Shown piece by piece: positions 1 through 64,000 of a stretch of DNA of 64,000 bases. Both the position numbers and the translations under genes were made by a program. This DNA is from Octopus sinensis (lineage: Eukaryota): the NCBI RefSeq assembly GCF_006345805.1, contig NC_043026.1, forward strand, positions 10,788,001-10,852,000, written 5' to 3'. Every line of letters starts with the position of its first letter. Positions within the stretch are counted from its first letter, which is position 1. The notes beneath the pieces were generated by a model. That model made no database searches, was not told where the DNA came from, and saw only the letters and a program-made list of their open reading frames with translations.

Positions 1-662
1 TCTCTATCTACTTCTGTTTATATTTCTCTCTCTCTCCCCTTGTTTCCTTCCCTCTCTCTCTCTCTTCCTCCTTTCTCCTTTTACTTCTTTCAATTATACA
101 TCATCTCCCGTGTTAAATATTCTCTTTCCCCTCTCCATCTTTCTCTCCACCTCTGCCTGCAACTATTGAACCACATAATACCATAATAGCCATCCTTCCC
201 CCCCCCAGCTCTCACCGCTTACCACCTCTCTCACTTTCTCCCCCTCTTTTTCTTTCTCCTCTTTCTCCCTTCAATCTAATACTTAGATGCTTTTATTAAA
301 TTCATTCAGTTGGTAAATATAAATAAATCTTGGAATAATGGTTTTGATTTACTGCCGGGTGACTTTTGGCCAACCTTATATATATATTCCAACATTATCA
401 GTTATCATTATCATTGTTTAAATGTCTATTTTCCATTCTGGCATGAGTTGGACAGCTTGATAAGAACTGACAATGCACAGAACTGCACTCTACTCCAATG
501 TCTGCTTTGGTAAGGATTCTTCAGACAGAATCCCTTCTTCACACCAACCACTTTACAAAGTATACTGGGTGTTATTTTTCCTGACCCCTAAGAATTATGA
601 AATGATAAATGCAAAATCTTAAACAATGAAGAGTTTATTTATCTTGAGAACAAGAAGGAATT

Positions 663-1042
663 GGCATGGCTGGGTAGTTAAATCATCTAGCACTGAACCT
701 GACGACACATGTTGGGAAGCATGTGTCTCCTTACACGGCACCTTTGTCAAGATTCTTCTACTATAGCTCGAACCTTGTGAGTGGATTTGGTAGATGGAAA
801 CTAAAAGAAGCCTGTCGTATATATATATATATATGTGTTTGTGTTTGTTTCCCTGTCACCATTTAACAACTGGTGTTAGTGTGTTTATATCCCCGTACCT
901 AGCGGTTCCTCAAAGAGATCAATAGAACAAGTACTAGGCTTATAAAGAATATGTCCTGGGGTCGATTTCTTCGACTGAAAACCCTTTAAGGCAATGCTCC
1001 AGCATGGCTGCAATCAAATGACTGAAGCGTGTCAAAGAATAA
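663..1042 (+). mobile_element. SINE family 1, diverged copy
   Basis: Matches the body and 3' end of better copies (gtgagtggatttggtagatggaaactaaaagaagcc...ctccagcatggctgcaatcaaatgactgaa). Confidence 0.8.
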
Positions 1043-1994
1043 TAGCACTCCGTGGAAATTACACATATTTTGAGAATTATATTATTTTCTAAACCATTGA
1101 AACCTTGAGATGATGTAAAAGTCCATATAAATACTATTAAATAAGAAATCTCCAGAAAAATCGATGAAAGTTATAGTCTTACCTCTTCTCTTCTGTGAGC
1201 TGTCTGCTATTTTTCACTTTACGTTAAGAAGTAAAACAGCAAAATCAAAAACCATATTTATATTATTATTCTGCTTCATTGCATTCGTAAAGTCTTTAAC
1301 AAATCTTAGTATGGTGTATTTGGAAAAGAAACTCGAAAAACCCCGTGTCCTAAAGCTTCTCATACTTACTCTTGTTGGTTTTACATCTTGTCTTGGCCAT
1401 AGTTTACAAGTTTTCTCTGAGCAGACGACACTTAATTTACTAATGCGCATGCGTGGCTTGAGCTGCGTTTTTAAATCAAAAATAAAACAAAAAATACACA
1501 AACGCTTTTCGTGTTTCTTTCATAAAACACATTTTCTCTCTCTGTCTCTCTCTCTCTCTCTCTCCCTCTGTCACCTTCACTCCTTTCTATCTATCACTCT
1601 TTCCATGTCTTTCTCTCGCTTTTCTTGTTTCCCTCCCTATCTCTTTCTCTCATTCTCCCATTTATTCTCACTCCCACCCCTTTCTCATTTTCCTTCTTTC
1701 AACTATACGGCATCTACTCTCTGATAAATATTCCCCTCTTTCTCTCTAGCTTCCTCTGTCTCACCCTCTCTTTTTATCCTCCTCCCTCTCTTTCTCATTT
1801 TCTCTCATTCTTTCTCTGTCCTTTCTCTTTTGCTTCTTTCAACTTTAACGCATCTCACCTGTGTTAAATATTCTCTTTCCCTTCTTTCTCTCTTTCCTTG
1901 TACCTTTTCCTGTAACTATCTAACCGCATACCATAATAGCAATCCTTAGCTATCATCGATGACCACCTCTCTCTCACTTTCTCACAATGCCCCA

Positions 1995-2340
1995 AGGTGA
2001 CTGAACTCTGGGCTTATGTCGAACACCTGCTGTCGCATTCGAGAAGAGTACAACTGTCGAGCGAATCTGTAATTAAGATCGTTCCGCCGACCTCCCTGAA
2101 TAGGGAGGAGCGAACCTGTTTTCTCTCGGTAGTTGCTGTGGCGAAAGAGGTAGAATGGAAGACGAGAGTGAAAGGAATTGCAACAGGCATGTTCATCTCC
2201 AGTCTCGAGCTAATCGACTTTTTCGTTTTCCACATGAAACGGAAAATAAAGCCTGTCGCAAAGTGTGTTTCGTAAAAGATGGAAGTATATAGCAAGCATG
2301 TTGCGAGTGAAAGAACCTGTTTAAACGAGAATGTAAAAAA
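1995..2340 (+). mobile_element. Possible L1/Tx1-clade LINE ORF2 C-terminal fragment
   Basis: ORF 1997-2275 (ELWAYVEHLLS...FLSVVAVAKEVEWKTR...LIDFFVFHMKRKIK) resembles Tx1-type ORF2 C-termini. Recognised by eye only. Confidence 0.45.
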
Positions 2341-3210
2341 GGAGAAAGCAAAGTCTTCAGTGTGAGTTTGTGGTTTGTGGGGTCGACCGTTTCCTCCGCT
2401 TCATTTTTTGTTAATCACTCATTCTCATTTAATTGTTTGTTTATTCATACGTTTCGTCTCATTCGATACCCTGACCCCCAACGTTTGTTTTGTCTGTCCC
2501 CATATAGTCCCCTCTTTTTCTCAACCTTTTTGTTAATAAAGAAATATTCTCTCACTCTTTTTCTCTCTCATCATTTTATTTCCACTTTCTCCCTTCAACT
2601 AACAACAACGTCACACATTTTTCCTTATCTTATTAACATAAAGATACATATACAGGATATTTACCTTTTGACCGGCAGATTTAGAAAATAATTTTTTCTA
2701 ACTAATCACTTTCAAACTTCGTATACTGGTAGAATGTGTCATATAAAACATCTTTTACTCTTAAGATATATATATACATGCATACATACACGACGGGCTT
2801 CTTTCAGTTTCCGTCTACCAAATCCTCATACGGCCCGAGACTATATTTCGTGGTGGTGTATATATGTGTGTGTGTGCTTATATGCATTTATATGTACAAG
2901 TTATACATATAATCATATACCTGGATAGACATACGTATGTGTGTGTGCACACACAAAAATACATTATGAGGGTGATATTTTTAACCGAGACGTAACAATC
3001 GTATCTGATTCTTCAAGTGCTTCAATTCTTCGCATGTACATGTATTTACTAGATTGCTGACATTTATTAATGCCTTTCCCCATTGTGCTGATGTGTCTTT
3101 TCTATTATTAATAAAGCTGTCGGCATTTTTGCCAACACCCGTATGCTATTAATATTAGGAATAATGTATAACTGTATGTATTTTTGAGAATATTGAAGCA
3201 TATTGGTGAG

Positions 3211-3932
3211 TTTTAACATAGGTCACTGATTACTTTGAAACAAGGGGAATAATTCTCTCTACCTTAACCACAAAATTTTGAAGGAGTGGACTTGTCGCTT
3301 AGCATTTTGCTCTTCACACTAACGATTCTGTCAGCTCGCTGTCTCAATAAGCGGAATAGTGGATCGACGACACGACCTACTGGCTGTGTTTCTAATTAGT
3401 TCAATTAATCTAATTATTTCAATGTTTGTGAATGAGATAGGACCACCTACATATTCCAGGGTCGGTGTTCCATCACATTCAGGATTAAATATTTCATTTC
3501 ATCACAACTTACATTGTTAATCGGTTGTTCCCGGTTTTACAACCAGGGGTAAATAGCTTTTAATTAACAACAAATCAATCAATGAACGTTCCTCAGCCTT
3601 CTTCACTTTTCATTTGGACTTTATAGCAAACATTCTATTGGTAAATAGAAAATGTATCTACATTACCTCTGTTCCACATAAACAAAGGTCTGTGATATCT
3701 AAGACAAGAAATTGAACCGTAAGAGGTTAACTCGCAGACATTTCTCAACTGTTGTAGAAGAATTTCAATCTCATAAGAACACTTGTTACCAATTGTATAT
3801 GGATGCTTTACATTTTATGCACTATAGAACATCATTAAATTATAATTTAGTCTGCAAGAAACATTCTAGCAGTAAATAGAAAATGTATCTACTTTGGAAA
3901 CGTCTCCACATGTAAACAGACGTTTGCGAGCA
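3211..3932 (+). pseudogene. Orphan, decayed copy of the ZNF 5' module (promoter and UTR exons) with no ZNF ORF behind it
   Basis: Colinear with 4800-5220 and 41455-41900, then with 58200-58350. It ends at a mariner fragment. Confidence 0.75.
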
Positions 3933-4190
3933 ATGTGCACCAAAGAATAACAAAGAGCAGTGGTCCAATTTCTCTGGCTGGAAGATGTGTCAGGTGCTGA
4001 AATTCATCAGAGGCTTTTGGCACAATATGGGTACAGTGCACTACCGTGTAAAATTGTGCATGAGTAGATCGAGAAGTTTAAAAGGGGCCAGACAAGCATG
4101 ATGCACAAAGAGGGAGCAGGACACCTATCAACTTCCACCAGTGACGGGAAGATTCAGCAAGCTTGAGAGATGGTAATGGTGAAGCGGTTC
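3933..4190 (+). mobile_element. Mariner transposase N-terminal (HTH) fragment, decayed
   Basis: Translates as CTKE*QRAVVQFLWLEDVSGAEIHQRLLAQYG...KFKRGQTS, with stops. Confidence 0.75.
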
Positions 4191-4799
4191 ACCATTACCA
4201 TCTCTTGGATCACTGCTTCTTTATTCTTCTTTGGTACACATTGCTAGTGGAGCAGCCATGCTCATACAGTAAGGCAAGGAAGAAAAGTGACGCCATCAGC
4301 CTGAAATTTCGATCCCGCGACCGTCGGAAGTTTTTAAATGCATGGATGCAACTAGCAGTGACATGAAAGCCACAATGTGATCACTCTGTATGCTAAAAAT
4401 AACAGCCAAATCTCTAATAAATACATTTTTTTTTAAATTTGAAAATTTTAAATCACACCACAATAACGACGCCCATCCCTTAAAAATAAAATATTAAAAA
4501 ACAATGTATCAGCTCAGTTCCCGTTTATTTCTACCGAAATCTAGGTTGAATTTATTTTTCCTGTTATTAACAAAACGTAGTACGATTTGAGAGTGATTTA
4601 GCTATTATTTCACCAGGTCTGCCGTTGTTGATGCATATTTATTATTTATAATACTGATTATTATGCCAGTTGGTGGGGCTTTTGGTTGTTGTCTTGTGGG
4701 GGGGGGGGTTGTGGTGGAACGTTTGCTATTGACTGACGATATTAAATAAGCAAATTACTATAATTGAACGTTTCTGAGTGTATAAATAATGTCGGAGAC

Positions 4800-5152
4800 T
4801 TTTAACATACGTCACCGGTAATATTGAAACAAGTGGAATAATTATTAACGACACCGCTTATTTTGTGTGTTTCCAATTAACTGGACTAATCTAATTATAT
4901 GACACATTGTAATTAGCTCATGTTAAAGTGAATGTTTGTTTGTGCATAAGACAGGGTGACCTACGTGTTTCAGGGTCGGTGATCCATGACCTTCGTTAAA
5001 TATTTCATTTCATCGCAGCTTAAATCGTTAATTGGTTGTTCCCTATTTTTCAGAGGAAATGGCTTTTACTCAACAACAAATCAATCATTGAACTTTCCTC
5101 ACCTTTCTTCATTTGTCATTTCGACTTTATATCAAACATTCTACTGGTGAGT
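4800..5152 (+). promoter_or_regulatory. Z1 5' module type A: promoter core, UTR exon 5054-5146, donor GTGAGT at 5147
   Basis: acgtcaccggta and aacgacaccgc motifs, acceptor-like ccctatttttcag and donor ctg|gtgagt are shared with Z5 and Z6. Splice use is inferred. Confidence 0.6.
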
Positions 5153-5224
5153 AGAAAATATATCTATATTACATCTGTTTCACACGTATAAACGGAGGAC
5201 TGTGATATCTTAAGACAATAAACT

Positions 5225-5509
5225 AAAGTCAGAAAACAGCTCCCAAGACTTTAGGAAACATTTTTTCACGCTGAGAGTTGCTGAAGCATGGAACAAACTG
5301 CCGGCATCAGTTGTTAGTTGTCGGAGCACTGCATCCTTCAAAACTTCCATGCTTTCTGAGATTCGCCACCCATACACACACAAGCATGTATCTGACTCAT
5401 ACATTGTTCGCTTTCCAGACATTTGTACATTACTGCATATACTTTATACGCACTTTCTGACAAGTTGTGGTGCACCTGAGCACTGTATACAATAATTTCA
5501 TTATTATTT
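5225..5509 (+). mobile_element. CR1/L2-type LINE 3' end inside the inferred Z1 5' UTR intron
   Basis: Encodes FRKHFFTLRVAEAWNKLPASVVSC and ends in an (att)n tail. A second copy lies at 16263-16712. Confidence 0.8.
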
Positions 5510-5569
5510 AAACCATAATTAACCCACAGGCATTTGTCAGTTTTTTCAAAGAATTTCTCAAGGATTAAT

Positions 5570-6646
5570 ATGGAGAACAGTAATCACTTGGATACTTCTA
5601 AGACGAAACACAAAAAAATACATAACTGTGATATATGTGACAAATCTTTTGCTTCAAACAGTGTTTTAAGAATTCATACAAGAATCCACACGGGAGAGAA
5701 ACCGTTTCACTGTGACATCTGTGGGAAATCTTTTGTTAATAATTCTCATCTTGTAGTTCACAAACGTAGTCATACGGGAGAGAAACCCTACAATTGTGAA
5801 ATATGTGGAAAATATTTTGTCAATAATAGTGATTTGACAAAACATAAACGAATCCACACAGGGGAGAAACCCTACCATTGTGAAATCTGTGGGAAAAAAT
5901 TTGTGCATAGCAGTGTCTTGACCACACACAAGCGGATCCATACGGGGGAAAAACCTTGTCGTTGTGATGTGTGCGGCAAGTCTTTCACACGAACTTCTCG
6001 TCTTGTTATTCATAATCGTATTCACACTGGAGAAAAACCTTATCACTGTGAAATATGTGGCAAGTCTTTTTCCGATAATTCCAATCTTGTTATCCACATT
6101 CGTAGTCACACCGGGGAAAAGCCGTTCCACTGTGGGACTTGTGGGAAATCGTTTATTACTAACAGTGATTTAAACAGACACAAGCGAATTCACACGGGAG
6201 AGAAACCGTTTCATTGCGAGATCTGCGGCAAGTCTTTTCTCTCGAACAGTGACTTAATAAAGCATAAACGAATTCACACGGGAGAGAAACCGTTTCCGTG
6301 TGAAATGTGTGGTAAATATTTTGTAAACAATTCTTGTCTTGCTGTTCACAAACGGATACATACGGGAGAAAGAACTTACCATTGTGAAATATGCGGAAAA
6401 TCTTTTGTGTCTAATAGTGATTTGACTAAACATAAACGAATCCATACGGGAGAGAAACCCTACCATTGTGAGATATGTGGGAAGTGTTTCTCTGTCAATT
6501 CCAGTCTAATAGTTCACAAGCGTAGTCACACTGGAGAAAGACCATATCATTGTGAACTATGTGAGAAATCTTTTATCACTAATGCTCTCTTAAAAACACA
6601 CCAACTGACACATATTGGAGGGAAACCCTTTAACTGTGAAATGTGA
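5570..6646 (+). CDS. Z1: C2H2 zinc-finger protein, 358 aa, 12 fingers plus a truncated 13th (CEM*)
   Basis: Uninterrupted CxxC-12-HxxxH repeats with TGEKP linkers. ATG 5570 (aatATGG) aligns with paralog starts; the track start at 5534 is TTG. Confidence 0.93.
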   Translation: MENSNHLDTSKTKHKKIHNCDICDKSFASNSVLRIHTRIHTGEKPFHCDICGKSFVNNSHLVVHKRSHTGEKPYNCEICGKYFVNNSDLTKHKRIHTGEKPYHCEICGKKFVHSSVLTTHKRIHTGEKPCRCDVCGKSFTRTSRLVIHNRIHTGEKPYHCEICGKSFSDNSNLVIHIRSHTGEKPFHCGTCGKSFITNSDLNRHKRIHTGEKPFHCEICGKSFLSNSDLIKHKRIHTGEKPFPCEMCGKYFVNNSCLAVHKRIHTGERTYHCEICGKSFVSNSDLTKHKRIHTGEKPYHCEICGKCFSVNSSLIVHKRSHTGERPYHCELCEKSFITNALLKTHQLTHIGGKPFNCEM

Positions 6647-6700
6647 AAAAAAAAACCTTTTTATTGAAATACAAACTCTTTATCTGCTAACATGTACATC

Positions 6701-7605
6701 TTATTTCTTTATTGCCCACAATGGGCTAAACATGGGGACAAACAAGGAAAGACGAAGGGATTAAGTCTTATTTCTTTATTGCCCACAAGGGGCTAAACAT
6801 AGAGGGGACAAACAAGGACAGACAAAGGGATTAAGTCTTATTTCTTTATTACCCACAAAGGGCTAAACATAGAGGGGACAAACAAGGACAGACGAAGGGA
6901 TTAAGTCTTATTTCTTTATTACCCACAAGGGGCTAAACATAGAGGGGACAAACAAGGACAGACGAAGGGATTAAGTCTTATTTCTTTATTGCCCACAAGG
7001 GGCTAAACATAGAGGGGACAAACAAGGACAGACAAAGGGATTAAGTCTTATTTCTTTATTACCCACAAAGGGCTAACATAGAGGGGACAAACAAGGACAG
7101 ACGAAGGGATTAAGTCTTATTCTTTATTACCCACAAGGGGCTAAACATAGAGGGGACAAACAAGGACAGACAAAGGGATTAAGTCTTATTTCTTTATTAC
7201 CCACAAAGGGCTAAACATAGAGGGGACAAACAAGGACAGACGAAGGGATTAAGTCTTATTTCTTTATTGCCCACAAGGGGCTAAACATAGAGGGGACAAA
7301 CAAGGACAGACAAAGGGATTAAGTCTTATTTCTTTATTACCCACAAAGGGCTAAACATAGAGGGGACAAACAAGGACAGACGAAGGGATTAAGTCTTATT
7401 TCTTTATTACCCACAAAGGGCTAAACATAGAGGGGACAAACAAGGACAGACAAAGGGATTAAGTCTTATTTCTTTATTACCCACAAAGGGCTAAACATAG
7501 AGGGGACAAACAAGGACAGACGAAGGGATTAAGTCTTATTTCTTTATTACCCACAAGGGGCTAAACATAGAGGGGACAAACAAGGACAGACAAAGGGATT
7601 AAGTC
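6701..7605 (-). repeat. Tandem array of 13 ~70-bp units, each the 3' tail of SINE family 2
   Basis: Unit ttatttctttatt(g/a)cccacaa(g/a)gggctaaacatagaggggacaaacaaggacagac(a/g)aagggattaagtc runs directly into the SINE body at 7606. Confidence 0.95.
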
Positions 7606-7758
7606 GATTACATCGACCCCAGTGCGCAGCTGGTTCTTAATTTATCGACCCCGAAAGGATGAAAGGCAAAGTCGACCTCGGCGGAATTTGAACTCAGAAC
7701 GTAACGGCTACGCATTTCGCCCGCCGGCGTGCTAACGTTTCTGCCAGCTCACCGCCTT
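7536..7758 (-). mobile_element. SINE family 2 (tRNA-derived)
   Basis: Reverse complement of the copy at 11764-11994. TSD taacatgtaca at 6688-6698 and 7760-7770. Confidence 0.9.
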
Positions 7759-7986
7759 ATAACATGTACAACATCTATCAATGGTGTGAGTCACAACTTG
7801 TCGTTATTACTGAATGTCTGCTTTCCATGCTGGTATGGGTTGGACAGTGTGACAGGATCTAAGTGAGCTGCAGGCATATGTTATCTGCATTGTGCTCCAT
7901 GTAAGCATTAGGAAGGGTAGCCAGCTGTAAAAACCATGCCAAAGCAAGCAGGGGAGCTTGGCACAGCTTATTAGTTCATGTCAAAA

Positions 7987-8200
7987 GGCCGCGAGCTGGC
8001 AGAATCGTTAGCATGCCGGGCGAAATGCTTAGTGGTATTTCGTCTGCCACCACGTTCTGAGTTCAAATTCCGCCAAGGTCAACTTTGCCTTTCGTCCATT
8101 TGGGGTCGATAAATTAAGTACCAGTTGTATACTGGGGTTAATCTAATCGACTGTCTCCTCCCCTCCAAATTTTAGGCCTTGTGCCTATAATAGAAAGGAT
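7987..8200 (+). mobile_element. SINE family 2, alternative 3' end variant
   Basis: gagctggcagaatcgttagc...gagttcaaattcc...ttaggccttgtgcctataatagaaaggatt. The same variant occurs at 29170-29390 and 33146-33365. Confidence 0.85.
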
Positions 8201-9745
8201 TAGTTCGTGTCAAACCATTCAGCTGATGCTGCTATGGAAAAAGGGTCCTTCGATGATCATTGTCATCATCAAATGAGCATCTTCCATGCTGGCAAGGGTT
8301 GGATAATTTGACAATCCAGTGAGTCCAAGGATTGCATCATGCTCCAATTTCAGCTTTGATATGGTTTCTACGACTGGATGCCCTTCCTAATGCCAACCAC
8401 TTTGTAGAGTATGTAGTGGGAACTTTTGTTTCTTTTCATACTACCAGCGCTTGTGAGGTCGCCAAGTAACAGGAAAAGAACAAAGTGTGGCGGCGGGTGT
8501 GAGATAGGGGTGCTTTATGTCAGTTGTTGACAGGCTTAATTAGGATAGAGGGACAAGCACAGGTGTTGTGCTTTAGGGCAGATACATGGCTATTCCACAT
8601 TATACGAGGATAGGTGATGGTAACTGAGAAAGAGATAATAATGGTGTATGTGAGCAAACTTTCTAGGTCAAGCTCTGTGAATTCTTGTCTACAAATGTTC
8701 TTTTGCTCAAAAAAAAAATCATTTACTCCATTCACCTCTACTACCACCACCACCTCCTTTTTATCCATCTGTCACTCTCCCCTCACACTTACCCACGACC
8801 CACCCACCCTTCCTGATCCTCTGTCCCTATCCTCTCTTTTCTACTTACCTTGCTGTACTTTAAGGGTATGCTCTGACATCTCATCACCATCTTTTTCTTT
8901 TCTCACTCACCCTTGTATAATGTGTGGGATAGCCAGATCCCCCCTCTGCAGCCAGAAACCTGAGCGCTGTCCTTCAGTGTTCAGATTTCTTTGTCAAATG
9001 TAAAAAAGCAAATTTCTCACCACACAGCTGCCACCCCTGCACATAAATGGACATGAATTTCAAGAAATAGCTTCTTTTTTTCTTTTTTCTTTGTTTTGAT
9101 TACATGGAAATTTATATTATTTATTCTTGAAATTCTTAACTCCTTCCCAAAAAAATTGCACTTCATATTCAAAACTTGAAACTATAAGGAGATACCCTGG
9201 CACTCAACTATGAATCCACTGCATCCTATAGCAGAAACAGCTATAAGCTAGTGAAGTTCATAAGATAATTTTTTTCCTTTGTCATCTCTCTTTTGTGTTT
9301 TTGTTCCTTAAGACTTAAGGATCGTCATCATCGTTTTTTGGTAAAAAAAATTTTTTTTCAATAAAAGTTGAAAATGTTTACAATGTAAAGGTGTTATTTA
9401 AGGGAGATTTGGCTGTTGTTTCTAGCACACCCCACGAACACTTTCCTTATTTGTCTGTTACTCCCATAAATAACCCAAAATTTATTTTCATAAAAAGGTG
9501 CCTCCCATCATTTCAAAGACTGTGGTGAAAAACAACTTGGAAAAATCCCTGTAAAATTGGAAAAGATCCAACATACATGGGTGTCCTGATTTGAAACTCC
9601 ACCAAGAGGTAGAATGAAAGTTTACAGGACGTCACACACACACACACACACACACAAATGTACACATACTCAGGTAATTATGAGTTTAAGATAGTGTCTT
9701 CTAAAGCCATTCAATGTTGACAATATGTAAATTGAGTTATTTGTC

Positions 9746-10130
9746 GTCATCATCATCATCATTTAGTGTCCGCTTTCCATGCTAGCATGGGTTGGACGGT
9801 TCAACTGGGGTCTGTGAAGCCAGAAGGCTGCATCAGGCCCAGTCTGATCTGGCAGTGTTTCTACGGCTGGATGCCCTTCCTAACGCCAACCACTCCGTGA
9901 GTGTAGTGGGTGCTTTTTACGTGCCACCCGGAGCTGGCAAACGGCCACGGACGGATGGTGCTTTTTACGTGCCACCGGCACGGGGCCAGGCGAGGCTGGC
10001 AAACAGCCACGGACGGATGGTGCTTTTTACGTGCCACCGGCACGGGGCCAGGCGAGGCTGGCAAACAGCCACGGACGGATGGTGCTTTTTACGTTCCACC
10101 GGCACGGGGGCCAGTCGGAGCGGCGCTGGC
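9746..10130 (-). mobile_element. RTE LINE 3' UTR copy with (gat)n tail and an internal ~59-bp repeat (4 units)
   Basis: Same sequence as the 3' end of the ORF2-bearing RTE at 22191-23737. Confidence 0.85.
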
Positions 10131-10267
10131 AATTAAATTTATATATAACCTTGAGACACAAATCTCAAAAACCAAATCTGTTTTTTCTCGAAGATGCACC
10201 ATTTCAGAGCTTTTCCATCATATACATACATACACACACTCATTTATATAGTAGACGTGTGTGTGTG

Positions 10268-10698
10268 TATGAGAGGGTACTGAATAGTTCCTCACTTTGA
10301 GTAAAAGAAAATAGAGGAGGATTAGTTAATTAGGCGCGGACATGGCTGTGTGGTTAGGGAGCTTGCTTCCTGGCTACATGGTTTCAGGTTCAGTCCCACT
10401 GCGTGGCACTTTGGCCAGGTGTCTTCCGCTATAGCCCTGAGTCGACCAAAGCTTTGTGATTGAATTTGGTAGGTGGAGGTTACTGCCGTGTGTGTATGTG
10501 TGCGTGTAGGTGCTCAGTGCCTCTCCGAAAGAGAGAGAAAGGGGATTTTATTCAACGTATTCCCCCTCTCAGATTCAAACACTTATTGCAGTGATCCTTC
10601 GGTTTTTCTCAGCTCTGTCAAGGAACTAAGAATGTTGGGCCTCCAAGCAGGCCTTTTACGAGACCCTTAAAACCAGGAACTTTACAGCACCCCTGATA
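10268..10698. mobile_element. Mariner-derived MITE interrupted by a partial family-1 SINE (10332-10530)
   Basis: TIR-like ends (tatgagagggtactgaatagttcc ... ggaactttacagcacccctg). The interior matches the MITE at 37401-37621. Confidence 0.65.
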
Positions 10699-10714
10699 AA
10701 TACACACACTCACA

Positions 10715-11570
10715 CACGAGGGCATGCTGAAAAGTTCCTGGCTTTGGGTAAAAGAAAATACAGAAAGGATCAGTTCAGTTATGGTTTTATTCAACATATT
10801 CAGGAGTGGCTGTGTGGTAAGTAGCTTGCTTACCAACCACATGGTTACGGGTTCAGTCCCACTGCGTGGCATCTTGGGCAAGTGTCTTCTGCTATAGCCC
10901 CAGGCCGACAATTGCCTTGTGAGTGGATTTGGTAGACGGAAACTGAAAGAAGCCTGTCATATATATGTATATATATATGTGTGTGTGTGTCTGTGTTTGT
11001 CCCCCTAGCATTGCTTGACAACCGATGCTGGCGTGTTTACGTCCCTGTCACTTAGCGGTTCAGCAAAAGAGACGGATAGAATAAGTGCCGGGGTTGATTT
11101 GCTCGACTAAAGGCGGTGCTCCAGCATGGCCACAGTCAAATGACTGAAACAAGTAAAGAGAGTAAGAGTATTCCCCTCTCAGATGCACACACTTATTGCT
11201 GTGATTCTTCAGTTTTTCGGCATTCCTTCGATATAACTCGACAAAATCAAAACATTTCACTTTGGGTATCTCCGTGGGTTGTGGAGTATAGATATAACGG
11301 AATTATGCCAGCAATTTCTCATTTTAAACTTGAAGAAAAAAAAGCCTTGCATATTTGTTCTTACCTGTGTCATGTGTGTATGTAAAATCCCCAAATTTCC
11401 AAGCAGAAAACAGAATCGAACTGTCATTTGCTTCCACGGAAATACCCGAAGTTCATGTTTTGATTTTGTTCAGTTTTTCTAAGCCCTGTTAAAGAACTTG
11501 GAAGGTTGGGCCTCCAACCAGGATTATCAAGAGACCCTTAAAGCAAGGAAATTTTCATCACTCCTTTGTA
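10715..11570. mobile_element. Mariner relic interrupted by a full family-1 SINE
   Basis: TIRs cacgagggcatgctgaaaagttcctggcttt ... aaagcaaggaaattttcatcactcctttgta. Confidence 0.7.
10803..11169 (+). mobile_element. SINE family 1, full length
   Basis: ggagtggctgtgtggtaag...ggttcagtcccac head, internal (ta)(tg) tract, (aagagta)n tail. Confidence 0.9.
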
Positions 11571-11763
11571 ATATGTGTCTGAATGTGTTTCTCTGTGGAC
11601 AGCTGTAATGCAGCATGTGAACAACTGTCTTCAACTTACCAATACCCTCCCTCCTTAAAGCTATGCATTCCTCACACTTTCCTCCCTTTCCCTTCCTCAG
11701 TAGTCTAAAAGTTACACGTGTACATGTATTGCTGTGTATCTATAATGGTATCTATGTATTCAG

Positions 11764-11994
11764 GGTGGCGAGCTGGCAGAAACGTTAGCACGCCGAGCGA
11801 AATGCTTAGCAGTATTTCGTCTGCCGTTACGTTCTGAGTTCAAATTCCGCCGAGGTCGACTTTGCCTTTCATCCTTTCAGGGTCGATAAATTAAGTACCA
11901 GTTACGCACTGGGGTCGATGTAATCGACTTAATACCTATGTCTGTCCTTGTTTGTCCCCTCTATGTTTAGCCCCTTGTGGGTAATAAAGAAATA
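11764..11994 (+). mobile_element. SINE family 2, full length with 16-bp TSD
   Basis: TSD ggtatctatgtattca at 11747-11762 and 11995-12010; B-box-like gagttcaaattcc. Confidence 0.92.
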
Positions 11995-12216
11995 GGTATC
12001 TATGTATTCATATTCATGATGTATGCAGCATCCATCAGAATATAAAGTCATCTTTCACCAAGCCACACCCACCTCTTGGAAATTTCCAAATTTAGATTCT
12101 TTCAATTAATTTCTACCTTGCCCCTCTCATTCAAGTTCAGTGCAACTCAGCCCTCACCTCACACCTTCCTTATAGCACAGCCAAAATAGGTGAACAATTG
12201 CTAAGGATTTTATAAG

Positions 12217-12734
12217 TTACTAGCAGTATCGCCTGGCGTTGCTCGGGTTTGTAAGAGAAATAACTATATAAGCATTTTTAGAGAGTTACTTCCCTTATAG
12301 ATGCCAATTCGGGCTTTCTTAGCCATTTCTGTTTTGGTGTCTTCAAGCCATGAAGTCGTTGTTCTAAAAGAACGCTGGTCTCCTTGACAATGCATTACGA
12401 CGTTGATTTCTTTACACTCCCTTCCCCACAGCTTCACGAGGGAGGGAAGAAGGGGGAGAAGCAAACAGGTGCAGGTGTGACCATGGACGCCAACTCCGCC
12501 GCCATCGACATACGATGCATTTTATGCATTAAAATGGAAAAAAAAATGATGTTAAATTATTTTAAAATCGTAGACTCATCGTAGACGCGCGCTAATACTC
12601 AGACGGGCTCGATATGAATCACGACTATAAGATACCCGAATTTGGTTAAACTGCACCGCAAAATGTGGGAGTAGTTAGGAATCTAAATCGAAGGGGACAG
12701 ACACTCACACAACTACAGTTTTATATATATAGAT
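12217..12734 (+). mobile_element. Non-autonomous Helentron/DINE-1-like element
   Basis: Starts actagcagtatcgcctggcgttgctcggg and ends acagacactcacac...ttttatatatatagat, typical of HINE/DINE-1 termini. Confidence 0.55.
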
Positions 12735-12950
12735 TAACTGAAACACCCAGTGTTGCTTGAGTTGAAGGCTCAGGGAATAAATGGCAACATTGCAAAGCAA
12801 TTTATTTAACTTAAAGTAAATCTTCTGAGAAAAGATACTCAACAGAGTTTAAGGCAACTTGAAAAAAGTTTTTGACTAGGAATATTTTTTCAGATTTCAT
12901 TGTTTTAAACAATTTCTGTGATTCTACAAAACATTGTACACAAATGCGCA

Positions 12951-13328
12951 GGAGTGGCTGTGTGGTAAGTAGCTTGTCTACCAACTACATGGTTCCGGGT
13001 TCAGTCCCACTGCGTGGCACCTTGAGCAAGTGTCTTCTACTATAGCCTTGGGCCGACCAAAGCCTTGTGAGTGGATTTGGTAGACGGAAACTGAAAGAAG
13101 CCCGTCGTATATATGTATGTGTGTGTGTTTGTCCCCTAGCATTGCTTGACAACCGATGCTGGTGTGTTTATGTCCCCGTTACTTAGCGGTTCGGCAAAAG
13201 AGACCAATAGAATAAGTACTGAGCTTACAAAAAGAATAAGTCCCAGGGTCGAGTTGCTCGATTAAAAGGCGGTGCTCCAGCATGGCCGCGGTCAGATGAC
13301 TCAAACAAGTAAAAAGAGTAAAGAGTAA
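12951..13328 (+). mobile_element. SINE family 1, full length
   Basis: Head, body and tail as in 10803-11169. Confidence 0.9.
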
Positions 13329-14190
13329 ATCTAAATATTTTCAGCACCCCAATTTTTATTTAAGCAATTTTAGCCATAACCCAAAGCCCTCATTCTAAGT
13401 GCTTCCACCAAACATTAACTTTAACAATTTAGCATTTAAACTGGCCATATCCAGTTAAAATAATCTACCTGTATCATCTTCAAACTGACTAGTTCCAACC
13501 TCTCATACCTACCCTACAATATTATTCTAAAAATAAACAATCACATCATCGAAATCTTGGAACTATGAGATAATACGTGATTAATTTAAAACAACATGAA
13601 TAAATAAGCACTGCACTTGACAAAGAACTCTGAATGTTAAAGGATTAAATCCTAAATGTAAGGCCCTATTTCAAAGTTCTAACCTTCAGCTTTTCTTAAA
13701 CCCTAATACCAACCCTAATCCTACTTCTATATCCTAATACCAATCCCAGGTCCAAAGATTATATTTTATGTAGATTAGCATTCTGGTATGTTTAAAACAT
13801 ACTTTCAAAAATAAAACTGAAACTGAAAAAGTGTCATTGGGTACATATTTTGAAATGAATGGAACAAAGATGATAAAGACTTGCAATTTGGAAGTATAAA
13901 ATATAAAAGAATATGAAAAAAAATTTGAGGAAAAAATATAGAAGTTATGTGAGACATTTATTTGATACTTTGTAAAGTAATATTAAAGCAGCAGACATGC
14001 CTGCATTGTACTATTAGACCAACATGGAACACCTGGGTTCTTGCAAAGAATAATTGAGGATCTTTTTTCCATATAAGTCTTTGATGTGGCAAATGGTTTG
14101 CAAGGCTTCAAGAGACACGTGTGTCCATAGAACATAATTACCACTTTATTTTATAAACCCTCATTAGTCGTTCATGACTAGAGAAACCAT

Positions 14191-14228
<38 letters not shown>

Positions 14229-14229
<1 letters not shown>

Positions 14230-14555
14230 CATCATCATCATCGTTTAACGTCTGTTTTCCACGCTAGCACGGGTTGGACGGTTCGACCGGGGTCTGGGAA
14301 GCCAGGAGGCTGCACCAGGCTCCAGTCTGATCTGGCAGTATTTCTACAGCTGGATGCCCTCCCTAACGCCAACCACTCCGTGAGTGTAGTAGGTGCTTTT
14401 TACGTGCCAGGGGAGTCTGGCAGTGGCTACGATCGGTTGGTGCTTTTAACGTGCCACCGGCACGGAAGCCAGTCAAGGCGGCGCTGGCATCGGCCACGTT
14501 CGGATGGTGCTTTTTACATGCCACCGGCACAGAAGCCAGTCAAGGCGGCGCTGGC
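14229..14555 (-). mobile_element. RTE 3' UTR copy
   Basis: catcatcatcgtttaacgtc... start, with gtgctttttacgtgccaccggcac repeats. Confidence 0.85.
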
Positions 14556-14859
14556 ATATATATATATATTGTTTTGCCAACCTGTATAACACTATTTTGC
14601 CATACTATATACATATTTATATTGCATTTGTAGGTTTCCCATTTTTTGGCATGACTTCACCTCTTAATTGCTATTTCTTCCTCTTATTTACTGCAAATCT
14701 AGTACTTCCTAATAAACAATGTTACCTATTTTACTAGAAGGAGCATAAACAAATAGATGGTGTGGCCTTCCAACTTTTGTACATGCAACATACAGTTGCC
14801 CATGTGAGACAATGTTCTTCAAATTGAAGCTCAGTAACAACTAAAGTTTGTCCTTGTGA

Positions 14860-15375
14860 GGAGTGGCTGTGTGGTAAGTAGCTTGCTAACCAGCCACATG
14901 GTTCCGAGTTCAGTCCCACTGTGTGGTACCTTGGGCAAGTGTCTTCTGCTATAGCCCTGGGCCGACCAATGCCTTGTGAGTGGATTTGGTAGACGGAAAC
15001 TGAAAGAAGCCCGTTGTATATATGTATGTGTGTTTGTGTGTCTGTGTATGTCTCCCCAGCATTGCTTGACAGCCGATGCTGGTGTGTTTACGTCCCCGTC
15101 ACTTAGCAGTTCGGCAAAAGAGACCGATAGAATAAGTACTGGGCTTACAAAGAATAAGTCCCGGGGTCGATTTCCTCGACTAAAGGCGGTGCTCCAGCAT
15201 GGCTGCAGTCAAATGACTGAAACAAGTAAAAGAGTAAAAGAGAAAAGGGACCGATAGAATAAGTACTGGGCTTACAAAGAATAAGTCCCGGGGTCGATTT
15301 CCTCGACTAAAGGCGGTGCTCCAGCATGGCCGCAGTCAAATGACTGAAACAAGTAAAAGAGTAAAAGAGAGAGTA
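14860..15375 (+). mobile_element. SINE family 1 with its 3' ~122 bp duplicated in tandem
   Basis: 15122-15243 is nearly identical to 15249-15370. Confidence 0.9.
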
Positions 15376-16262
15376 TGACAAAATTGAATTTTCTGGAAGC
15401 TACAGCCTTTTGAATATGAAAGGTATTTTTGTGTCAGACAGTATCAAGAGTATTCTGGGTATAAAAACATCTTCCCCCATAGAAGAGCCAATTACAATAG
15501 TGGCTTGGATAATATGAAACATTAATTTTTTTTTTACCACCAGTCTCATGCCATTACACAACCAAGGCTGGTCACGGTTCTGTAGTAACATTAGATAGAT
15601 CCTACTTTTAAAAGAAGTTGGTGTGGTGAGAGCCAACGAGGTGCCAAAGAATTTAAGAATTCAACGATAGGATAAAAGAATTATTTCCCCTTGAAATTTT
15701 GAAAATTTTTTTTTTAGCCTTTTCTAAACAAAACATTCTTTTCTTACTACTTATAAATTAAGGTCTGCCGTTTTCTTTTTTAATTACAGAGAATGTTAAC
15801 ACATAATCAATATGTTTCTCCTGTACATTGTTTTCTTGAGCAAAACACTTCATCTTATGCTGCTCTGTGATAATTTCAACATCTGAGACGTGGCACCCCA
15901 TGCATGGATTTGATGGAAGGTGTGAGCTAATGTACAGCACAAACATTTGATCACAATAAACAGATCGTCTCCATGGGTTTTTCAGCAAGAAACTGCAGAA
16001 CTGTCTTTCTTGGCCTCGTTTATTAATATATCAACTGCAAGTTTCTCATTGAGAAATAAGGGTTTCCCAGATATTTTAGTGAAAGACTGGAACTTGGTGT
16101 AGCTCTGGCCAAACCATCCAACTCATGCTAACAAGGGACAATGGATGTTAAATGATAATGATGACTCTCTTAAATGAGAGCAGATTTAAAGACAACAGAT
16201 GAGAAATCAAATAGAATGATTTCCAACTTATTTAACCATAACAAATGTTCTTCAATGTCTAC

Positions 16263-16712
16263 ATAATAATAATAATGAAATTATTGTATACAGTGCTCAG
16301 GTGCACCACAACTTGTCAGAAAGTGCATATAGAGTATATGCAGTAATGTACAAATGTCTGGAAAGCGAACAATGTATGAGTCAGATACATGCTTGTGTGT
16401 GTATGGAGGGGAGAAAATCAGGTGTAGTGTTGGTGAATCTCAGGAAGCATAGAAGTTCTGAAGGATGCAGTGATCCGACAACTAACAACTGATGCCGGCA
16501 GTTTGTTCCATGCTTCAGTAACTCTTAGCGTGAAAAAATGTTTCCTGAAGTCATGGGAGCTGTGCTGTTGTCTGACTTTGTAAATATGTCCACGGGTGTT
16601 AGACGGGTGGAGTTTGAAAAGGTGCTGTTATTGTTTGTAAAATGGTTGATAATTTTATGGGTGTCTGCCAAGTCAGCGGCCCGACAGAGTTACATGTTAG
16701 TGGACGATAAAT
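16263..16712 (-). mobile_element. CR1/L2-type LINE 3' end just downstream of Z2
   Basis: Minus strand encodes NTRGHIYKVRQQHSSHDFRKHFFTLRVTEAWNKLPASVVSC. Confidence 0.85.
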
Positions 16713-16736
16713 TTAGATTAGCCAGAGAAACATTTT

Positions 16737-17822
16737 TCAAGTCTCATCTTTAACAGATTTCCCTCCAGAGTGAATTTGTTTGTGTCTTTTTAAAAGACTC
16801 TCAGTTATAAATGATTTCTCACAGATTTCACAATGAAAGATATTTTCCCCAGTGTGAATTCTTCTGTGTTTCGTTAAATAACGATTACACACAAAATACT
16901 TATCACATATTTCACATTTGAATGGCTTTTGTCCTGTGTGTCTCTTTCTATGTCTGTTTAGATCACTTTTAGACACAAAAGCCTTCCCACAGATTTCACA
17001 CTGATAAGGTTTTTCTCCCGAGTGGATTCGTTCGTGAACCACAAGATGGGAATTCTGAGTGAAAGATTTCCCACAAATTTCACAGTGAAATGGGTTTTCA
17101 CCCGTATGAATCCGTTCATGCTCTGTTAAATTACTCTTCTTACCAAAAGACTTCTCGCATATATCACAGTGATACGGCTTTTCTCCAGTGTGACTACGTT
17201 TATGAATTATCAACTGTGAATTATCAATATATGTCTTCCCACAGACTTCACACTGATGCAGTTTATCTCCTCCATGTATCTGTTTATGTCTTTTCAAGTG
17301 GCTGTTAGTTATAAACGATTTGCCACATATATCACAGTAAAATGGTTTCTCTCCTGTATGGATTTGCACATGGACTGCAAGATGGGAATTATTACTGAAG
17401 GATTTCCCACAGATTTCACAACGGAATGGTTTTTCCCCAGTGTGGATTCGTTTGTGAACGACAAGATTAGAATTATCAGTGAAAGATTTCCCACAGATTT
17501 CACAGTGAAACGGTTTTTCTCCAGTGTGACTACGTATGTGGATAACAAGATGAGAATTTTGACTGAAAGATTTCTCACACATTCCACACTGAAACTGTTT
17601 TTCTCCAGAATGCATTTCTTTGTGTGTTAAAACTTCTTGTTCTGAAGAGAAAGTTTCCTTACAAATTTCACAACTATGTTCAGGAATATTTCTGTACAAC
17701 GGCTCTTGTTTGATAAATGTTTCACTAGGTACATCTTCCTCATCTCTGTCTGTCTCTCTAACTGTATCTATATTGTTAAAAATAGTTGTATTAGAAGTAT
17801 CCAAGTGATTAACATTCTCCAT
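16737..17822 (-). CDS. Z2: C2H2 zinc-finger protein, 361 aa from MENV, 11 fingers
   Basis: Intact finger array ending HKQIHSGGKSVKDET. An in-frame ATG also lies 9 nt upstream (17831). Confidence 0.93.
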   Translation of the reverse strand: MENVNHLDTSNTTIFNNIDTVRETDRDEEDVPSETFIKQEPLYRNIPEHSCEICKETFSSEQEVLTHKEMHSGEKQFQCGMCEKSFSQNSHLVIHIRSHTGEKPFHCEICGKSFTDNSNLVVHKRIHTGEKPFRCEICGKSFSNNSHLAVHVQIHTGEKPFYCDICGKSFITNSHLKRHKQIHGGDKLHQCEVCGKTYIDNSQLIIHKRSHTGEKPYHCDICEKSFGKKSNLTEHERIHTGENPFHCEICGKSFTQNSHLVVHERIHSGEKPYQCEICGKAFVSKSDLNRHRKRHTGQKPFKCEICDKYFVCNRYLTKHRRIHTGENIFHCEICEKSFITESLLKRHKQIHSGGKSVKDET

Positions 17823-18404
17823 ATCAATCATTGGGGAAGCTGAGAAATATCTGTAAGTTAATCCGATACGGTTCAGTTTCTTGTCTTAGCTATCACAGAC
17901 GTCTATTTACAAGTGTGGAACACATGTACCATATGTAAATTTTCAACTCACTGTTAGAATGTTTGTTGCTGACCTGGTTCTCTCAAACAGACACACATTT
18001 TGTTGTAGACAGAAGGTCTTCTGTTTGTACATTAAGAAATATGGATATGGTTAATGGATGTCATGTTACTTGAAAATTTATAACAATGTTCAGGGTTGGT
18101 GGCTCATATTCTAGTAAAATTGGTGTTCACTGACCACAAGTTGATATGGGGCATTCGGCTACCACAAACTGTAAAATAAGATGTAACTATGTAAGATGAT
18201 GTACAAAGTGTGCATATGTATATGTGTATGTGTGTATAATTTTGATGTCAACTAAAATGTGGTACAAGCAATAAATGATTTAACCCTTTAGCATTCAGAT
18301 TATTCTGTCAAATGTAAAGCTTATTTATTCACACTGTTTTGAAGTAATCATGTATTATCTAATAGCTCCAAGATTCCAATGATGTGATTGTTTATTTTTA
18401 CAAC

Positions 18405-19002
18405 CAAGATCAAAAAGTTAACAGAAGAAATGACAGATATATGCAGACCCTTCTAAAATTTCCTGCAATTGTCATGGTTTTAGGGGTTGTCAGCAATGAA
18501 GGACATGTGATGCCTCCTGACCTCTTTCCACAAGGCCTTAGGGTTAACTCTGCTGCCTACATTGAGGTCCTGGAAATAATTAAGCCCTGGATAGACAGTG
18601 TATGTAGTGGAAGGCCATATGTGCTTCAGTAAGACTGCACTATCACACATGGCTCTAGTAAGGCAGGAATGGATGGCTGAAAATTTTCATGACCACATAA
18701 CCCTAAACATCTGGCCTCCTAATTCCCCAGATCTCAATATGGAGTCAATGAACACACTCATAACACCAAAGATTCTTTGAAAGCTGCCATAGTCAGAGTA
18801 ATGTCCACAATGAACCAGGACCACTTGATTCGAGCATGTAGATGATTTAGATCTCATATAGAAGCAGTTGTTGAAGCTGAAGGTGGGTTGAATAACCTTA
18901 TAGAAAAGAAGGTTTATTTTTATCCTCATAGCATTTTTTGATAAATAAAGTTATCTGTTTTTTATAAATATAAATCTGTTCTCAAATATCTTACGCACCC
19001 TG
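18405..19002 (+). mobile_element. Tc1/mariner superfamily (maT/DD37D-like) transposase 3' half, decayed
   Basis: DQKVNRRNDRY...VMVLGVVSNEGHVMPP...GRPYVLQ...WPPNSPDLN, ending cgcaccctg followed by TA. Confidence 0.75.
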
Positions 19003-20379
19003 TGTATATATATATATATATAAGCATGCCTATACGTGTGTGCCCCCATCCTGAATTGGTTTCCACATAACTTCCAGAAAAATCGATATTTTTTCTTGAA
19101 ATTTTCTAAAAATACTTTTCAGGTGTACACTTCAATTATTTCGGAATTTGTTTCGAAAAACATTTTCCGGGACTGGGGAGAGGAATTTCAGAAAATTCAC
19201 ACGTGGGCTTTGTTTCCTCATAACTTATGGTCACTTTTCTTAATAAATTTTTTTACTAATACCTTTCAAAGTGAGTAAATCACAATTATATCAGAATCTG
19301 ATGAAAAAAGAAACATATTGAGTACGCACACATACATATTGGAGCACGTTTTTTTTTTTTCGAAATTTCAAGTTTAGTTTTCTAGATATATGTAATGAGT
19401 GTTGGTATGTATGTCTGCGAACCCATCAATTTTTGTTTTATTTCATCACCTTGATAATTAAATATTTCATTTCATCACAGTTTACATCGTTAATTGGATG
19501 CAATCGCTTTTAGTTGACATCGAAAATTCATATAATTCGTGTGTGCATCTGTAACTTTGTGTGCGTGGAGATAAAGTTTTAAGAAAATTAAAAAACACGA
19601 AGAAGCCAACGAAGGTCAAAACAGCAGAAATTCAAATAACCCTTTTCTATTTCTAAACAGACACTGAAATATTACGAAATACAAATTCAAAAGTAATTTG
19701 TTGACCAACTGGTTGAAGGTTGGGACTACCACGAGTAAGGCAGGAGAGGAAATTCTGCAGACAAGTGGCCAATGATGTTCGTCTGCGGACGACGCAAAAG
19801 GTTAACAGAACTTCTTCGTTCCAGAACATCTTATATCGTTAATTAGTGGCAATCCATTTTAATTAATATATTATTTGTGTGCGTATATAAGTAAAAGGAA
19901 ACGAATAAATAACACAAAGAAGCCAATTTTGTTTACAACAAATCGTTACAAGATGTGAACATTAACCCAAAGCAATAAACGCAGTCACCTCGCTCTAATT
20001 ATAAACAGATTGAATATTATGAAATATATACATCGATAATAATTAATTACTTTTCGTTTTCAGTTAAAAATTAACGCAAGAATGTGTTGTCTCCACTGAT
20101 AGTAATCACTTAATCAATAAGTTCGATTAGTGAATAATCTGACTGGTCTGTATTTTTCCCAGTGACTAACCAAGCGTAACATACCGTTAAAGTGTTTGTT
20201 ATGCGTAACGACAGTGTTTTGTTGTCATAATGCAAGTGCAACGAATTAATGTGATAATGCAGATCAATATTTGCTTTATTATTTATATGGACACTTAGTA
20301 TATATCGATTATGTTTTTACAGTGTTACGGCTGAGGTATTCTGTAGCTGCTCACTACAGATGGGAAGAGTTAGAATACA

Positions 20380-20880
20380 AACAACTATTTATATCAAGAA
20401 ATGTCACTGATATCCGATTGACATGCTAGAAATAGTAGTGAAAAGAAGACAATTTCGTTAGTAAAACCCTGCTATATGGAAACGTGACAGTCACGGCTGA
20501 AACGCTTTTGAACATAGACTCTGATCGACTGAGGAGTCCTGGGACTTAACACCCTCTTGGCTTCTACTTTACCCAGAACGTCTAACCAAATAATAAGAGC
20601 TTTCATCCGGTACCCACTTCATATTGAACATCATCAAAGCTGCTTGTCCTGATAGCATTTAACATTGTTTAATGTTTCTAGTTTAAACAACACAACTACC
20701 AAGTGTAAAATCTCGTTAAAGCGTTTGTGTTAGATGTGTTTAAGATACTTACGAGACGATATCATTATGTTTGGGGTGAACTAAAGAGATTCAGATGTAA
20801 CAACGGCATAGAGTAGAAGTTTCTGAAGTAAATCATTCAACAATGTTATTTGAATATATATAGCGAGGGACATACAGAGT
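20380..20880 (-). promoter_or_regulatory. Z2 distal upstream block C with donor-like GTAAGT at 20752
   Basis: Reverse complement aligns with 36110-37000 (Z4) and 26440-26680 (Z3). Confidence 0.5.
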
Positions 20881-21791
20881 TATTATACATACTTTCGTAC
20901 TCTTATCTATTACTAGGTTTGGGTTCTTTTTTTACATTTTTTTTTACTTTTTACCTTAGCTTATTTAAGTCATTAGGCTGCAGCCATGCTGGGGCACTTC
21001 CTCGAAAAGTTCTAGCCAAAAGAATTGACGCCAATCCTTTTTTTTTTTAGCCGACTAAATATTCTGTCTGTTGTTTTTGCCAAACTGCTTAGACACGGTG
21101 ACATAAACAAAGCAGCACCGGTTGTCAAGCGATATGCCCCGCCTCCCCCCACCCTCACCTGACATAAACGTGGTTAGAAAAATACAAGAGAAAGAAGACA
21201 TCAATTGCAAATCCAGTCCCCAATAAACACTTTCAGCTTTATACCTATTATTATTGAAGCAACAGGATACATACCAACCCATCTGGAGCAAAGTATGGTT
21301 GAATTCGGAATCTTAGGGAAAGAAGGCAAATCCTTAACTTATATGCTACAAATGTTCTTGAAATCTGGAACTATAAAAAATTTGCAAGACCTTCAGATTT
21401 AAAGGATGATAGTTAAATCAAGATACTTTCCTTCACAACCTTGCTACCAAATTGGTGGCCGGTCAAAATTCACTCTAAATTAAAAAGAGAAAGAGAAGAA
21501 CACACACACACACGAGAGGGGCTTCTTTCAGTTTCCATCCACCAAATCTGCTCACAAGCTTTTGGTCAGCCTGGGCTGATAGTAGAAAGCACTTGCCTGC
21601 CCCAGGTGCCATGCAGTCGGACTGAACCAGGAACCATGTGGTTGGGAAGCAAATTTCTTACTACAGAACTACAAATAATAAAAAGAAAAGCTTAATATAA
21701 TATGTAACATTATATAACTAATGTAAGTTGTTTTTATGATGAAATGATTCAGTATTTTAATGTTTGTATGTGTGTGTGTACATGCATATAT

Positions 21792-22180
21792 TACTCTCTT
21801 TTACTCTTTTACTTGTTTCAGTCATTTGACTGCGGCCATGCTGGAGCACCGCCTTTAGTCGAGCAAATCGACCCCGGGACTTATTCTTTGTAAGCCCAGT
21901 ACTTATTCTATCCGTCTCATTTGCCGAACCGCTAAGTGACGGGGACGTAAACACACCAGCATCGGTTGTCAAGCAATGCTAGGGGGACAAACACACACAC
22001 ATACACATATATATACATATATACGACAGGCTTCTTTCAGTTTCCGTCTACCAAATCCACTCACAAGGCATTGGTCGGCCCGGGGCTATAGCAGAAGACA
22101 CTTGCCCAAGATGCCACGCAGTGGGACTGAACCCAGAACCATGTGGTTGGTTAGCAAGCTACTTACCACACAGCCACTCC
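21792..22180 (-). mobile_element. SINE family 1, full length
   Basis: Reverse complement of 12951-13328. Confidence 0.9.
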
Positions 22181-22190
22181 TGCGCCTATA

Positions 22191-23731
22191 TCATCATCAT
22201 CATCATCATCATCATCGTTTAACGTCCGTTCTCCATGCTAGCATGGGTTGGACGGTTTGACCGGGGATCTGGGAAGCCAGAAGGCTGCACCAGGCTCCAG
22301 TCTTATCTGGCAATGTTTCTACAGCAGGATGCCCTTCCTAACGCCAACCACTCCGTGAGTGTAGTGGGTGCTTTTTATGTGCCACCCGCACAGGTGCCAG
22401 GCGAGGCTGGCAACGGCCACAGTCGGATTGGTGCATTTTACGTGCCACCGGCACGGGAGCCAGACGAGGCGGCGCTGGCATCGGCCACGATTTGGATAGT
22501 GCTTTTTACGTACCACCAGTCCAGGGGTCCTGGCATCTGCCGGGTGCCAGTCATAGGATTGGTTCAATTTCGATTCCGATTTCGATTTCACTTGCACCAA
22601 CATGTCTTCGTAAGCAAAGGGGGTTGGCATGGGTGCCTGTCGTCGGATGAGGTTCGATATCGACTTCGCTTGCCTCAACAGGTCTTTGTGTCCAAGGGAG
22701 GAAAGGCATGCATAAGTGGGCTGGGCTCACTTGTCCTGCCTGGTCTTCTCACGTACAGCATATTTCCAAAGGTCTCGGTCGCTGGTCATTTCCTCAGTGA
22801 GGCCTAAAGTTCGAAGGTCATGCTTCACCACCTCGTCCCAGGTTTTCCTGGGTCTACCTCTTCCACGGGTTCCCTCAACTGCTAGGGATTGGCACTTTTT
22901 CACACACCTATCTTCATCCATTCTCGCCACATGACCATACCAGCGCAATCGTCTTTCTTGCACACCACAACTGATGCTTCTTAGGTACAACATTTCTCTC
23001 AAGGTACTAACGCTCTGTCAAGTATGTACACTGACATTACACATCCATCGGAGCATACTGGCTTCATTCCTCGCGAGCTTACGCATGTCCTCAGCAGTCA
23101 TGGCCCATGTTTCACTGCCATGTAGCATGGCTGTTCGTACACATGCATCATACAGTCTGCCTTTTACTCTGAGCGAGAGGCCTTTAGTCACCAGCAGAGG
23201 TAAGAGCTCCCTAAACTTTGCCCAGGCTATTCTTATTCTAGCAGTTACACTTTCAACGCACCCACCCCCACTACTGACTTGGTCACCTAGATGACGGAAG
23301 CTATCAACTACTTCTTTTTTCCCCCTGGAAAGTGACAGAAGTTGTTTTCTGCAGATTTTCGGAGGTTAATGCTCCCGAGCATCTGCCACATACAAAAACT
23401 ATTTTCCCAGTTAGCCTACCTTTGACATTGCTGCACCTCTTATGTGTCCATAGCTTACACTGGGTACATCTTATAGAGTTTCTACCCACACCTTTTCTAC
23501 AGATCGAGCAGGGCCATCTTCCTGAAGACATTTGTGGATTGTCTACCTTCCTACTTATTAGTACTTTGGTTTTAGCTAGGTTGACTCTAAGGCCCCTCGA
23601 TTCTAAACCCTCCTTCCACACCTGAAACTTCTCCTCCAGTTGTGATAGTGACTCAGCAATTAGAGCAAGGTCGTCAGCATAGAGGAGCTCCAGGGGCAAC
23701 CTGTCTTGAATTCCTCCGTAATTGCCTGAAG

Positions 23732-23737
<6 letters not shown>
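22191..23737 (-). mobile_element. RTE-clade LINE, 5'-truncated: RT (YADD), Cys-rich insert, C-terminus and 3' UTR
   Basis: PLELLYADDLALIAES, WPCSICRKGVGRNSIRCTQCKLWTHKRC and RRLRWYGHVARM...RGRGRPRKTWDEVV, plus a (gat)n tail. Confidence 0.93.
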
Positions 23738-23776
<39 letters not shown>

Positions 23777-23784
23777 GAAGGTTG

Positions 23785-24090
23785 GGGGGTTAGACTTTTG
23801 TTGATATGGAGAAAGCCTTCAACAGGATCCCCTGCTCCCTTATCTGGTGGTCATTGCCGAAACTATGGCTGGTGAGAGCTGTACAAGTCATGTACAGAGA
23901 TGCTCTCAGTAAGGTAAGGGTTGGTAATGAGAATAGCAATGAATTCAGCATACAAGTAGGGGTCCACCAAAGATCAGTCCTAAGCACCCTCTTGTTCATC
24001 ATAGTTCTCCAAGCAATAACAGGTGATCATGACCTTTGGCAATTTGCTGTGCTTAAGAAGACTCATCAAACCAAGTGAAATTGTAGTTGT
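23785..24090 (+). mobile_element. Older RTE fragment, internally deleted
   Basis: FVDMEKAFNRIP...VGVHQRSVLSTLLFIIVLQAIT is joined directly to the C-terminal GDHDLWQFAVLKKT*. Confidence 0.8.
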
Positions 24091-24179
24091 GGCATATGAT
24101 ATGATATTCAAAGGCAGTCTGGATTGATGTTAAGCCCCTTTCCCCTTGTTTTCATTTTAGGAAGAGGCAGCTACATCAC

Positions 24180-24720
24180 TATTGATGTGGAAATTATGTA
24201 CGCTGGTCAGTATCTTCTGGATTTTCACATCAATGGCTTGGATCGCATCAAGTGTCCAATCAGGTAGCCCAAATGTTGGTATGAGTACTGGCACTACAAA
24301 CATTGTTATATTGAATGCAGAGTTCCGAGGTCCATATTTTCTTCATTCAGCTGTACTATTCTTCAATGACATGTGTTTTGCTACAGGTGTCATTGTAACA
24401 TATGTTTTCATCCACCCCTAGATACCTGTAACATTCCTCATCAGATATAGTGAAGTCATTGATGGAGATGTTCCTTGCCTGGTTTACAATTTTACCTTCT
24501 TTTCACAACCATATAGCAACATTTATTCTGGCCAAACTCCAAATCTACATTCTTTGAGAATGTTGTAAACATGTCAAGGCTGTTTTTCATCTCATGCATA
24601 TTCTTTGCATATAGTTTGAAGTCATCCACAAAGAAATAGATTTTGGTATTTCTGTTTCCTTGTGAACCAATGAGACATCCTGAACACTTCAAAATTATAT
24701 TTTTGATCATATAAACCATT
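24180..24720 (-). mobile_element. R4/Dong-like (RLE-clade) LINE RT fragment
   Basis: FFVDDFKLYAKN...FSKNVDLEFGQNKC and NITMFVVPVLIPTFGLPDWT resemble the YMDDLKLY-type RT. Confidence 0.6.
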
Positions 24721-24942
24721 TCAAATATTATTTTAGCAAGTTTTAAATTATTGTAATGTTTTTTGTGTGTGGCATAAACCATTTGCCATCTCTGTGGTAC
24801 CTTTCTTCCCTTGATGCCCTAAACATGTGCTTATTTTGCTTAATGGTTAATCCAGTGCTGAGCCAACAGGCAAGTGTCTTCTACTATAGCCCCGGGCCAG
24901 CCAAAGCTCGAAAGTGGATCTGGTAAACAGAAGTCTGTCAGG

Positions 24943-25349
24943 ATCTTTTCGGTTTGAAAGGCAGTTTTTAACATAATTTCTAGGTAACTAAAAAATTTTA
25001 AACTTCGTATACTGGTAGAATGTGTTTATAAAACATCTTTTTCTCTTGGCTTTATTGAGAAGATTCTATAGATTGTAAGATATTTGTTTTTTTCTTCAAT
25101 TGCTGCAATTTCAACCAATCAATGACGTCTTTTTGAGGTGAAAACATTCTGTGCCGTATGAATATGTCCCTCGTTTAAGAAACAGATTGGGTTTATTTAC
25201 ATTTGTGAAGAAAAAAAGATACCCTTCCCCCACCCCTAAGCCTAACCCTAAAACAAATTAAAATGCAATAGATCGATACTAGGGTCATAATCATGGGTAA
25301 CAATTTCATATGACACCGCTAGAAAAACTGCCGTTCAAACCGAAAAGAT
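24943..25349. mobile_element. DNA-transposon MITE nested in a family-1 SINE
   Basis: TIRs atcttttcggtttgaaaggcagttttt / aaaaactgccgttcaaaccgaaaagat. The SINE continues on both sides (24860-24942, 25350-25565). Related pieces at 2674-2762 and 43740-43925. Confidence 0.75.
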
Positions 25350-25779
25350 ACGTCTGTCGTAAATGTGTGTGTGTGTGTCCTGCACCACTGCTTGACAACA
25401 GGTACTGGTTTGTTTACATCCCCGTACACTAGCTGTTCGGCAAAAGATTTCGGCAGAATAAATAACAGTCTTAAAAATAAGTACTGGGATCGATTCGTTC
25501 GACCAAATCCTTCAAGGCGGTGCCCAAGCATGGCCAAAGTCCAATGATTGAAACAAGTAAAAGCTATGAACAAAACTACTTTTCGTTTCACCCATTCAGG
25601 ATAGCCAAGTCATTTTATTACATTCACCCAGCTTTGTCGGTTTCATTTTAATCTACATAACACTTATATGTACCTCAAACGAAAGATCTTGCAAATTTAG
25701 TGCATAAAATATATTTCTACGACCGGGTTCTGACAAATGAATTAAGTCCAAAATTAGCTGCAGTAGTAACTTTGTATTT

Positions 25780-26420
25780 TACTCTCTCCCTATGTTTCTT
25801 TCTATCGTTCTATTTCTCTCCCTCCCTCTCTCATAAATATACACACTCTTTATCTCTCTCTTTCACACTCTCTCTATATCTCTATAGTTCTATTTCTCTC
25901 TCTCTCATAAATATACACACTCTTTATCTCTCTTTCACGCTCTCTCTATATCTGTATAGTTCTATCTTTCTCTCTCTCTCATAAAGATCCACACTTTTTA
26001 TCTCTCTTTGACTCTCTCTCTACATCCGTATGTCTCTTTCTATCGCTCTATTTCTCTCCCTCTCTCATAAATATACACACTCTTTATCTCTCTTTCACAC
26101 TCTCTCTATATCTCTATAGTTCTATCTTTCTCTCTCTCTCATAAATATGCACACTCTTTATCTCTCTCGCTACATCCGTATGTCTCTTTCTATCGCTCTA
26201 TTTCTCTCCCTCTCTCTCTCATAAATATACACACTCTTTATCTCTCTTTCACACTCTCTCTATATCTCTATAGTTCTACCTTTCTCTCTCTCTCTCTCTC
26301 TCATAAATATACACACTCTTTATCTCTCTCGCTACATCCGTATGTCTCTTTCTATCGCTCTATCTGCCCCTCTCATAAATACACTCTATATCTCTATCGT
26401 TCTCTCTCTCTTTCTCCATG
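25780..26420. repeat. Compound CT-rich minisatellite
   Basis: Recurrent units tctctcataaatatacacactctttatctctc and tacatccgtatgtctctttctatcgctctat. Confidence 0.85.
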
Positions 26421-26439
26421 TATAATATGGTAGCTATTT

Positions 26440-26870
26440 CCCGGCACTTCATTCTTGAACGATTTCATTAACTCTCTGCTTCGCGGTGCTATCCTATCTA
26501 AATCTATTTTGTTAACCCCATACCAAAAGCTATCATCTTGTAAGTATCTTTCATATATCTCATCTAACACAAGCACTTGGCTGTTTTGTGGTGGGGTTTT
26601 TTAGCTACAAATATTAAAGCATTTAACAATATTATTAGGGCAAACTAGCTTTGATGTTGAAATCCATAACATAAAATAACGAGGAAAACTTTCAGCTATA
26701 ATTTAATCGCAGGGAAAAATACAAACCAGTCAGCTTATCCAGTAATCGAACTATTAACTTATTAACGAAATGTAATTAACCATTAGCGATATATTTACAT
26801 GTATCATAATGTTCCAGTCTCTGCTTAAAATTAGAACAAAGTGACTGGGTTTAATTGCTTTGTTCTGAAC
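26440..26870 (+). promoter_or_regulatory. Z3 distal upstream block C with donor-like GTAAGT at 26540
   Basis: Homologous to 20380-20880 and 19960-20170 (inverted) and to 36110-36330. Confidence 0.5.
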
Positions 26871-27718
26871 AAACTTAGCTTCCTCGTGTTATTTATTCTT
26901 TTTCCTTTTACTTATTAATCTATGCACACGAATAATATGAATTTTCGATGTCAATTAAAATGGATTGTAAACAGTTAACAGTGTTGTATAGTTTGTAATG
27001 AAATGAAATGAAATATTTAATCCTGAAGGTGGTGGAACATCGACCCTGAAACATATAGGTCGCCTTGTCTTGCCACAAACATTAACGTTCACCTTAACGA
27101 AAGGTAATTTCATACATACGAAATAATGAAATTTAGCTCAAGTAATTAAAAACATAATGAGTGAGTGATGGTTTTTTAAACATTTTGCCCTCAACTAAGA
27201 AACATAAATCTATGAATCCGCACACACCCATATAATATATATATATATGTATGTATGTATGTATATATATATATATGCATGCATGTACATATATATATAG
27301 AGAGAGGGGGGCGGAATTTTCTTTATGCATGGCATATAACCTCTTATAACTCTTATTTTTTGGAATTTTCAGAAAATGCTTGCGAATTTGTGTTCTACAC
27401 ACGGGATATTCTACTACTATGCAAAAACAAAAAAAAAAAATCAAATTTTCGAACTTTTTTATTATTTATTTAATAACAGTTTTACGGACAGTCGGAATTG
27501 TTTAATTAAATCCCAGCAACTGACCATTAAGTGTGTTTAAAGCGAGAAAAATATTGAAAAACGATCCTACATCAGTGACAAAGACGGTATGAGATGGTCA
27601 TGAGACGTGCTAATAATAACAGCTAAATATCCATTAAATCTCTCAATTTTGGTTTTGCATAGTCGTATTATTTCCCATGTGTCGAACACAAATTCGCAAA
27701 AAATTTCTGAAACTTCCA

Positions 27719-27765
<47 letters not shown>

Positions 27766-27773
27766 ATTAGTTA

Positions 27774-27918
27774 TATGACCGGTCATTGAGTGACCAATTG
27801 TTTCGCATCCATAAAAGCGCTTAGCCTAAAAGACGACTCTTCAGACTCCAATGGCCGCGTCTGTGAGTCTAAGCGCTTTATGGATGCGAAACCAATGGTC
27901 ACTATATGACCGACCATA
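27774..27918. mobile_element. 145-bp hairpin MITE with ~50-bp TIRs, flanked by TA
   Basis: 27774-27824 is the near reverse complement of 27869-27918. Confidence 0.75.
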
Positions 27919-28721
27919 TAATTAACTACCTATAAATATTACGTTTATGTACTTGTTTTGCAAGGTACCTTGATGTAAAATCATGTGTTGAAGCGGATAT
28001 TATTATATTTCAGGATGGTCGTTTGGTTTTTTTTTTTGCCAAATAAACGTGCACTTATATATACTCGTTCTCCACTTCAGATTTATTTTATTAATTTTCT
28101 TATTTTATGTCATTTCGTCACGCTTCCTGTGACCTCTTCAGCGACTCTCCACCCCACGTAACTTCTATTCTGTTTAGTCCACTATGGCAGTGGTTTTCAA
28201 CCAGGGTTCCGCCAGTACAGTCCAGGGGTTCTGCAAGAAGTTACAAAACTGCTAAAATCGGCAGTAATTTTTAATTCTCCTGTGCAGATATGTGTGCATA
28301 AGACTATTAAATTATTGTACAGAGGTTCCTTGTGCCAGTGGAATGTTTCCTTGGGGTTCCGCTCCTGCAAAAAGTTTGAAAAGCACTGCGCTATGGATTA
28401 AACAGATATGGAAAGTCGCTGAAGAAATGACAGGACGTGTGGCAAAAGATTTTCAGACTAAGGATAATAAATAAGAACAATAATAAATCTGAAGTGAAGA
28501 ACAAATATATAATGTGTATGTTTATTTGGCAAAAAGATAAAATGACTATCCTGAAATCTAGCAATACCTATAAATACATTACTACTCTAACGTTTAGAGT
28601 AGTCGTGTATTTCCTCTGCAGTAAAAACCTGTTCTGGACCCTTCTTTCATAATTTAACCCTCTTCTAGCATGAAGCTACCTCTCTCTTTTTCTTTACTAT
28701 AGATCCACTCACTCGAGGGGA

Positions 28722-28931
28722 TACTCTCTCTCTTTTACTTGTTTCAGTCATTTGACTGCGGCCATGCTGGAGCACCGCCTTTAGTCGAGCAAATCGACCC
28801 CGGGACTTATTCTTTGTAAGCCCAGTACTTATTCTATTGGTCTCTTTTGCCGAACCGCTAAGTGACGGGGACGTAAACACACCAGCATCGGTTGTCAAGC
28901 AATGCTAGGACAAGCACAAGCACACACACAC

Positions 28932-28964
<33 letters not shown>

Positions 28965-29098
28965 CATATATACGACAGGCTTCTTTCAGTTTCCGTTTAC
29001 CAAATCCACTCACAAGGCATTGGTCGACCCGGGGCTATAGCAGAAGACATTTGCCCAAGATGCTATGCAGTGGGACTGAACCCGGAACCATGTGGTTG
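28722..29098 (-). mobile_element. SINE family 1
   Basis: Reverse complement of the family-1 consensus, slightly 5'-truncated. Confidence 0.88.
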
Positions 29099-29403
29099 AA
29101 ACACATGCACCATTTATTTGATCTTGACTTCAGCTTTATTATTATTATTATTAGTAGTAGTAGTATTAGTAAGGTGGTAAGCTGGCTGAATTGTTAGCAG
29201 GCTGGGTGAAATGCTTAGCGGTATTTCGTCTGCTGCTATGTTCTGAGTTCAAATTCCACTGAGGTTGACTTTGCCTTTCATCCTTTTCGGGGGTCAATAA
29301 ATTAAGTACCAGTAATACACTGGTATCGATGTAATCAACTCTCCCCCTCCCCACCAATTTCAGGCCTTGTGCTTATAGTAGAAAGGATTATTATTATGTT
29401 AGT

Positions 29404-29770
29404 GGAGGCGCAATGGCCCAGTGGTTAGGGCAGCGGACTCGCGGTTTCGATTCCCAGACCGGGCATTGTGGGTGTTTATTGAGCGAAAACACCTAAAAGC
29501 TCCACGAGGCTCCGGCAGGGGATGGTGGTGATCCCTGCTGTACTCTTTCACCACAACTTTCTCTCACTCTTACTTCCTGTTTCTGTTGTACCTGTATTTC
29601 AAAGGGCCGGCCTTGTCGCTCCCTGTGTCACGCTGAATATCCCCCGAGAACTACGTTAAGGGTACACGTGTCTGTGGAGTGCTCAGCCACTTACACGTTA
29701 ATTTCACAAGCAGGCTGTTCCGTTGATTCAGATCAACCGGAACCCTCGTCGTCGTAACCGACAGAGTGCT
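29404..29770 (+). mobile_element. SINE family 3 (tRNA head)
   Basis: A-box tggcccagtgg and B-box gtttcgattcc, followed by a non-tRNA body. Confidence 0.75.
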
Positions 29771-30332
29771 TCCCCTCCCCTATTATTATGTTCTTTCCCA
29801 CATTCTGTAACCAATGGCTTTCTGTTCCTCATGTCTCCTCTTCTCTCTGGTCTTTTCCTTTCTATTCCACTTTTTCTGTGTCATTTTGTCACATATATAC
29901 ATGTATACATGCAAGCAGGCACATTTTTTTCTGCAACATCTAACATTTTCATTTCTCTCTTTTTTTTTTTTATAAATATATTTTACAGTTGTGCTAACTG
30001 AACAGTCCATTACAACCTCTTGAAGAAGTGTTTCCACTAGAAAGTCTACTTCCAGCCATCTGTTGAGGCTGCAGAGTTTTCAACCAACACAACATTCATC
30101 AATCGCACCAGAATTTCCTCTTATGCAAATAGAAGTCTTCATAGCTATTTTGCGTCATTTAGGAAGAATCCTGACAGCAACAAGCATTCAAATTGTCCAA
30201 AGAAAATATATCTACATTACATTTGTTCTACAATTTGTAAACAGAGGCCTGTGAAATCTGAGACCAGAAACAGAACTGTTATAGTTTAACTCAAACATTT
30301 ATCAGGTTTTTAAAACTTCCTCAAGAATTAAT

Positions 30333-31742
30333 ATGGAGAATGTTAATCACTTGGACACTCCAGACACTAATGTTTTTAATGAGAGAGACACAGACAGAGA
30401 TGAGAAAGCTGTACCTAGTGAAACATTTATCAAACAAGAGCCATTGTACAGGGATATTCCTGAATTTAGCTGTGAGATTTGTAAGGAAACTTTCTCTTCA
30501 GAACAAGAAGTCTTAACACACAAAGAAATGCATTCTGGAGAAAAACAGTTTCAGTGTGGAATGTGTGAGAAATCTTTCAGCGAAAATTCTCATCTTGTTA
30601 TCCACATACGTAGTCACACCAGAGGAAAACCATTTAACTGTCAGATCTGTGAGAAGTCGTTCGGTAGCAGGTCTCATCTTGCAGCTCATGTACGAATACA
30701 TACTGGAGCGAAATCATTTTACTGTGATATATGTGGCAAATCTTTTATAACTAACAGCCACTTGAAAAGACATAAACAGATACATGGAGGAGATAAACTG
30801 CATCAGTGTGAAGTCTGTGGGAAGACATATAATGATAATTCACAGTTGATAATTCATAAACGTAGTCACATTGTAGAAAAGCCATATCATTGTGATAAAT
30901 GTAACAAATCTTTTGATAAAAAGATTAATTTAACAGAGCATGAGAGATTTCACACTGGGGAAAAACCATTTCACTGCGAAATATGTGGGAAATCCTTCGC
31001 TAATAATTCTAGTCTTGCTGTTCACAAAAAAGTCCACTCGGGGGAAAAACCATTTCACTGTCAGATCTGTGAGAAATCCTTCAGTAATAGGTCTTATCTT
31101 GCAGTTCATGTGCAAATACATACAGGGGAGAAACCATTTTACTGTGATATATGTGGAAAATCTTTTATTACTAACAGTCATCTAAAAAGACATAAACAGA
31201 TACACGGAGAAAATAAACTGCATCAATGTGAACTGTGTGGGAGGAAATATATTGATTATTCACAACTGATCATTCACAGGCGTAGACACAATGGAGAAAA
31301 GCCCTATCATTGTGAAATATGTGAGAAATCTTTTGGTAAAAAGAGTAATTTAACAGAGCATGTCAGAATTCATACAGGTGAAAGCCCATTTCACTGTGAA
31401 ATTTGTGGGAAATCTTTTACCAAAAATTCCCATCTTGTAGTTCACGAACGAATTCACACTGGGGAGAAACCTTATCAGTGTGAAATCTGTGGGAAGGCTT
31501 TTGTTTCTAAAAGTGATCTAAACAGACATAAAAAGATTCATACAAGGCAAAAGACATATAAATGTGAAATATGTGATGAATATTTTGTCTGTAATCGTTA
31601 TTTAACAAATCACAAACGAATACACGCTGGTGAAAGCATCTTTCATTGTGAAATCTGTGAGAAATCATTTACCACTGAGAGTCTTTTAAAAAAACACAAA
31701 CAAATACACTCTGGAGAGAAATCTGTTGAAGAGGAGACTTGA
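30333..31742 (+). CDS. Z3: C2H2 zinc-finger protein, 469 aa, 15 fingers
   Basis: Intact array and close paralog of Z2, with an internal 420-bp duplication. Confidence 0.95.
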   Translation: MENVNHLDTPDTNVFNERDTDRDEKAVPSETFIKQEPLYRDIPEFSCEICKETFSSEQEVLTHKEMHSGEKQFQCGMCEKSFSENSHLVIHIRSHTRGKPFNCQICEKSFGSRSHLAAHVRIHTGAKSFYCDICGKSFITNSHLKRHKQIHGGDKLHQCEVCGKTYNDNSQLIIHKRSHIVEKPYHCDKCNKSFDKKINLTEHERFHTGEKPFHCEICGKSFANNSSLAVHKKVHSGEKPFHCQICEKSFSNRSYLAVHVQIHTGEKPFYCDICGKSFITNSHLKRHKQIHGENKLHQCELCGRKYIDYSQLIIHRRRHNGEKPYHCEICEKSFGKKSNLTEHVRIHTGESPFHCEICGKSFTKNSHLVVHERIHTGEKPYQCEICGKAFVSKSDLNRHKKIHTRQKTYKCEICDEYFVCNRYLTNHKRIHAGESIFHCEICEKSFTTESLLKKHKQIHSGEKSVEEET

Positions 31743-31758
31743 AAAATTGTTCTGTTTA

Positions 31759-31990
31759 TCTTTTACATGCTTCAGTTATTAGACTGCTGCCATACTGGAG
31801 CAACACCTTCAAGAATCTTAGTTGAACAAATCGACCTCAGTGCTATTTTTTGTTAACCGTGGTACTTATGTTGGTCTCCTTTTGCTGAACCACTAAGTTA
31901 TGGAGATATGAACACACCAACACCAATTGTCAAGAAGTGGTGATGGGACAGACACACACACATGCATATATATATATATATATATATACA
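31759..31990 (-). mobile_element. SINE family 1, 3' half, immediately after the Z3 stop
   Basis: ttttacatgcttcag...ccatactggagcaacacc...aacacaccaacaccaattgtcaag. Confidence 0.75.
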
Positions 31991-32994
31991 CAAAAATGAT
32001 TTCACAGGGATATGTTTCCTCTTAAATTGGTTATGTACGCTGACCAACCACAGTAAATGTTGATGCCCAAATTAGCAATAAGTTGCTAGACTCTGGTAAT
32101 TTTCCTCACTTGGTAAATTCGAGTGTCCTATCCAGTACTGCATAGTTTCCATAAAGTAATAGTATTAATAATAATCAGAGGAATGAAGATTTTCTGCATC
32201 TATAATTTTATTAAACGGTTATTTACAGCATTCTTTTGTGGACCTACATGCATTTCGACTGCACACTGTTAGATGTGCATCCTGGTGTTATTGCCAGTAT
32301 AATATCATCAGAGTCCATTGTTTACTGCCATTCCACGTTCAGCTGGCATGAGAAATGTGAATTGGTGCTGGACTGATAGACAGCTTTGGGGCTCTGGTTT
32401 GCTCTGGCACTCTCTTAGATTGGCCCCAGATGGTGGCCTGAGTGTCCTTTAGCATCTTAGTAGGTCCAATCCTGGTTGAAAGGCCTTCATTCCTGAGGAA
32501 ATTCTGCGAAAACAAAAATGAGTCTGCAACAAATCCACAATGCCATACAGCTGCCAGGTGCTGTAACGCCCGTGGCTCTGAGCATGAGGAAGGGTCTCCA
32601 TGTCAGACCCAACATGCTTCCCAATCATGCCAAGGTGAAGAGCAACCAACTGACTCCTGATCATGGAATAACAGATCCTGACACCAGTGCCCCATCGTCA
32701 CTGACCCTACATAGGGACAGGCTGGGCCATTTTGTTCTTGATTATGGTTCCCATTCTCTGGTTCTTCAAGGCAATCAACTCCATGACAATCGCGCCATGG
32801 ATCCTGTCACTGATATCGGGATCCCCACACACGTCCCCACCTCACTGAATGAGGACGGTGTGCCTACTGGGGATCTTACAGGAAGTGATGTGACCCTCAG
32901 CCCATCAATGGACAACTTCACCCTTGAGATTCCATGCGTATTGATCTTGTTGCTATGCCTACTCTGCCCTCAACACTTCTTAAGTCCCAGTGTT

Positions 32995-33080
32995 ATTTCT
33001 GAAAGTGATCTAAACAGACATAAAAAGATTCATACAAAACGAAAGACCTCAAAATATGTAATGATTATAATGTAATCAAC
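32995..33080 (+). pseudogene. Stray zinc-finger fragment copied from a Z3-like finger 13-14
   Basis: aaagtgatctaaacagacataaaaagattcataca is identical to Z3 at about 31510-31544. Confidence 0.8.
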
Positions 33081-33370
33081 TTGACATAGCCCCTTCCCCA
33101 AACATGCTGGCCTTATGTCAAAATTTGAAACCATTACTATTATTTAAGGTAGTGAGCTGGCAGAATCGTTAGTATGCCAGGTGAAAAGCTTAGCAGTATT
33201 TCGTCTATCTTTACATTCTGAGTTCAAATGCTGCTGGGGTCAATTTTTGCCTTTCCTTTCAGGGTCGATAAACTAAGTACCAGTTACACACTGGGGTCGA
33301 TGTAATTGACTAATCCCCTCCCACCAGATTTCAGGCCTTGTGCCTTTAGTACAAAGGATTATTATTACTA

Positions 33371-34230
33371 CTGTGCTCCCTCTCTATAATGCGGGTGACG
33401 GGGTCCAAGAAAACCAACCGTGTTCTATCTGGGCAGCGGATTCACAGGTAATGAGGGTGAACAGGCGATAATAGAAGAAAATGAATTATTTGGTTTGATT
33501 AGTAAAGTGCATGAATGAAAAAAAAAGCATGTTTAACATTTATTATACAATACCAATAAACTACTTGCAAAATATGAATTACAGCACTAAAACAACTTTT
33601 AAAAAATATTTACATTGTTTACTTCTGTAAGAAGTTCCTGTTAACTCTAAGGATTTTCAGTAAATACTTATGAAATGCTTTTACATTGCAGTTCTGATCT
33701 CATACCACTCAGTGAATGATTTGAAAGCTCTGAAAAGTATGTTTAATTAATAAAGTTACATTGTATGAAAGTTCATATTTGTTTTTTATTCAGTCACATA
33801 AAGTTTGTCAGCTTCCTCTGGCACAGTCCTTTCCTCATCTTAATTGTGTTCTTGGGCAGATAGAGGACCTTGATCTGGCCATCTCTGATCTGTAGGAAAG
33901 TTAAGTTAATTTTTTGGCGCAAAAAGCAAGGACATGGAGTTATGTACAGGGGGGGTGTTCATGCAAAAAGTTCAGGCCATTTCTGGTCAAGAGAGACTTT
34001 GAACCGAGTGGTCGTCTGCATCTTCACTATCTCGTCCGGCAGCTTATTCCAGGGATCCGCAACAGGATGTTTCCCTGTGGGTGTGCAGAGCAATTATCTA
34101 GCTGGAGGGTAGCTTTCTCCAGTAGGTTGAGGCTCCTAACTCTAGAAACAAATGACTTGAACCATTCTTCAAATATGGGGCCAGAAAGAAATTTGCCAAA
34201 AGACAAGATCATCGTTGGAGCCTCTTCTGT
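33371..34230 (-). mobile_element. Tigger/pogo-like relic
   Basis: Tigger-like terminus ctgtgctccctctctataatgcgg. The minus strand reads IFEEWFKSFVSRV...KATLQLDNCSAHP (DDE_1-like). Confidence 0.55.
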
Positions 34231-36109
34231 GCAAAGTCATGATTGGTCAGATTTTGTTGATCACATGGCTAAAATTCTAACGAATTGTGATACTGGATGT
34301 AGTTATCTGACAGCTGAACATTCCCACTACAAGTCCTTCTATCATACTCTTTCCTGGCACAAAGCCATCTTCCTAAACATTACTCTCTCATCAGTTGAGT
34401 CTTGTTTTGCAAGTTACTTCGTAACCTCAATAGTGCTGGTGCAACATAAAAAGTACCCAGTACATTCTGTAAATTGGTTGACATGAGGAAGGGCATCCAC
34501 CTGTAAAAACCATGTCAGAGCAGACAGAGTTTGGTGCAGTCTTCTGACTTGCCAGCTCCTGTCAAACCATCCAACTCCAGCATGGAAAGCAGATGTGAAG
34601 TATTGGTGACAGTACATAAAAGTGTGTGCCTTAAGAACAGTCCTGGTGATGAAAAGCGCCTGTGTGGTACCATGTAAAAGCACCCAGTACATTCTGTAAG
34701 GTGGTTGGCGTTAGAAACCATTACTGGAGTCTGACACAGCTTGCCAGCTTTGGTCAAGTCACCATGTATGTATGCAGTGGATTCAATCCACCATAGCCAA
34801 ATTTAAATTAACACTGCAACAGAACTTTTCCCACGATGGAACAATGGCTTTTCTCTGATTGCAGTTTTACATTTTCCAGATGCCTCTAGCTAAGCTGAAA
34901 TAATGTCTTTACCACTTGACCCTTTCTAACCTCTTCTACTTCACCAAAAGCTAGAATAGAGATAACAAGATCACCATCTAAATCTATTGTTCTCAATGAT
35001 TTGTCTATCCTTCTGGATAGTTATATAAACAAAGAACCCCCAAGCAAAAACCAGTAGTCACTTGGCAACAACTGAACGAGGCAGCTCGTAATGACTCAGG
35101 GAACGGACTGCTAGAATCATGATCACAAGGAATGCCTCTGCTAAAGATAATGGTCAGAGAGAGAAATGAAATTTACTGTCAGCAACTGTGAGATAACGTC
35201 CCACACCCTACAACTCTCACTATCTCTAATTCTGTTCTCTTACAACATCATTCTATCTCTCTCTCGGTATTTACTACTAAACAATGAAGAGAACACAAAC
35301 ACAGACTTTACTTCGCATGCTTTTGGATTTATCATAACTTGCCCGTCGAGGCAAGGTATTGTAACATAATGGTAAATAAATATTTCCTTAAAACTTCATG
35401 CGTTGTTCATCTTTCGCATCCTACAGAATGCAATTGTAACAACAAAAACTTTATCATTACAACTGCTGACTCCTCCGACATTTCATCATATTTTTTACAA
35501 ATCAATCTTACCCGTTATATATATATATATATATATATATAGGGAGAATTCACAAAAAAAACAAAAGACAAAGACAGGTGGTGTAGACAACAAACAGATA
35601 TATTAGTCTAATGCTCGGGAAGTGAAAAAGTCTTTACCGTTTTGAGCCTATGCTCTTCTACAGAAAGAAACAAAGAGAGAAAATAAAGAATGTGTAGTGG
35701 CTAGCAGAGGCTATTACAAAGAATATGGAGTCTAGTACATCTGCACATTTTCTTTTTTTTTTTTTTACAGTCAATTAATTATATAGGATATTTGGTTTAA
35801 ATTTGTCCGATGTACATTTCTGCTGCAGAGACAACTAGCAATTGGTCACCTACAGTAATCTTAGGTGCTCTTTAAAACTCAATGCAGTTAGCCAGAACCT
35901 GGATTATAACTGTGCTTGGACAGAACCCACCTGGTTACTTTATCCCTATCTATTCATTATAGATAGATAGGTAGGTAGGTAGGCAGGCATTTAATTATTT
36001 GATAAGAACTCGTTAAAATAGTTATACAATTATCTTAAATTGTATTAATTTGTCTTATCATTTACATTACAGCAATCACAAAGTTATAAGTATGAGTACG
36101 AAAATAAAT

Positions 36110-36999
36110 GTAACGATAACTCTGTATGTCCCTCCCTATATATATTCAAATATTTCCTCGCGTAACATTGTTGAATAATTTACTCCAGAAACATTGTTTC
36201 TCGCCGTTGTTTCATCTAAATTTCTTTAATTAACCCATACGTTAAGATATAGTCTCGTAAGTATCTTTAATACATCTAACACAAACACTTTAACGGCATT
36301 TTACACTTGGTTGCTGTGTTGTTAACCTATAAAGCGATGGGATTTGCACTTGCATAGCATCGACTGCTGGGCACATTTTATGAAAATGGGACTACTATGC
36401 ACACATAAAAAGCAAAAAAAAATTGTTAAAATTATCTTCTTAGTATATAATGGTAGCAAGTTTTACATCATCTTTCGAAAAGTCACTAGTTGATCTATTA
36501 GTCCTCTTGCATTCTGGTGGGGTTTGGGAGCGTTTGAGTGACATTAGACCCCGACAAACGTCCGAAAATTAAATTCATCGATCTGGGCCACGATCGTGGC
36601 CTGTCGACCTGTGCCTGACGGCCACGATCGTGGCCCATCGCGCTTTATGTGTTAAAAGTAAAAACATTAAAATATTTAACAATGTTTATGCTATCAGGAC
36701 AAGTAAGTTTGACGATGTTGTTCAATCCCTAATGTAAAGTATGAAATGGGTACCGGATGAAGGGTCTTATTTGGTTTGAGGTTCTGGGTAAAAATAGAAG
36801 CCAAGAGGGTGTTGTTAAGTCCCAGGACAGCTCGGTCGAGCAGAGTTTTTGTTCAAAAGCGTTTCAGCTGTGACTGTCACGTTTTCATATACCCAGCGCT
36901 TGACTATCGAATGTCTTCTTTTATAAAACAACAGACTGATATTTGACTAAGCATTTCACTGCTATTTCTAGTGTGTCGAACGGACATCAGTGACATATA

Positions 37000-37000
<1 letters not shown>
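36110..37000 (+). promoter_or_regulatory. Z4 distal upstream block C with donor-like GTAAGT at 36257
   Basis: Aligns with the reverse complement of 20380-20880 apart from an insertion at 36330-36647. A partial second copy lies at 37060-37240. Confidence 0.5.
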
Positions 37001-37060
<60 letters not shown>

Positions 37061-37400
37061 TTACTTCAGAAAACATCTAACTCTATTATCCCATCTACAT
37101 TGCTTTAATTAACTCCATACGTAATGATATGAAAATATTCTGGTAAATTTGGGAAGACAAACACTTTAGCGGCATTTTACACTTCATTGTTGTTTTGTTT
37201 TAACTACAAACAAACATTAAAATATTTTTGTAATGTTAATGTTACATCTACACACATTCACATAGATTACATATATAGAGACAGCAATGTATAATCATAG
37301 ACAATATAAGGATTGATTATATCTATTCACATCTATATAAACTGATATAGATATTGTCATAGATTTCATAACGATCTATATCTACATTCATCTATAAACA

Positions 37401-37621
37401 TACGAGGGAGTACTGAAAATTTCCTGGCTTTAAGGGTGTCTCGAAAGGCCTGGTTGGAAGCCCAACCTTCCAAGAACTTTTACAGGGCTTAGAAAAACTG
37501 AAGGACTGCTGCAATAAGTGTCTGAATCTGAGAGGGGAATATGTTGAGTAAAATCGTAATTAACTGATCATCCTATATTTTCTTTTACCTAAAGCCAGGA
37601 ATTTTTTAGCACTCCCTTGTA
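37401..37621. mobile_element. Mariner-derived MITE
   Basis: TIRs tacgagggagtactgaaaatttcctggcttta / taaagccaggaattttttagcactcccttgta. The interior is the transposase C-terminus. Confidence 0.8.
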
Positions 37622-37911
37622 GGTATGTAAACACATTCATATCTAAATATACCGATGATCAGTTTCGTACGGTTTTCTTATATATATATATAAAGAGGAT
37701 AAAACCATTATTTAATGTTATATCTAGCACGGTGGTACCTCTCCAATACCCTTAATTATATATATATATAGTAAGTGGATAAGCGAAAGAAGGGCACTCA
37801 ACCAATTTATTGGGAGTTACATGTATGGATCAAAACAATTTGATTCAAATTCGTTGGTACTCTTGAGTTTCAAGAGTGAAGCTAGTCATGTGTGTGTGTG
37901 TGTGTGTGTGT

Positions 37912-37955
<44 letters not shown>

Positions 37956-38774
37956 ATGTATGATGTATATATTGGTGCGGGCGTGGCTATGCAGTTCAGA
38001 AGCTTGCTTGGGTTCATTCCCAATGCACAACACCTTGGGCAAGTATCTTTTACTATAGTGCTGGGTTGACTAAAGAGTGGATTTGGTAGACAGAAACTGA
38101 AAGAAGCCCAAATGTGTATTTTTATACAGAGTGAATCAAAAGTAGCGCCCAGTTTGTGGAAGTCATGCCTTTCTTTGTTGTTTTCCAGATTATTACTGAC
38201 AGTTTTGAAAGTTACAAAATCTGGATCTTGTATCATGTTGTTAACACTGTTTGATTCCATGGGGGAATATTTACCCCTTTTGGAAACAGGTAGGGGTTGG
38301 TGACAGGAAGAGCATCAGGTGATAGAAAATAGTAGTAGTAGTAGTAGTAGTAGTATCTTCATAGGTTCACGTCTACTTTGTGAGACATCTTATGTTGTTA
38401 TATTTTTTCTTGCTTTACAGTTCTGCTAACAGATCATCCCATTATCATGTGTTACAGATGAAGAATTATTGCACCAGAACATCTGCTGCCAATTATTTAT
38501 GGATGTCCATTTTCCACTCTACACATCTTCCATTAACCCATATCCACCTTTATTCACTTAGAAATAATTCTTTAAGTTTATAACAAATTGTAGGCCTCTT
38601 AAAGGTTGGACTCAGTCTGCAACAAGCAGTCTGGTAAATAAAAAAAAAAAACACATCCACATTGCTTATTTTACTCATATCAAAGCAATCTCATGATATC
38701 TACGATATGAAACTGAGCCATAACAGATATTTAAAGACATTTCTCAGCTTTTTAAGAATTGCTCAAGAAACAAT

Positions 38775-39827
38775 ATGGATAATGTTAATCACTTGGACAA
38801 GTCTAACACAACTGTTTTTAACCAAATAAATGCAGTTAGAGAGATGGACGGAGATGAGAAAATTGTAGATAAAAATGTTGCTGAATATCGTTGTGAGATT
38901 TGTAGGAAGGGTTTCTCTTCTGAACATGAAGTTTTCACGCACAAAAAAACACACACGGGAGACAGACAGTTCCGGTGCGGAATATGTGAAAAATCTTTCA
39001 ACCAGAAATGCCATCTCGTCATCCATATACGTAGTCACACTGGAGAAAAACCCTTCCGCTGTGAAATCTGTGAGAAATCATTCACAGATAATACTAATCT
39101 TGTCGTTCACAAAAGAATTCATACTGGGGAGAAACCATTCCACTGTGAAATCTGTGGGAAATCTTTCACTGATAATTCTAACCTTGTCGTTCACATACGA
39201 ATCCATACTGGAGAGAAACCGTTTCACTGTGATATTTGTGGGAAATATTTTGTTGCTAACAGTGTCTTAAGAACACACAAACGAATCCATACTGGCGAAA
39301 AACCATACCATTGCGAGATCTGTGGGAAATCTTTTATTGAGAATTCAAAGCTTACAATCCATAGACGTAGTCACACTGGAGAAAAGCCATATCATTGTGA
39401 AATCTGTTGGAAGTCTTTTGTTAGTAAAAGTAATTTGACACAGCATGAACGGATTCACAGTGGGGAAAACCCCTTTCACTGTGAAGTGTGTGGGAAATCC
39501 TTCTCTCAGAATTCCAGTCTTGTGGTTCATGAAAGGATCCACTCGGGGGAAAAACCTTACCACTGTGAGATTTGCGGCAAGTCTTTTGTCTCCAACAGTG
39601 ATTTAAACAGGCATAAAATTATTCACAGCGGGGAGAAGCCGTTCAGATGTGAAGTGTGTGAGAAATATTTTGTGAGTAACAGTTATTTGACGAAACACAG
39701 AAGAATTCACACTGGGGAAAACATTTTCCATTGTGAGATTTGTGGCAAGTCATTTATTACAAACAGCCTGTTAAAGAGACACAAGCAGATACACTCTGGA
39801 GGGATGTCTGTTAAAGATGAGACCTGA
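38775..39827 (+). CDS. Z4: C2H2 zinc-finger protein, 350 aa, 11 fingers
   Basis: Intact array; Z2/Z3 subgroup C-terminus (HKQIHSGGMSVKDET). Confidence 0.95.
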   Translation: MDNVNHLDKSNTTVFNQINAVREMDGDEKIVDKNVAEYRCEICRKGFSSEHEVFTHKKTHTGDRQFRCGICEKSFNQKCHLVIHIRSHTGEKPFRCEICEKSFTDNTNLVVHKRIHTGEKPFHCEICGKSFTDNSNLVVHIRIHTGEKPFHCDICGKYFVANSVLRTHKRIHTGEKPYHCEICGKSFIENSKLTIHRRSHTGEKPYHCEICWKSFVSKSNLTQHERIHSGENPFHCEVCGKSFSQNSSLVVHERIHSGEKPYHCEICGKSFVSNSDLNRHKIIHSGEKPFRCEVCEKYFVSNSYLTKHRRIHTGENIFHCEICGKSFITNSLLKRHKQIHSGGMSVKDET

Positions 39828-40128
39828 GAAGTGGTTCTCTGGCTAATCTAAAGTTATTTCTACCACCATATGTATATGTGTGTGTGTGTGTGTGTATATA
39901 TTTATATGTATATATATATGTATATATATGTATGTGACCGCGTGTGTACCGTTGGCAATTTTTTTCCCTCTGTCTTCCCTTCTCTGGATCTTTCCTTCTC
40001 CTTTGTTTCTGACAAAGAGCTCCGCTCGAAACATTAAACCCTCCTTCTTTCCTGAGCATCCAATAATACTATATTTGTTCCACGTCCTCGCGTTGTTGTG
40101 TTTTTTTTTTGTGCTTTCATGTTTGGAA

Positions 40129-40168
<40 letters not shown>

Positions 40169-40564
40169 GGTTGTATACTGTCAATCTAACAAGAACGTGA
40201 CAGTAGGGGGTACACCACCGTTATATAGCCCTAGGAGGCATCGAACGCCTCCTGACAGCTTCGACACATTTTATCCTGTGTCCTTATATACACACATATA
40301 TATATATATATATATATGTTTGTGTAGTTTGTGTCAGGTGACTGTGTGGAGACGTTACACATGTTGTAATTGATTATTTGGCATGTTCTCAGCACAAGAA
40401 ACTATTAGTAGCATATAAAAACATGTATTGTGTCTATTAAATAATATATATATATTTATATAGATTAAAGCAGAAATGAAAGGACAGATGGTTTGGCAAG
40501 ACTTGGCAAAGACATTTAATTTAGCTATATGAGAAAAAGTTATACACAGTCTCTCCAACAGCTG

Positions 40565-41270
40565 TTTCTAGAATATCCCAACTGGAACATAGTGTTGAGC
40601 AAGGATTCATTGGGTACATCTTATGGAGTTTCTACCTACATCTTTTCTACAGATTGAACAGGGCCATCTACCTGATGGGTTTGTGATTTGTTTGCCTTCC
40701 TACTTACTAGAACTTTGGTTTTGCAACATTGACTTTAAGGCCCTTCAATACTAAACCTTGCTTCCACACCTGAAATTTCTTCTCTAGTTCTGGTAGTGAT
40801 TGAGTTATAAGAGCAAAGTCATCAGCTTAGAGGAGCTCCCAGGTGCAGCCTGTCTTGAATTCCTCTGTTACTGCCTAGTGGACTATGATGAACAAGATGG
40901 GGCTGAGCACTGATCCTTGGTGAACCCCTACTTCTACCCGGAATTCTTCACTATACTTGTTGCTGACCCTTGCCTTACTGACAGCACCCTTGTACAGTTC
41001 TTATTAACCACTTGTCTATCCCTAGTTTCTGGATCACCCACCAGATAAAGGATCTGGGGACCCTGTCAAAGGCTTTCTCCAAGTCAACAAAAGCCAAGTA
41101 TAGGGGTTAATTTTTGCTAGGTATTTCTCCTACCAGAAATATAGCATCAGTGGTACTTCTACCTGGCACAAAACTGAACAGCATCTCATCTAAGCAGACT
41201 CTCTCCCTAATTAGTTAGGCTATGACCTTCTCCATGACCTTCATCACCTGATCCAGCGTCGCTGAAGAGT
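40565..41270 (-). mobile_element. Decayed RTE RT fragment
   Basis: Minus strand carries LAFVDLEKAFDRVP, VGVHQGSVLSPILFIIV and ELL*ADD homology to 23300-23737. Confidence 0.8.
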
Positions 41271-41454
41271 GACACCGTTGCCTTACCAGAAATATAGCAT
41301 TAGTGGTACTTCTTCCTAGCACAAAACTGAACTGCATCTCATCTAAGCAGACTCTCTCCCTAATTAGTTAGGCTATGACCTTCATCACCTGATCCAGCAT
41401 CCGGCGTCGCTGAAGAGTGACACCGTTTTATATCTAAGAAAGACATCGGCGACT

Positions 41455-41923
41455 TTTAACGTACGTCACCGGTGTCATTGAAACAAGGGGAGTAATTATC
41501 AACGACACCGCCTACAGGCTGTGTTTTTAATTGCGTGAATTATATTATACGTTATAATTATCTCATGTTTAGGTGAACGTTGATGTTCGTGCTTAAGACT
41601 AGGTGATATTACAGGTTTCAAGCTCGGCCTTCTATAGCCTTCATGATTAAATATGTCATTTCATCACAGCTTTACATCGTTAATTAGTTGTTCCCTATTT
41701 TACAGGACAGGGAACATGGCTTTTAATCAACAACAAATCAATCAATGAAATTTTCATTCGGACTTTATATCAAACATTCTACTGGTGAGTAGAAAATATA
41801 CCTACATCACATCTGTTCCTCACATGTAAACGGAGGATTGTGATATCTAAGACAAGAAACTGAACCATAACAGATTAACTCACAGACACGTGTCAGTTTT
41901 TAAAGAATTCCCCAAGAATTAAT
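41455..41923 (+). promoter_or_regulatory. Z5 5' module type A (UTR exon 41706-41784, intron 41785-41896)
   Basis: acgtcaccggtgtca core, tattttacag acceptor, ctg|gtgagt donor and tgtcag acceptor. Splicing is inferred. Confidence 0.6.
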
Positions 41924-43066
41924 ATGGAGAAGAGCAATCACTTGGATACTTCAAACGCAAATGTTTTTAACAATATAGATATAGTTGCACAGACAGATAT
42001 AGATGAGAAACCTGTCCTTGGCGAAGTATTTACTCAAGAAAGATCGTTACAGGAAAATCTTACTGAATATAGATGTGATGTTTGTCGGAAGACCTTCTCT
42101 TCAGAACGTGAAGTCTTCACGCACAAAGAAATACACAGCAAGGAGAATCATTATCAATGTGAAATATGTGGGGAGTATTTTGTCTCTGATAATGTTTTAA
42201 GAATACACCAACGAAAACACGCCCAAGTCAAACCGTTGGGCTGTGAAATATGTAGTAACAATTCTAGTCTTATTATCCACGTTTGCAGTCATACTAACGA
42301 AAAACCGTTTCACTGTGAAATGCTCAAGAAATCTTACTCTGGTAATCCTAGTCTTATAGTCCATAAACGAATGCACCCTGGCAAAAAGGCCTATCACTGT
42401 GAAATCTGTGGAGAATGTTTCTGTCAGAAATCTAAGATGACTTTACATAAATATAGTCACACTGGAAAGAAGCCGTTCTATTGTGATATATGCGGGAAAT
42501 GTTTTGTGAGGAAGTGTACTTTGTCGACACACAAAAAAATTCACTCTGGGGAGAAACCGTGGCACTGTGAAATCTGTGAGAAGTCGTTTGCGAAATCTAG
42601 CCATTTAAGCAGGCATAAATTAACACACACGGGAGAAAGACCTTTCCCTTGCAATGTATGTGGGAAATCTTTTATTACTAATGATAACTTAAAAACGCAC
42701 AAGATGATACATTCTGGGGAAAAACTATTTCGCTGTGAAATATGTGAGAGATCTTTTGTCTCTAATACTCATTTAAGCAGACACAACAGAGTCCATAGTG
42801 GCGAGAAGCCCTTTCATTGTGAGATTTGTGGGAAAGGCTTTGCCTCTAACAGTGATTTAAACAGGCATAAACGAATTCATACTGGAGAGAAACCATTTCA
42901 TTGTGAAATGTGTGGGAAGTCATTCTCTGATAATTCTAATCTTGTGGGTCACATCCGCAGCCATACTGGGGAAAGACCGTATCATTGTGAAACTTGTGGG
43001 AAATGTTTTGTGACCAGTAGTCACTTAAAAAGACACTTACAAACACACACTGGAAAGAAGACTTGA
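41924..43066 (+). CDS. Z5: C2H2 zinc-finger protein, 380 aa, 12 repeats (fingers 3 and 4 degenerate)
   Basis: Open frame. Finger 3 lacks 4 residues and finger 4 reads CEML. Confidence 0.93.
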   Translation: MEKSNHLDTSNANVFNNIDIVAQTDIDEKPVLGEVFTQERSLQENLTEYRCDVCRKTFSSEREVFTHKEIHSKENHYQCEICGEYFVSDNVLRIHQRKHAQVKPLGCEICSNNSSLIIHVCSHTNEKPFHCEMLKKSYSGNPSLIVHKRMHPGKKAYHCEICGECFCQKSKMTLHKYSHTGKKPFYCDICGKCFVRKCTLSTHKKIHSGEKPWHCEICEKSFAKSSHLSRHKLTHTGERPFPCNVCGKSFITNDNLKTHKMIHSGEKLFRCEICERSFVSNTHLSRHNRVHSGEKPFHCEICGKGFASNSDLNRHKRIHTGEKPFHCEMCGKSFSDNSNLVGHIRSHTGERPYHCETCGKCFVTSSHLKRHLQTHTGKKT

Positions 43067-43094
43067 AACTGTGGAAACAGGAGAAAGCTTTCTT

Positions 43095-43540
43095 TTAACC
43101 CTTTCGTTACCAACCCAGCTGAAACTAGCTCTGGCTCTGAGTACAGATATCTTGTTTTCATAAGTTTTGAATTAAAATCTTCCACCAAACCTTAGTCACA
43201 ATTTATGTTCTTAACACTAGCTGAATGATAACTAAGTTAGTTTACTAAATTCTTTGTTATATTTAAAGGAATTGAAAGAAACACAGAGCATCTCAGCAGA
43301 AATATGGCAACAAAAGGGTTAAAATATATAATAAACAATTCTTAACCCTTTTGATACCAACCCGGTGGAAACTGCCCCTGGCTCTGTAGCACAAATATCT
43401 TGTTTTCATAAGTTTTGAATTAAAATCTTCCACCAAACCTTAGTCACAATTTATGCTCCTAACACTAGCTGAATGATAACTAAGTTAGTTTACTAAATTC
43501 TTTGTTAGAGCATCTCAAAATAAATACAGTAACGAAAGGA
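43095..43540. mobile_element. Two tandem piggyBac-like MITEs after the Z5 stop
   Basis: ttaaCCCTTT...AAAGGGttaa at 43095-43322. A second related copy starts at 43342. Confidence 0.7.
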
Positions 43541-44254
43541 GATCTAAACTTATTGTCTTACTGGTGAAAAACGTTGAAACTAGTTCTGTTTGAATTAAGA
43601 CATACTTGCCAGGTATGTTTCCATGGAAGGTTGGAAATGAATAACACTGCTCATTTGGCAGTAACACTCGTGTAAGACTAGGAGACATGCACATATACAC
43701 ATGTTAGAAAAAAGACTCTCATCTTAGTCTATTCACCTCAATAGACGTCATCGATTGGTTGAAATTGCTGAAATGCAAGAAATTAAGCAACAAATAGCTT
43801 ACAAACTACAGAATTTTCTCAAGAAAGCCAAAAGAAAAAGATGTTTTATAAACACATTCTACCAGTATACGAAGTTTAAAAGTGTTTAGTTACGTGGAAA
43901 TTATTTTAAAAATCTGCCGGTGAAAAGATCCAATATTTCTGTTTAAAAAGGAATGTCTTCCACATTGACGTCATAAAGAGATGTTTGTTTGAAAAGAAGG
44001 TTAATGTTTGCTTTAACACCCAGCCACCAAAAAAAAAAAAAAAACAATGTGCATTCAACTAATATATAAACAAAAAATTGTGCCAATGAACCGTGGGGTG
44101 AGGAGAGGAAGAGAACTTTCGGAAAATTCCGAAAGTCGTCTCCCCACCTTTCGGTTCGTTGGCACAAATATTTGTTTTTCATATTCCGTTTAATACACAT
44201 ATTTTCATACCTATTACACCGGGGGTTTTTTTTTTTTGTTGTGGCCAGGTGTTC

Positions 44255-44530
44255 ATCATCAGTTAGCGTCCGCTTTCCATGCTGGCATGGGTTGGACGGT
44301 TCAACGGGTCTGGGAAGCCAGAGGGCTGCACCAGGCCCAGTCTGATCTGGCAATGTTTCTACGGCTGGATGCCCTTCCTAACGCCAACCACTCCGTGAGT
44401 GTAGTGGGTGCTTTTTACGTGCCACTGGCACAGGTGCCAGACGAAGCTGGCAAATGGCCACGATCGGATGGTGCTTTTTACGTGCCACCAGCACGGAGGC
44501 TAGTCGAGGCGGAGCTGGCAACGGCCACGT
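44255..44530 (-). mobile_element. RTE 3' UTR copy
   Basis: Same sequence as 9746-10130. Further copies at 45208-45585 (-), 46160-46320 (+) and 47520-47670 (+). Confidence 0.85.
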
Positions 44531-47500
44531 TAAAGTAACATTAACCGAAAATAATGGACAAAACAAAGTTTTGCAGGTCTAAATAAAAATATTTTTTTCT
44601 TGCCAAATAAACACGCACTGTATATTCGTTCTTCATTCGTTTATTGTTATTTTATCTCAAGTCCCCCCACTTCTTTTTCCAAATCTATTCTGAATTCTTA
44701 TTATTGAAATACACTACTTTGTGTTGTGAATGCATGTGTGCACACATTTATTTGTTAATTAATATTTAGCGGAAGCAACAAAGTGACTTAATGCATTGGC
44801 ACTTATTTATCAAACTAATTACAGGTAAAAAAGATGTGGGTTTATATATAGCGGATGAGAATTATATTTTCCTCTGGACTGTTCTAGATCGAATTTTAAA
44901 TCAAAACAATGTCATTCAATTAAGTAGATACATAGCTAAAGAAATACAGAAATTTTGTGCCTGTCTTCAAACACATATACACAGTTGGTTCTGCTAAATA
45001 TTAATGAAAATATACTTATACTCATGTTTTGAGTTCTGTTTTTCCTGTTTGCATCACCATACCTGTACAGACAGACTTGTTAATGCTTGTATATATTAAT
45101 TAATGTTCAGGTGTAATAAAAACAATTTTACATTAATCTGATGGATCACTCTATACTTTTGTAGAGTACAAAGTTATTTTTATACAAAAATTAGTTTTTT
45201 TTATTTACCATCATCATCATTTAATGTCCACTTTCCATGCTAGCATGGGTTGAACGATTTTGACAGGGCTGGCGAACCAGATGGCTGCACCAAGCTCCAA
45301 TCTTGATCTGGCAGTTTCTACAGCTGGATGCCCTTCCTAACACCAACCACTCTGAGTGTGTAGTGGGTGCTTTTTACGTGCCAGTCAGGCAGTACTAGCA
45401 ATGACCTCACTCAAATCTTTTTACACGTGCCACCAGCACAGGTACCAGTAAGGCAACATTGGTAACAATCACGCTTGAATGGTGCCACCGGCACGGAAGC
45501 TAGTTGGCTGCTTTGGCAACGATCATGCTCGGATGGTGCTCTTGGCACCCTACTAGCATGGGCACAAGTGCCAGTAAGGTGATCCTCCTGAATGCAGAGG
45601 ACATGCAAAGAATAGAGAGAAATGAAGTTAATACTCCACTGCATGTGCAATGTCAGTGTACATGCAACACAAAGCACTAGAGAGAAGTTAGGTATAAGAG
45701 GATGTATAAGCAGTATGGAAGAGAGGAGACTGTGCTGGTTTCATCATGTGATGTATGTAGTTATGGACAGTTGCATAAAGAAGTGCCAACCTTCATCAAT
45801 TCCCTCACACATGTACCATAACCCCTGCCTCCTCCATCATTTGTTAGTCACCTCATCCTGTCTCTATATCACCTCACCTATTCTCAGCACCATCAATATC
45901 TCCTGAGGGCATGTTCTAACACATCCCTACCATCATCTCTCTCTTTATCTTACTAACTCACTCTTTGTTTTCCACTTGGGGTCTCTATGTATCTACTCTA
46001 CAGCAAGACATTTATTTGCTTTTTTTTCTATACCTTAAATCTCTCAACTGGCACAAAGAAACACCTCCTCAATACTACTCCCTACTCCCAGTTGGTGGGG
46101 GGAGCGGTTTGTCTTGCAAGGTATTTGCTGACCGTCGGTGATGTTGCCATTTAAAAAGCACCCAGTACACTGTAACGTCGTTGATGTTAGGAAGGGTACC
46201 CAGCTGTAGAAACCAAGTCAAAACAGACTAAGGGAACTGGTGTGGCTCCTGGCCTTACCAGCTTCTGTCAAACCGTCCAACCCCTGCCAGCGTGGAACAC
46301 AAATGTTAAATGATGATGAGGATTCTTCAGCTGATGTTTGGAGTATAAATCAACATGAAATTTTTATGTCAATTTTTTTTATTTAGGCCACATTAAAATG
46401 AGGAATTTGTATCATAGAATCAAGAGCCATTTCAAGTAGGTTAGTATCAAAAGAAAGACAAATGAAGACCATTGTTATTTCTAATTGTAGAGCATATTTT
46501 CAACAAATCCTCTCTATATTAATCTCCTCACTTTCTCTATGTATATGTCAATGTCCACTGATGGCACACAAATTCAAATGATTTTCCACAAAGTATGTGT
46601 AAGCTGTAAGCCCTCTTTTTTCCAAACAGTAAAATGAGTTAATACTGTTATGTCAAATAACAGTAAATATATATTTCTTCAGGCTGTGTTTGTGGATTAT
46701 CAGACTACAAGAGAAGGATTTACATAATTTGCATTGACAAATATATTTTACCAGCCTATATGTATATATATATATATACATACATACATATATATATTAC
46801 TTATTTGTATTGCTTTTACGTCCTGTTCTTGTCACTTTTTTTTTTCTACCCCTCTGCAAAAGAATTAAATAAAATTCTTTTGCAGGAAGGACTGCTTCGG
46901 CCGGATCATGTTCTGCCCTTACCTTCGAAACATGCTGGGGCAGCTGATGAAGGGGAATATTCCTTGAATTGTTTGTCTTGTACTCTGTTTTTTCGTTGTT
47001 AAAAAAATTCTGTTTCCTTGTTTGTTTTTATGTTTTCGTTTCTCGTTTTGTTCTACGTTTATTTGTGGTGTCCTGTACTCTTATATATATATATATATAT
47101 ATATATAGATGTAGGTATGTACATATATGTATGTATGTATGCATATGTTTTATTTGTTAAATTGTTATTATATATATACATATTTATATATATAACTGCC
47201 AAGTACAAATATCTTAATTCACAAAGAATAATCCCCCACACACACGAATGACAGAAAATGCATAAAGAAGTGCTGAGCTTTGTGGAATGAACATGTGGAA
47301 GGAGTAGACCCAGGAAAATGTGGGACGAAGTGGTGAGAAAGGATCTGTAGATGTTTGGGCATGACAAGGGGGACCAAGACTTCTTGTAGTTTGCTGTGCT
47401 TGAGAAGACAAGTTAAGCTAAGTAAATACATGGTTGTTGTTCTTGCATCCTTCTTCAGCTGAGCATTCCTGATCTTGCAGGCTTGTGAGTGCCAGTGCCA

Positions 47501-48443
47501 CACAAGAGCACCCATGGTAGTGTTGCATAAAGCACCTAGTACACTCTGTAAAGTGGTTGGCATTTGGAAGAGCATTTAGCCATAGAAACCATGCTAAAAC
47601 AAACATGGAGCCTGGGCAGCTCCTGTCAAACCATCCAACCTACAGAAAATGGACATTAAATGATGATGATGGTAGTTTTCTTTTCTTGTCCAATTTTTAT
47701 TCATTTGTCAGCAGTAAAATTAAATAAAGGGGCCTGATTGGCCCCTGCCAGTTTGTGCCAGTCATTATCAAGACTTCAAATGTTCACATCCCCCGCCACA
47801 CACACACACATTATCAATTTCCTCTGCAAAAGAGGGATAATGGTGCCTCATCTGAGAAATGAGACCCATAAGGTGGAGTGGCTGCTGCAGTGAGTATTGT
47901 TGGCCATTCTCCAGAGCAACAGCACCACAGTCATGACCTTGAGGTGTGGTTGGGCACACCATTTGTTCTGAGGATATGTGGCCCGTTGCCCTCACCTTCT
48001 CCACTTTCTGCTGTTTAATCTCCCGACACTTTTTTCTTTCACTGTTTCTTTGTTTCCTAGTAAATGAATTGTAATTAAATAAAGCTTATGTTCATTTCAA
48101 AAAAAAATTATAATTGACAAATAAGGATTTCCCAAATATTTTAATATCTTAGTGGAAGATTATGTTTATGCATTTGTGTTGCAAGAGTCCTGATGTGAAA
48201 TCATGTGTTTGAAAAAGACGTTATATTTTGGGATGGTCTTTCTTCTTCCCCCATCCCATCCTCACCCAAAATATAACAATAATTTAGTGGAAGAGTTTGT
48301 CTTAAACAAGAGCAGATTTGCAAACAAGAAAGATGAAAATTCAATGAAATGATTTTCAACATATTTCGTCAAGATACAACATCCTGCAATGTATATATCA
48401 TGATAGACAAACTTAGATTTGAAAGAAACAGATTTCAGATTAA

Positions 48444-49865
48444 TCATGTTCCACTGTTTAAAGTCTTTCTGTTTGCATGTATTTGTTTGTGTCTTTTTAA
48501 GTTTCTGTTCGTCCCAAAAGATTTCCCACAGATATCACAAGGATGAGGTTTTTCTCCAGTATGACTTCGTACATGACTGACAAGATTAGAATTATCAGAG
48601 AATGTCTTCTCACATACTTCACATCTAAAGGGTTTTTCCCCAGTATGAATTCTTCTATGTTTCTTTAAATCACTGTTAGAAACAAAACATTTCCCACAGA
48701 TTTCACAACGAAAAGCTTTCTCCCCATTATGTATCTTCTTATGTCTGTTTAAAGTACTATTGGAGACAAAAGACTTCTCACAGATTTCACAGTTAAATAG
48801 TTTTTCTCCAGAATGCATCATCATGTGTTTCTTCAAGTGACCATTAGTTATAAACGATTTTCCGCACTTTCCACAATAACACAGATTTTCTCCCGTGTGG
48901 ATTCGTCTGTGAGACGTAAAATCACTTTTAGCAACAAAATTCTTCCCACATATTTCGCACTGCCACGGTTTCTCCCCTGTATGCACTGATTTGTGAGTAT
49001 CTAAGCAGCTATATTTCGCAAAAGCTTTTCCACATATTTCACAGTGCCAAGGTTTCTCTCCAGAATGTGTCATTTTGTGAACAATTAGATTCGATTTCTG
49101 AACGAAATTTTTCCCACATATTTCACAGAGGTAAGGTTTTTCTCCCGTATGTATCCGTTCGTGTGTTGATAAATTACTCTTCTTCATAAAACATTTGCCA
49201 CAAATGTCACAATGAAACGGTTTCTCTCCCGTGTGACTACGTTTATGTACAGTCAACTTACATTTCTGATTGAAACAATCTCCGCAAATTTCACAGTCAT
49301 AGGACTTATCTCCAGTGTGTAGTTGTTTATGGACTACAAGACAAGAATTACCAGAGTAAGATTTTCCGCACATTTCACACTGAAACGGTTTTTCTCCAGT
49401 GTGACTACGTTTGTGGAAAACAAGATTAGAATTATTTATAAAAGACTTTCCGCATATTTCACAGTGGAAGGGTTTATCTCCAGTATGTATTCGTTTGTGT
49501 GTGATTAAATTACTCTTGTTGACAAAACATTTCCCGCATATGTCACAACGAAACGGCTTCTCTGCAGTGTGACCACGTTTATGCACGGTCAGCTTCCATT
49601 TCTGATGGAAACATTTTCCACATATTTCACAGTGGTAAGTTTTATCCTCAGAGTGTATTTCTTCATGCTTCAAAACTTCATGTTCTGAAGAGAATGTCTT
49701 CCTACAAACATCACGTCTATATTCAGCAATATTTCCCTGTAACGATCTTTCATTAGTAAATGTTTCACTAAAAACAGGTTTCTCATCTCCGTCTGTTTCA
49801 CTAAATGTTTCTATATCGCTAAAAACATTAGTGTTTGAAGTATCAAAATGATCACTGTTCTCCAT
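48444..49865 (-). CDS. Z6: C2H2 zinc-finger protein, 473 aa, 15 repeats (first has Cys to Arg)
   Basis: Intact frame; leader MENSDHFDTSNTNVF is related to Z5. Confidence 0.94.
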   Translation of the reverse strand: MENSDHFDTSNTNVFSDIETFSETDGDEKPVFSETFTNERSLQGNIAEYRRDVCRKTFSSEHEVLKHEEIHSEDKTYHCEICGKCFHQKWKLTVHKRGHTAEKPFRCDICGKCFVNKSNLITHKRIHTGDKPFHCEICGKSFINNSNLVFHKRSHTGEKPFQCEMCGKSYSGNSCLVVHKQLHTGDKSYDCEICGDCFNQKCKLTVHKRSHTGEKPFHCDICGKCFMKKSNLSTHERIHTGEKPYLCEICGKNFVQKSNLIVHKMTHSGEKPWHCEICGKAFAKYSCLDTHKSVHTGEKPWQCEICGKNFVAKSDFTSHRRIHTGENLCYCGKCGKSFITNGHLKKHMMMHSGEKLFNCEICEKSFVSNSTLNRHKKIHNGEKAFRCEICGKCFVSNSDLKKHRRIHTGEKPFRCEVCEKTFSDNSNLVSHVRSHTGEKPHPCDICGKSFGTNRNLKRHKQIHANRKTLNSGT

Positions 49866-50335
49866 ATCAATTCTTGGGGAATTCTTTAAAAATTGACAAA
49901 TGTCCGTGCGTTAATCTGTTATGGTTCGGTTTCTTGTCTTAGATATCAGTCCTCTGTTTACAAGTGTGGAACAGATGCAATGTAGATATATTTTCTACTC
50001 ACCAGTGGAATGTTTGATATAAAGTCCAAATGAAAAGTGAGGAAAGTTCATTAATTAGTTGTAGATTAAAAGCCATTTCCCGCTGCCCTGTAAAATAGGG
50101 AACAACCAATTAACGATGTAAGCTGCGATGAAATGCAATATTTAATCCTGAAGGTGATCGAACACCAACTCCGAAACATGCAGGTTGCCCTATCTTATTA
50201 ACAAACATTAACGTTCCTCTTAACAAGAGATAATAATAACAACGTGTGATATAATTAATATGATTAAGAGCCATTCGTCGGTGCTGTTGATAATTATTCC
50301 CCTTGTTTTTGAATGACACCGGTGACGTGTATCAA
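49866..50335 (-). promoter_or_regulatory. Z6 5' module type A
   Basis: Core at 50314-50328 (acgtcaccggtgtca on the minus strand) and donor at 50002. The aligned proximal acceptor reads AA instead of AG (49893). Confidence 0.6.
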
Positions 50336-50604
50336 AAGGTGATGAATTTAATCCGGCAAAATCTTCTCTTGACGAAGGAGATGCTTCGTTAATCACCGAT
50401 TAACTACAGCTGGCCGGACATTTTGCCTGGCACATCAAACAAGAAATTACATCGAATCTATTCAGTGGTGCGATCTGCCTGATGTTGAGCCATGTCTCAT
50501 GCAGCCCGCTTTTCGAAAAGTTTGCCCATGCCTACATTATATGTAGTCGCTGGATCTGCTGAAAGAGCAACTACACTCCCTTCGATCAACACCCTATTGT
50601 TGTC

Positions 50605-50820
50605 TTAACCCTTTAGTATTCAGATTATTCTGTCAAAAGTAATGCTTAGTTATTCACATTGTTTTGATTTAATCATAGTTTCAAGATTTCAATGATGTGA
50701 TTGATTGTTTTTAGAATGACATTTTAGGGTACATGTGAGAGGTCAGCTCTGGCTGGTCTGAACATAAAACGGGTGGAATATTTGGGCCGGATATGGCCGG
50801 TTTAGATGCTAAAGGGTTAA
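50605..50820. mobile_element. piggyBac-like MITE
   Basis: ttaaCCCTTTAG...CTAAAGGGttaa. A full copy is also at 61311-61529, with partial copies near 13430-13650, 18281-18400, 60910-61080 and 63705-63865. Confidence 0.75.
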
Positions 50821-50859
50821 AAGATAAGAGGAATATAGTCCAAGATATACAAAACAAGT

Positions 50860-51063
50860 AGCACGCCGGGCGAAATGCGTAGCTGTATTTCGTCTGCCGT
50901 TACGTTCTGAGTTCAAATTCCGCCGAGGTCGACTTTGCCTTTCATCCTTTCGGGGGCGATAAATTAAGTACCAGTTACGCACTGGTGTCGATGTAATCGA
51001 CTTAATCCCTTTGTCTGTCCTTGTTTGTCCCCTCTATGTTTAGCCCCTTGTGGATAATAAAGA
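50860..51063 (+). mobile_element. SINE family 2, 5'-truncated
   Basis: Body and 70-bp tail as in 11764-11994. Confidence 0.88.
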
Positions 51064-52394
51064 AACAGATATACATTACAAGGAATGGTCCCGGTTGGAA
51101 CTTATTTGATTACATACATATATACATATAGAGAGTGGGGGAAAATGAGGTGTTTTTACTGCATTTTTTATGTTGAGACAAAATATATTTTTTACAAATG
51201 TTCGCTACTTTAAAAAAAAATATATCAGCTAAGCAAATGGTTTTCCCTAAATGCATTAAAAGCATTATAACACATAATCTAATCATTATTATCAGAATAT
51301 TATATTCTGTTCTCTTTGAGCATATAAAAGACAGATTTCACTGAGGCAAAATGAGTAAGACAATATATTGTAAATTTGCAGCTTCAATTCTCTAGAAAAC
51401 AGACTCATACACATCAATATCAATCCCTAGACATCAGAAAGATAAGAAATGTAAAAAAAAAAAAAAAATTGCTATCTTGGTCAAATGAAAGAGGATCAGG
51501 GGAAAATAGCACGATATGAAATTAACTGCAAATGCAAAATATAAGTTAGTCCTGGAGCGCGCAATGTTCCTGAAGGTCAACAATATTTGTGTGTAGAAAG
51601 AAGACTGTCATATATATGTGTATATTTGTGTGTGTGTTTGTACCCCCACCATTGCTTGACAACCGATGTTACTGTGTTTACGTTCCCATAAATTAGTGGT
51701 TGGGCAAAAGACACTGATAGAATAAGTACTAGGCTTATAAAGAATATATCACGCAGTCAATTTGTTTGGATAAAGGCAGTGCTCCAGCATGGCCACAGTC
51801 ACATGACTGAAACAAGTAAAACAATAAAAAAAACTATGCTATTTTAATCCTGAGCAAGGCTGGTATATCTGCTAGTTTATATATATATATACCTTTTTTT
51901 CAGGATTAAATATAAAAGACATCCAAAAGGAAAAACGACCCACCTATATCATAAAAATAATAAAAAAACGTAGTAAATAAATAAACGAACATATACTAAA
52001 TACACAGGTGGACAGAAAACATAGGTCGCCAATTCTTCGTCAGTTATCAGCCAGAGAGGTCAAATGCAATTCCAGCCATCATATATATATATATATATAA
52101 ATATATATATATACGTTTATATATTTGTTGTGCAAGATTTTTTATGTGAAGTTGTGTGTTGAAACAGATATTGTTGTATTTAGGAATGGTCATTTTGCCA
52201 GTTTAGACGAAAGAACTCTGGCCGAAATCAGATTAAGATTAATGTAAAAAATAAATAACACTGAAGCAAAGTAACACTAAATATATAGTGCGGGTGTTTT
52301 TATTGGCTAAACTGGCAAAATGACCATTCCTAAATACAACAATATATACATATACATACATACATACATATATATACACCTAAGATGTTCAGAA

Positions 52395-52732
52395 AACAGA
52401 TCCATCACGTCAGGGGAAGAAACTAGAAGTAGTTGATAGCTTCCACTACCTAGATGATCAAGTCTGTAGTTGGATCATGTTCTGAAAGCATTGCCACAAG
52501 AATAAGAATAGCCTGGGCAAAGTTCAGAAAGCTCCTACCACTGCTGGTGACAATGGGCCTCTCGCTCAGAATGAAAGGTAGATTGTATGATGCATGTGTG
52601 TGAACTGCCATGCCACACAGCAGTGAAACATGGGCCATGACTGTTGAGGACCTATGTAGACTTAAATGAAGCTAGTATGATCTGCTAGATGTGTAATGTC
52701 AGTATGCACACACAACAGAGTGTAAGCGCCTG
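52395..52732 (+). mobile_element. RTE ORF2 fragment
   Basis: LEVVDSFHYLDDQV...IRIAWAKFRKLLPLLV...KGRLYDACV homology. Confidence 0.8.
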
Positions 52733-52734
52733 GT

Positions 52735-53355
52735 GACTCTCAGCTCAGTGGTTGGATGCCAACAAAGCCCCACGGCACTTCCCGAAGGCAAAGTTGCTCC
52801 AAAAGAAGGTCACGGTGACTGTTTGGTGGTCTGTGGCTGGTCTCACAGCTTTTTGGATCCAGGCAAAACCATTACGGCAGAGAAGTACTGTCAGCAAATG
52901 GATAAAATGCATAAGAAACTCCGACAACAGCAGCCATTATTGGTCAGTAGAAAAGGACCAATTCTTCTTCACAACAACGTTCGGCTGCACGTCGCACAAC
53001 TCACCCTGCAGAAGTTGAACGAATTGGTCTATGAAACTCTGCCTCATCCGCCATACTCACCAGACCTCTCGCCTACCGACGACCACCTTTTCAAGCATCT
53101 CGACAACTTCCTATGTGAGAAATGCTTCAAAAACCAAGACGATGCCAAACATGCCTTCATCGCCACCAGAACACAGGATTTTTATGCTACCGGCATAAAT
53201 AAACTTGTTTCGCATTGGCAAAAGTGTGTTGATTCTGATGGTGTTTATTTTGATTAATAAAGTTTTGTTTGAGCTGAGATGTGAGCATCTGAATTTAAAG
53301 GTTAAAAACCGCAAGAACTTTCATGACAACCAAATAGTTTTTGTTCCAAACATCA
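52735..53355 (+). mobile_element. Mariner transposase C-terminal half with 3' TIR
   Basis: KKVTVTVWWSVAG...TLPHPPYSPDLSPTDDHLFKHLDNFL...WQKCVDSDGVYFD*. Confidence 0.9.
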
Positions 53356-53469
53356 GCTAATTAAAAACAACAAAGTTCTTTTACTAAATGCTTTATCATT
53401 TTCAAAATTCACTGAAACATTTTATTTCAACATAAATATGGTAACAAAAAGGGTTAACGTCTTGGGTGT

Positions 53470-53990
53470 CTTTGTGATTTACAGAACTACAATTCAGAGA
53501 ATCATTTCCAACATATCTCAAAATGACAATTTCTATCTCCAGTCTGTATTCACATGTTGAGACTTCAGGTGTAGACTTTCTATACATAGAACAAGTCACC
53601 ACATATTTCACATTGAAAATACTGTTAACTTTTTTGGACCAGTGTTTATCTACTCTTGTGTTTTTCTCCATCACAACGTATGAATGAGAAAGGAAGGGGT
53701 GATGGCAAACTGGTAGTGGGATGATGGAAATTCTATGGTGAAATCAAGTAACATTGCAACTCTATGTGAGTATATGTCTGTGTATGTAAAAAGGAGGTAT
53801 GTGAATGTTTGTGTGTGTGTGCAATGGGATGGTGAACATTCAATGCTGAAAAGAAAACTCAAACAGCGTTTCAACTCTGTGAGTATATGTATGTGTGTAA
53901 GTACAAGTGAATGTTTGTATGTGTGAACCAGCATTCTTTCAGTAACAAACGATCAATGTCACATCTCAAAAGACAACCACCAGATGACAT
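53470..53990 (-). pseudogene. Decayed zinc-finger repeats downstream of Z7
   Basis: Minus strand has ttcaatgtgaaatatgtggtgacttgttc (FQCEICGDLF) and cattttgagatatgttggaaatgattctct. Confidence 0.55.
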
Positions 53991-54768
53991 TGACAAGTGT
54001 ATTAATTTGATTTACCATCCATATTCAATCTGTTTTGCTAAAAATAATTATTACAATCACACACACCTATACAAACTCATTAGAGAAAATAATTATTGCC
54101 TGAGTATATCAAGAATATAAAACAACTGCAGTTGAAAGGTATATTATAAATTTGGTAATAAAAGAATTATTAAACTAAAACTTGGTTTTGTACCTTATTT
54201 ATATATAAAATACTACAATTAGCCACCATGGGGTCAACTAGTTCATTTATAAACAACTTTATAATTCATGTATACGGATTTCTCAAATATATTAATGAAA
54301 TATTTTCTCTTGGTCATTTCTTTCCTTCCTTTCTATAAAAAGAAAGAAACCAATTAATTTCAACTCTAAATGACCATAGATGGACTTGTTTAAAGATATA
54401 AGACAAAAAAAAACAAAAAAAAAACATTATCTTGAATTAATCTGAATGTTAAAAGGTTAATAAAGGTAAAATTGGACCATCCATAGATATTTTGATAACA
54501 ATAATGGAACTTATGATAAAACAGGGATGCTTTCCTCTTTTGCCTTCCACTGGGAAAAAACAAAAACTTTCCAACATAAAAACTATTCTCTCTCCTGAAG
54601 TACATATATTCTCCCTTCCTCTCTCTCTTACTGCCATAATAGCAAGTCCAGCAAGCAACAAACATGTAGATTTAATCAAATAGTCTCTCTTAAATAAAGA
54701 CAAGAACACAAGGAGAATGACTTCCAACGTACTTTATGAAGATAAAATGTTTGTCCCTTGGCTATCTA

Positions 54769-55081
54769 TAAATCATCATCATCATCGTTTAATGTCCGTT
54801 TTCCATGCTAGCATGGGTTGGACAGTTCAACTGGGGTCTGGGAAGCCAGGAGGCTGCACCAGGCCCAGTCTGATCTGGCAGTGTTTCTACAGCTGGATGC
54901 CCTTCCTAACGCCAACCACTCCGTGAGTGTAGTGGGTGCTTTTTTACGTGCCACCTACACAGGTGCCAGACGAGGCTGGCAAACGGCCACAATCGGATGG
55001 TGCTTTTTATGTGCCACCAGCATGGAGGCCAGTCGGGGCGGTGCTGGCAACAGCCACGTTCGGATGGTTCTCTTATGTGCC
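54769..55081 (-). mobile_element. RTE 3' UTR copy abutting the Z7 stop
   Basis: (cat)n start; homology extends to within about 8 bp of the stop codon. Confidence 0.85.
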
Positions 55082-55088
55082 TTTAAAA

Positions 55089-56699
55089 TTAGTCCAAATG
55101 GTTCATTCCGGGATGTGTTTTCTTGTGCGTTTTCAAGACACTGTTAGTGCGAAAAGATTTTCCACATATATCGCAATTGAAAAGTCTTTCTCCACTGTGA
55201 ATACGTTTGTGAACAACAAGACTGAAATCACGGGTAAAACATTTCCCACAGGTTTCACAGTGGAAAGGTCTTTCTCCCGTGTGTGTTTGTTTGTGCTTTA
55301 TCAAATTGCTATTATCAATAAAACTTTTCCCACAGGTTTCGCAGTGAAAAGAGTTTTCTCCTGTGTGACAACGTATATGTTTTGTCAAATAGCTATTATC
55401 AACATAAGATTTCCCACAAATTTCACAGTGGAAAGGTTTCTCTCCAGTGTGAATACGTTTGTGGATAACAAGACTTGTACTGACAGTGAAGGACTTCCCA
55501 CATATATTACAAGAATATGGTTTTTCTCCAGCATGTCTACGCATGTGGACTGCAAGAGAAGAATTGTCAGAGAACGATTTACCACACACTTCACAATGAT
55601 AAGGTTTTTCTCCAGAATGAGTCCTCTTGTGCCTGTTTAAATTATATTGATGTAGAAAAGATTTACTACATATATCACAATGATATGGTTTTTCCCCAGT
55701 ATGTGTTTTGTGATGCAAATTTAAATGACTTTTAGAAATAAAACATTTCCCACAGATTTCACAACGAAAGGGTTTTTCCCCCGTGTGAGTTTTGTTGTGC
55801 CTGTCTAAACAATTTTTAGTAAAAAACGATTTCCCGCAAATCTCACAGTGGAAGGGTTGTTTTCCACTGTGACTACGTTTGTGGGATACAAGATGAAAGT
55901 TTTTAATGAAATGCTTCCCACATATCTCACAGTGGAAGGGTTCCTCCTCCGTGTGTATTCGTTTATGATTTACAAGACATGAATTATTAATAAAGAATTT
56001 TCCACAAATTTCACAAGAAAAGAGTTTTTCTTCAGCATGTGTCCGTTTGTGTCTTGTCAAATAACTATTACAAAGAAAAGATTTCCCACAAATTTCACAG
56101 TGGAAAGGCTTCTCTCCAGTGTGGATACGTTTGTGAATAACAAGACTCCCACCAACAGAGAATGATTTCCCACAAATATTACAAGAATATGGTTTTTCTC
56201 CAGTGTGACTACGCTTGTGGACTACAAGATGAGAACTGTCAGAGAAGGATTTCCCACACACTTCACAATGATATGGTTTTTCTCCAGAATGAGTTCTCTT
56301 GTGTCTGTTTAAATCGTATTTAAAAAGAAAACATTTCTCACAAATTTCACAGTGGAAAGGTTTTTCTCCAGTATGTCCTTTGTTATGTCTGTTCAAATCA
56401 TGTTTCGAAAGAAACGATTTCTCGCATATCTCACAGTGATAGGATCGTCCTCCAGTATGACTACGTATGTGGGATACAAGAAGAGGCTTCTTCATGAAAC
56501 ATTTACCACATATTTCACAGTGGAACGGCCTCTTATTCTGGTGTATTTCTTTATGCTTCAAAACTTCATGTTCTGATGATAATGTTTTCTTACAAACATC
56601 ACATCTATATTCAATATTTCCCTGTAACGATCTTCCTTTAGAAAGTGTTTCGTTATATACAGCTTCCTCATTTCTGCCCGTCTGTGTAACGTTCTCCAT
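55089..56699 (-). CDS. Z7: C2H2 zinc-finger protein, 536 aa from MENV, 18 fingers
   Basis: Intact array. An in-frame ATG also lies at 56708; the track start at 56711 is TTG. Confidence 0.95.
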   Translation of the reverse strand: MENVTQTGRNEEAVYNETLSKGRSLQGNIEYRCDVCKKTLSSEHEVLKHKEIHQNKRPFHCEICGKCFMKKPLLVSHIRSHTGGRSYHCEICEKSFLSKHDLNRHNKGHTGEKPFHCEICEKCFLFKYDLNRHKRTHSGEKPYHCEVCGKSFSDSSHLVVHKRSHTGEKPYSCNICGKSFSVGGSLVIHKRIHTGEKPFHCEICGKSFLCNSYLTRHKRTHAEEKLFSCEICGKFFINNSCLVNHKRIHTEEEPFHCEICGKHFIKNFHLVSHKRSHSGKQPFHCEICGKSFFTKNCLDRHNKTHTGEKPFRCEICGKCFISKSHLNLHHKTHTGEKPYHCDICSKSFLHQYNLNRHKRTHSGEKPYHCEVCGKSFSDNSSLAVHMRRHAGEKPYSCNICGKSFTVSTSLVIHKRIHTGEKPFHCEICGKSYVDNSYLTKHIRCHTGENSFHCETCGKSFIDNSNLIKHKQTHTGERPFHCETCGKCFTRDFSLVVHKRIHSGERLFNCDICGKSFRTNSVLKTHKKTHPGMNHLD

Positions 56700-57260
56700 A
56701 TTAATCATCAAGGAATTCTCAAAAGCTGAAAATTGTCTTTAGATATAATCTACCGTCGCTCACTTCGTCCTTTTCGATATTGCAGATCTCTGCTTACATG
56801 TGTGGAATATTTCCAAGGTAGATACATTTTTCTACTCACTGCTACACTGTTTCTTACTGACTAATTCACAATTTAATTATTCTGTAGTCCATAAAATATA
56901 GAGCATCCATATACGATTGGTAACAAACGTTCTTATGAGATTGGCATTATTCTACAAGTTATAGTGGAGAGATCTGTAAACAAGAAAAGGTACGACAGTG
57001 TAAAATCGATGTAGGAGAAAGAAAATGTGTGCACTTTCAGTCTTAATAAATCGGGAAAGTTTATCACGCATAGAAGTGAACAATGTTGTTCCAAGGCGAC
57101 AATCGAAGGAACGAGTTCTTCCGACTTAAAGAGGAACAGAAAAATTAAGAATGATCAGAGTAAAGATAATTACAATATATGATATAAATAGATTAATTAG
57201 CTGAAATAATTACAAACAGATTCAATTTTTCCTTGTTTCAATGACACCGGTGATAGTTGT
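56700..57260 (-). promoter_or_regulatory. Z7 5' module (type A core, type B UTR exon, intron 56726-56839)
   Basis: Inverted homolog of 57885-58432. Confidence 0.6.
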
Positions 57261-57502
57261 AAAGTGTCCCTAACATAATTTATTACGTTCAAATACTGCT
57301 GAAATCATTAAATTATTTTGTTCATTTTTTTGTCTTTTTCTATTTTGAGAATTGTTTTTACTTTCATTTTTTTTCTTTTATAAGATTTTGCTGGCAAATT
57401 CTTAAATTAACATAAACATTTTTATTTATTTGAAAGAAAATTACTGGAGAATTTTTTTTATTCACAATGGCTCGATACAAGGAGCATATTAACATAAAGT
57501 GA

Positions 57503-57830
57503 AGGTGCATGGCTCAGTGGTTAAATCATGAGGTAGTGAGTTCGATTCCCAGACTGGTCTGTGTGTTGTGTTCTTCAGCAAGACCATTTATTTCATTTGT
57601 TCTATTTCACTCAGCTGTAGAAATGAGATGCGACGTTACTGGTGCCAAGCTGTATCGACCATTGCCTTTCCCGTGGACAACATAAGTGGCGTAGCGAGGG
57701 GAGACTGGTATACATGCGCGGCGGGTGCAGGTCTTCCATAAACAACCCTGCCAGGACTTGCACCTCTGAGGGCAACTTTGGATCTTTCTATGTGCAATCT
57801 CATGGTCATTCATGATCGATGTGGGTCTTT
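57503..57830 (+). mobile_element. SINE family 4 between the Z7 and Z8 promoters
   Basis: tggctcagtgg and gagttcgattcc boxes. A second copy lies at 63512-64000. Confidence 0.75.
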
Positions 57831-57884
57831 ATTAATATAAAATGAAGCTGTTTCTGAATATATCAGATTATGTTAGGGACACTT

Positions 57885-58432
57885 TACACCTGTCACCGGT
57901 GTCATTCAAACGAAGCAGAAAAGCTTTGAACGACACCGCCTTCTGAATATGTTTGTAGCTAATTAATCTAATTATATCATGTATTGTAATTATCTCGTAT
58001 TAATTAACCAGTAACTAATTATTATCTTTTACTCTGATCCTTCTTAATTTTTCTGTTCCTCTTCAAGTCAGAAAGACTCTTTCCTTCGATTGTCACCTTA
58101 GAACAAAATAGTTCACTTTACATCGATCTTACACTACTATACCTTCTCTTATTTACAGATGCCCTGACTGATCCCGCCTTTGTAACTTGTAGAACGATGC
58201 CTATCTCATAAGAACGTTTGTTACCACGCGTATATTTATGGACTACAGAACATCATTAAATTGTAAATTAGTCATGAAGGAACATTCTAGCAGTGAGTAG
58301 AAAAATGTATCTACCTTGGAAATATTCCCCACTTGTAAGCAGAGATCTGCAATATCGAAAAGGACGAAGTGAGCGACGGTAGATTATATCTAAAGACATT
58401 TTTCAGCTTTTGAGAATTCCTTGAGAATTAAT
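57885..58432 (+). promoter_or_regulatory. Z8 5' module (core 57892-57904, intron 58293-58406)
   Basis: gtcaccggtgtca, aacgacaccgcc, ca|gtgagt and ttttcag. Confidence 0.6.
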
Positions 58433-59461
58433 ATGGAGAACGTTGCACGGACGGGCAGAAATGAGGGAGCTGTACATAACGAAACATTTTCTAAAGAAAG
58501 ATCGTTGCAGGGAAATATTACTGAATATAGATGTGATGTTTGTAAGAAAACATTCTCTTCAGAACCTGAAGTTTTGAAGCATAAAGAAATACATCAGAAG
58601 AAGCGGCCCTTTCGCTGTGAAATATGTGGTAAATGTTTCATTAAGAACTCTCATCTTGTAACCCACAAACGCAGTCACACTGGAGAAAAACCATATCGAT
58701 GTGACATCTGTGGGAAATCTTTCATTTCTCAAAGTAGTTTAAATATGCATAATCGGACTCACACTGGGGAGAAACCTTTCCACTGTGAATTATGTGGGAA
58801 ACGTTTTATTGATGTTGGTCATTTAATAAGACACAAACGAACCCACTCTGGAGAAAAGCCATATCATTGTGAGATCTGTGGGAAATGTTTTATTGAAAAT
58901 TCTAAGCTTGTGGGACACATACGTAGTCACACTGGAGAGAGGCCATTCCACTGTGAAATTTGTGGGAAATCCTTCTCTGATAATTCTAATCTTGTTGTCC
59001 ACAAGCGTAGACACACTGGGGAAAAACTGTATTCTTGTAATATATGTGGGAAATCATTCTCTGTTAGTGGGAGCCTCGTTATCCACAAGCGTATCCACAC
59101 GGGTGAGAAGCCTTTCCACTGTGAAATTTGCGAGACATCTTTTGGTGATAAAAGTTCTTTAAAGAGACACGTACGTATCCACTCTGGGGAAAAACCTTTC
59201 CATTGTGAAATATGTGGGAAATCTTTCCTTGATAATGGTAATTTAAGAAAACACATACGTAGACACATAGGAGCAGAACCTTTCCACTGTGAGATATGTG
59301 GGAAATCTCTCGTTAGTAATGCTAGTTTAATTATACATAAACGAACACACACTGGGGAAAGACCTTTCCACTGTGATATATGTGGTAAGTCTTTTCCCAG
59401 CAACAATAATTTAAACAGGCACAACAGAAGCCACTCTGGAGAAGAAACCATAAAATTGTGA
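58433..59461 (+). CDS. Z8: C2H2 zinc-finger protein, 342 aa, 11 fingers
   Basis: Intact array ending in a frameshifted linker (SGEETIKL*). The track start at 58421 is TTG. Confidence 0.93.
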   Translation: MENVARTGRNEGAVHNETFSKERSLQGNITEYRCDVCKKTFSSEPEVLKHKEIHQKKRPFRCEICGKCFIKNSHLVTHKRSHTGEKPYRCDICGKSFISQSSLNMHNRTHTGEKPFHCELCGKRFIDVGHLIRHKRTHSGEKPYHCEICGKCFIENSKLVGHIRSHTGERPFHCEICGKSFSDNSNLVVHKRRHTGEKLYSCNICGKSFSVSGSLVIHKRIHTGEKPFHCEICETSFGDKSSLKRHVRIHSGEKPFHCEICGKSFLDNGNLRKHIRRHIGAEPFHCEICGKSLVSNASLIIHKRTHTGERPFHCDICGKSFPSNNNLNRHNRSHSGEETIKL

Positions 59462-59512
59462 AATATGTTGGAAGTCCTTCTCTGTATATTTGAGATGTAT
59501 TGTCCACAAGCA

Positions 59513-59884
59513 GGAGTGGCTGTGTGGTAAGTAGCTTGCTAACCAACTACATGGTTCCAGGTTCAGTTCCACTGCGTGGCATCTTGGGCAAGTGTCTTCT
59601 GCTATAGCCTTGGGCCGACCAAAGCCTTGTGAGTGGATTTGGCAGACGGAAACTGAAAGAAGCCTGTCGTATATATGTATGTGTGTGTCTGTGTTTGTCC
59701 CTCTAGCATTGCTTGACAACTGATGCTGGTGTGTTTACGTCCCCGTCACTTAGCGGTTCGGCAAAAGAGACCAATAGAATAAGTACTGGGCTTATAAAGA
59801 ATAAGTCCCGGGGTCGATTTGCTCGACTAAAGGCAGTGCTCCAGCATGGCCGCAGTCAAATGACTGAAACAAGTAAAAGAGAGA
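59513..59884 (+). mobile_element. SINE family 1, full length, with putative TSD aagca
   Basis: aagca at 59508-59512 and 59885-59889. Confidence 0.92.
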
Positions 59885-60344
59885 AAGCATATCCACTCTG
59901 AAGAAAGACTGTTTCGGTGTGAAATGTTTGGGGAATGCTTTGGTAATAGGGATTTAATAAAACACATACACAGGCTGAAAATGAAATATGTAGGGAATGT
60001 TTCACTCGTGGTACACGTCTTGTACTCCCCATACAGAATCACAATGGAGAAAAACCTCATCATTTTGAGATATGTAGGAAACATTTCATCTGTAAAAGTT
60101 ACTGAACAACTTGCAAAAGAAGCAAAACCCAATCTTTATTTAATTTGTGGGAAATCATTTGTGATTAAAAGTCAAAAAGATGTAAACAAATGCAAACTGG
60201 AGAGAAACATTTTAACTATGAAACATGAGAAATTGTTCTCTTAACAAATCTAGATTTGTTTTCAACCAATGAGTTTACATTGGTGAAGATTTATCATATG
60301 AGATGTATTGGAAATGATTCTTTTTGATTTCTTGTGAAATATTA

Positions 60345-60720
60345 CTCTTTTACTCGTTTCAGTCATGTGACTGTGGCCATGCTGGAGCACTGCCTTTAGT
60401 CGATCAAATCGACCCCAGGACTTATTCTTTGTAAGCCTAGTACTTAGTCTATCGGTCTTTTTTGCTGAACCGCTAAGTTACGGGGACCTAAACACACCAG
60501 CATCGGTTGTCAAGCGATGTTGGGGGGACAAACACGCACATACATATATATATACATATATACGATAGGCTTCTTTCAGTTTCCGTCTACCAAATCCACT
60601 CACAAGGCTTTGGTCGGCCCGAGGCTATAGTAGAAGATACTTGCCCAAGGTGCCACACAGTGAGACTGAACCCGGAACCATGTAGTTCGTAAGCAAGCTA
60701 CTTACCACACAGCCACTCCT
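60345..60720 (-). mobile_element. SINE family 1, full length
   Basis: Reverse complement of 59513-59884. Confidence 0.9.
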
Positions 60721-61828
60721 ACGCCTATACACAGCCACTCCTGTGGGTAATATTAAACCATTTCTCTTTTTTTTTTTCTTTTTGCTCCATGACGACATTC
60801 AGGGTAGAGTAAGCTCTTTCTATTGTGAGAGTTATAGCAAATCATCAGAAATGGTCAAATAAGTAAAAAAAGGTATAAACAAATACATACTGGAGAGAAA
60901 CCTTTGACCCTTTTGCATTTAAACTGATCATATCCAGCCCCAAGATTCAACCTCCTTTATGTTCAAACTGGTCAGATCCAGTCTCTCACACCTATCTGAT
61001 AATATCATTCTTAAAACAGTCACAACATCAAAATCTCAAAGCTTGAGATAATGCATGATGAACTCAAAAGAAAGTGAATAAATGTTATAATGTGTAAGAT
61101 GAATAAAAATATTGTGCTCAGATTATAACTTTATTAACGAATGAAGAAATATTGTAGCCATTCTCAACCCACATGCAAAAAGGCGAACTGTAACTTCAAT
61201 TGTCCATGATGCAAAATGAACCATCAGTATCACTGTAAGCATGCTAAGATGTAAAGAGTAAATCCACAACAATGAGTCAATGTATATCTAATGTCAGCTG
61301 ACAGAGTCAATTAACCCTTTAGTGTTTGCATTATTCTGCCAAAATTAATGCTTTTTTATCCATATTGTTTTGAACTAATCATGCATTATCTTGTAGCTTT
61401 GAGATTTTGATGAGGTAGCTGTTAATTTTTAAAACGATTTTGTAGGGTTGGTGTGAAAGACCAGATCTGGCCATTTTGAACATAAAACAGGCAGAATACT
61501 TTTGGCCGGTTTAAATGCTAAAGGGTTAAGTGTCCCCTCAAATGAATCGGCATAAGCTTAAATAAATGATGTAGGTGTGAAAAACATCACCTGATAGAAT
61601 TGTGCCCATTGATTGGACGACTCTTAATAAACAATGTTTTGTGTTGAGACAACAGAAGTTGTCTTCATAAGTATGTATTACATTTGATTGACTAATCTGA
61701 TTACAAAAGTGTTAAACTGTAAACTTGTCTACCAATATCATCATCATCACTTGTTGTCTGTTTTCCGTGCTGGCATGGGTTAAACAGTATGAATGGAAGA
61801 ACATTGACCTTAATATAACATTAATAGA

Positions 61829-62057
61829 GCGGTGAGCTGGCAGAACCGTTAGTGCGCCAGGCGAAATGCTTAGCGGTATTTTGTCTGTCGCTACGTTCTG
61901 AGTTCAAATTCCGCCGAGGTCGACTTTGCTTTTCATCCTTTCGGGGTCGATAAATAAAGTACCAGTTACGCACTGGGGTCGATGTAATCGACTTAATCCG
62001 TTTGTTTGTCCTTGTTTGTCCCCTCTATGTTTAGCCCCTTGTGGGTAGTCAAGAAAT
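61829..62057 (+). mobile_element. SINE family 2, full length
   Basis: As 11764-11994; flanking aatataacat direct repeat. Confidence 0.9.
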
Positions 62058-62225
62058 AAATATAACATATTGTTGACCGATATCTGATTTAAACTGATCC
62101 TTTCCTTAGCTAAAAACTACAACAAATGTATATATTATATGCTATTCACATAATAAAGAATGCAGACATATTTGTATAGTCAATAATTGTGTTGTTTAAT
62201 AGTTTGAGACATTTTTTATAAAAGA

Positions 62226-62798
62226 TATTGGGTTTTCCAGAAAGTCCGTGCCAATTTTTAAAGGAAAGAAAAAGGTCAATAAATACTTGCCATTACATTT
62301 TTAATCAATCAAATATGAACCATTTTGTTGCACAATGCGTCTTCGTCTTTCCTTTAACTTGAAAATACCTTCTTCCCAGAATTGAGGTGGTTTCATGGCA
62401 AAGAATTCATCAAGGTATCTTTTTACGTCATCCAAGGAATTGAAATTTTTACCATTAAGACTATTCTGCAGAGATCTGAATAAGTGGAAATCCGAAGGAG
62501 CAATATCTGGTGAATATGGAGGGTGGGGTAACACATCCCAGCCGAGCTGCAGCAAATTTTGTCTGGTTCCCAAAGCATCAAGTGCCGAAAATGAACTTTC
62601 TTATCTTCCATTTTAAAAGGTTACAGAATTAACACAGGTTATAGGAACACAAACCTTCTTCCACGAAAAGATAGCTTAAACTGTGCTCTAAATAGAGGTG
62701 TAGTCAAATCCTATTTTATGGACTCAAACCATGTTCTAAAATAAGTCGAAAGGTAAGCTGCTATAAATTGGCATGAACTTTCTGGACAACCCAAAATA
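62226..62798 (-). mobile_element. Internally deleted mariner with both TIRs
   Basis: TIRs tattgggttttccagaaagtccgtgccaattt / aaattggcatgaactttctggacaacccaaaata. Encodes MEDKKVHFRHLML joined to GWDVLPHPPYSPDIAPSDFHLF. Confidence 0.9.
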
Positions 62799-63486
62799 TT
62801 CTGCTGTTATGATTTAGAATAGTGGGGCTATGGGTCCCTTTGATTCCTATTTTACTCAGATTGACCCTTATAGCCATGCAGCGTTTTTAAAAAATCCTGT
62901 TATATTTTTATAATTAAATATTAGGAACTGTATCTTAAAAAATTGTTAAAATATTTTGTGTATTTCACATAAATTTTGACAAAATCTTTATAGACTTGGT
63001 TGAGAACCATTGGCTTAGAAAAACATCCAAGTTCTTTGGATGGTCAGAATTGGATTGTGTTTATTCATTGGAAGTGTTGTACAATGTGAAATACACAAAA
63101 TATTTTAACAATTTAAATGAATAAACACAATCCAATTCTGACCATCCAAAGAACTTGGATGTTTTTCTAAGCCAATGGTTCTCAACCAGGTCTATAAGGA
63201 TTTTGTCGAAATTTATGTGAAATACACAAAATATTTTAACAATTTTTTAAATACAGTTCCTAATATTAAATTATAAAAATATAACAGGATTTTTTTAAAA
63301 ACGCTGCATGGCTATGAGGGTCAATCTGAGTAAAATAGGACTCAAAGGGACCCGTAAAAAGAAATGGAGCCCCACTATTCTAAATCATAACAGCAGAATA
63401 TATTGGGTTGTCCGGAAAGTTTGTGCCAATTTATAGTAGCTTACATTTTGACTTATTTTAGAACATGGTTGAGTTCATAAAATAGG
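62710..63486. repeat. ~780-bp imperfect palindrome with a 46-bp loop
   Basis: 62710-63069 is the near reverse complement of 63116-63486. Confidence 0.93.
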
Positions 63487-63511
63487 TTTTACTTGAAATT
63501 TTCTCTCAATA

Positions 63512-64000
63512 TTGCTGCTCAGTGGTTGAAGCGTCAGGCTCACAACCATGAGTTTGATTCCCTGACTGGGTTGTGTGTTGTATTCTTGAGCAAGACAACT
63601 TTATTTCACATCACTGCAGTTGATTCAGCTTTAGAAATGAGTTGTGACGTCACTGGTGCCAAGCTGTATCAGCCTTTGCTTTCCTTTAACTTGAAAATAC
63701 CTGTTTAAACCGGCCAAATCCGGCCCAATATATTCTACATGTTTTATATTCAGACTGGCGATATCTAGCCTCTCAAAGCTATAAGATAATGCATGATTAA
63801 TTCAAAACAATTTGAGTGAAAAAGTATTACATTTAACAGAGTAATCTGAACACTACAGGGTTAAATAACATCAGTGGCATGGAGACGGGAGGCTGGTATG
63901 CATGGGCGACTGCTGGTCTTCCATAAACAACCTTGCCCAGATTTGTGCCTCAGAGGGCAATTATCTAGGTGCAATCCCATGTCATTCATGACCGAAGGGG
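63512..64000 (+). mobile_element. SINE family 4 with a nested MITE fragment
   Basis: Head gctcagtggttgaagcgtcagg...gagtttgattcc. The 3' part matches 57700-57830. Confidence 0.75.

What the first reader, a model, noticed from the sequence alone, without database searches (positions are those of the whole stretch)
5570..59461. KRAB-less ZNF cluster with a shared acidic leader and an invariant non-canonical first finger: candidate lineage-specific effector module
Seen: Z2-Z8 begin with an acidic leader (MENV/S...ETDxDE..V..ETF..ExSL..NIxEY) and a first finger CxxCxKxFSSE(Q/H/R/P)EVxxHxxxH. It has an acidic helix, V in place of L and usually a non-TGEKP linker, and it stays recognisable while fingers 2 onward vary in number (11-18 total) and helix sequence. 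Established: octopus genomes have large clustered C2H2 expansions, and other lineages pair variable arrays with a fixed effector (KRAB in tetrapods, ZAD in insects). Inference: leader plus finger 1 is a protein-interaction module playing that role. I know of no named domain for it.
Basis: partly seen in the sequence, partly recalled or inferred. Interest (0 to 1): 0.78.

Follow-up and report, generated by a model that had tools for sequence, protein, structure and literature searches.

The report
Octopus zinc-finger genes' shared N-terminus
Eight neighbouring octopus zinc-finger genes belong to one undescribed subfamily marked by an unusual, well-conserved first finger and a fast-evolving, floppy, mostly acidic tail; the finger may be a protein-contact module, but the tail is not clearly under selection and one gene has done without both for a long time.

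Summary
Seven of the eight single-coding-exon C2H2 genes (Z2-Z8, Octopus sinensis chromosome CM016888.1) start with a homologous 32-50 aa leader and an atypical first finger (F1). F1 has E at helix +1/+3/+9, V at +4, K/R where other fingers have G, and no TGEKP linker. "Invariant" overstates it. Z6 has lost the first Cys, an O. bimaculoides relative has lost the second, and Z7/Z8 leaders are not acidic.

The leader matches no Pfam family. I found the module only in Octopus (three O. sinensis chromosomes, O. bimaculoides, one further assembly), but no genome-wide census was possible.

The two halves behave differently:
- **F1** is under purifying selection (omega about 0.2, with silent sites diverged). 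That is no stronger than the framework of ordinary fingers, yet its helix surface is fixed.
- **The leader** is predicted to be disordered, has indels, and has omega 0.5-0.9, which I could not separate from neutrality.

Part of the 5' similarity comes from gene conversion and includes a conserved non-coding exon and intron. Z1 lacks the leader and F1 but shows 7 synonymous and 0 non-synonymous differences from its ortholog.

Verdict: this is an undescribed subfamily signature. An interaction role for F1 is plausible but unproven. The KRAB-like effector claim is only partly supported.

The parts
5570..6646 (+). Z1: 12-finger gene that keeps only the first ~10 leader codons (MENSNHLDTS). Most of the leader and F1 are deleted in frame.
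   Evidence: Its protein is identical in a second Octopus assembly, with 7 synonymous and 0 non-synonymous differences.
17673..17822 (-). Z2 leader (50 aa, net charge -8)
17589..17672 (-). Z2 F1 (CEICKETFSSEQEVLTHKEMH) plus linker SGEKQFQ
16737..17588 (-). Z2 fingers 2-11 and tail
   Evidence: Comparison with the ortholog shows 7 synonymous and 0 non-synonymous differences in the fingers.
30333..30470 (+). Z3 leader (46 aa)
30471..30554 (+). Z3 F1 plus linker
30555..31742 (+). Z3 fingers 2-15, including an internal 5-finger (420 bp) duplication relative to Z2
38775..38891 (+). Z4 leader (39 aa; 11-aa deletion of the ETF..SLQ block)
38892..38975 (+). Z4 F1 (CEICRKGFSSEHEVFTHKKTH) plus linker TGDRQFR
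41924..42073 (+). Z5 leader (50 aa)
   Evidence: 44/50 residues are identical in the O. bimaculoides ortholog P0015.
42074..42157 (+). Z5 F1 (CDVCRKTFSSEREVFTHKEIH) plus linker SKENHYQ
   Evidence: 21/21 residues are identical in P0015.
49716..49865 (-). Z6 leader (50 aa, net charge -9)
49632..49715 (-). Z6 F1 with the first zinc ligand lost (RDVCRKTFSSEHEVLKHEEIH) plus linker
56604..56699 (-). Z7 leader (32 aa; lacks the NHLDTS..NID block; net charge -1)
56520..56603 (-). Z7 F1 (CDVCKKTLSSEHEVLKHKEIH) plus linker QNKRPFH
58433..58531 (+). Z8 leader (33 aa; net charge 0)
58532..58615 (+). Z8 F1 (CDVCKKTFSSEPEVLKHKEIH) plus linker QKKRPFR
56613..56880 (-). Z7 arm of an inverted repeat with Z8 (pairs with 58252-58519). 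It covers the non-coding 5' block and the start of the CDS and is 93% identical over 268 nt, whereas the 3' 600 nt of the two genes are 73% identical.
   Evidence: I14, I4
58252..58519 (+). Z8 arm of the same inverted repeat
   Evidence: I14
41774..41923 (+). Z5 conserved non-coding 5' block: end of a 5' exon, GTGAGT donor at -139, an intron of ~101-112 nt, a YAG acceptor at -38/-27, and the 5'UTR. Equivalent blocks lie about 150 nt upstream of the ATGs of Z2 (17823-17972), Z3 (30183-30332), Z4 (38625-38774), Z6 (49866-50015), Z7 (56700-56849) and Z8 (58283-58432).
   Evidence: The fused gene model P0004 uses the same junction.

Best explanation
Shown: the window holds a cluster of eight paralogous genes from one Octopus-lineage C2H2 subfamily. 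Each gene has a conserved non-coding 5' exon, an intron of about 100-114 nt, and one coding exon. The protein really does start at MEN.., with no hidden upstream coding exon. The subfamily signature has two parts that evolve differently.

1. F1 is an atypical first finger. Its helix face (S-1, E+1, E+3, V+4, E+9) is fixed in every member seen. Its net charge is low or negative and it lacks the TGEKP linker. It is kept by purifying selection.
2. The leader is a 32-50 aa N-terminal tail. It is predicted to be disordered, is usually acidic, is riddled with indels, and evolves at close to the neutral rate.

Similarity at the 5' end is also boosted by gene conversion between neighbours, which covers non-coding DNA as well.

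Inferred mechanism (about 40% likely): F1 does not read DNA. Possibly together with the 15-20 residues before it (ETF..SLQ.NI.EY, weakly predicted to add a beta-strand to the finger hairpin), it presents a conserved surface to a fixed partner. That partner could be a cofactor or another copy of the protein. Fingers 2 onward supply the variable DNA specificity. The distal acidic tail would be at most a low-specificity acidic or hydrophobic appendage.

The module is a hallmark of the subfamily, not a requirement: Z1 has lost it and is still under purifying selection.
For: Homology and restriction of the block to gene starts.

F1 is a distinct finger class: (E+1 7/7 against 2/96; V+4 7/7 against L 94/96; E+9 6/7 against R/Q/K; no TGEKP). 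Its net charge is -3 to +2, against a mean of +1.9 for other fingers.

Purifying selection on F1 with diverged silent sites:
- Omega 0.17 [0.05-0.58] in close pairs.
- Omega 0.23 [0.13-0.37] in deep pairs, with dS 0.86.
- Binomial p=0.002 and p=0.0006.
- 21/21 identity between O. sinensis Z5 and O. bimaculoides P0015.
- No change in F1 between the two Z2 orthologs.

Distribution: the same F1 and leader occur on two further O. sinensis chromosomes, in O. bimaculoides and in a Logan assembly.

No known domain.

True N-terminus: the ATG frame is closed by a stop within 39-126 nt upstream, whether spliced or unspliced.

Structure: AlphaFold2 gives a confident helix and hairpin for F1 (block pLDDT 80-86). 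With the 14-sequence alignment it adds weak strands at residues 36-40 and 47-51.

Precedent: single N-terminal C2H2 fingers with an adjacent strand dimerise in Drosophila (PMC12774644).
Against: Leader:
- Omega 0.54 [0.30-1.09] in close pairs and 0.6-0.9 in deep pairs. Neutrality is not rejected in deep pairs (p=0.34).
- It takes 2 of the 3 non-synonymous changes in the Z2 ortholog pair and 6 of the 11 substitutions in the Z5 pair.
- pLDDT is below 50.
- The proximal block is deleted in Z4 and the distal block in Z7/Z8.

F1:
- It is no more constrained than ordinary finger framework (p=0.79).
- A zinc ligand is lost in Z6 and in the 473-aa O. bimaculoides gene.
- An F1-type finger also occurs inside an array (L004 gene at 20822).
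- E at +3 is compatible with DNA reading in classical fingers (my own knowledge of Zif268), so DNA binding is not excluded.

Other:
- Z1 lacks the module but is constrained.
- The extra strand is a low-confidence prediction (pLDDT 56-62), and Foldseek finds nothing significant.
- There are no expression, binding or interaction data.
Confidence: 0.45

Rival explanations
1. The block is a historical signature with no special function. F1 is simply the terminal repeat of the array. Array ends are shielded from the unequal crossing-over that reshuffles internal fingers, so both ends stay recognisable. The leader drifts almost neutrally, and local gene conversion keeps the 5' ends of neighbours alike.
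For: - The last four fingers are nearly as conserved position-for-position as F1 (0.63-0.64 against 0.67).
- F1 omega equals finger-framework omega.
- Leader omega is near 1.
- The Z7/Z8 5' ends are a 93% inverted repeat that includes non-coding DNA, while their arrays are 73% identical and have dS about 0.5.
- Z1 survives without the module.
- Zinc ligands are lost in two members.
Against: - The edge effect explains persistence but not why non-framework helix positions (-2, -1, +1, +3, +4, +9) are fixed in all 15 sequences. These come from three chromosomes and at least two species, and F1 silent sites are saturated in deep pairs (dS 0.7-0.9).
- Ordinary fingers vary at exactly those positions (contact-position omega 0.51).
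Confidence: 0.25
2. F1 is a DNA-reading anchor finger. Its fixed contact residues (S-1, E+3, T/K+6) recognise one invariant triplet shared by all targets of the subfamily, for example a conserved part of a repeat family. The other fingers diversify.
For: - Contact positions -1 and +3 are invariant, and +6 is restricted to T/K.
- Octopus poly-ZNF motifs are predicted to be enriched in transposable-element consensus sequences (PMC10547256).
- The finger has the full C2H2 spacing and folds as a beta-beta-alpha unit in the models.
Against: - Net charge is about 2-5 units lower than in other fingers.
- Glu replaces the usual Arg/Lys/Gln at +9, and Lys/Arg replaces Gly after the second Cys.
- There is no TGEKP linker to F2. 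By established knowledge, this linker is typical of consecutive DNA-bound fingers.
- Zinc ligands are lost in two otherwise intact genes.
Confidence: 0.12
3. What is conserved at the 5' end is mainly nucleotide sequence: a promoter-proximal exon and intron, the 5'UTR and the translation start, which act as regulatory elements shared by the subfamily. The leader peptide rides along with it.
For: - The non-coding block from -36 to -150 is as conserved as, or more conserved than, silent sites: K=0.04 for Z7-Z8, 0.10 for Z5-Z6 and 0.25 for Z2-Z5, against array dS of 0.5-1.2. The 3' flanks cannot be aligned.
- The block is recognisable on other chromosomes and in O. bimaculoides.
- Leader dS (0.27-0.5) is lower than F1 or array dS in deep pairs.
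- The 400 nt upstream of Z2 differ at 3 positions between the two closely related assemblies, against about 1.2-2.8% mismatch in other non-coding DNA.
Against: - This does not explain F1, whose silent sites have diverged while its amino acids have not.
- The donor site is missing in Z3 and Z4.
- Gene conversion explains the closest pairs equally well.
Confidence: 0.13

Closest known systems
FiNZ-ZNF genes of cyprinid fish (Wells et al. 2023, PMC10547256)
   Same: - A lineage-restricted poly-C2H2 family defined by a short N-terminal sequence.
- That sequence has no similarity to known domains and is enriched in acidic residues.
- The genes are clustered and rapidly duplicating, with variable arrays.
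- The biochemical role of the N-terminal sequence is itself still unknown.
   Different: - FiNZ is 28 aa, highly conserved and encoded by its own exon upstream of the array exon.
- Here the leader lies in the same exon as the fingers, is poorly conserved (omega 0.5-0.9), has indels, and is paired with a special finger.
- FiNZ genes number about 700 in zebrafish and have knock-down evidence for transposable-element repression. The size and function of this family are unknown.
KRAB-ZNF genes of tetrapods
   Same: The same logic as the one proposed: a fixed N-terminal module plus a variable finger array, in clustered tandem duplicates. Acidic composition is also shared.
   Different: - No match to Pfam KRAB (PF01352).
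- KRAB is a folded domain of about 75 aa on separate exons that recruits TRIM28.
- Here there is no separate exon, no predicted fold in the leader and no known partner.
ZAD-ZNF genes of insects
   Same: A lineage-specific N-terminal module on clustered poly-ZNF genes. ZAD is itself a zinc-binding protein-protein (dimerisation) module, which is the role I infer for F1.
   Different: - ZAD is a C4 zinc-coordinating domain of about 75-90 aa (PF07776), and no match was found.
- The octopus leader has no conserved cysteines.
- The zinc-binding unit here is an ordinary-length C2H2 finger.
Single N-terminal C2H2 fingers with an adjacent beta-strand that dimerise (CGx-Phi type, Drosophila; PMC12774644)
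   Same: An N-terminal C2H2 finger, set apart from the DNA-binding array, that acts in protein-protein contact. A flanking strand extends the finger's sheet, and AlphaFold2 weakly predicts such a strand at residues 36-40 of Z5.
   Different: - The leader contains no CGx-Phi motif.
- That class is reported as Diptera-specific.
- The octopus strand prediction has low confidence, and dimerisation is untested.
Octopus and coleoid C2H2 expansions in general (Holzinger et al. 2025, PMC12513265; Albertin et al. 2015, as cited in PMC10547256)
   Same: These genes are ordinary members of the known octopus-specific expansions in being clustered and having many TGEKP-linked fingers.
   Different: Neither paper I could read mentions an N-terminal signature (one search finds no occurrence of 'N-terminal' or 'motif'). 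A neighbouring ZNF of another subfamily in L003 lacks the leader, so the signature marks a subfamily and not all octopus ZNFs.

Membership tests
C2H2 zinc finger (Pfam PF00096 and relatives), applied to F1 | C-x2-C-x12-H-x3-H ligand spacing with a conserved aromatic residue, folding as beta-beta-alpha | tested here: met
   6 of 7 window copies have all four ligands; Z6 has Arg at the first Cys. Pfam C2H2-type models cover the F1 residues, for example residues 38-60 of Z4. AlphaFold2 gives a hairpin plus helix with pLDDT 80-86.
Canonical DNA-reading tandem finger | TGEKP-type linker to the next finger, Leu at helix +4, and net positive charge | tested here: not met
   0/7 have a TGEKP linker, V is at +4 in 7/7, E is at +9 in 6/7, and net charge is -3 to +2 against a mean of +1.9.
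KRAB | Match to the KRAB profile (PF01352) | tested here: not met
   No hit in the full proteins at E<=1 or in the leaders alone at E<=10.
KRAB / FiNZ gene architecture | Effector encoded on its own exon upstream of the finger exon | tested here: not met
   The leader, F1 and the array form one ORF. The ATG frame is closed within 39-126 nt upstream, with or without the inferred intron.
ZAD | Match to PF07776 and four zinc-coordinating cysteines in the N-terminal domain | tested here: not met
   No Pfam hit. There are no conserved cysteines in the leader alignment.
SCAN / BTB-POZ | Match to PF02023 or PF00651 | tested here: not met
FiNZ | Sequence similarity to the 28-aa cyprinid consensus | not tested
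The composition is similar (acidic), as described in PMC10547256.
CGx-Phi-type dimerising C2H2 | CGx-Phi motif in a strand adjacent to a single N-terminal finger | tested here: not met
   The motif is absent from all 15 leader sequences.
CGx-Phi-type dimerising C2H2 | Self-association of the isolated domain | not testable with these tools
   This needs SEC-MALS, yeast two-hybrid or a multimer prediction.
Lineage-specific ZNF-associated effector module (functional class) | Protein-level purifying selection on the module | tested here: inconclusive
   F1 passes (omega about 0.2, p<=0.002). The leader does not clearly pass (omega 0.5-0.9; p=0.04 and p=0.34).
Lineage-specific ZNF-associated effector module (functional class) | Transferable regulatory activity or cofactor binding | not testable with these tools

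The most novel reading that the evidence does not exclude
The proximal leader (ETF..SLQ.NI.EY) and F1 together form an octopod-specific extended zinc finger that does not bind DNA. Instead it recruits a cofactor or dimerises. That would be an independent, cephalopod invention of a ZNF-associated effector domain, alongside KRAB, ZAD and FiNZ, and it would give the first handle on how the large octopus ZNF expansions act.
Probability: 0.3. Interest if true: 0.7.

Novelty: new member of a known kind. Interest (0 to 1): 0.4.

Why it matters
Octopus genomes carry very large C2H2 expansions whose mode of action is unknown, and no effector domain has been assigned to them. A subfamily-wide, selected, probably non-DNA-reading first finger is a concrete and small construct (about 40-80 aa). 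It can be tested by tethering, interaction and dimerisation assays, and it can serve as a marker for annotating the subfamily, which current gene models fuse or truncate.

The analysis also narrows the target. The constrained element is F1, not the acidic tail. The analysis also warns that similarity among neighbouring paralogs is inflated by gene conversion.

Tried and rejected
1. **The search for homologous proteins (three searches).** The profile searches returned only one true relative (P0001). The full-length Z6 search was swamped by vertebrate poly-ZNFs. No cephalopod census was possible.
2. **The search of protein representatives.** It found the family, but the 150-row list is dominated by many-finger proteins that score on the finger part alone. 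Absence of the leader outside Octopus is therefore not shown.
3. **A hidden upstream coding exon (KRAB-like).** Rejected. The frame is closed within 39-126 nt in all members. The N-terminal extensions in P0017 and P0004 are chimeric or fused gene models.
4. **A folded leader domain.** Two AlphaFold2 runs give pLDDT <50 for residues 1-33/36. Foldseek against the PDB has no hit below E=0.85.
5. **Rfam scan of the window.** No hits, so the conserved 5' block is not a known RNA family.
6. **O. vulgaris-type orthologs of Z3, Z4 and Z7 by exact-protein look-up.** None on record. Only Z1 and Z2 could be compared.
7. **The run SRR11869391 behind P0001.** Its species could not be identified.
8. **A conserved SUMO-interaction-like motif or other short linear motif in the leader.** Considered by eye. 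None is conserved across members.
9. **The F2 row of the position-matched identity table.** It is misregistered for Z4 and Z8 because of a regex artefact, so I did not use it.

Full report
**What is in the window.** The window has eight long ORFs, all of them poly-C2H2 proteins. They lie at 5534-6646(+), 16737-17831(-), 30333-31742(+), 38775-39827(+), 41924-43066(+), 48444-49865(-), 55089-56711(-) and 58421-59461(+). I call them Z1-Z8. They carry 10-18 canonical fingers, mostly joined by TGEKP linkers. Pfam finds only C2H2-type families in them. The exact Z5, Z8, Z4 and Z3 proteins are encoded on NCBI assembly GCA_006345805.1, chromosome CM016888.1, at about 10.8 Mb. Named proteins from the same assembly are labelled Octopus sinensis. 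No further ZNF lies within about 5 kb on either side of the window.

**Checking the observation.** Z2-Z8 share a homologous N-terminal block. The leader is 32-50 residues long (consensus MENVNHLDTSNT.VFN....V..TD.DEK.V..ETF.K.RSLQ.NI.EYR). It is followed by a first finger C..C.KTFSSE.EV..HKEIH and a non-TGEKP linker. tblastn finds the block once per gene and nowhere else.

Against the 96 other fingers of the window, F1 is a distinct class:
- E at +1 in 7/7 (others 2/96).
- E at +3 in 7/7.
- V at +4 in 7/7 (others L in 94/96).
- E at +9 in 6/7 (others R/Q/K).
- K/R after the second Cys (others G in 71/96).

F1's net charge is -3 to +2, against a mean of +1.9 for the other fingers. So the description holds, with corrections. 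F1 is not invariant: Z6 has lost the first Cys, Z7 has Leu for Phe, and only 12 of 78 columns are invariant. The leader is not acidic in Z7/Z8 (net charge -1 and 0) and has deletions of 17-18 aa (Z7/Z8), 11 aa (Z4) and 4 aa (Z3). Z1 retains only MENSNHLDTS before its array. The last four fingers are nearly as recognisable position-for-position as F1 (0.63-0.64 against 0.67; background 0.53), so array turnover is mainly internal. One example is the 420-bp, five-finger duplication in Z3.

**Gene structure.** About 150 nt upstream of the ATG is conserved in most members, including those from other chromosomes and species. This stretch holds a GT[AG]AGT donor at -125 to -140 in Z2, Z5, Z6, Z7, Z8, the O. 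bimaculoides gene and L005. A YAG acceptor lies at -26 to -42, giving an intron of roughly 85-115 nt. A fused database gene model (P0004) reads exactly across this junction (..LYIKHST|AFQNCSRNTMENV). Spliced or not, the ATG frame is closed by a stop within 39-126 nt. MEN.. is therefore the true N-terminus, and there is no hidden KRAB-like coding exon. Unlike KRAB or FiNZ, the module is not a separate exon.

**Known domains and distribution.** The leaders alone hit nothing in Pfam at E<=10. An HMM of leader+F1 run against 1.84 billion representative proteins recovers leader-covering matches only from Octopus. These are O. bimaculoides XP_014789413.1, XP_052833736.1 and A0A0L8GTW0, and O. sinensis XP_029652431.1 and XP_029645730.2 on two other chromosomes. 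There is also an unnamed UniParc entry and one Logan assembly. The output list is saturated by many-finger proteins, so absence elsewhere is not demonstrated. The three word-indexed protein searches were uninformative.

The loci fetched for these relatives show the following:
- A 473-aa single-exon gene in O. bimaculoides whose F1 has lost the second Cys.
- Two genes 10.8 kb apart on CM016886.1. One is truncated after F1. The other is 471 aa and has the F1-F2 pair duplicated, so an F1-type finger also sits at position 3.
- A truncated gene on CM016873.1.

A neighbouring ZNF of another type lacks the leader. The two papers I could read on octopus and metazoan ZNF expansions do not describe this signature (PMC12513265; PMC10547256).

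**Selection among paralogs.** I used Nei-Gojobori estimates pooled over three independent paralog pairs (Z2-Z3, Z5-Z6, Z7-Z8).

| Region | omega (95% bootstrap interval) |
|---|---|
| Leader | 0.54 [0.30-1.09] |
| F1 | 0.17 [0.05-0.58] |
| Orthologous fingers 2 onward | 0.22 [0.16-0.30] |
| Their framework positions | 0.18 |
| Their contact positions (-1, 2, 3, 6) | 0.51 |

In deep pairs F1 keeps omega 0.23 [0.13-0.37] although its silent sites have diverged (dS 0.86). The distal and proximal halves of the leader give 0.6-0.9, with intervals that include 1. Binomial tests against neutrality give p=0.002 and p=0.0006 for F1, and p=0.04 and p=0.34 for the leader. F1 does not differ from ordinary finger framework (p=0.79). 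The leader is more relaxed than framework (p=0.012).

**Selection among orthologs.** Z5 against its O. bimaculoides ortholog P0015 is 44/50 identical in the leader, 21/21 in F1 and about 118/123 in the rest. A second assembly, GCA_951406725.2, encodes an identical Z1 and a Z2 ortholog. From my own knowledge this assembly is Octopus vulgaris. Non-coding mismatch to the window is about 1.2-2.8%. The differences are as follows:
- Z1 has 7 synonymous and 0 non-synonymous differences (P=1.3e-5).
- The Z2 fingers have 7 synonymous and 0 non-synonymous differences.
- The Z2 leader has 1 synonymous and 2 non-synonymous differences (both Ile to Val).

So F1 is constrained and the leader is the fastest-evolving part of the protein. 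A gene without either part is still maintained by selection.

**Concerted evolution.** The non-coding block from -36 to -150 is less diverged than silent sites in the arrays. K is 0.04 for Z7-Z8, 0.10 for Z5-Z6 and 0.25 for Z2-Z5, against array dS of 0.5-1.2. The 3' flanks cannot be aligned. The divergently oriented Z7 and Z8 share a 268-nt inverted repeat, 93% identical, that spans the non-coding DNA and the first codons. Their 3' 600 nt are 73% identical (I14 and I4). Z5/Z6 show the same pattern more weakly (I10). Selection on amino acids cannot lower non-coding or silent divergence. I therefore infer gene conversion, and possibly regulatory constraint, at the 5' ends. Some of the impression that the N-terminus stays put while the arrays vary comes from this process. 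It does not account for F1 in deep comparisons.

**Structure.** AlphaFold2 on Z2 (7-sequence alignment) and on Z5 (14-sequence alignment) gives pLDDT <50 for residues 1-36 and 1-33, and 80-86 for the F1 hairpin and helix. The deeper alignment adds low-confidence strands at 36-40 and 47-51, which would extend the finger's sheet. Foldseek against the PDB gives no significant match (best E=0.85). The alignments are shallow, so a fold-upon-binding element cannot be excluded.

**Interpretation.** The best-supported reading is a subfamily signature inherited by duplication. Its selected element is an atypical first finger with a fixed, acidic helix face and no canonical linker. The leader is a disordered, weakly constrained appendage.

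I think it most likely (about 40%) that F1 is a non-DNA-reading contact finger, perhaps extended by the proximal leader, that binds a cofactor or another copy of the protein. The closest precedent for this mechanism is the class of single N-terminal C2H2 domains with an adjacent strand that dimerise in Drosophila (PMC12774644). The closest precedent for the evolutionary pattern is the FiNZ family (PMC10547256). F1 is not a member of either class, nor of KRAB, ZAD, SCAN or BTB.

The rivals are:
- A functionless edge-of-array relic plus gene conversion.
- A DNA-anchor finger.
- Nucleotide-level (regulatory) conservation of the 5' end.

Each explains part of the data, and the last can coexist with the main reading.

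**Verdict.** The family is an undescribed member of a familiar kind: a lineage-specific poly-ZNF subfamily with its own N-terminal signature. It is of moderate interest, and the interest would rise if F1 proves to recruit a partner.

Noticed in passing
window 6594-7731: A 70-bp tandem array (about 13 copies, 96% matches by TRF) starts at the stop codon of Z1 and runs for about 1.1 kb.
   Followed up: no
window 25782-26450: A CT-rich tandem repeat with periods of 74-86 and 160 bp.
   Followed up: no
window 23304-23699 (-) and 52733-53257 (+): Transposable-element remnants lie between the ZNF genes. One ORF has reverse-transcriptase and PHD hits. Another has a mariner-type Transposase_1 / DDE_3 hit.
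   Followed up: partly
window 7985-8222, 11762-11999, 50835-51072, 61826-62063; 10788-10988, 12936-13136, 14845-15045, 59498-59698; 21801-22190, 28727-29139, 60342-60729: Several families of interspersed repeats of 200-240 nt at 80-92% identity (SINE-like) are scattered through the intergenic DNA.
   Followed up: no
window 5475-5505 (+), 16271-16301 (-); L004 just upstream of 10001: The same repeat end (CCTGAGCACTGTATACAATAATTTCATTATT) lies 65 nt upstream of the Z1 ATG, where it replaces the conserved 5' block. It also lies about 25 nt upstream of a truncated family member on another chromosome. This suggests independent insertions of one element into the 5' intron of two genes.
   Followed up: partly
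L004:20822-22237 (O. sinensis CM016886.1): A 471-aa family member has its F1-F2 pair duplicated in tandem, so a second F1-type finger (CEICGKKFPSELEVSAHKQIH) sits at array position 3.
   Followed up: partly
L006:12-8276; P0004; P0017 (L003:10001-21333); L005:10001-63618: Public gene models for this family are often wrong. An 850-aa model fuses Z6 and Z7. P0004 fuses two genes through the 5' non-coding exon. P0017 joins an unrelated upstream ORF and skips part of the array. One model spans 53 kb.
   Followed up: partly
window 42157-42400 (Z5 residues ~79-157): Z5 carries a truncated finger and a finger lacking its second Cys. Both defects are present and about 96% conserved in the O. bimaculoides ortholog P0015, so these degenerate units are old and retained.
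   Followed up: partly
window 41800-41835 and 49950-50000 (5' exons of Z5 and Z6): The conserved 5' non-coding exon contains an upstream ATG (ATGGCTTTTAAT..., MAFNQQQINQ* in Z5), which is a possible uORF. It is preceded by a good acceptor (TTTTACAG|G), which hints at a further upstream exon.
   Followed up: no
window 54936-55640 (+), 5666-6130 (-), 17256-17630 (+), 58927-59451 (-): Long antisense or off-frame ORFs inside the finger arrays (up to 234 aa) are by-products of the 84-bp repeat structure and are not genes.
   Followed up: no
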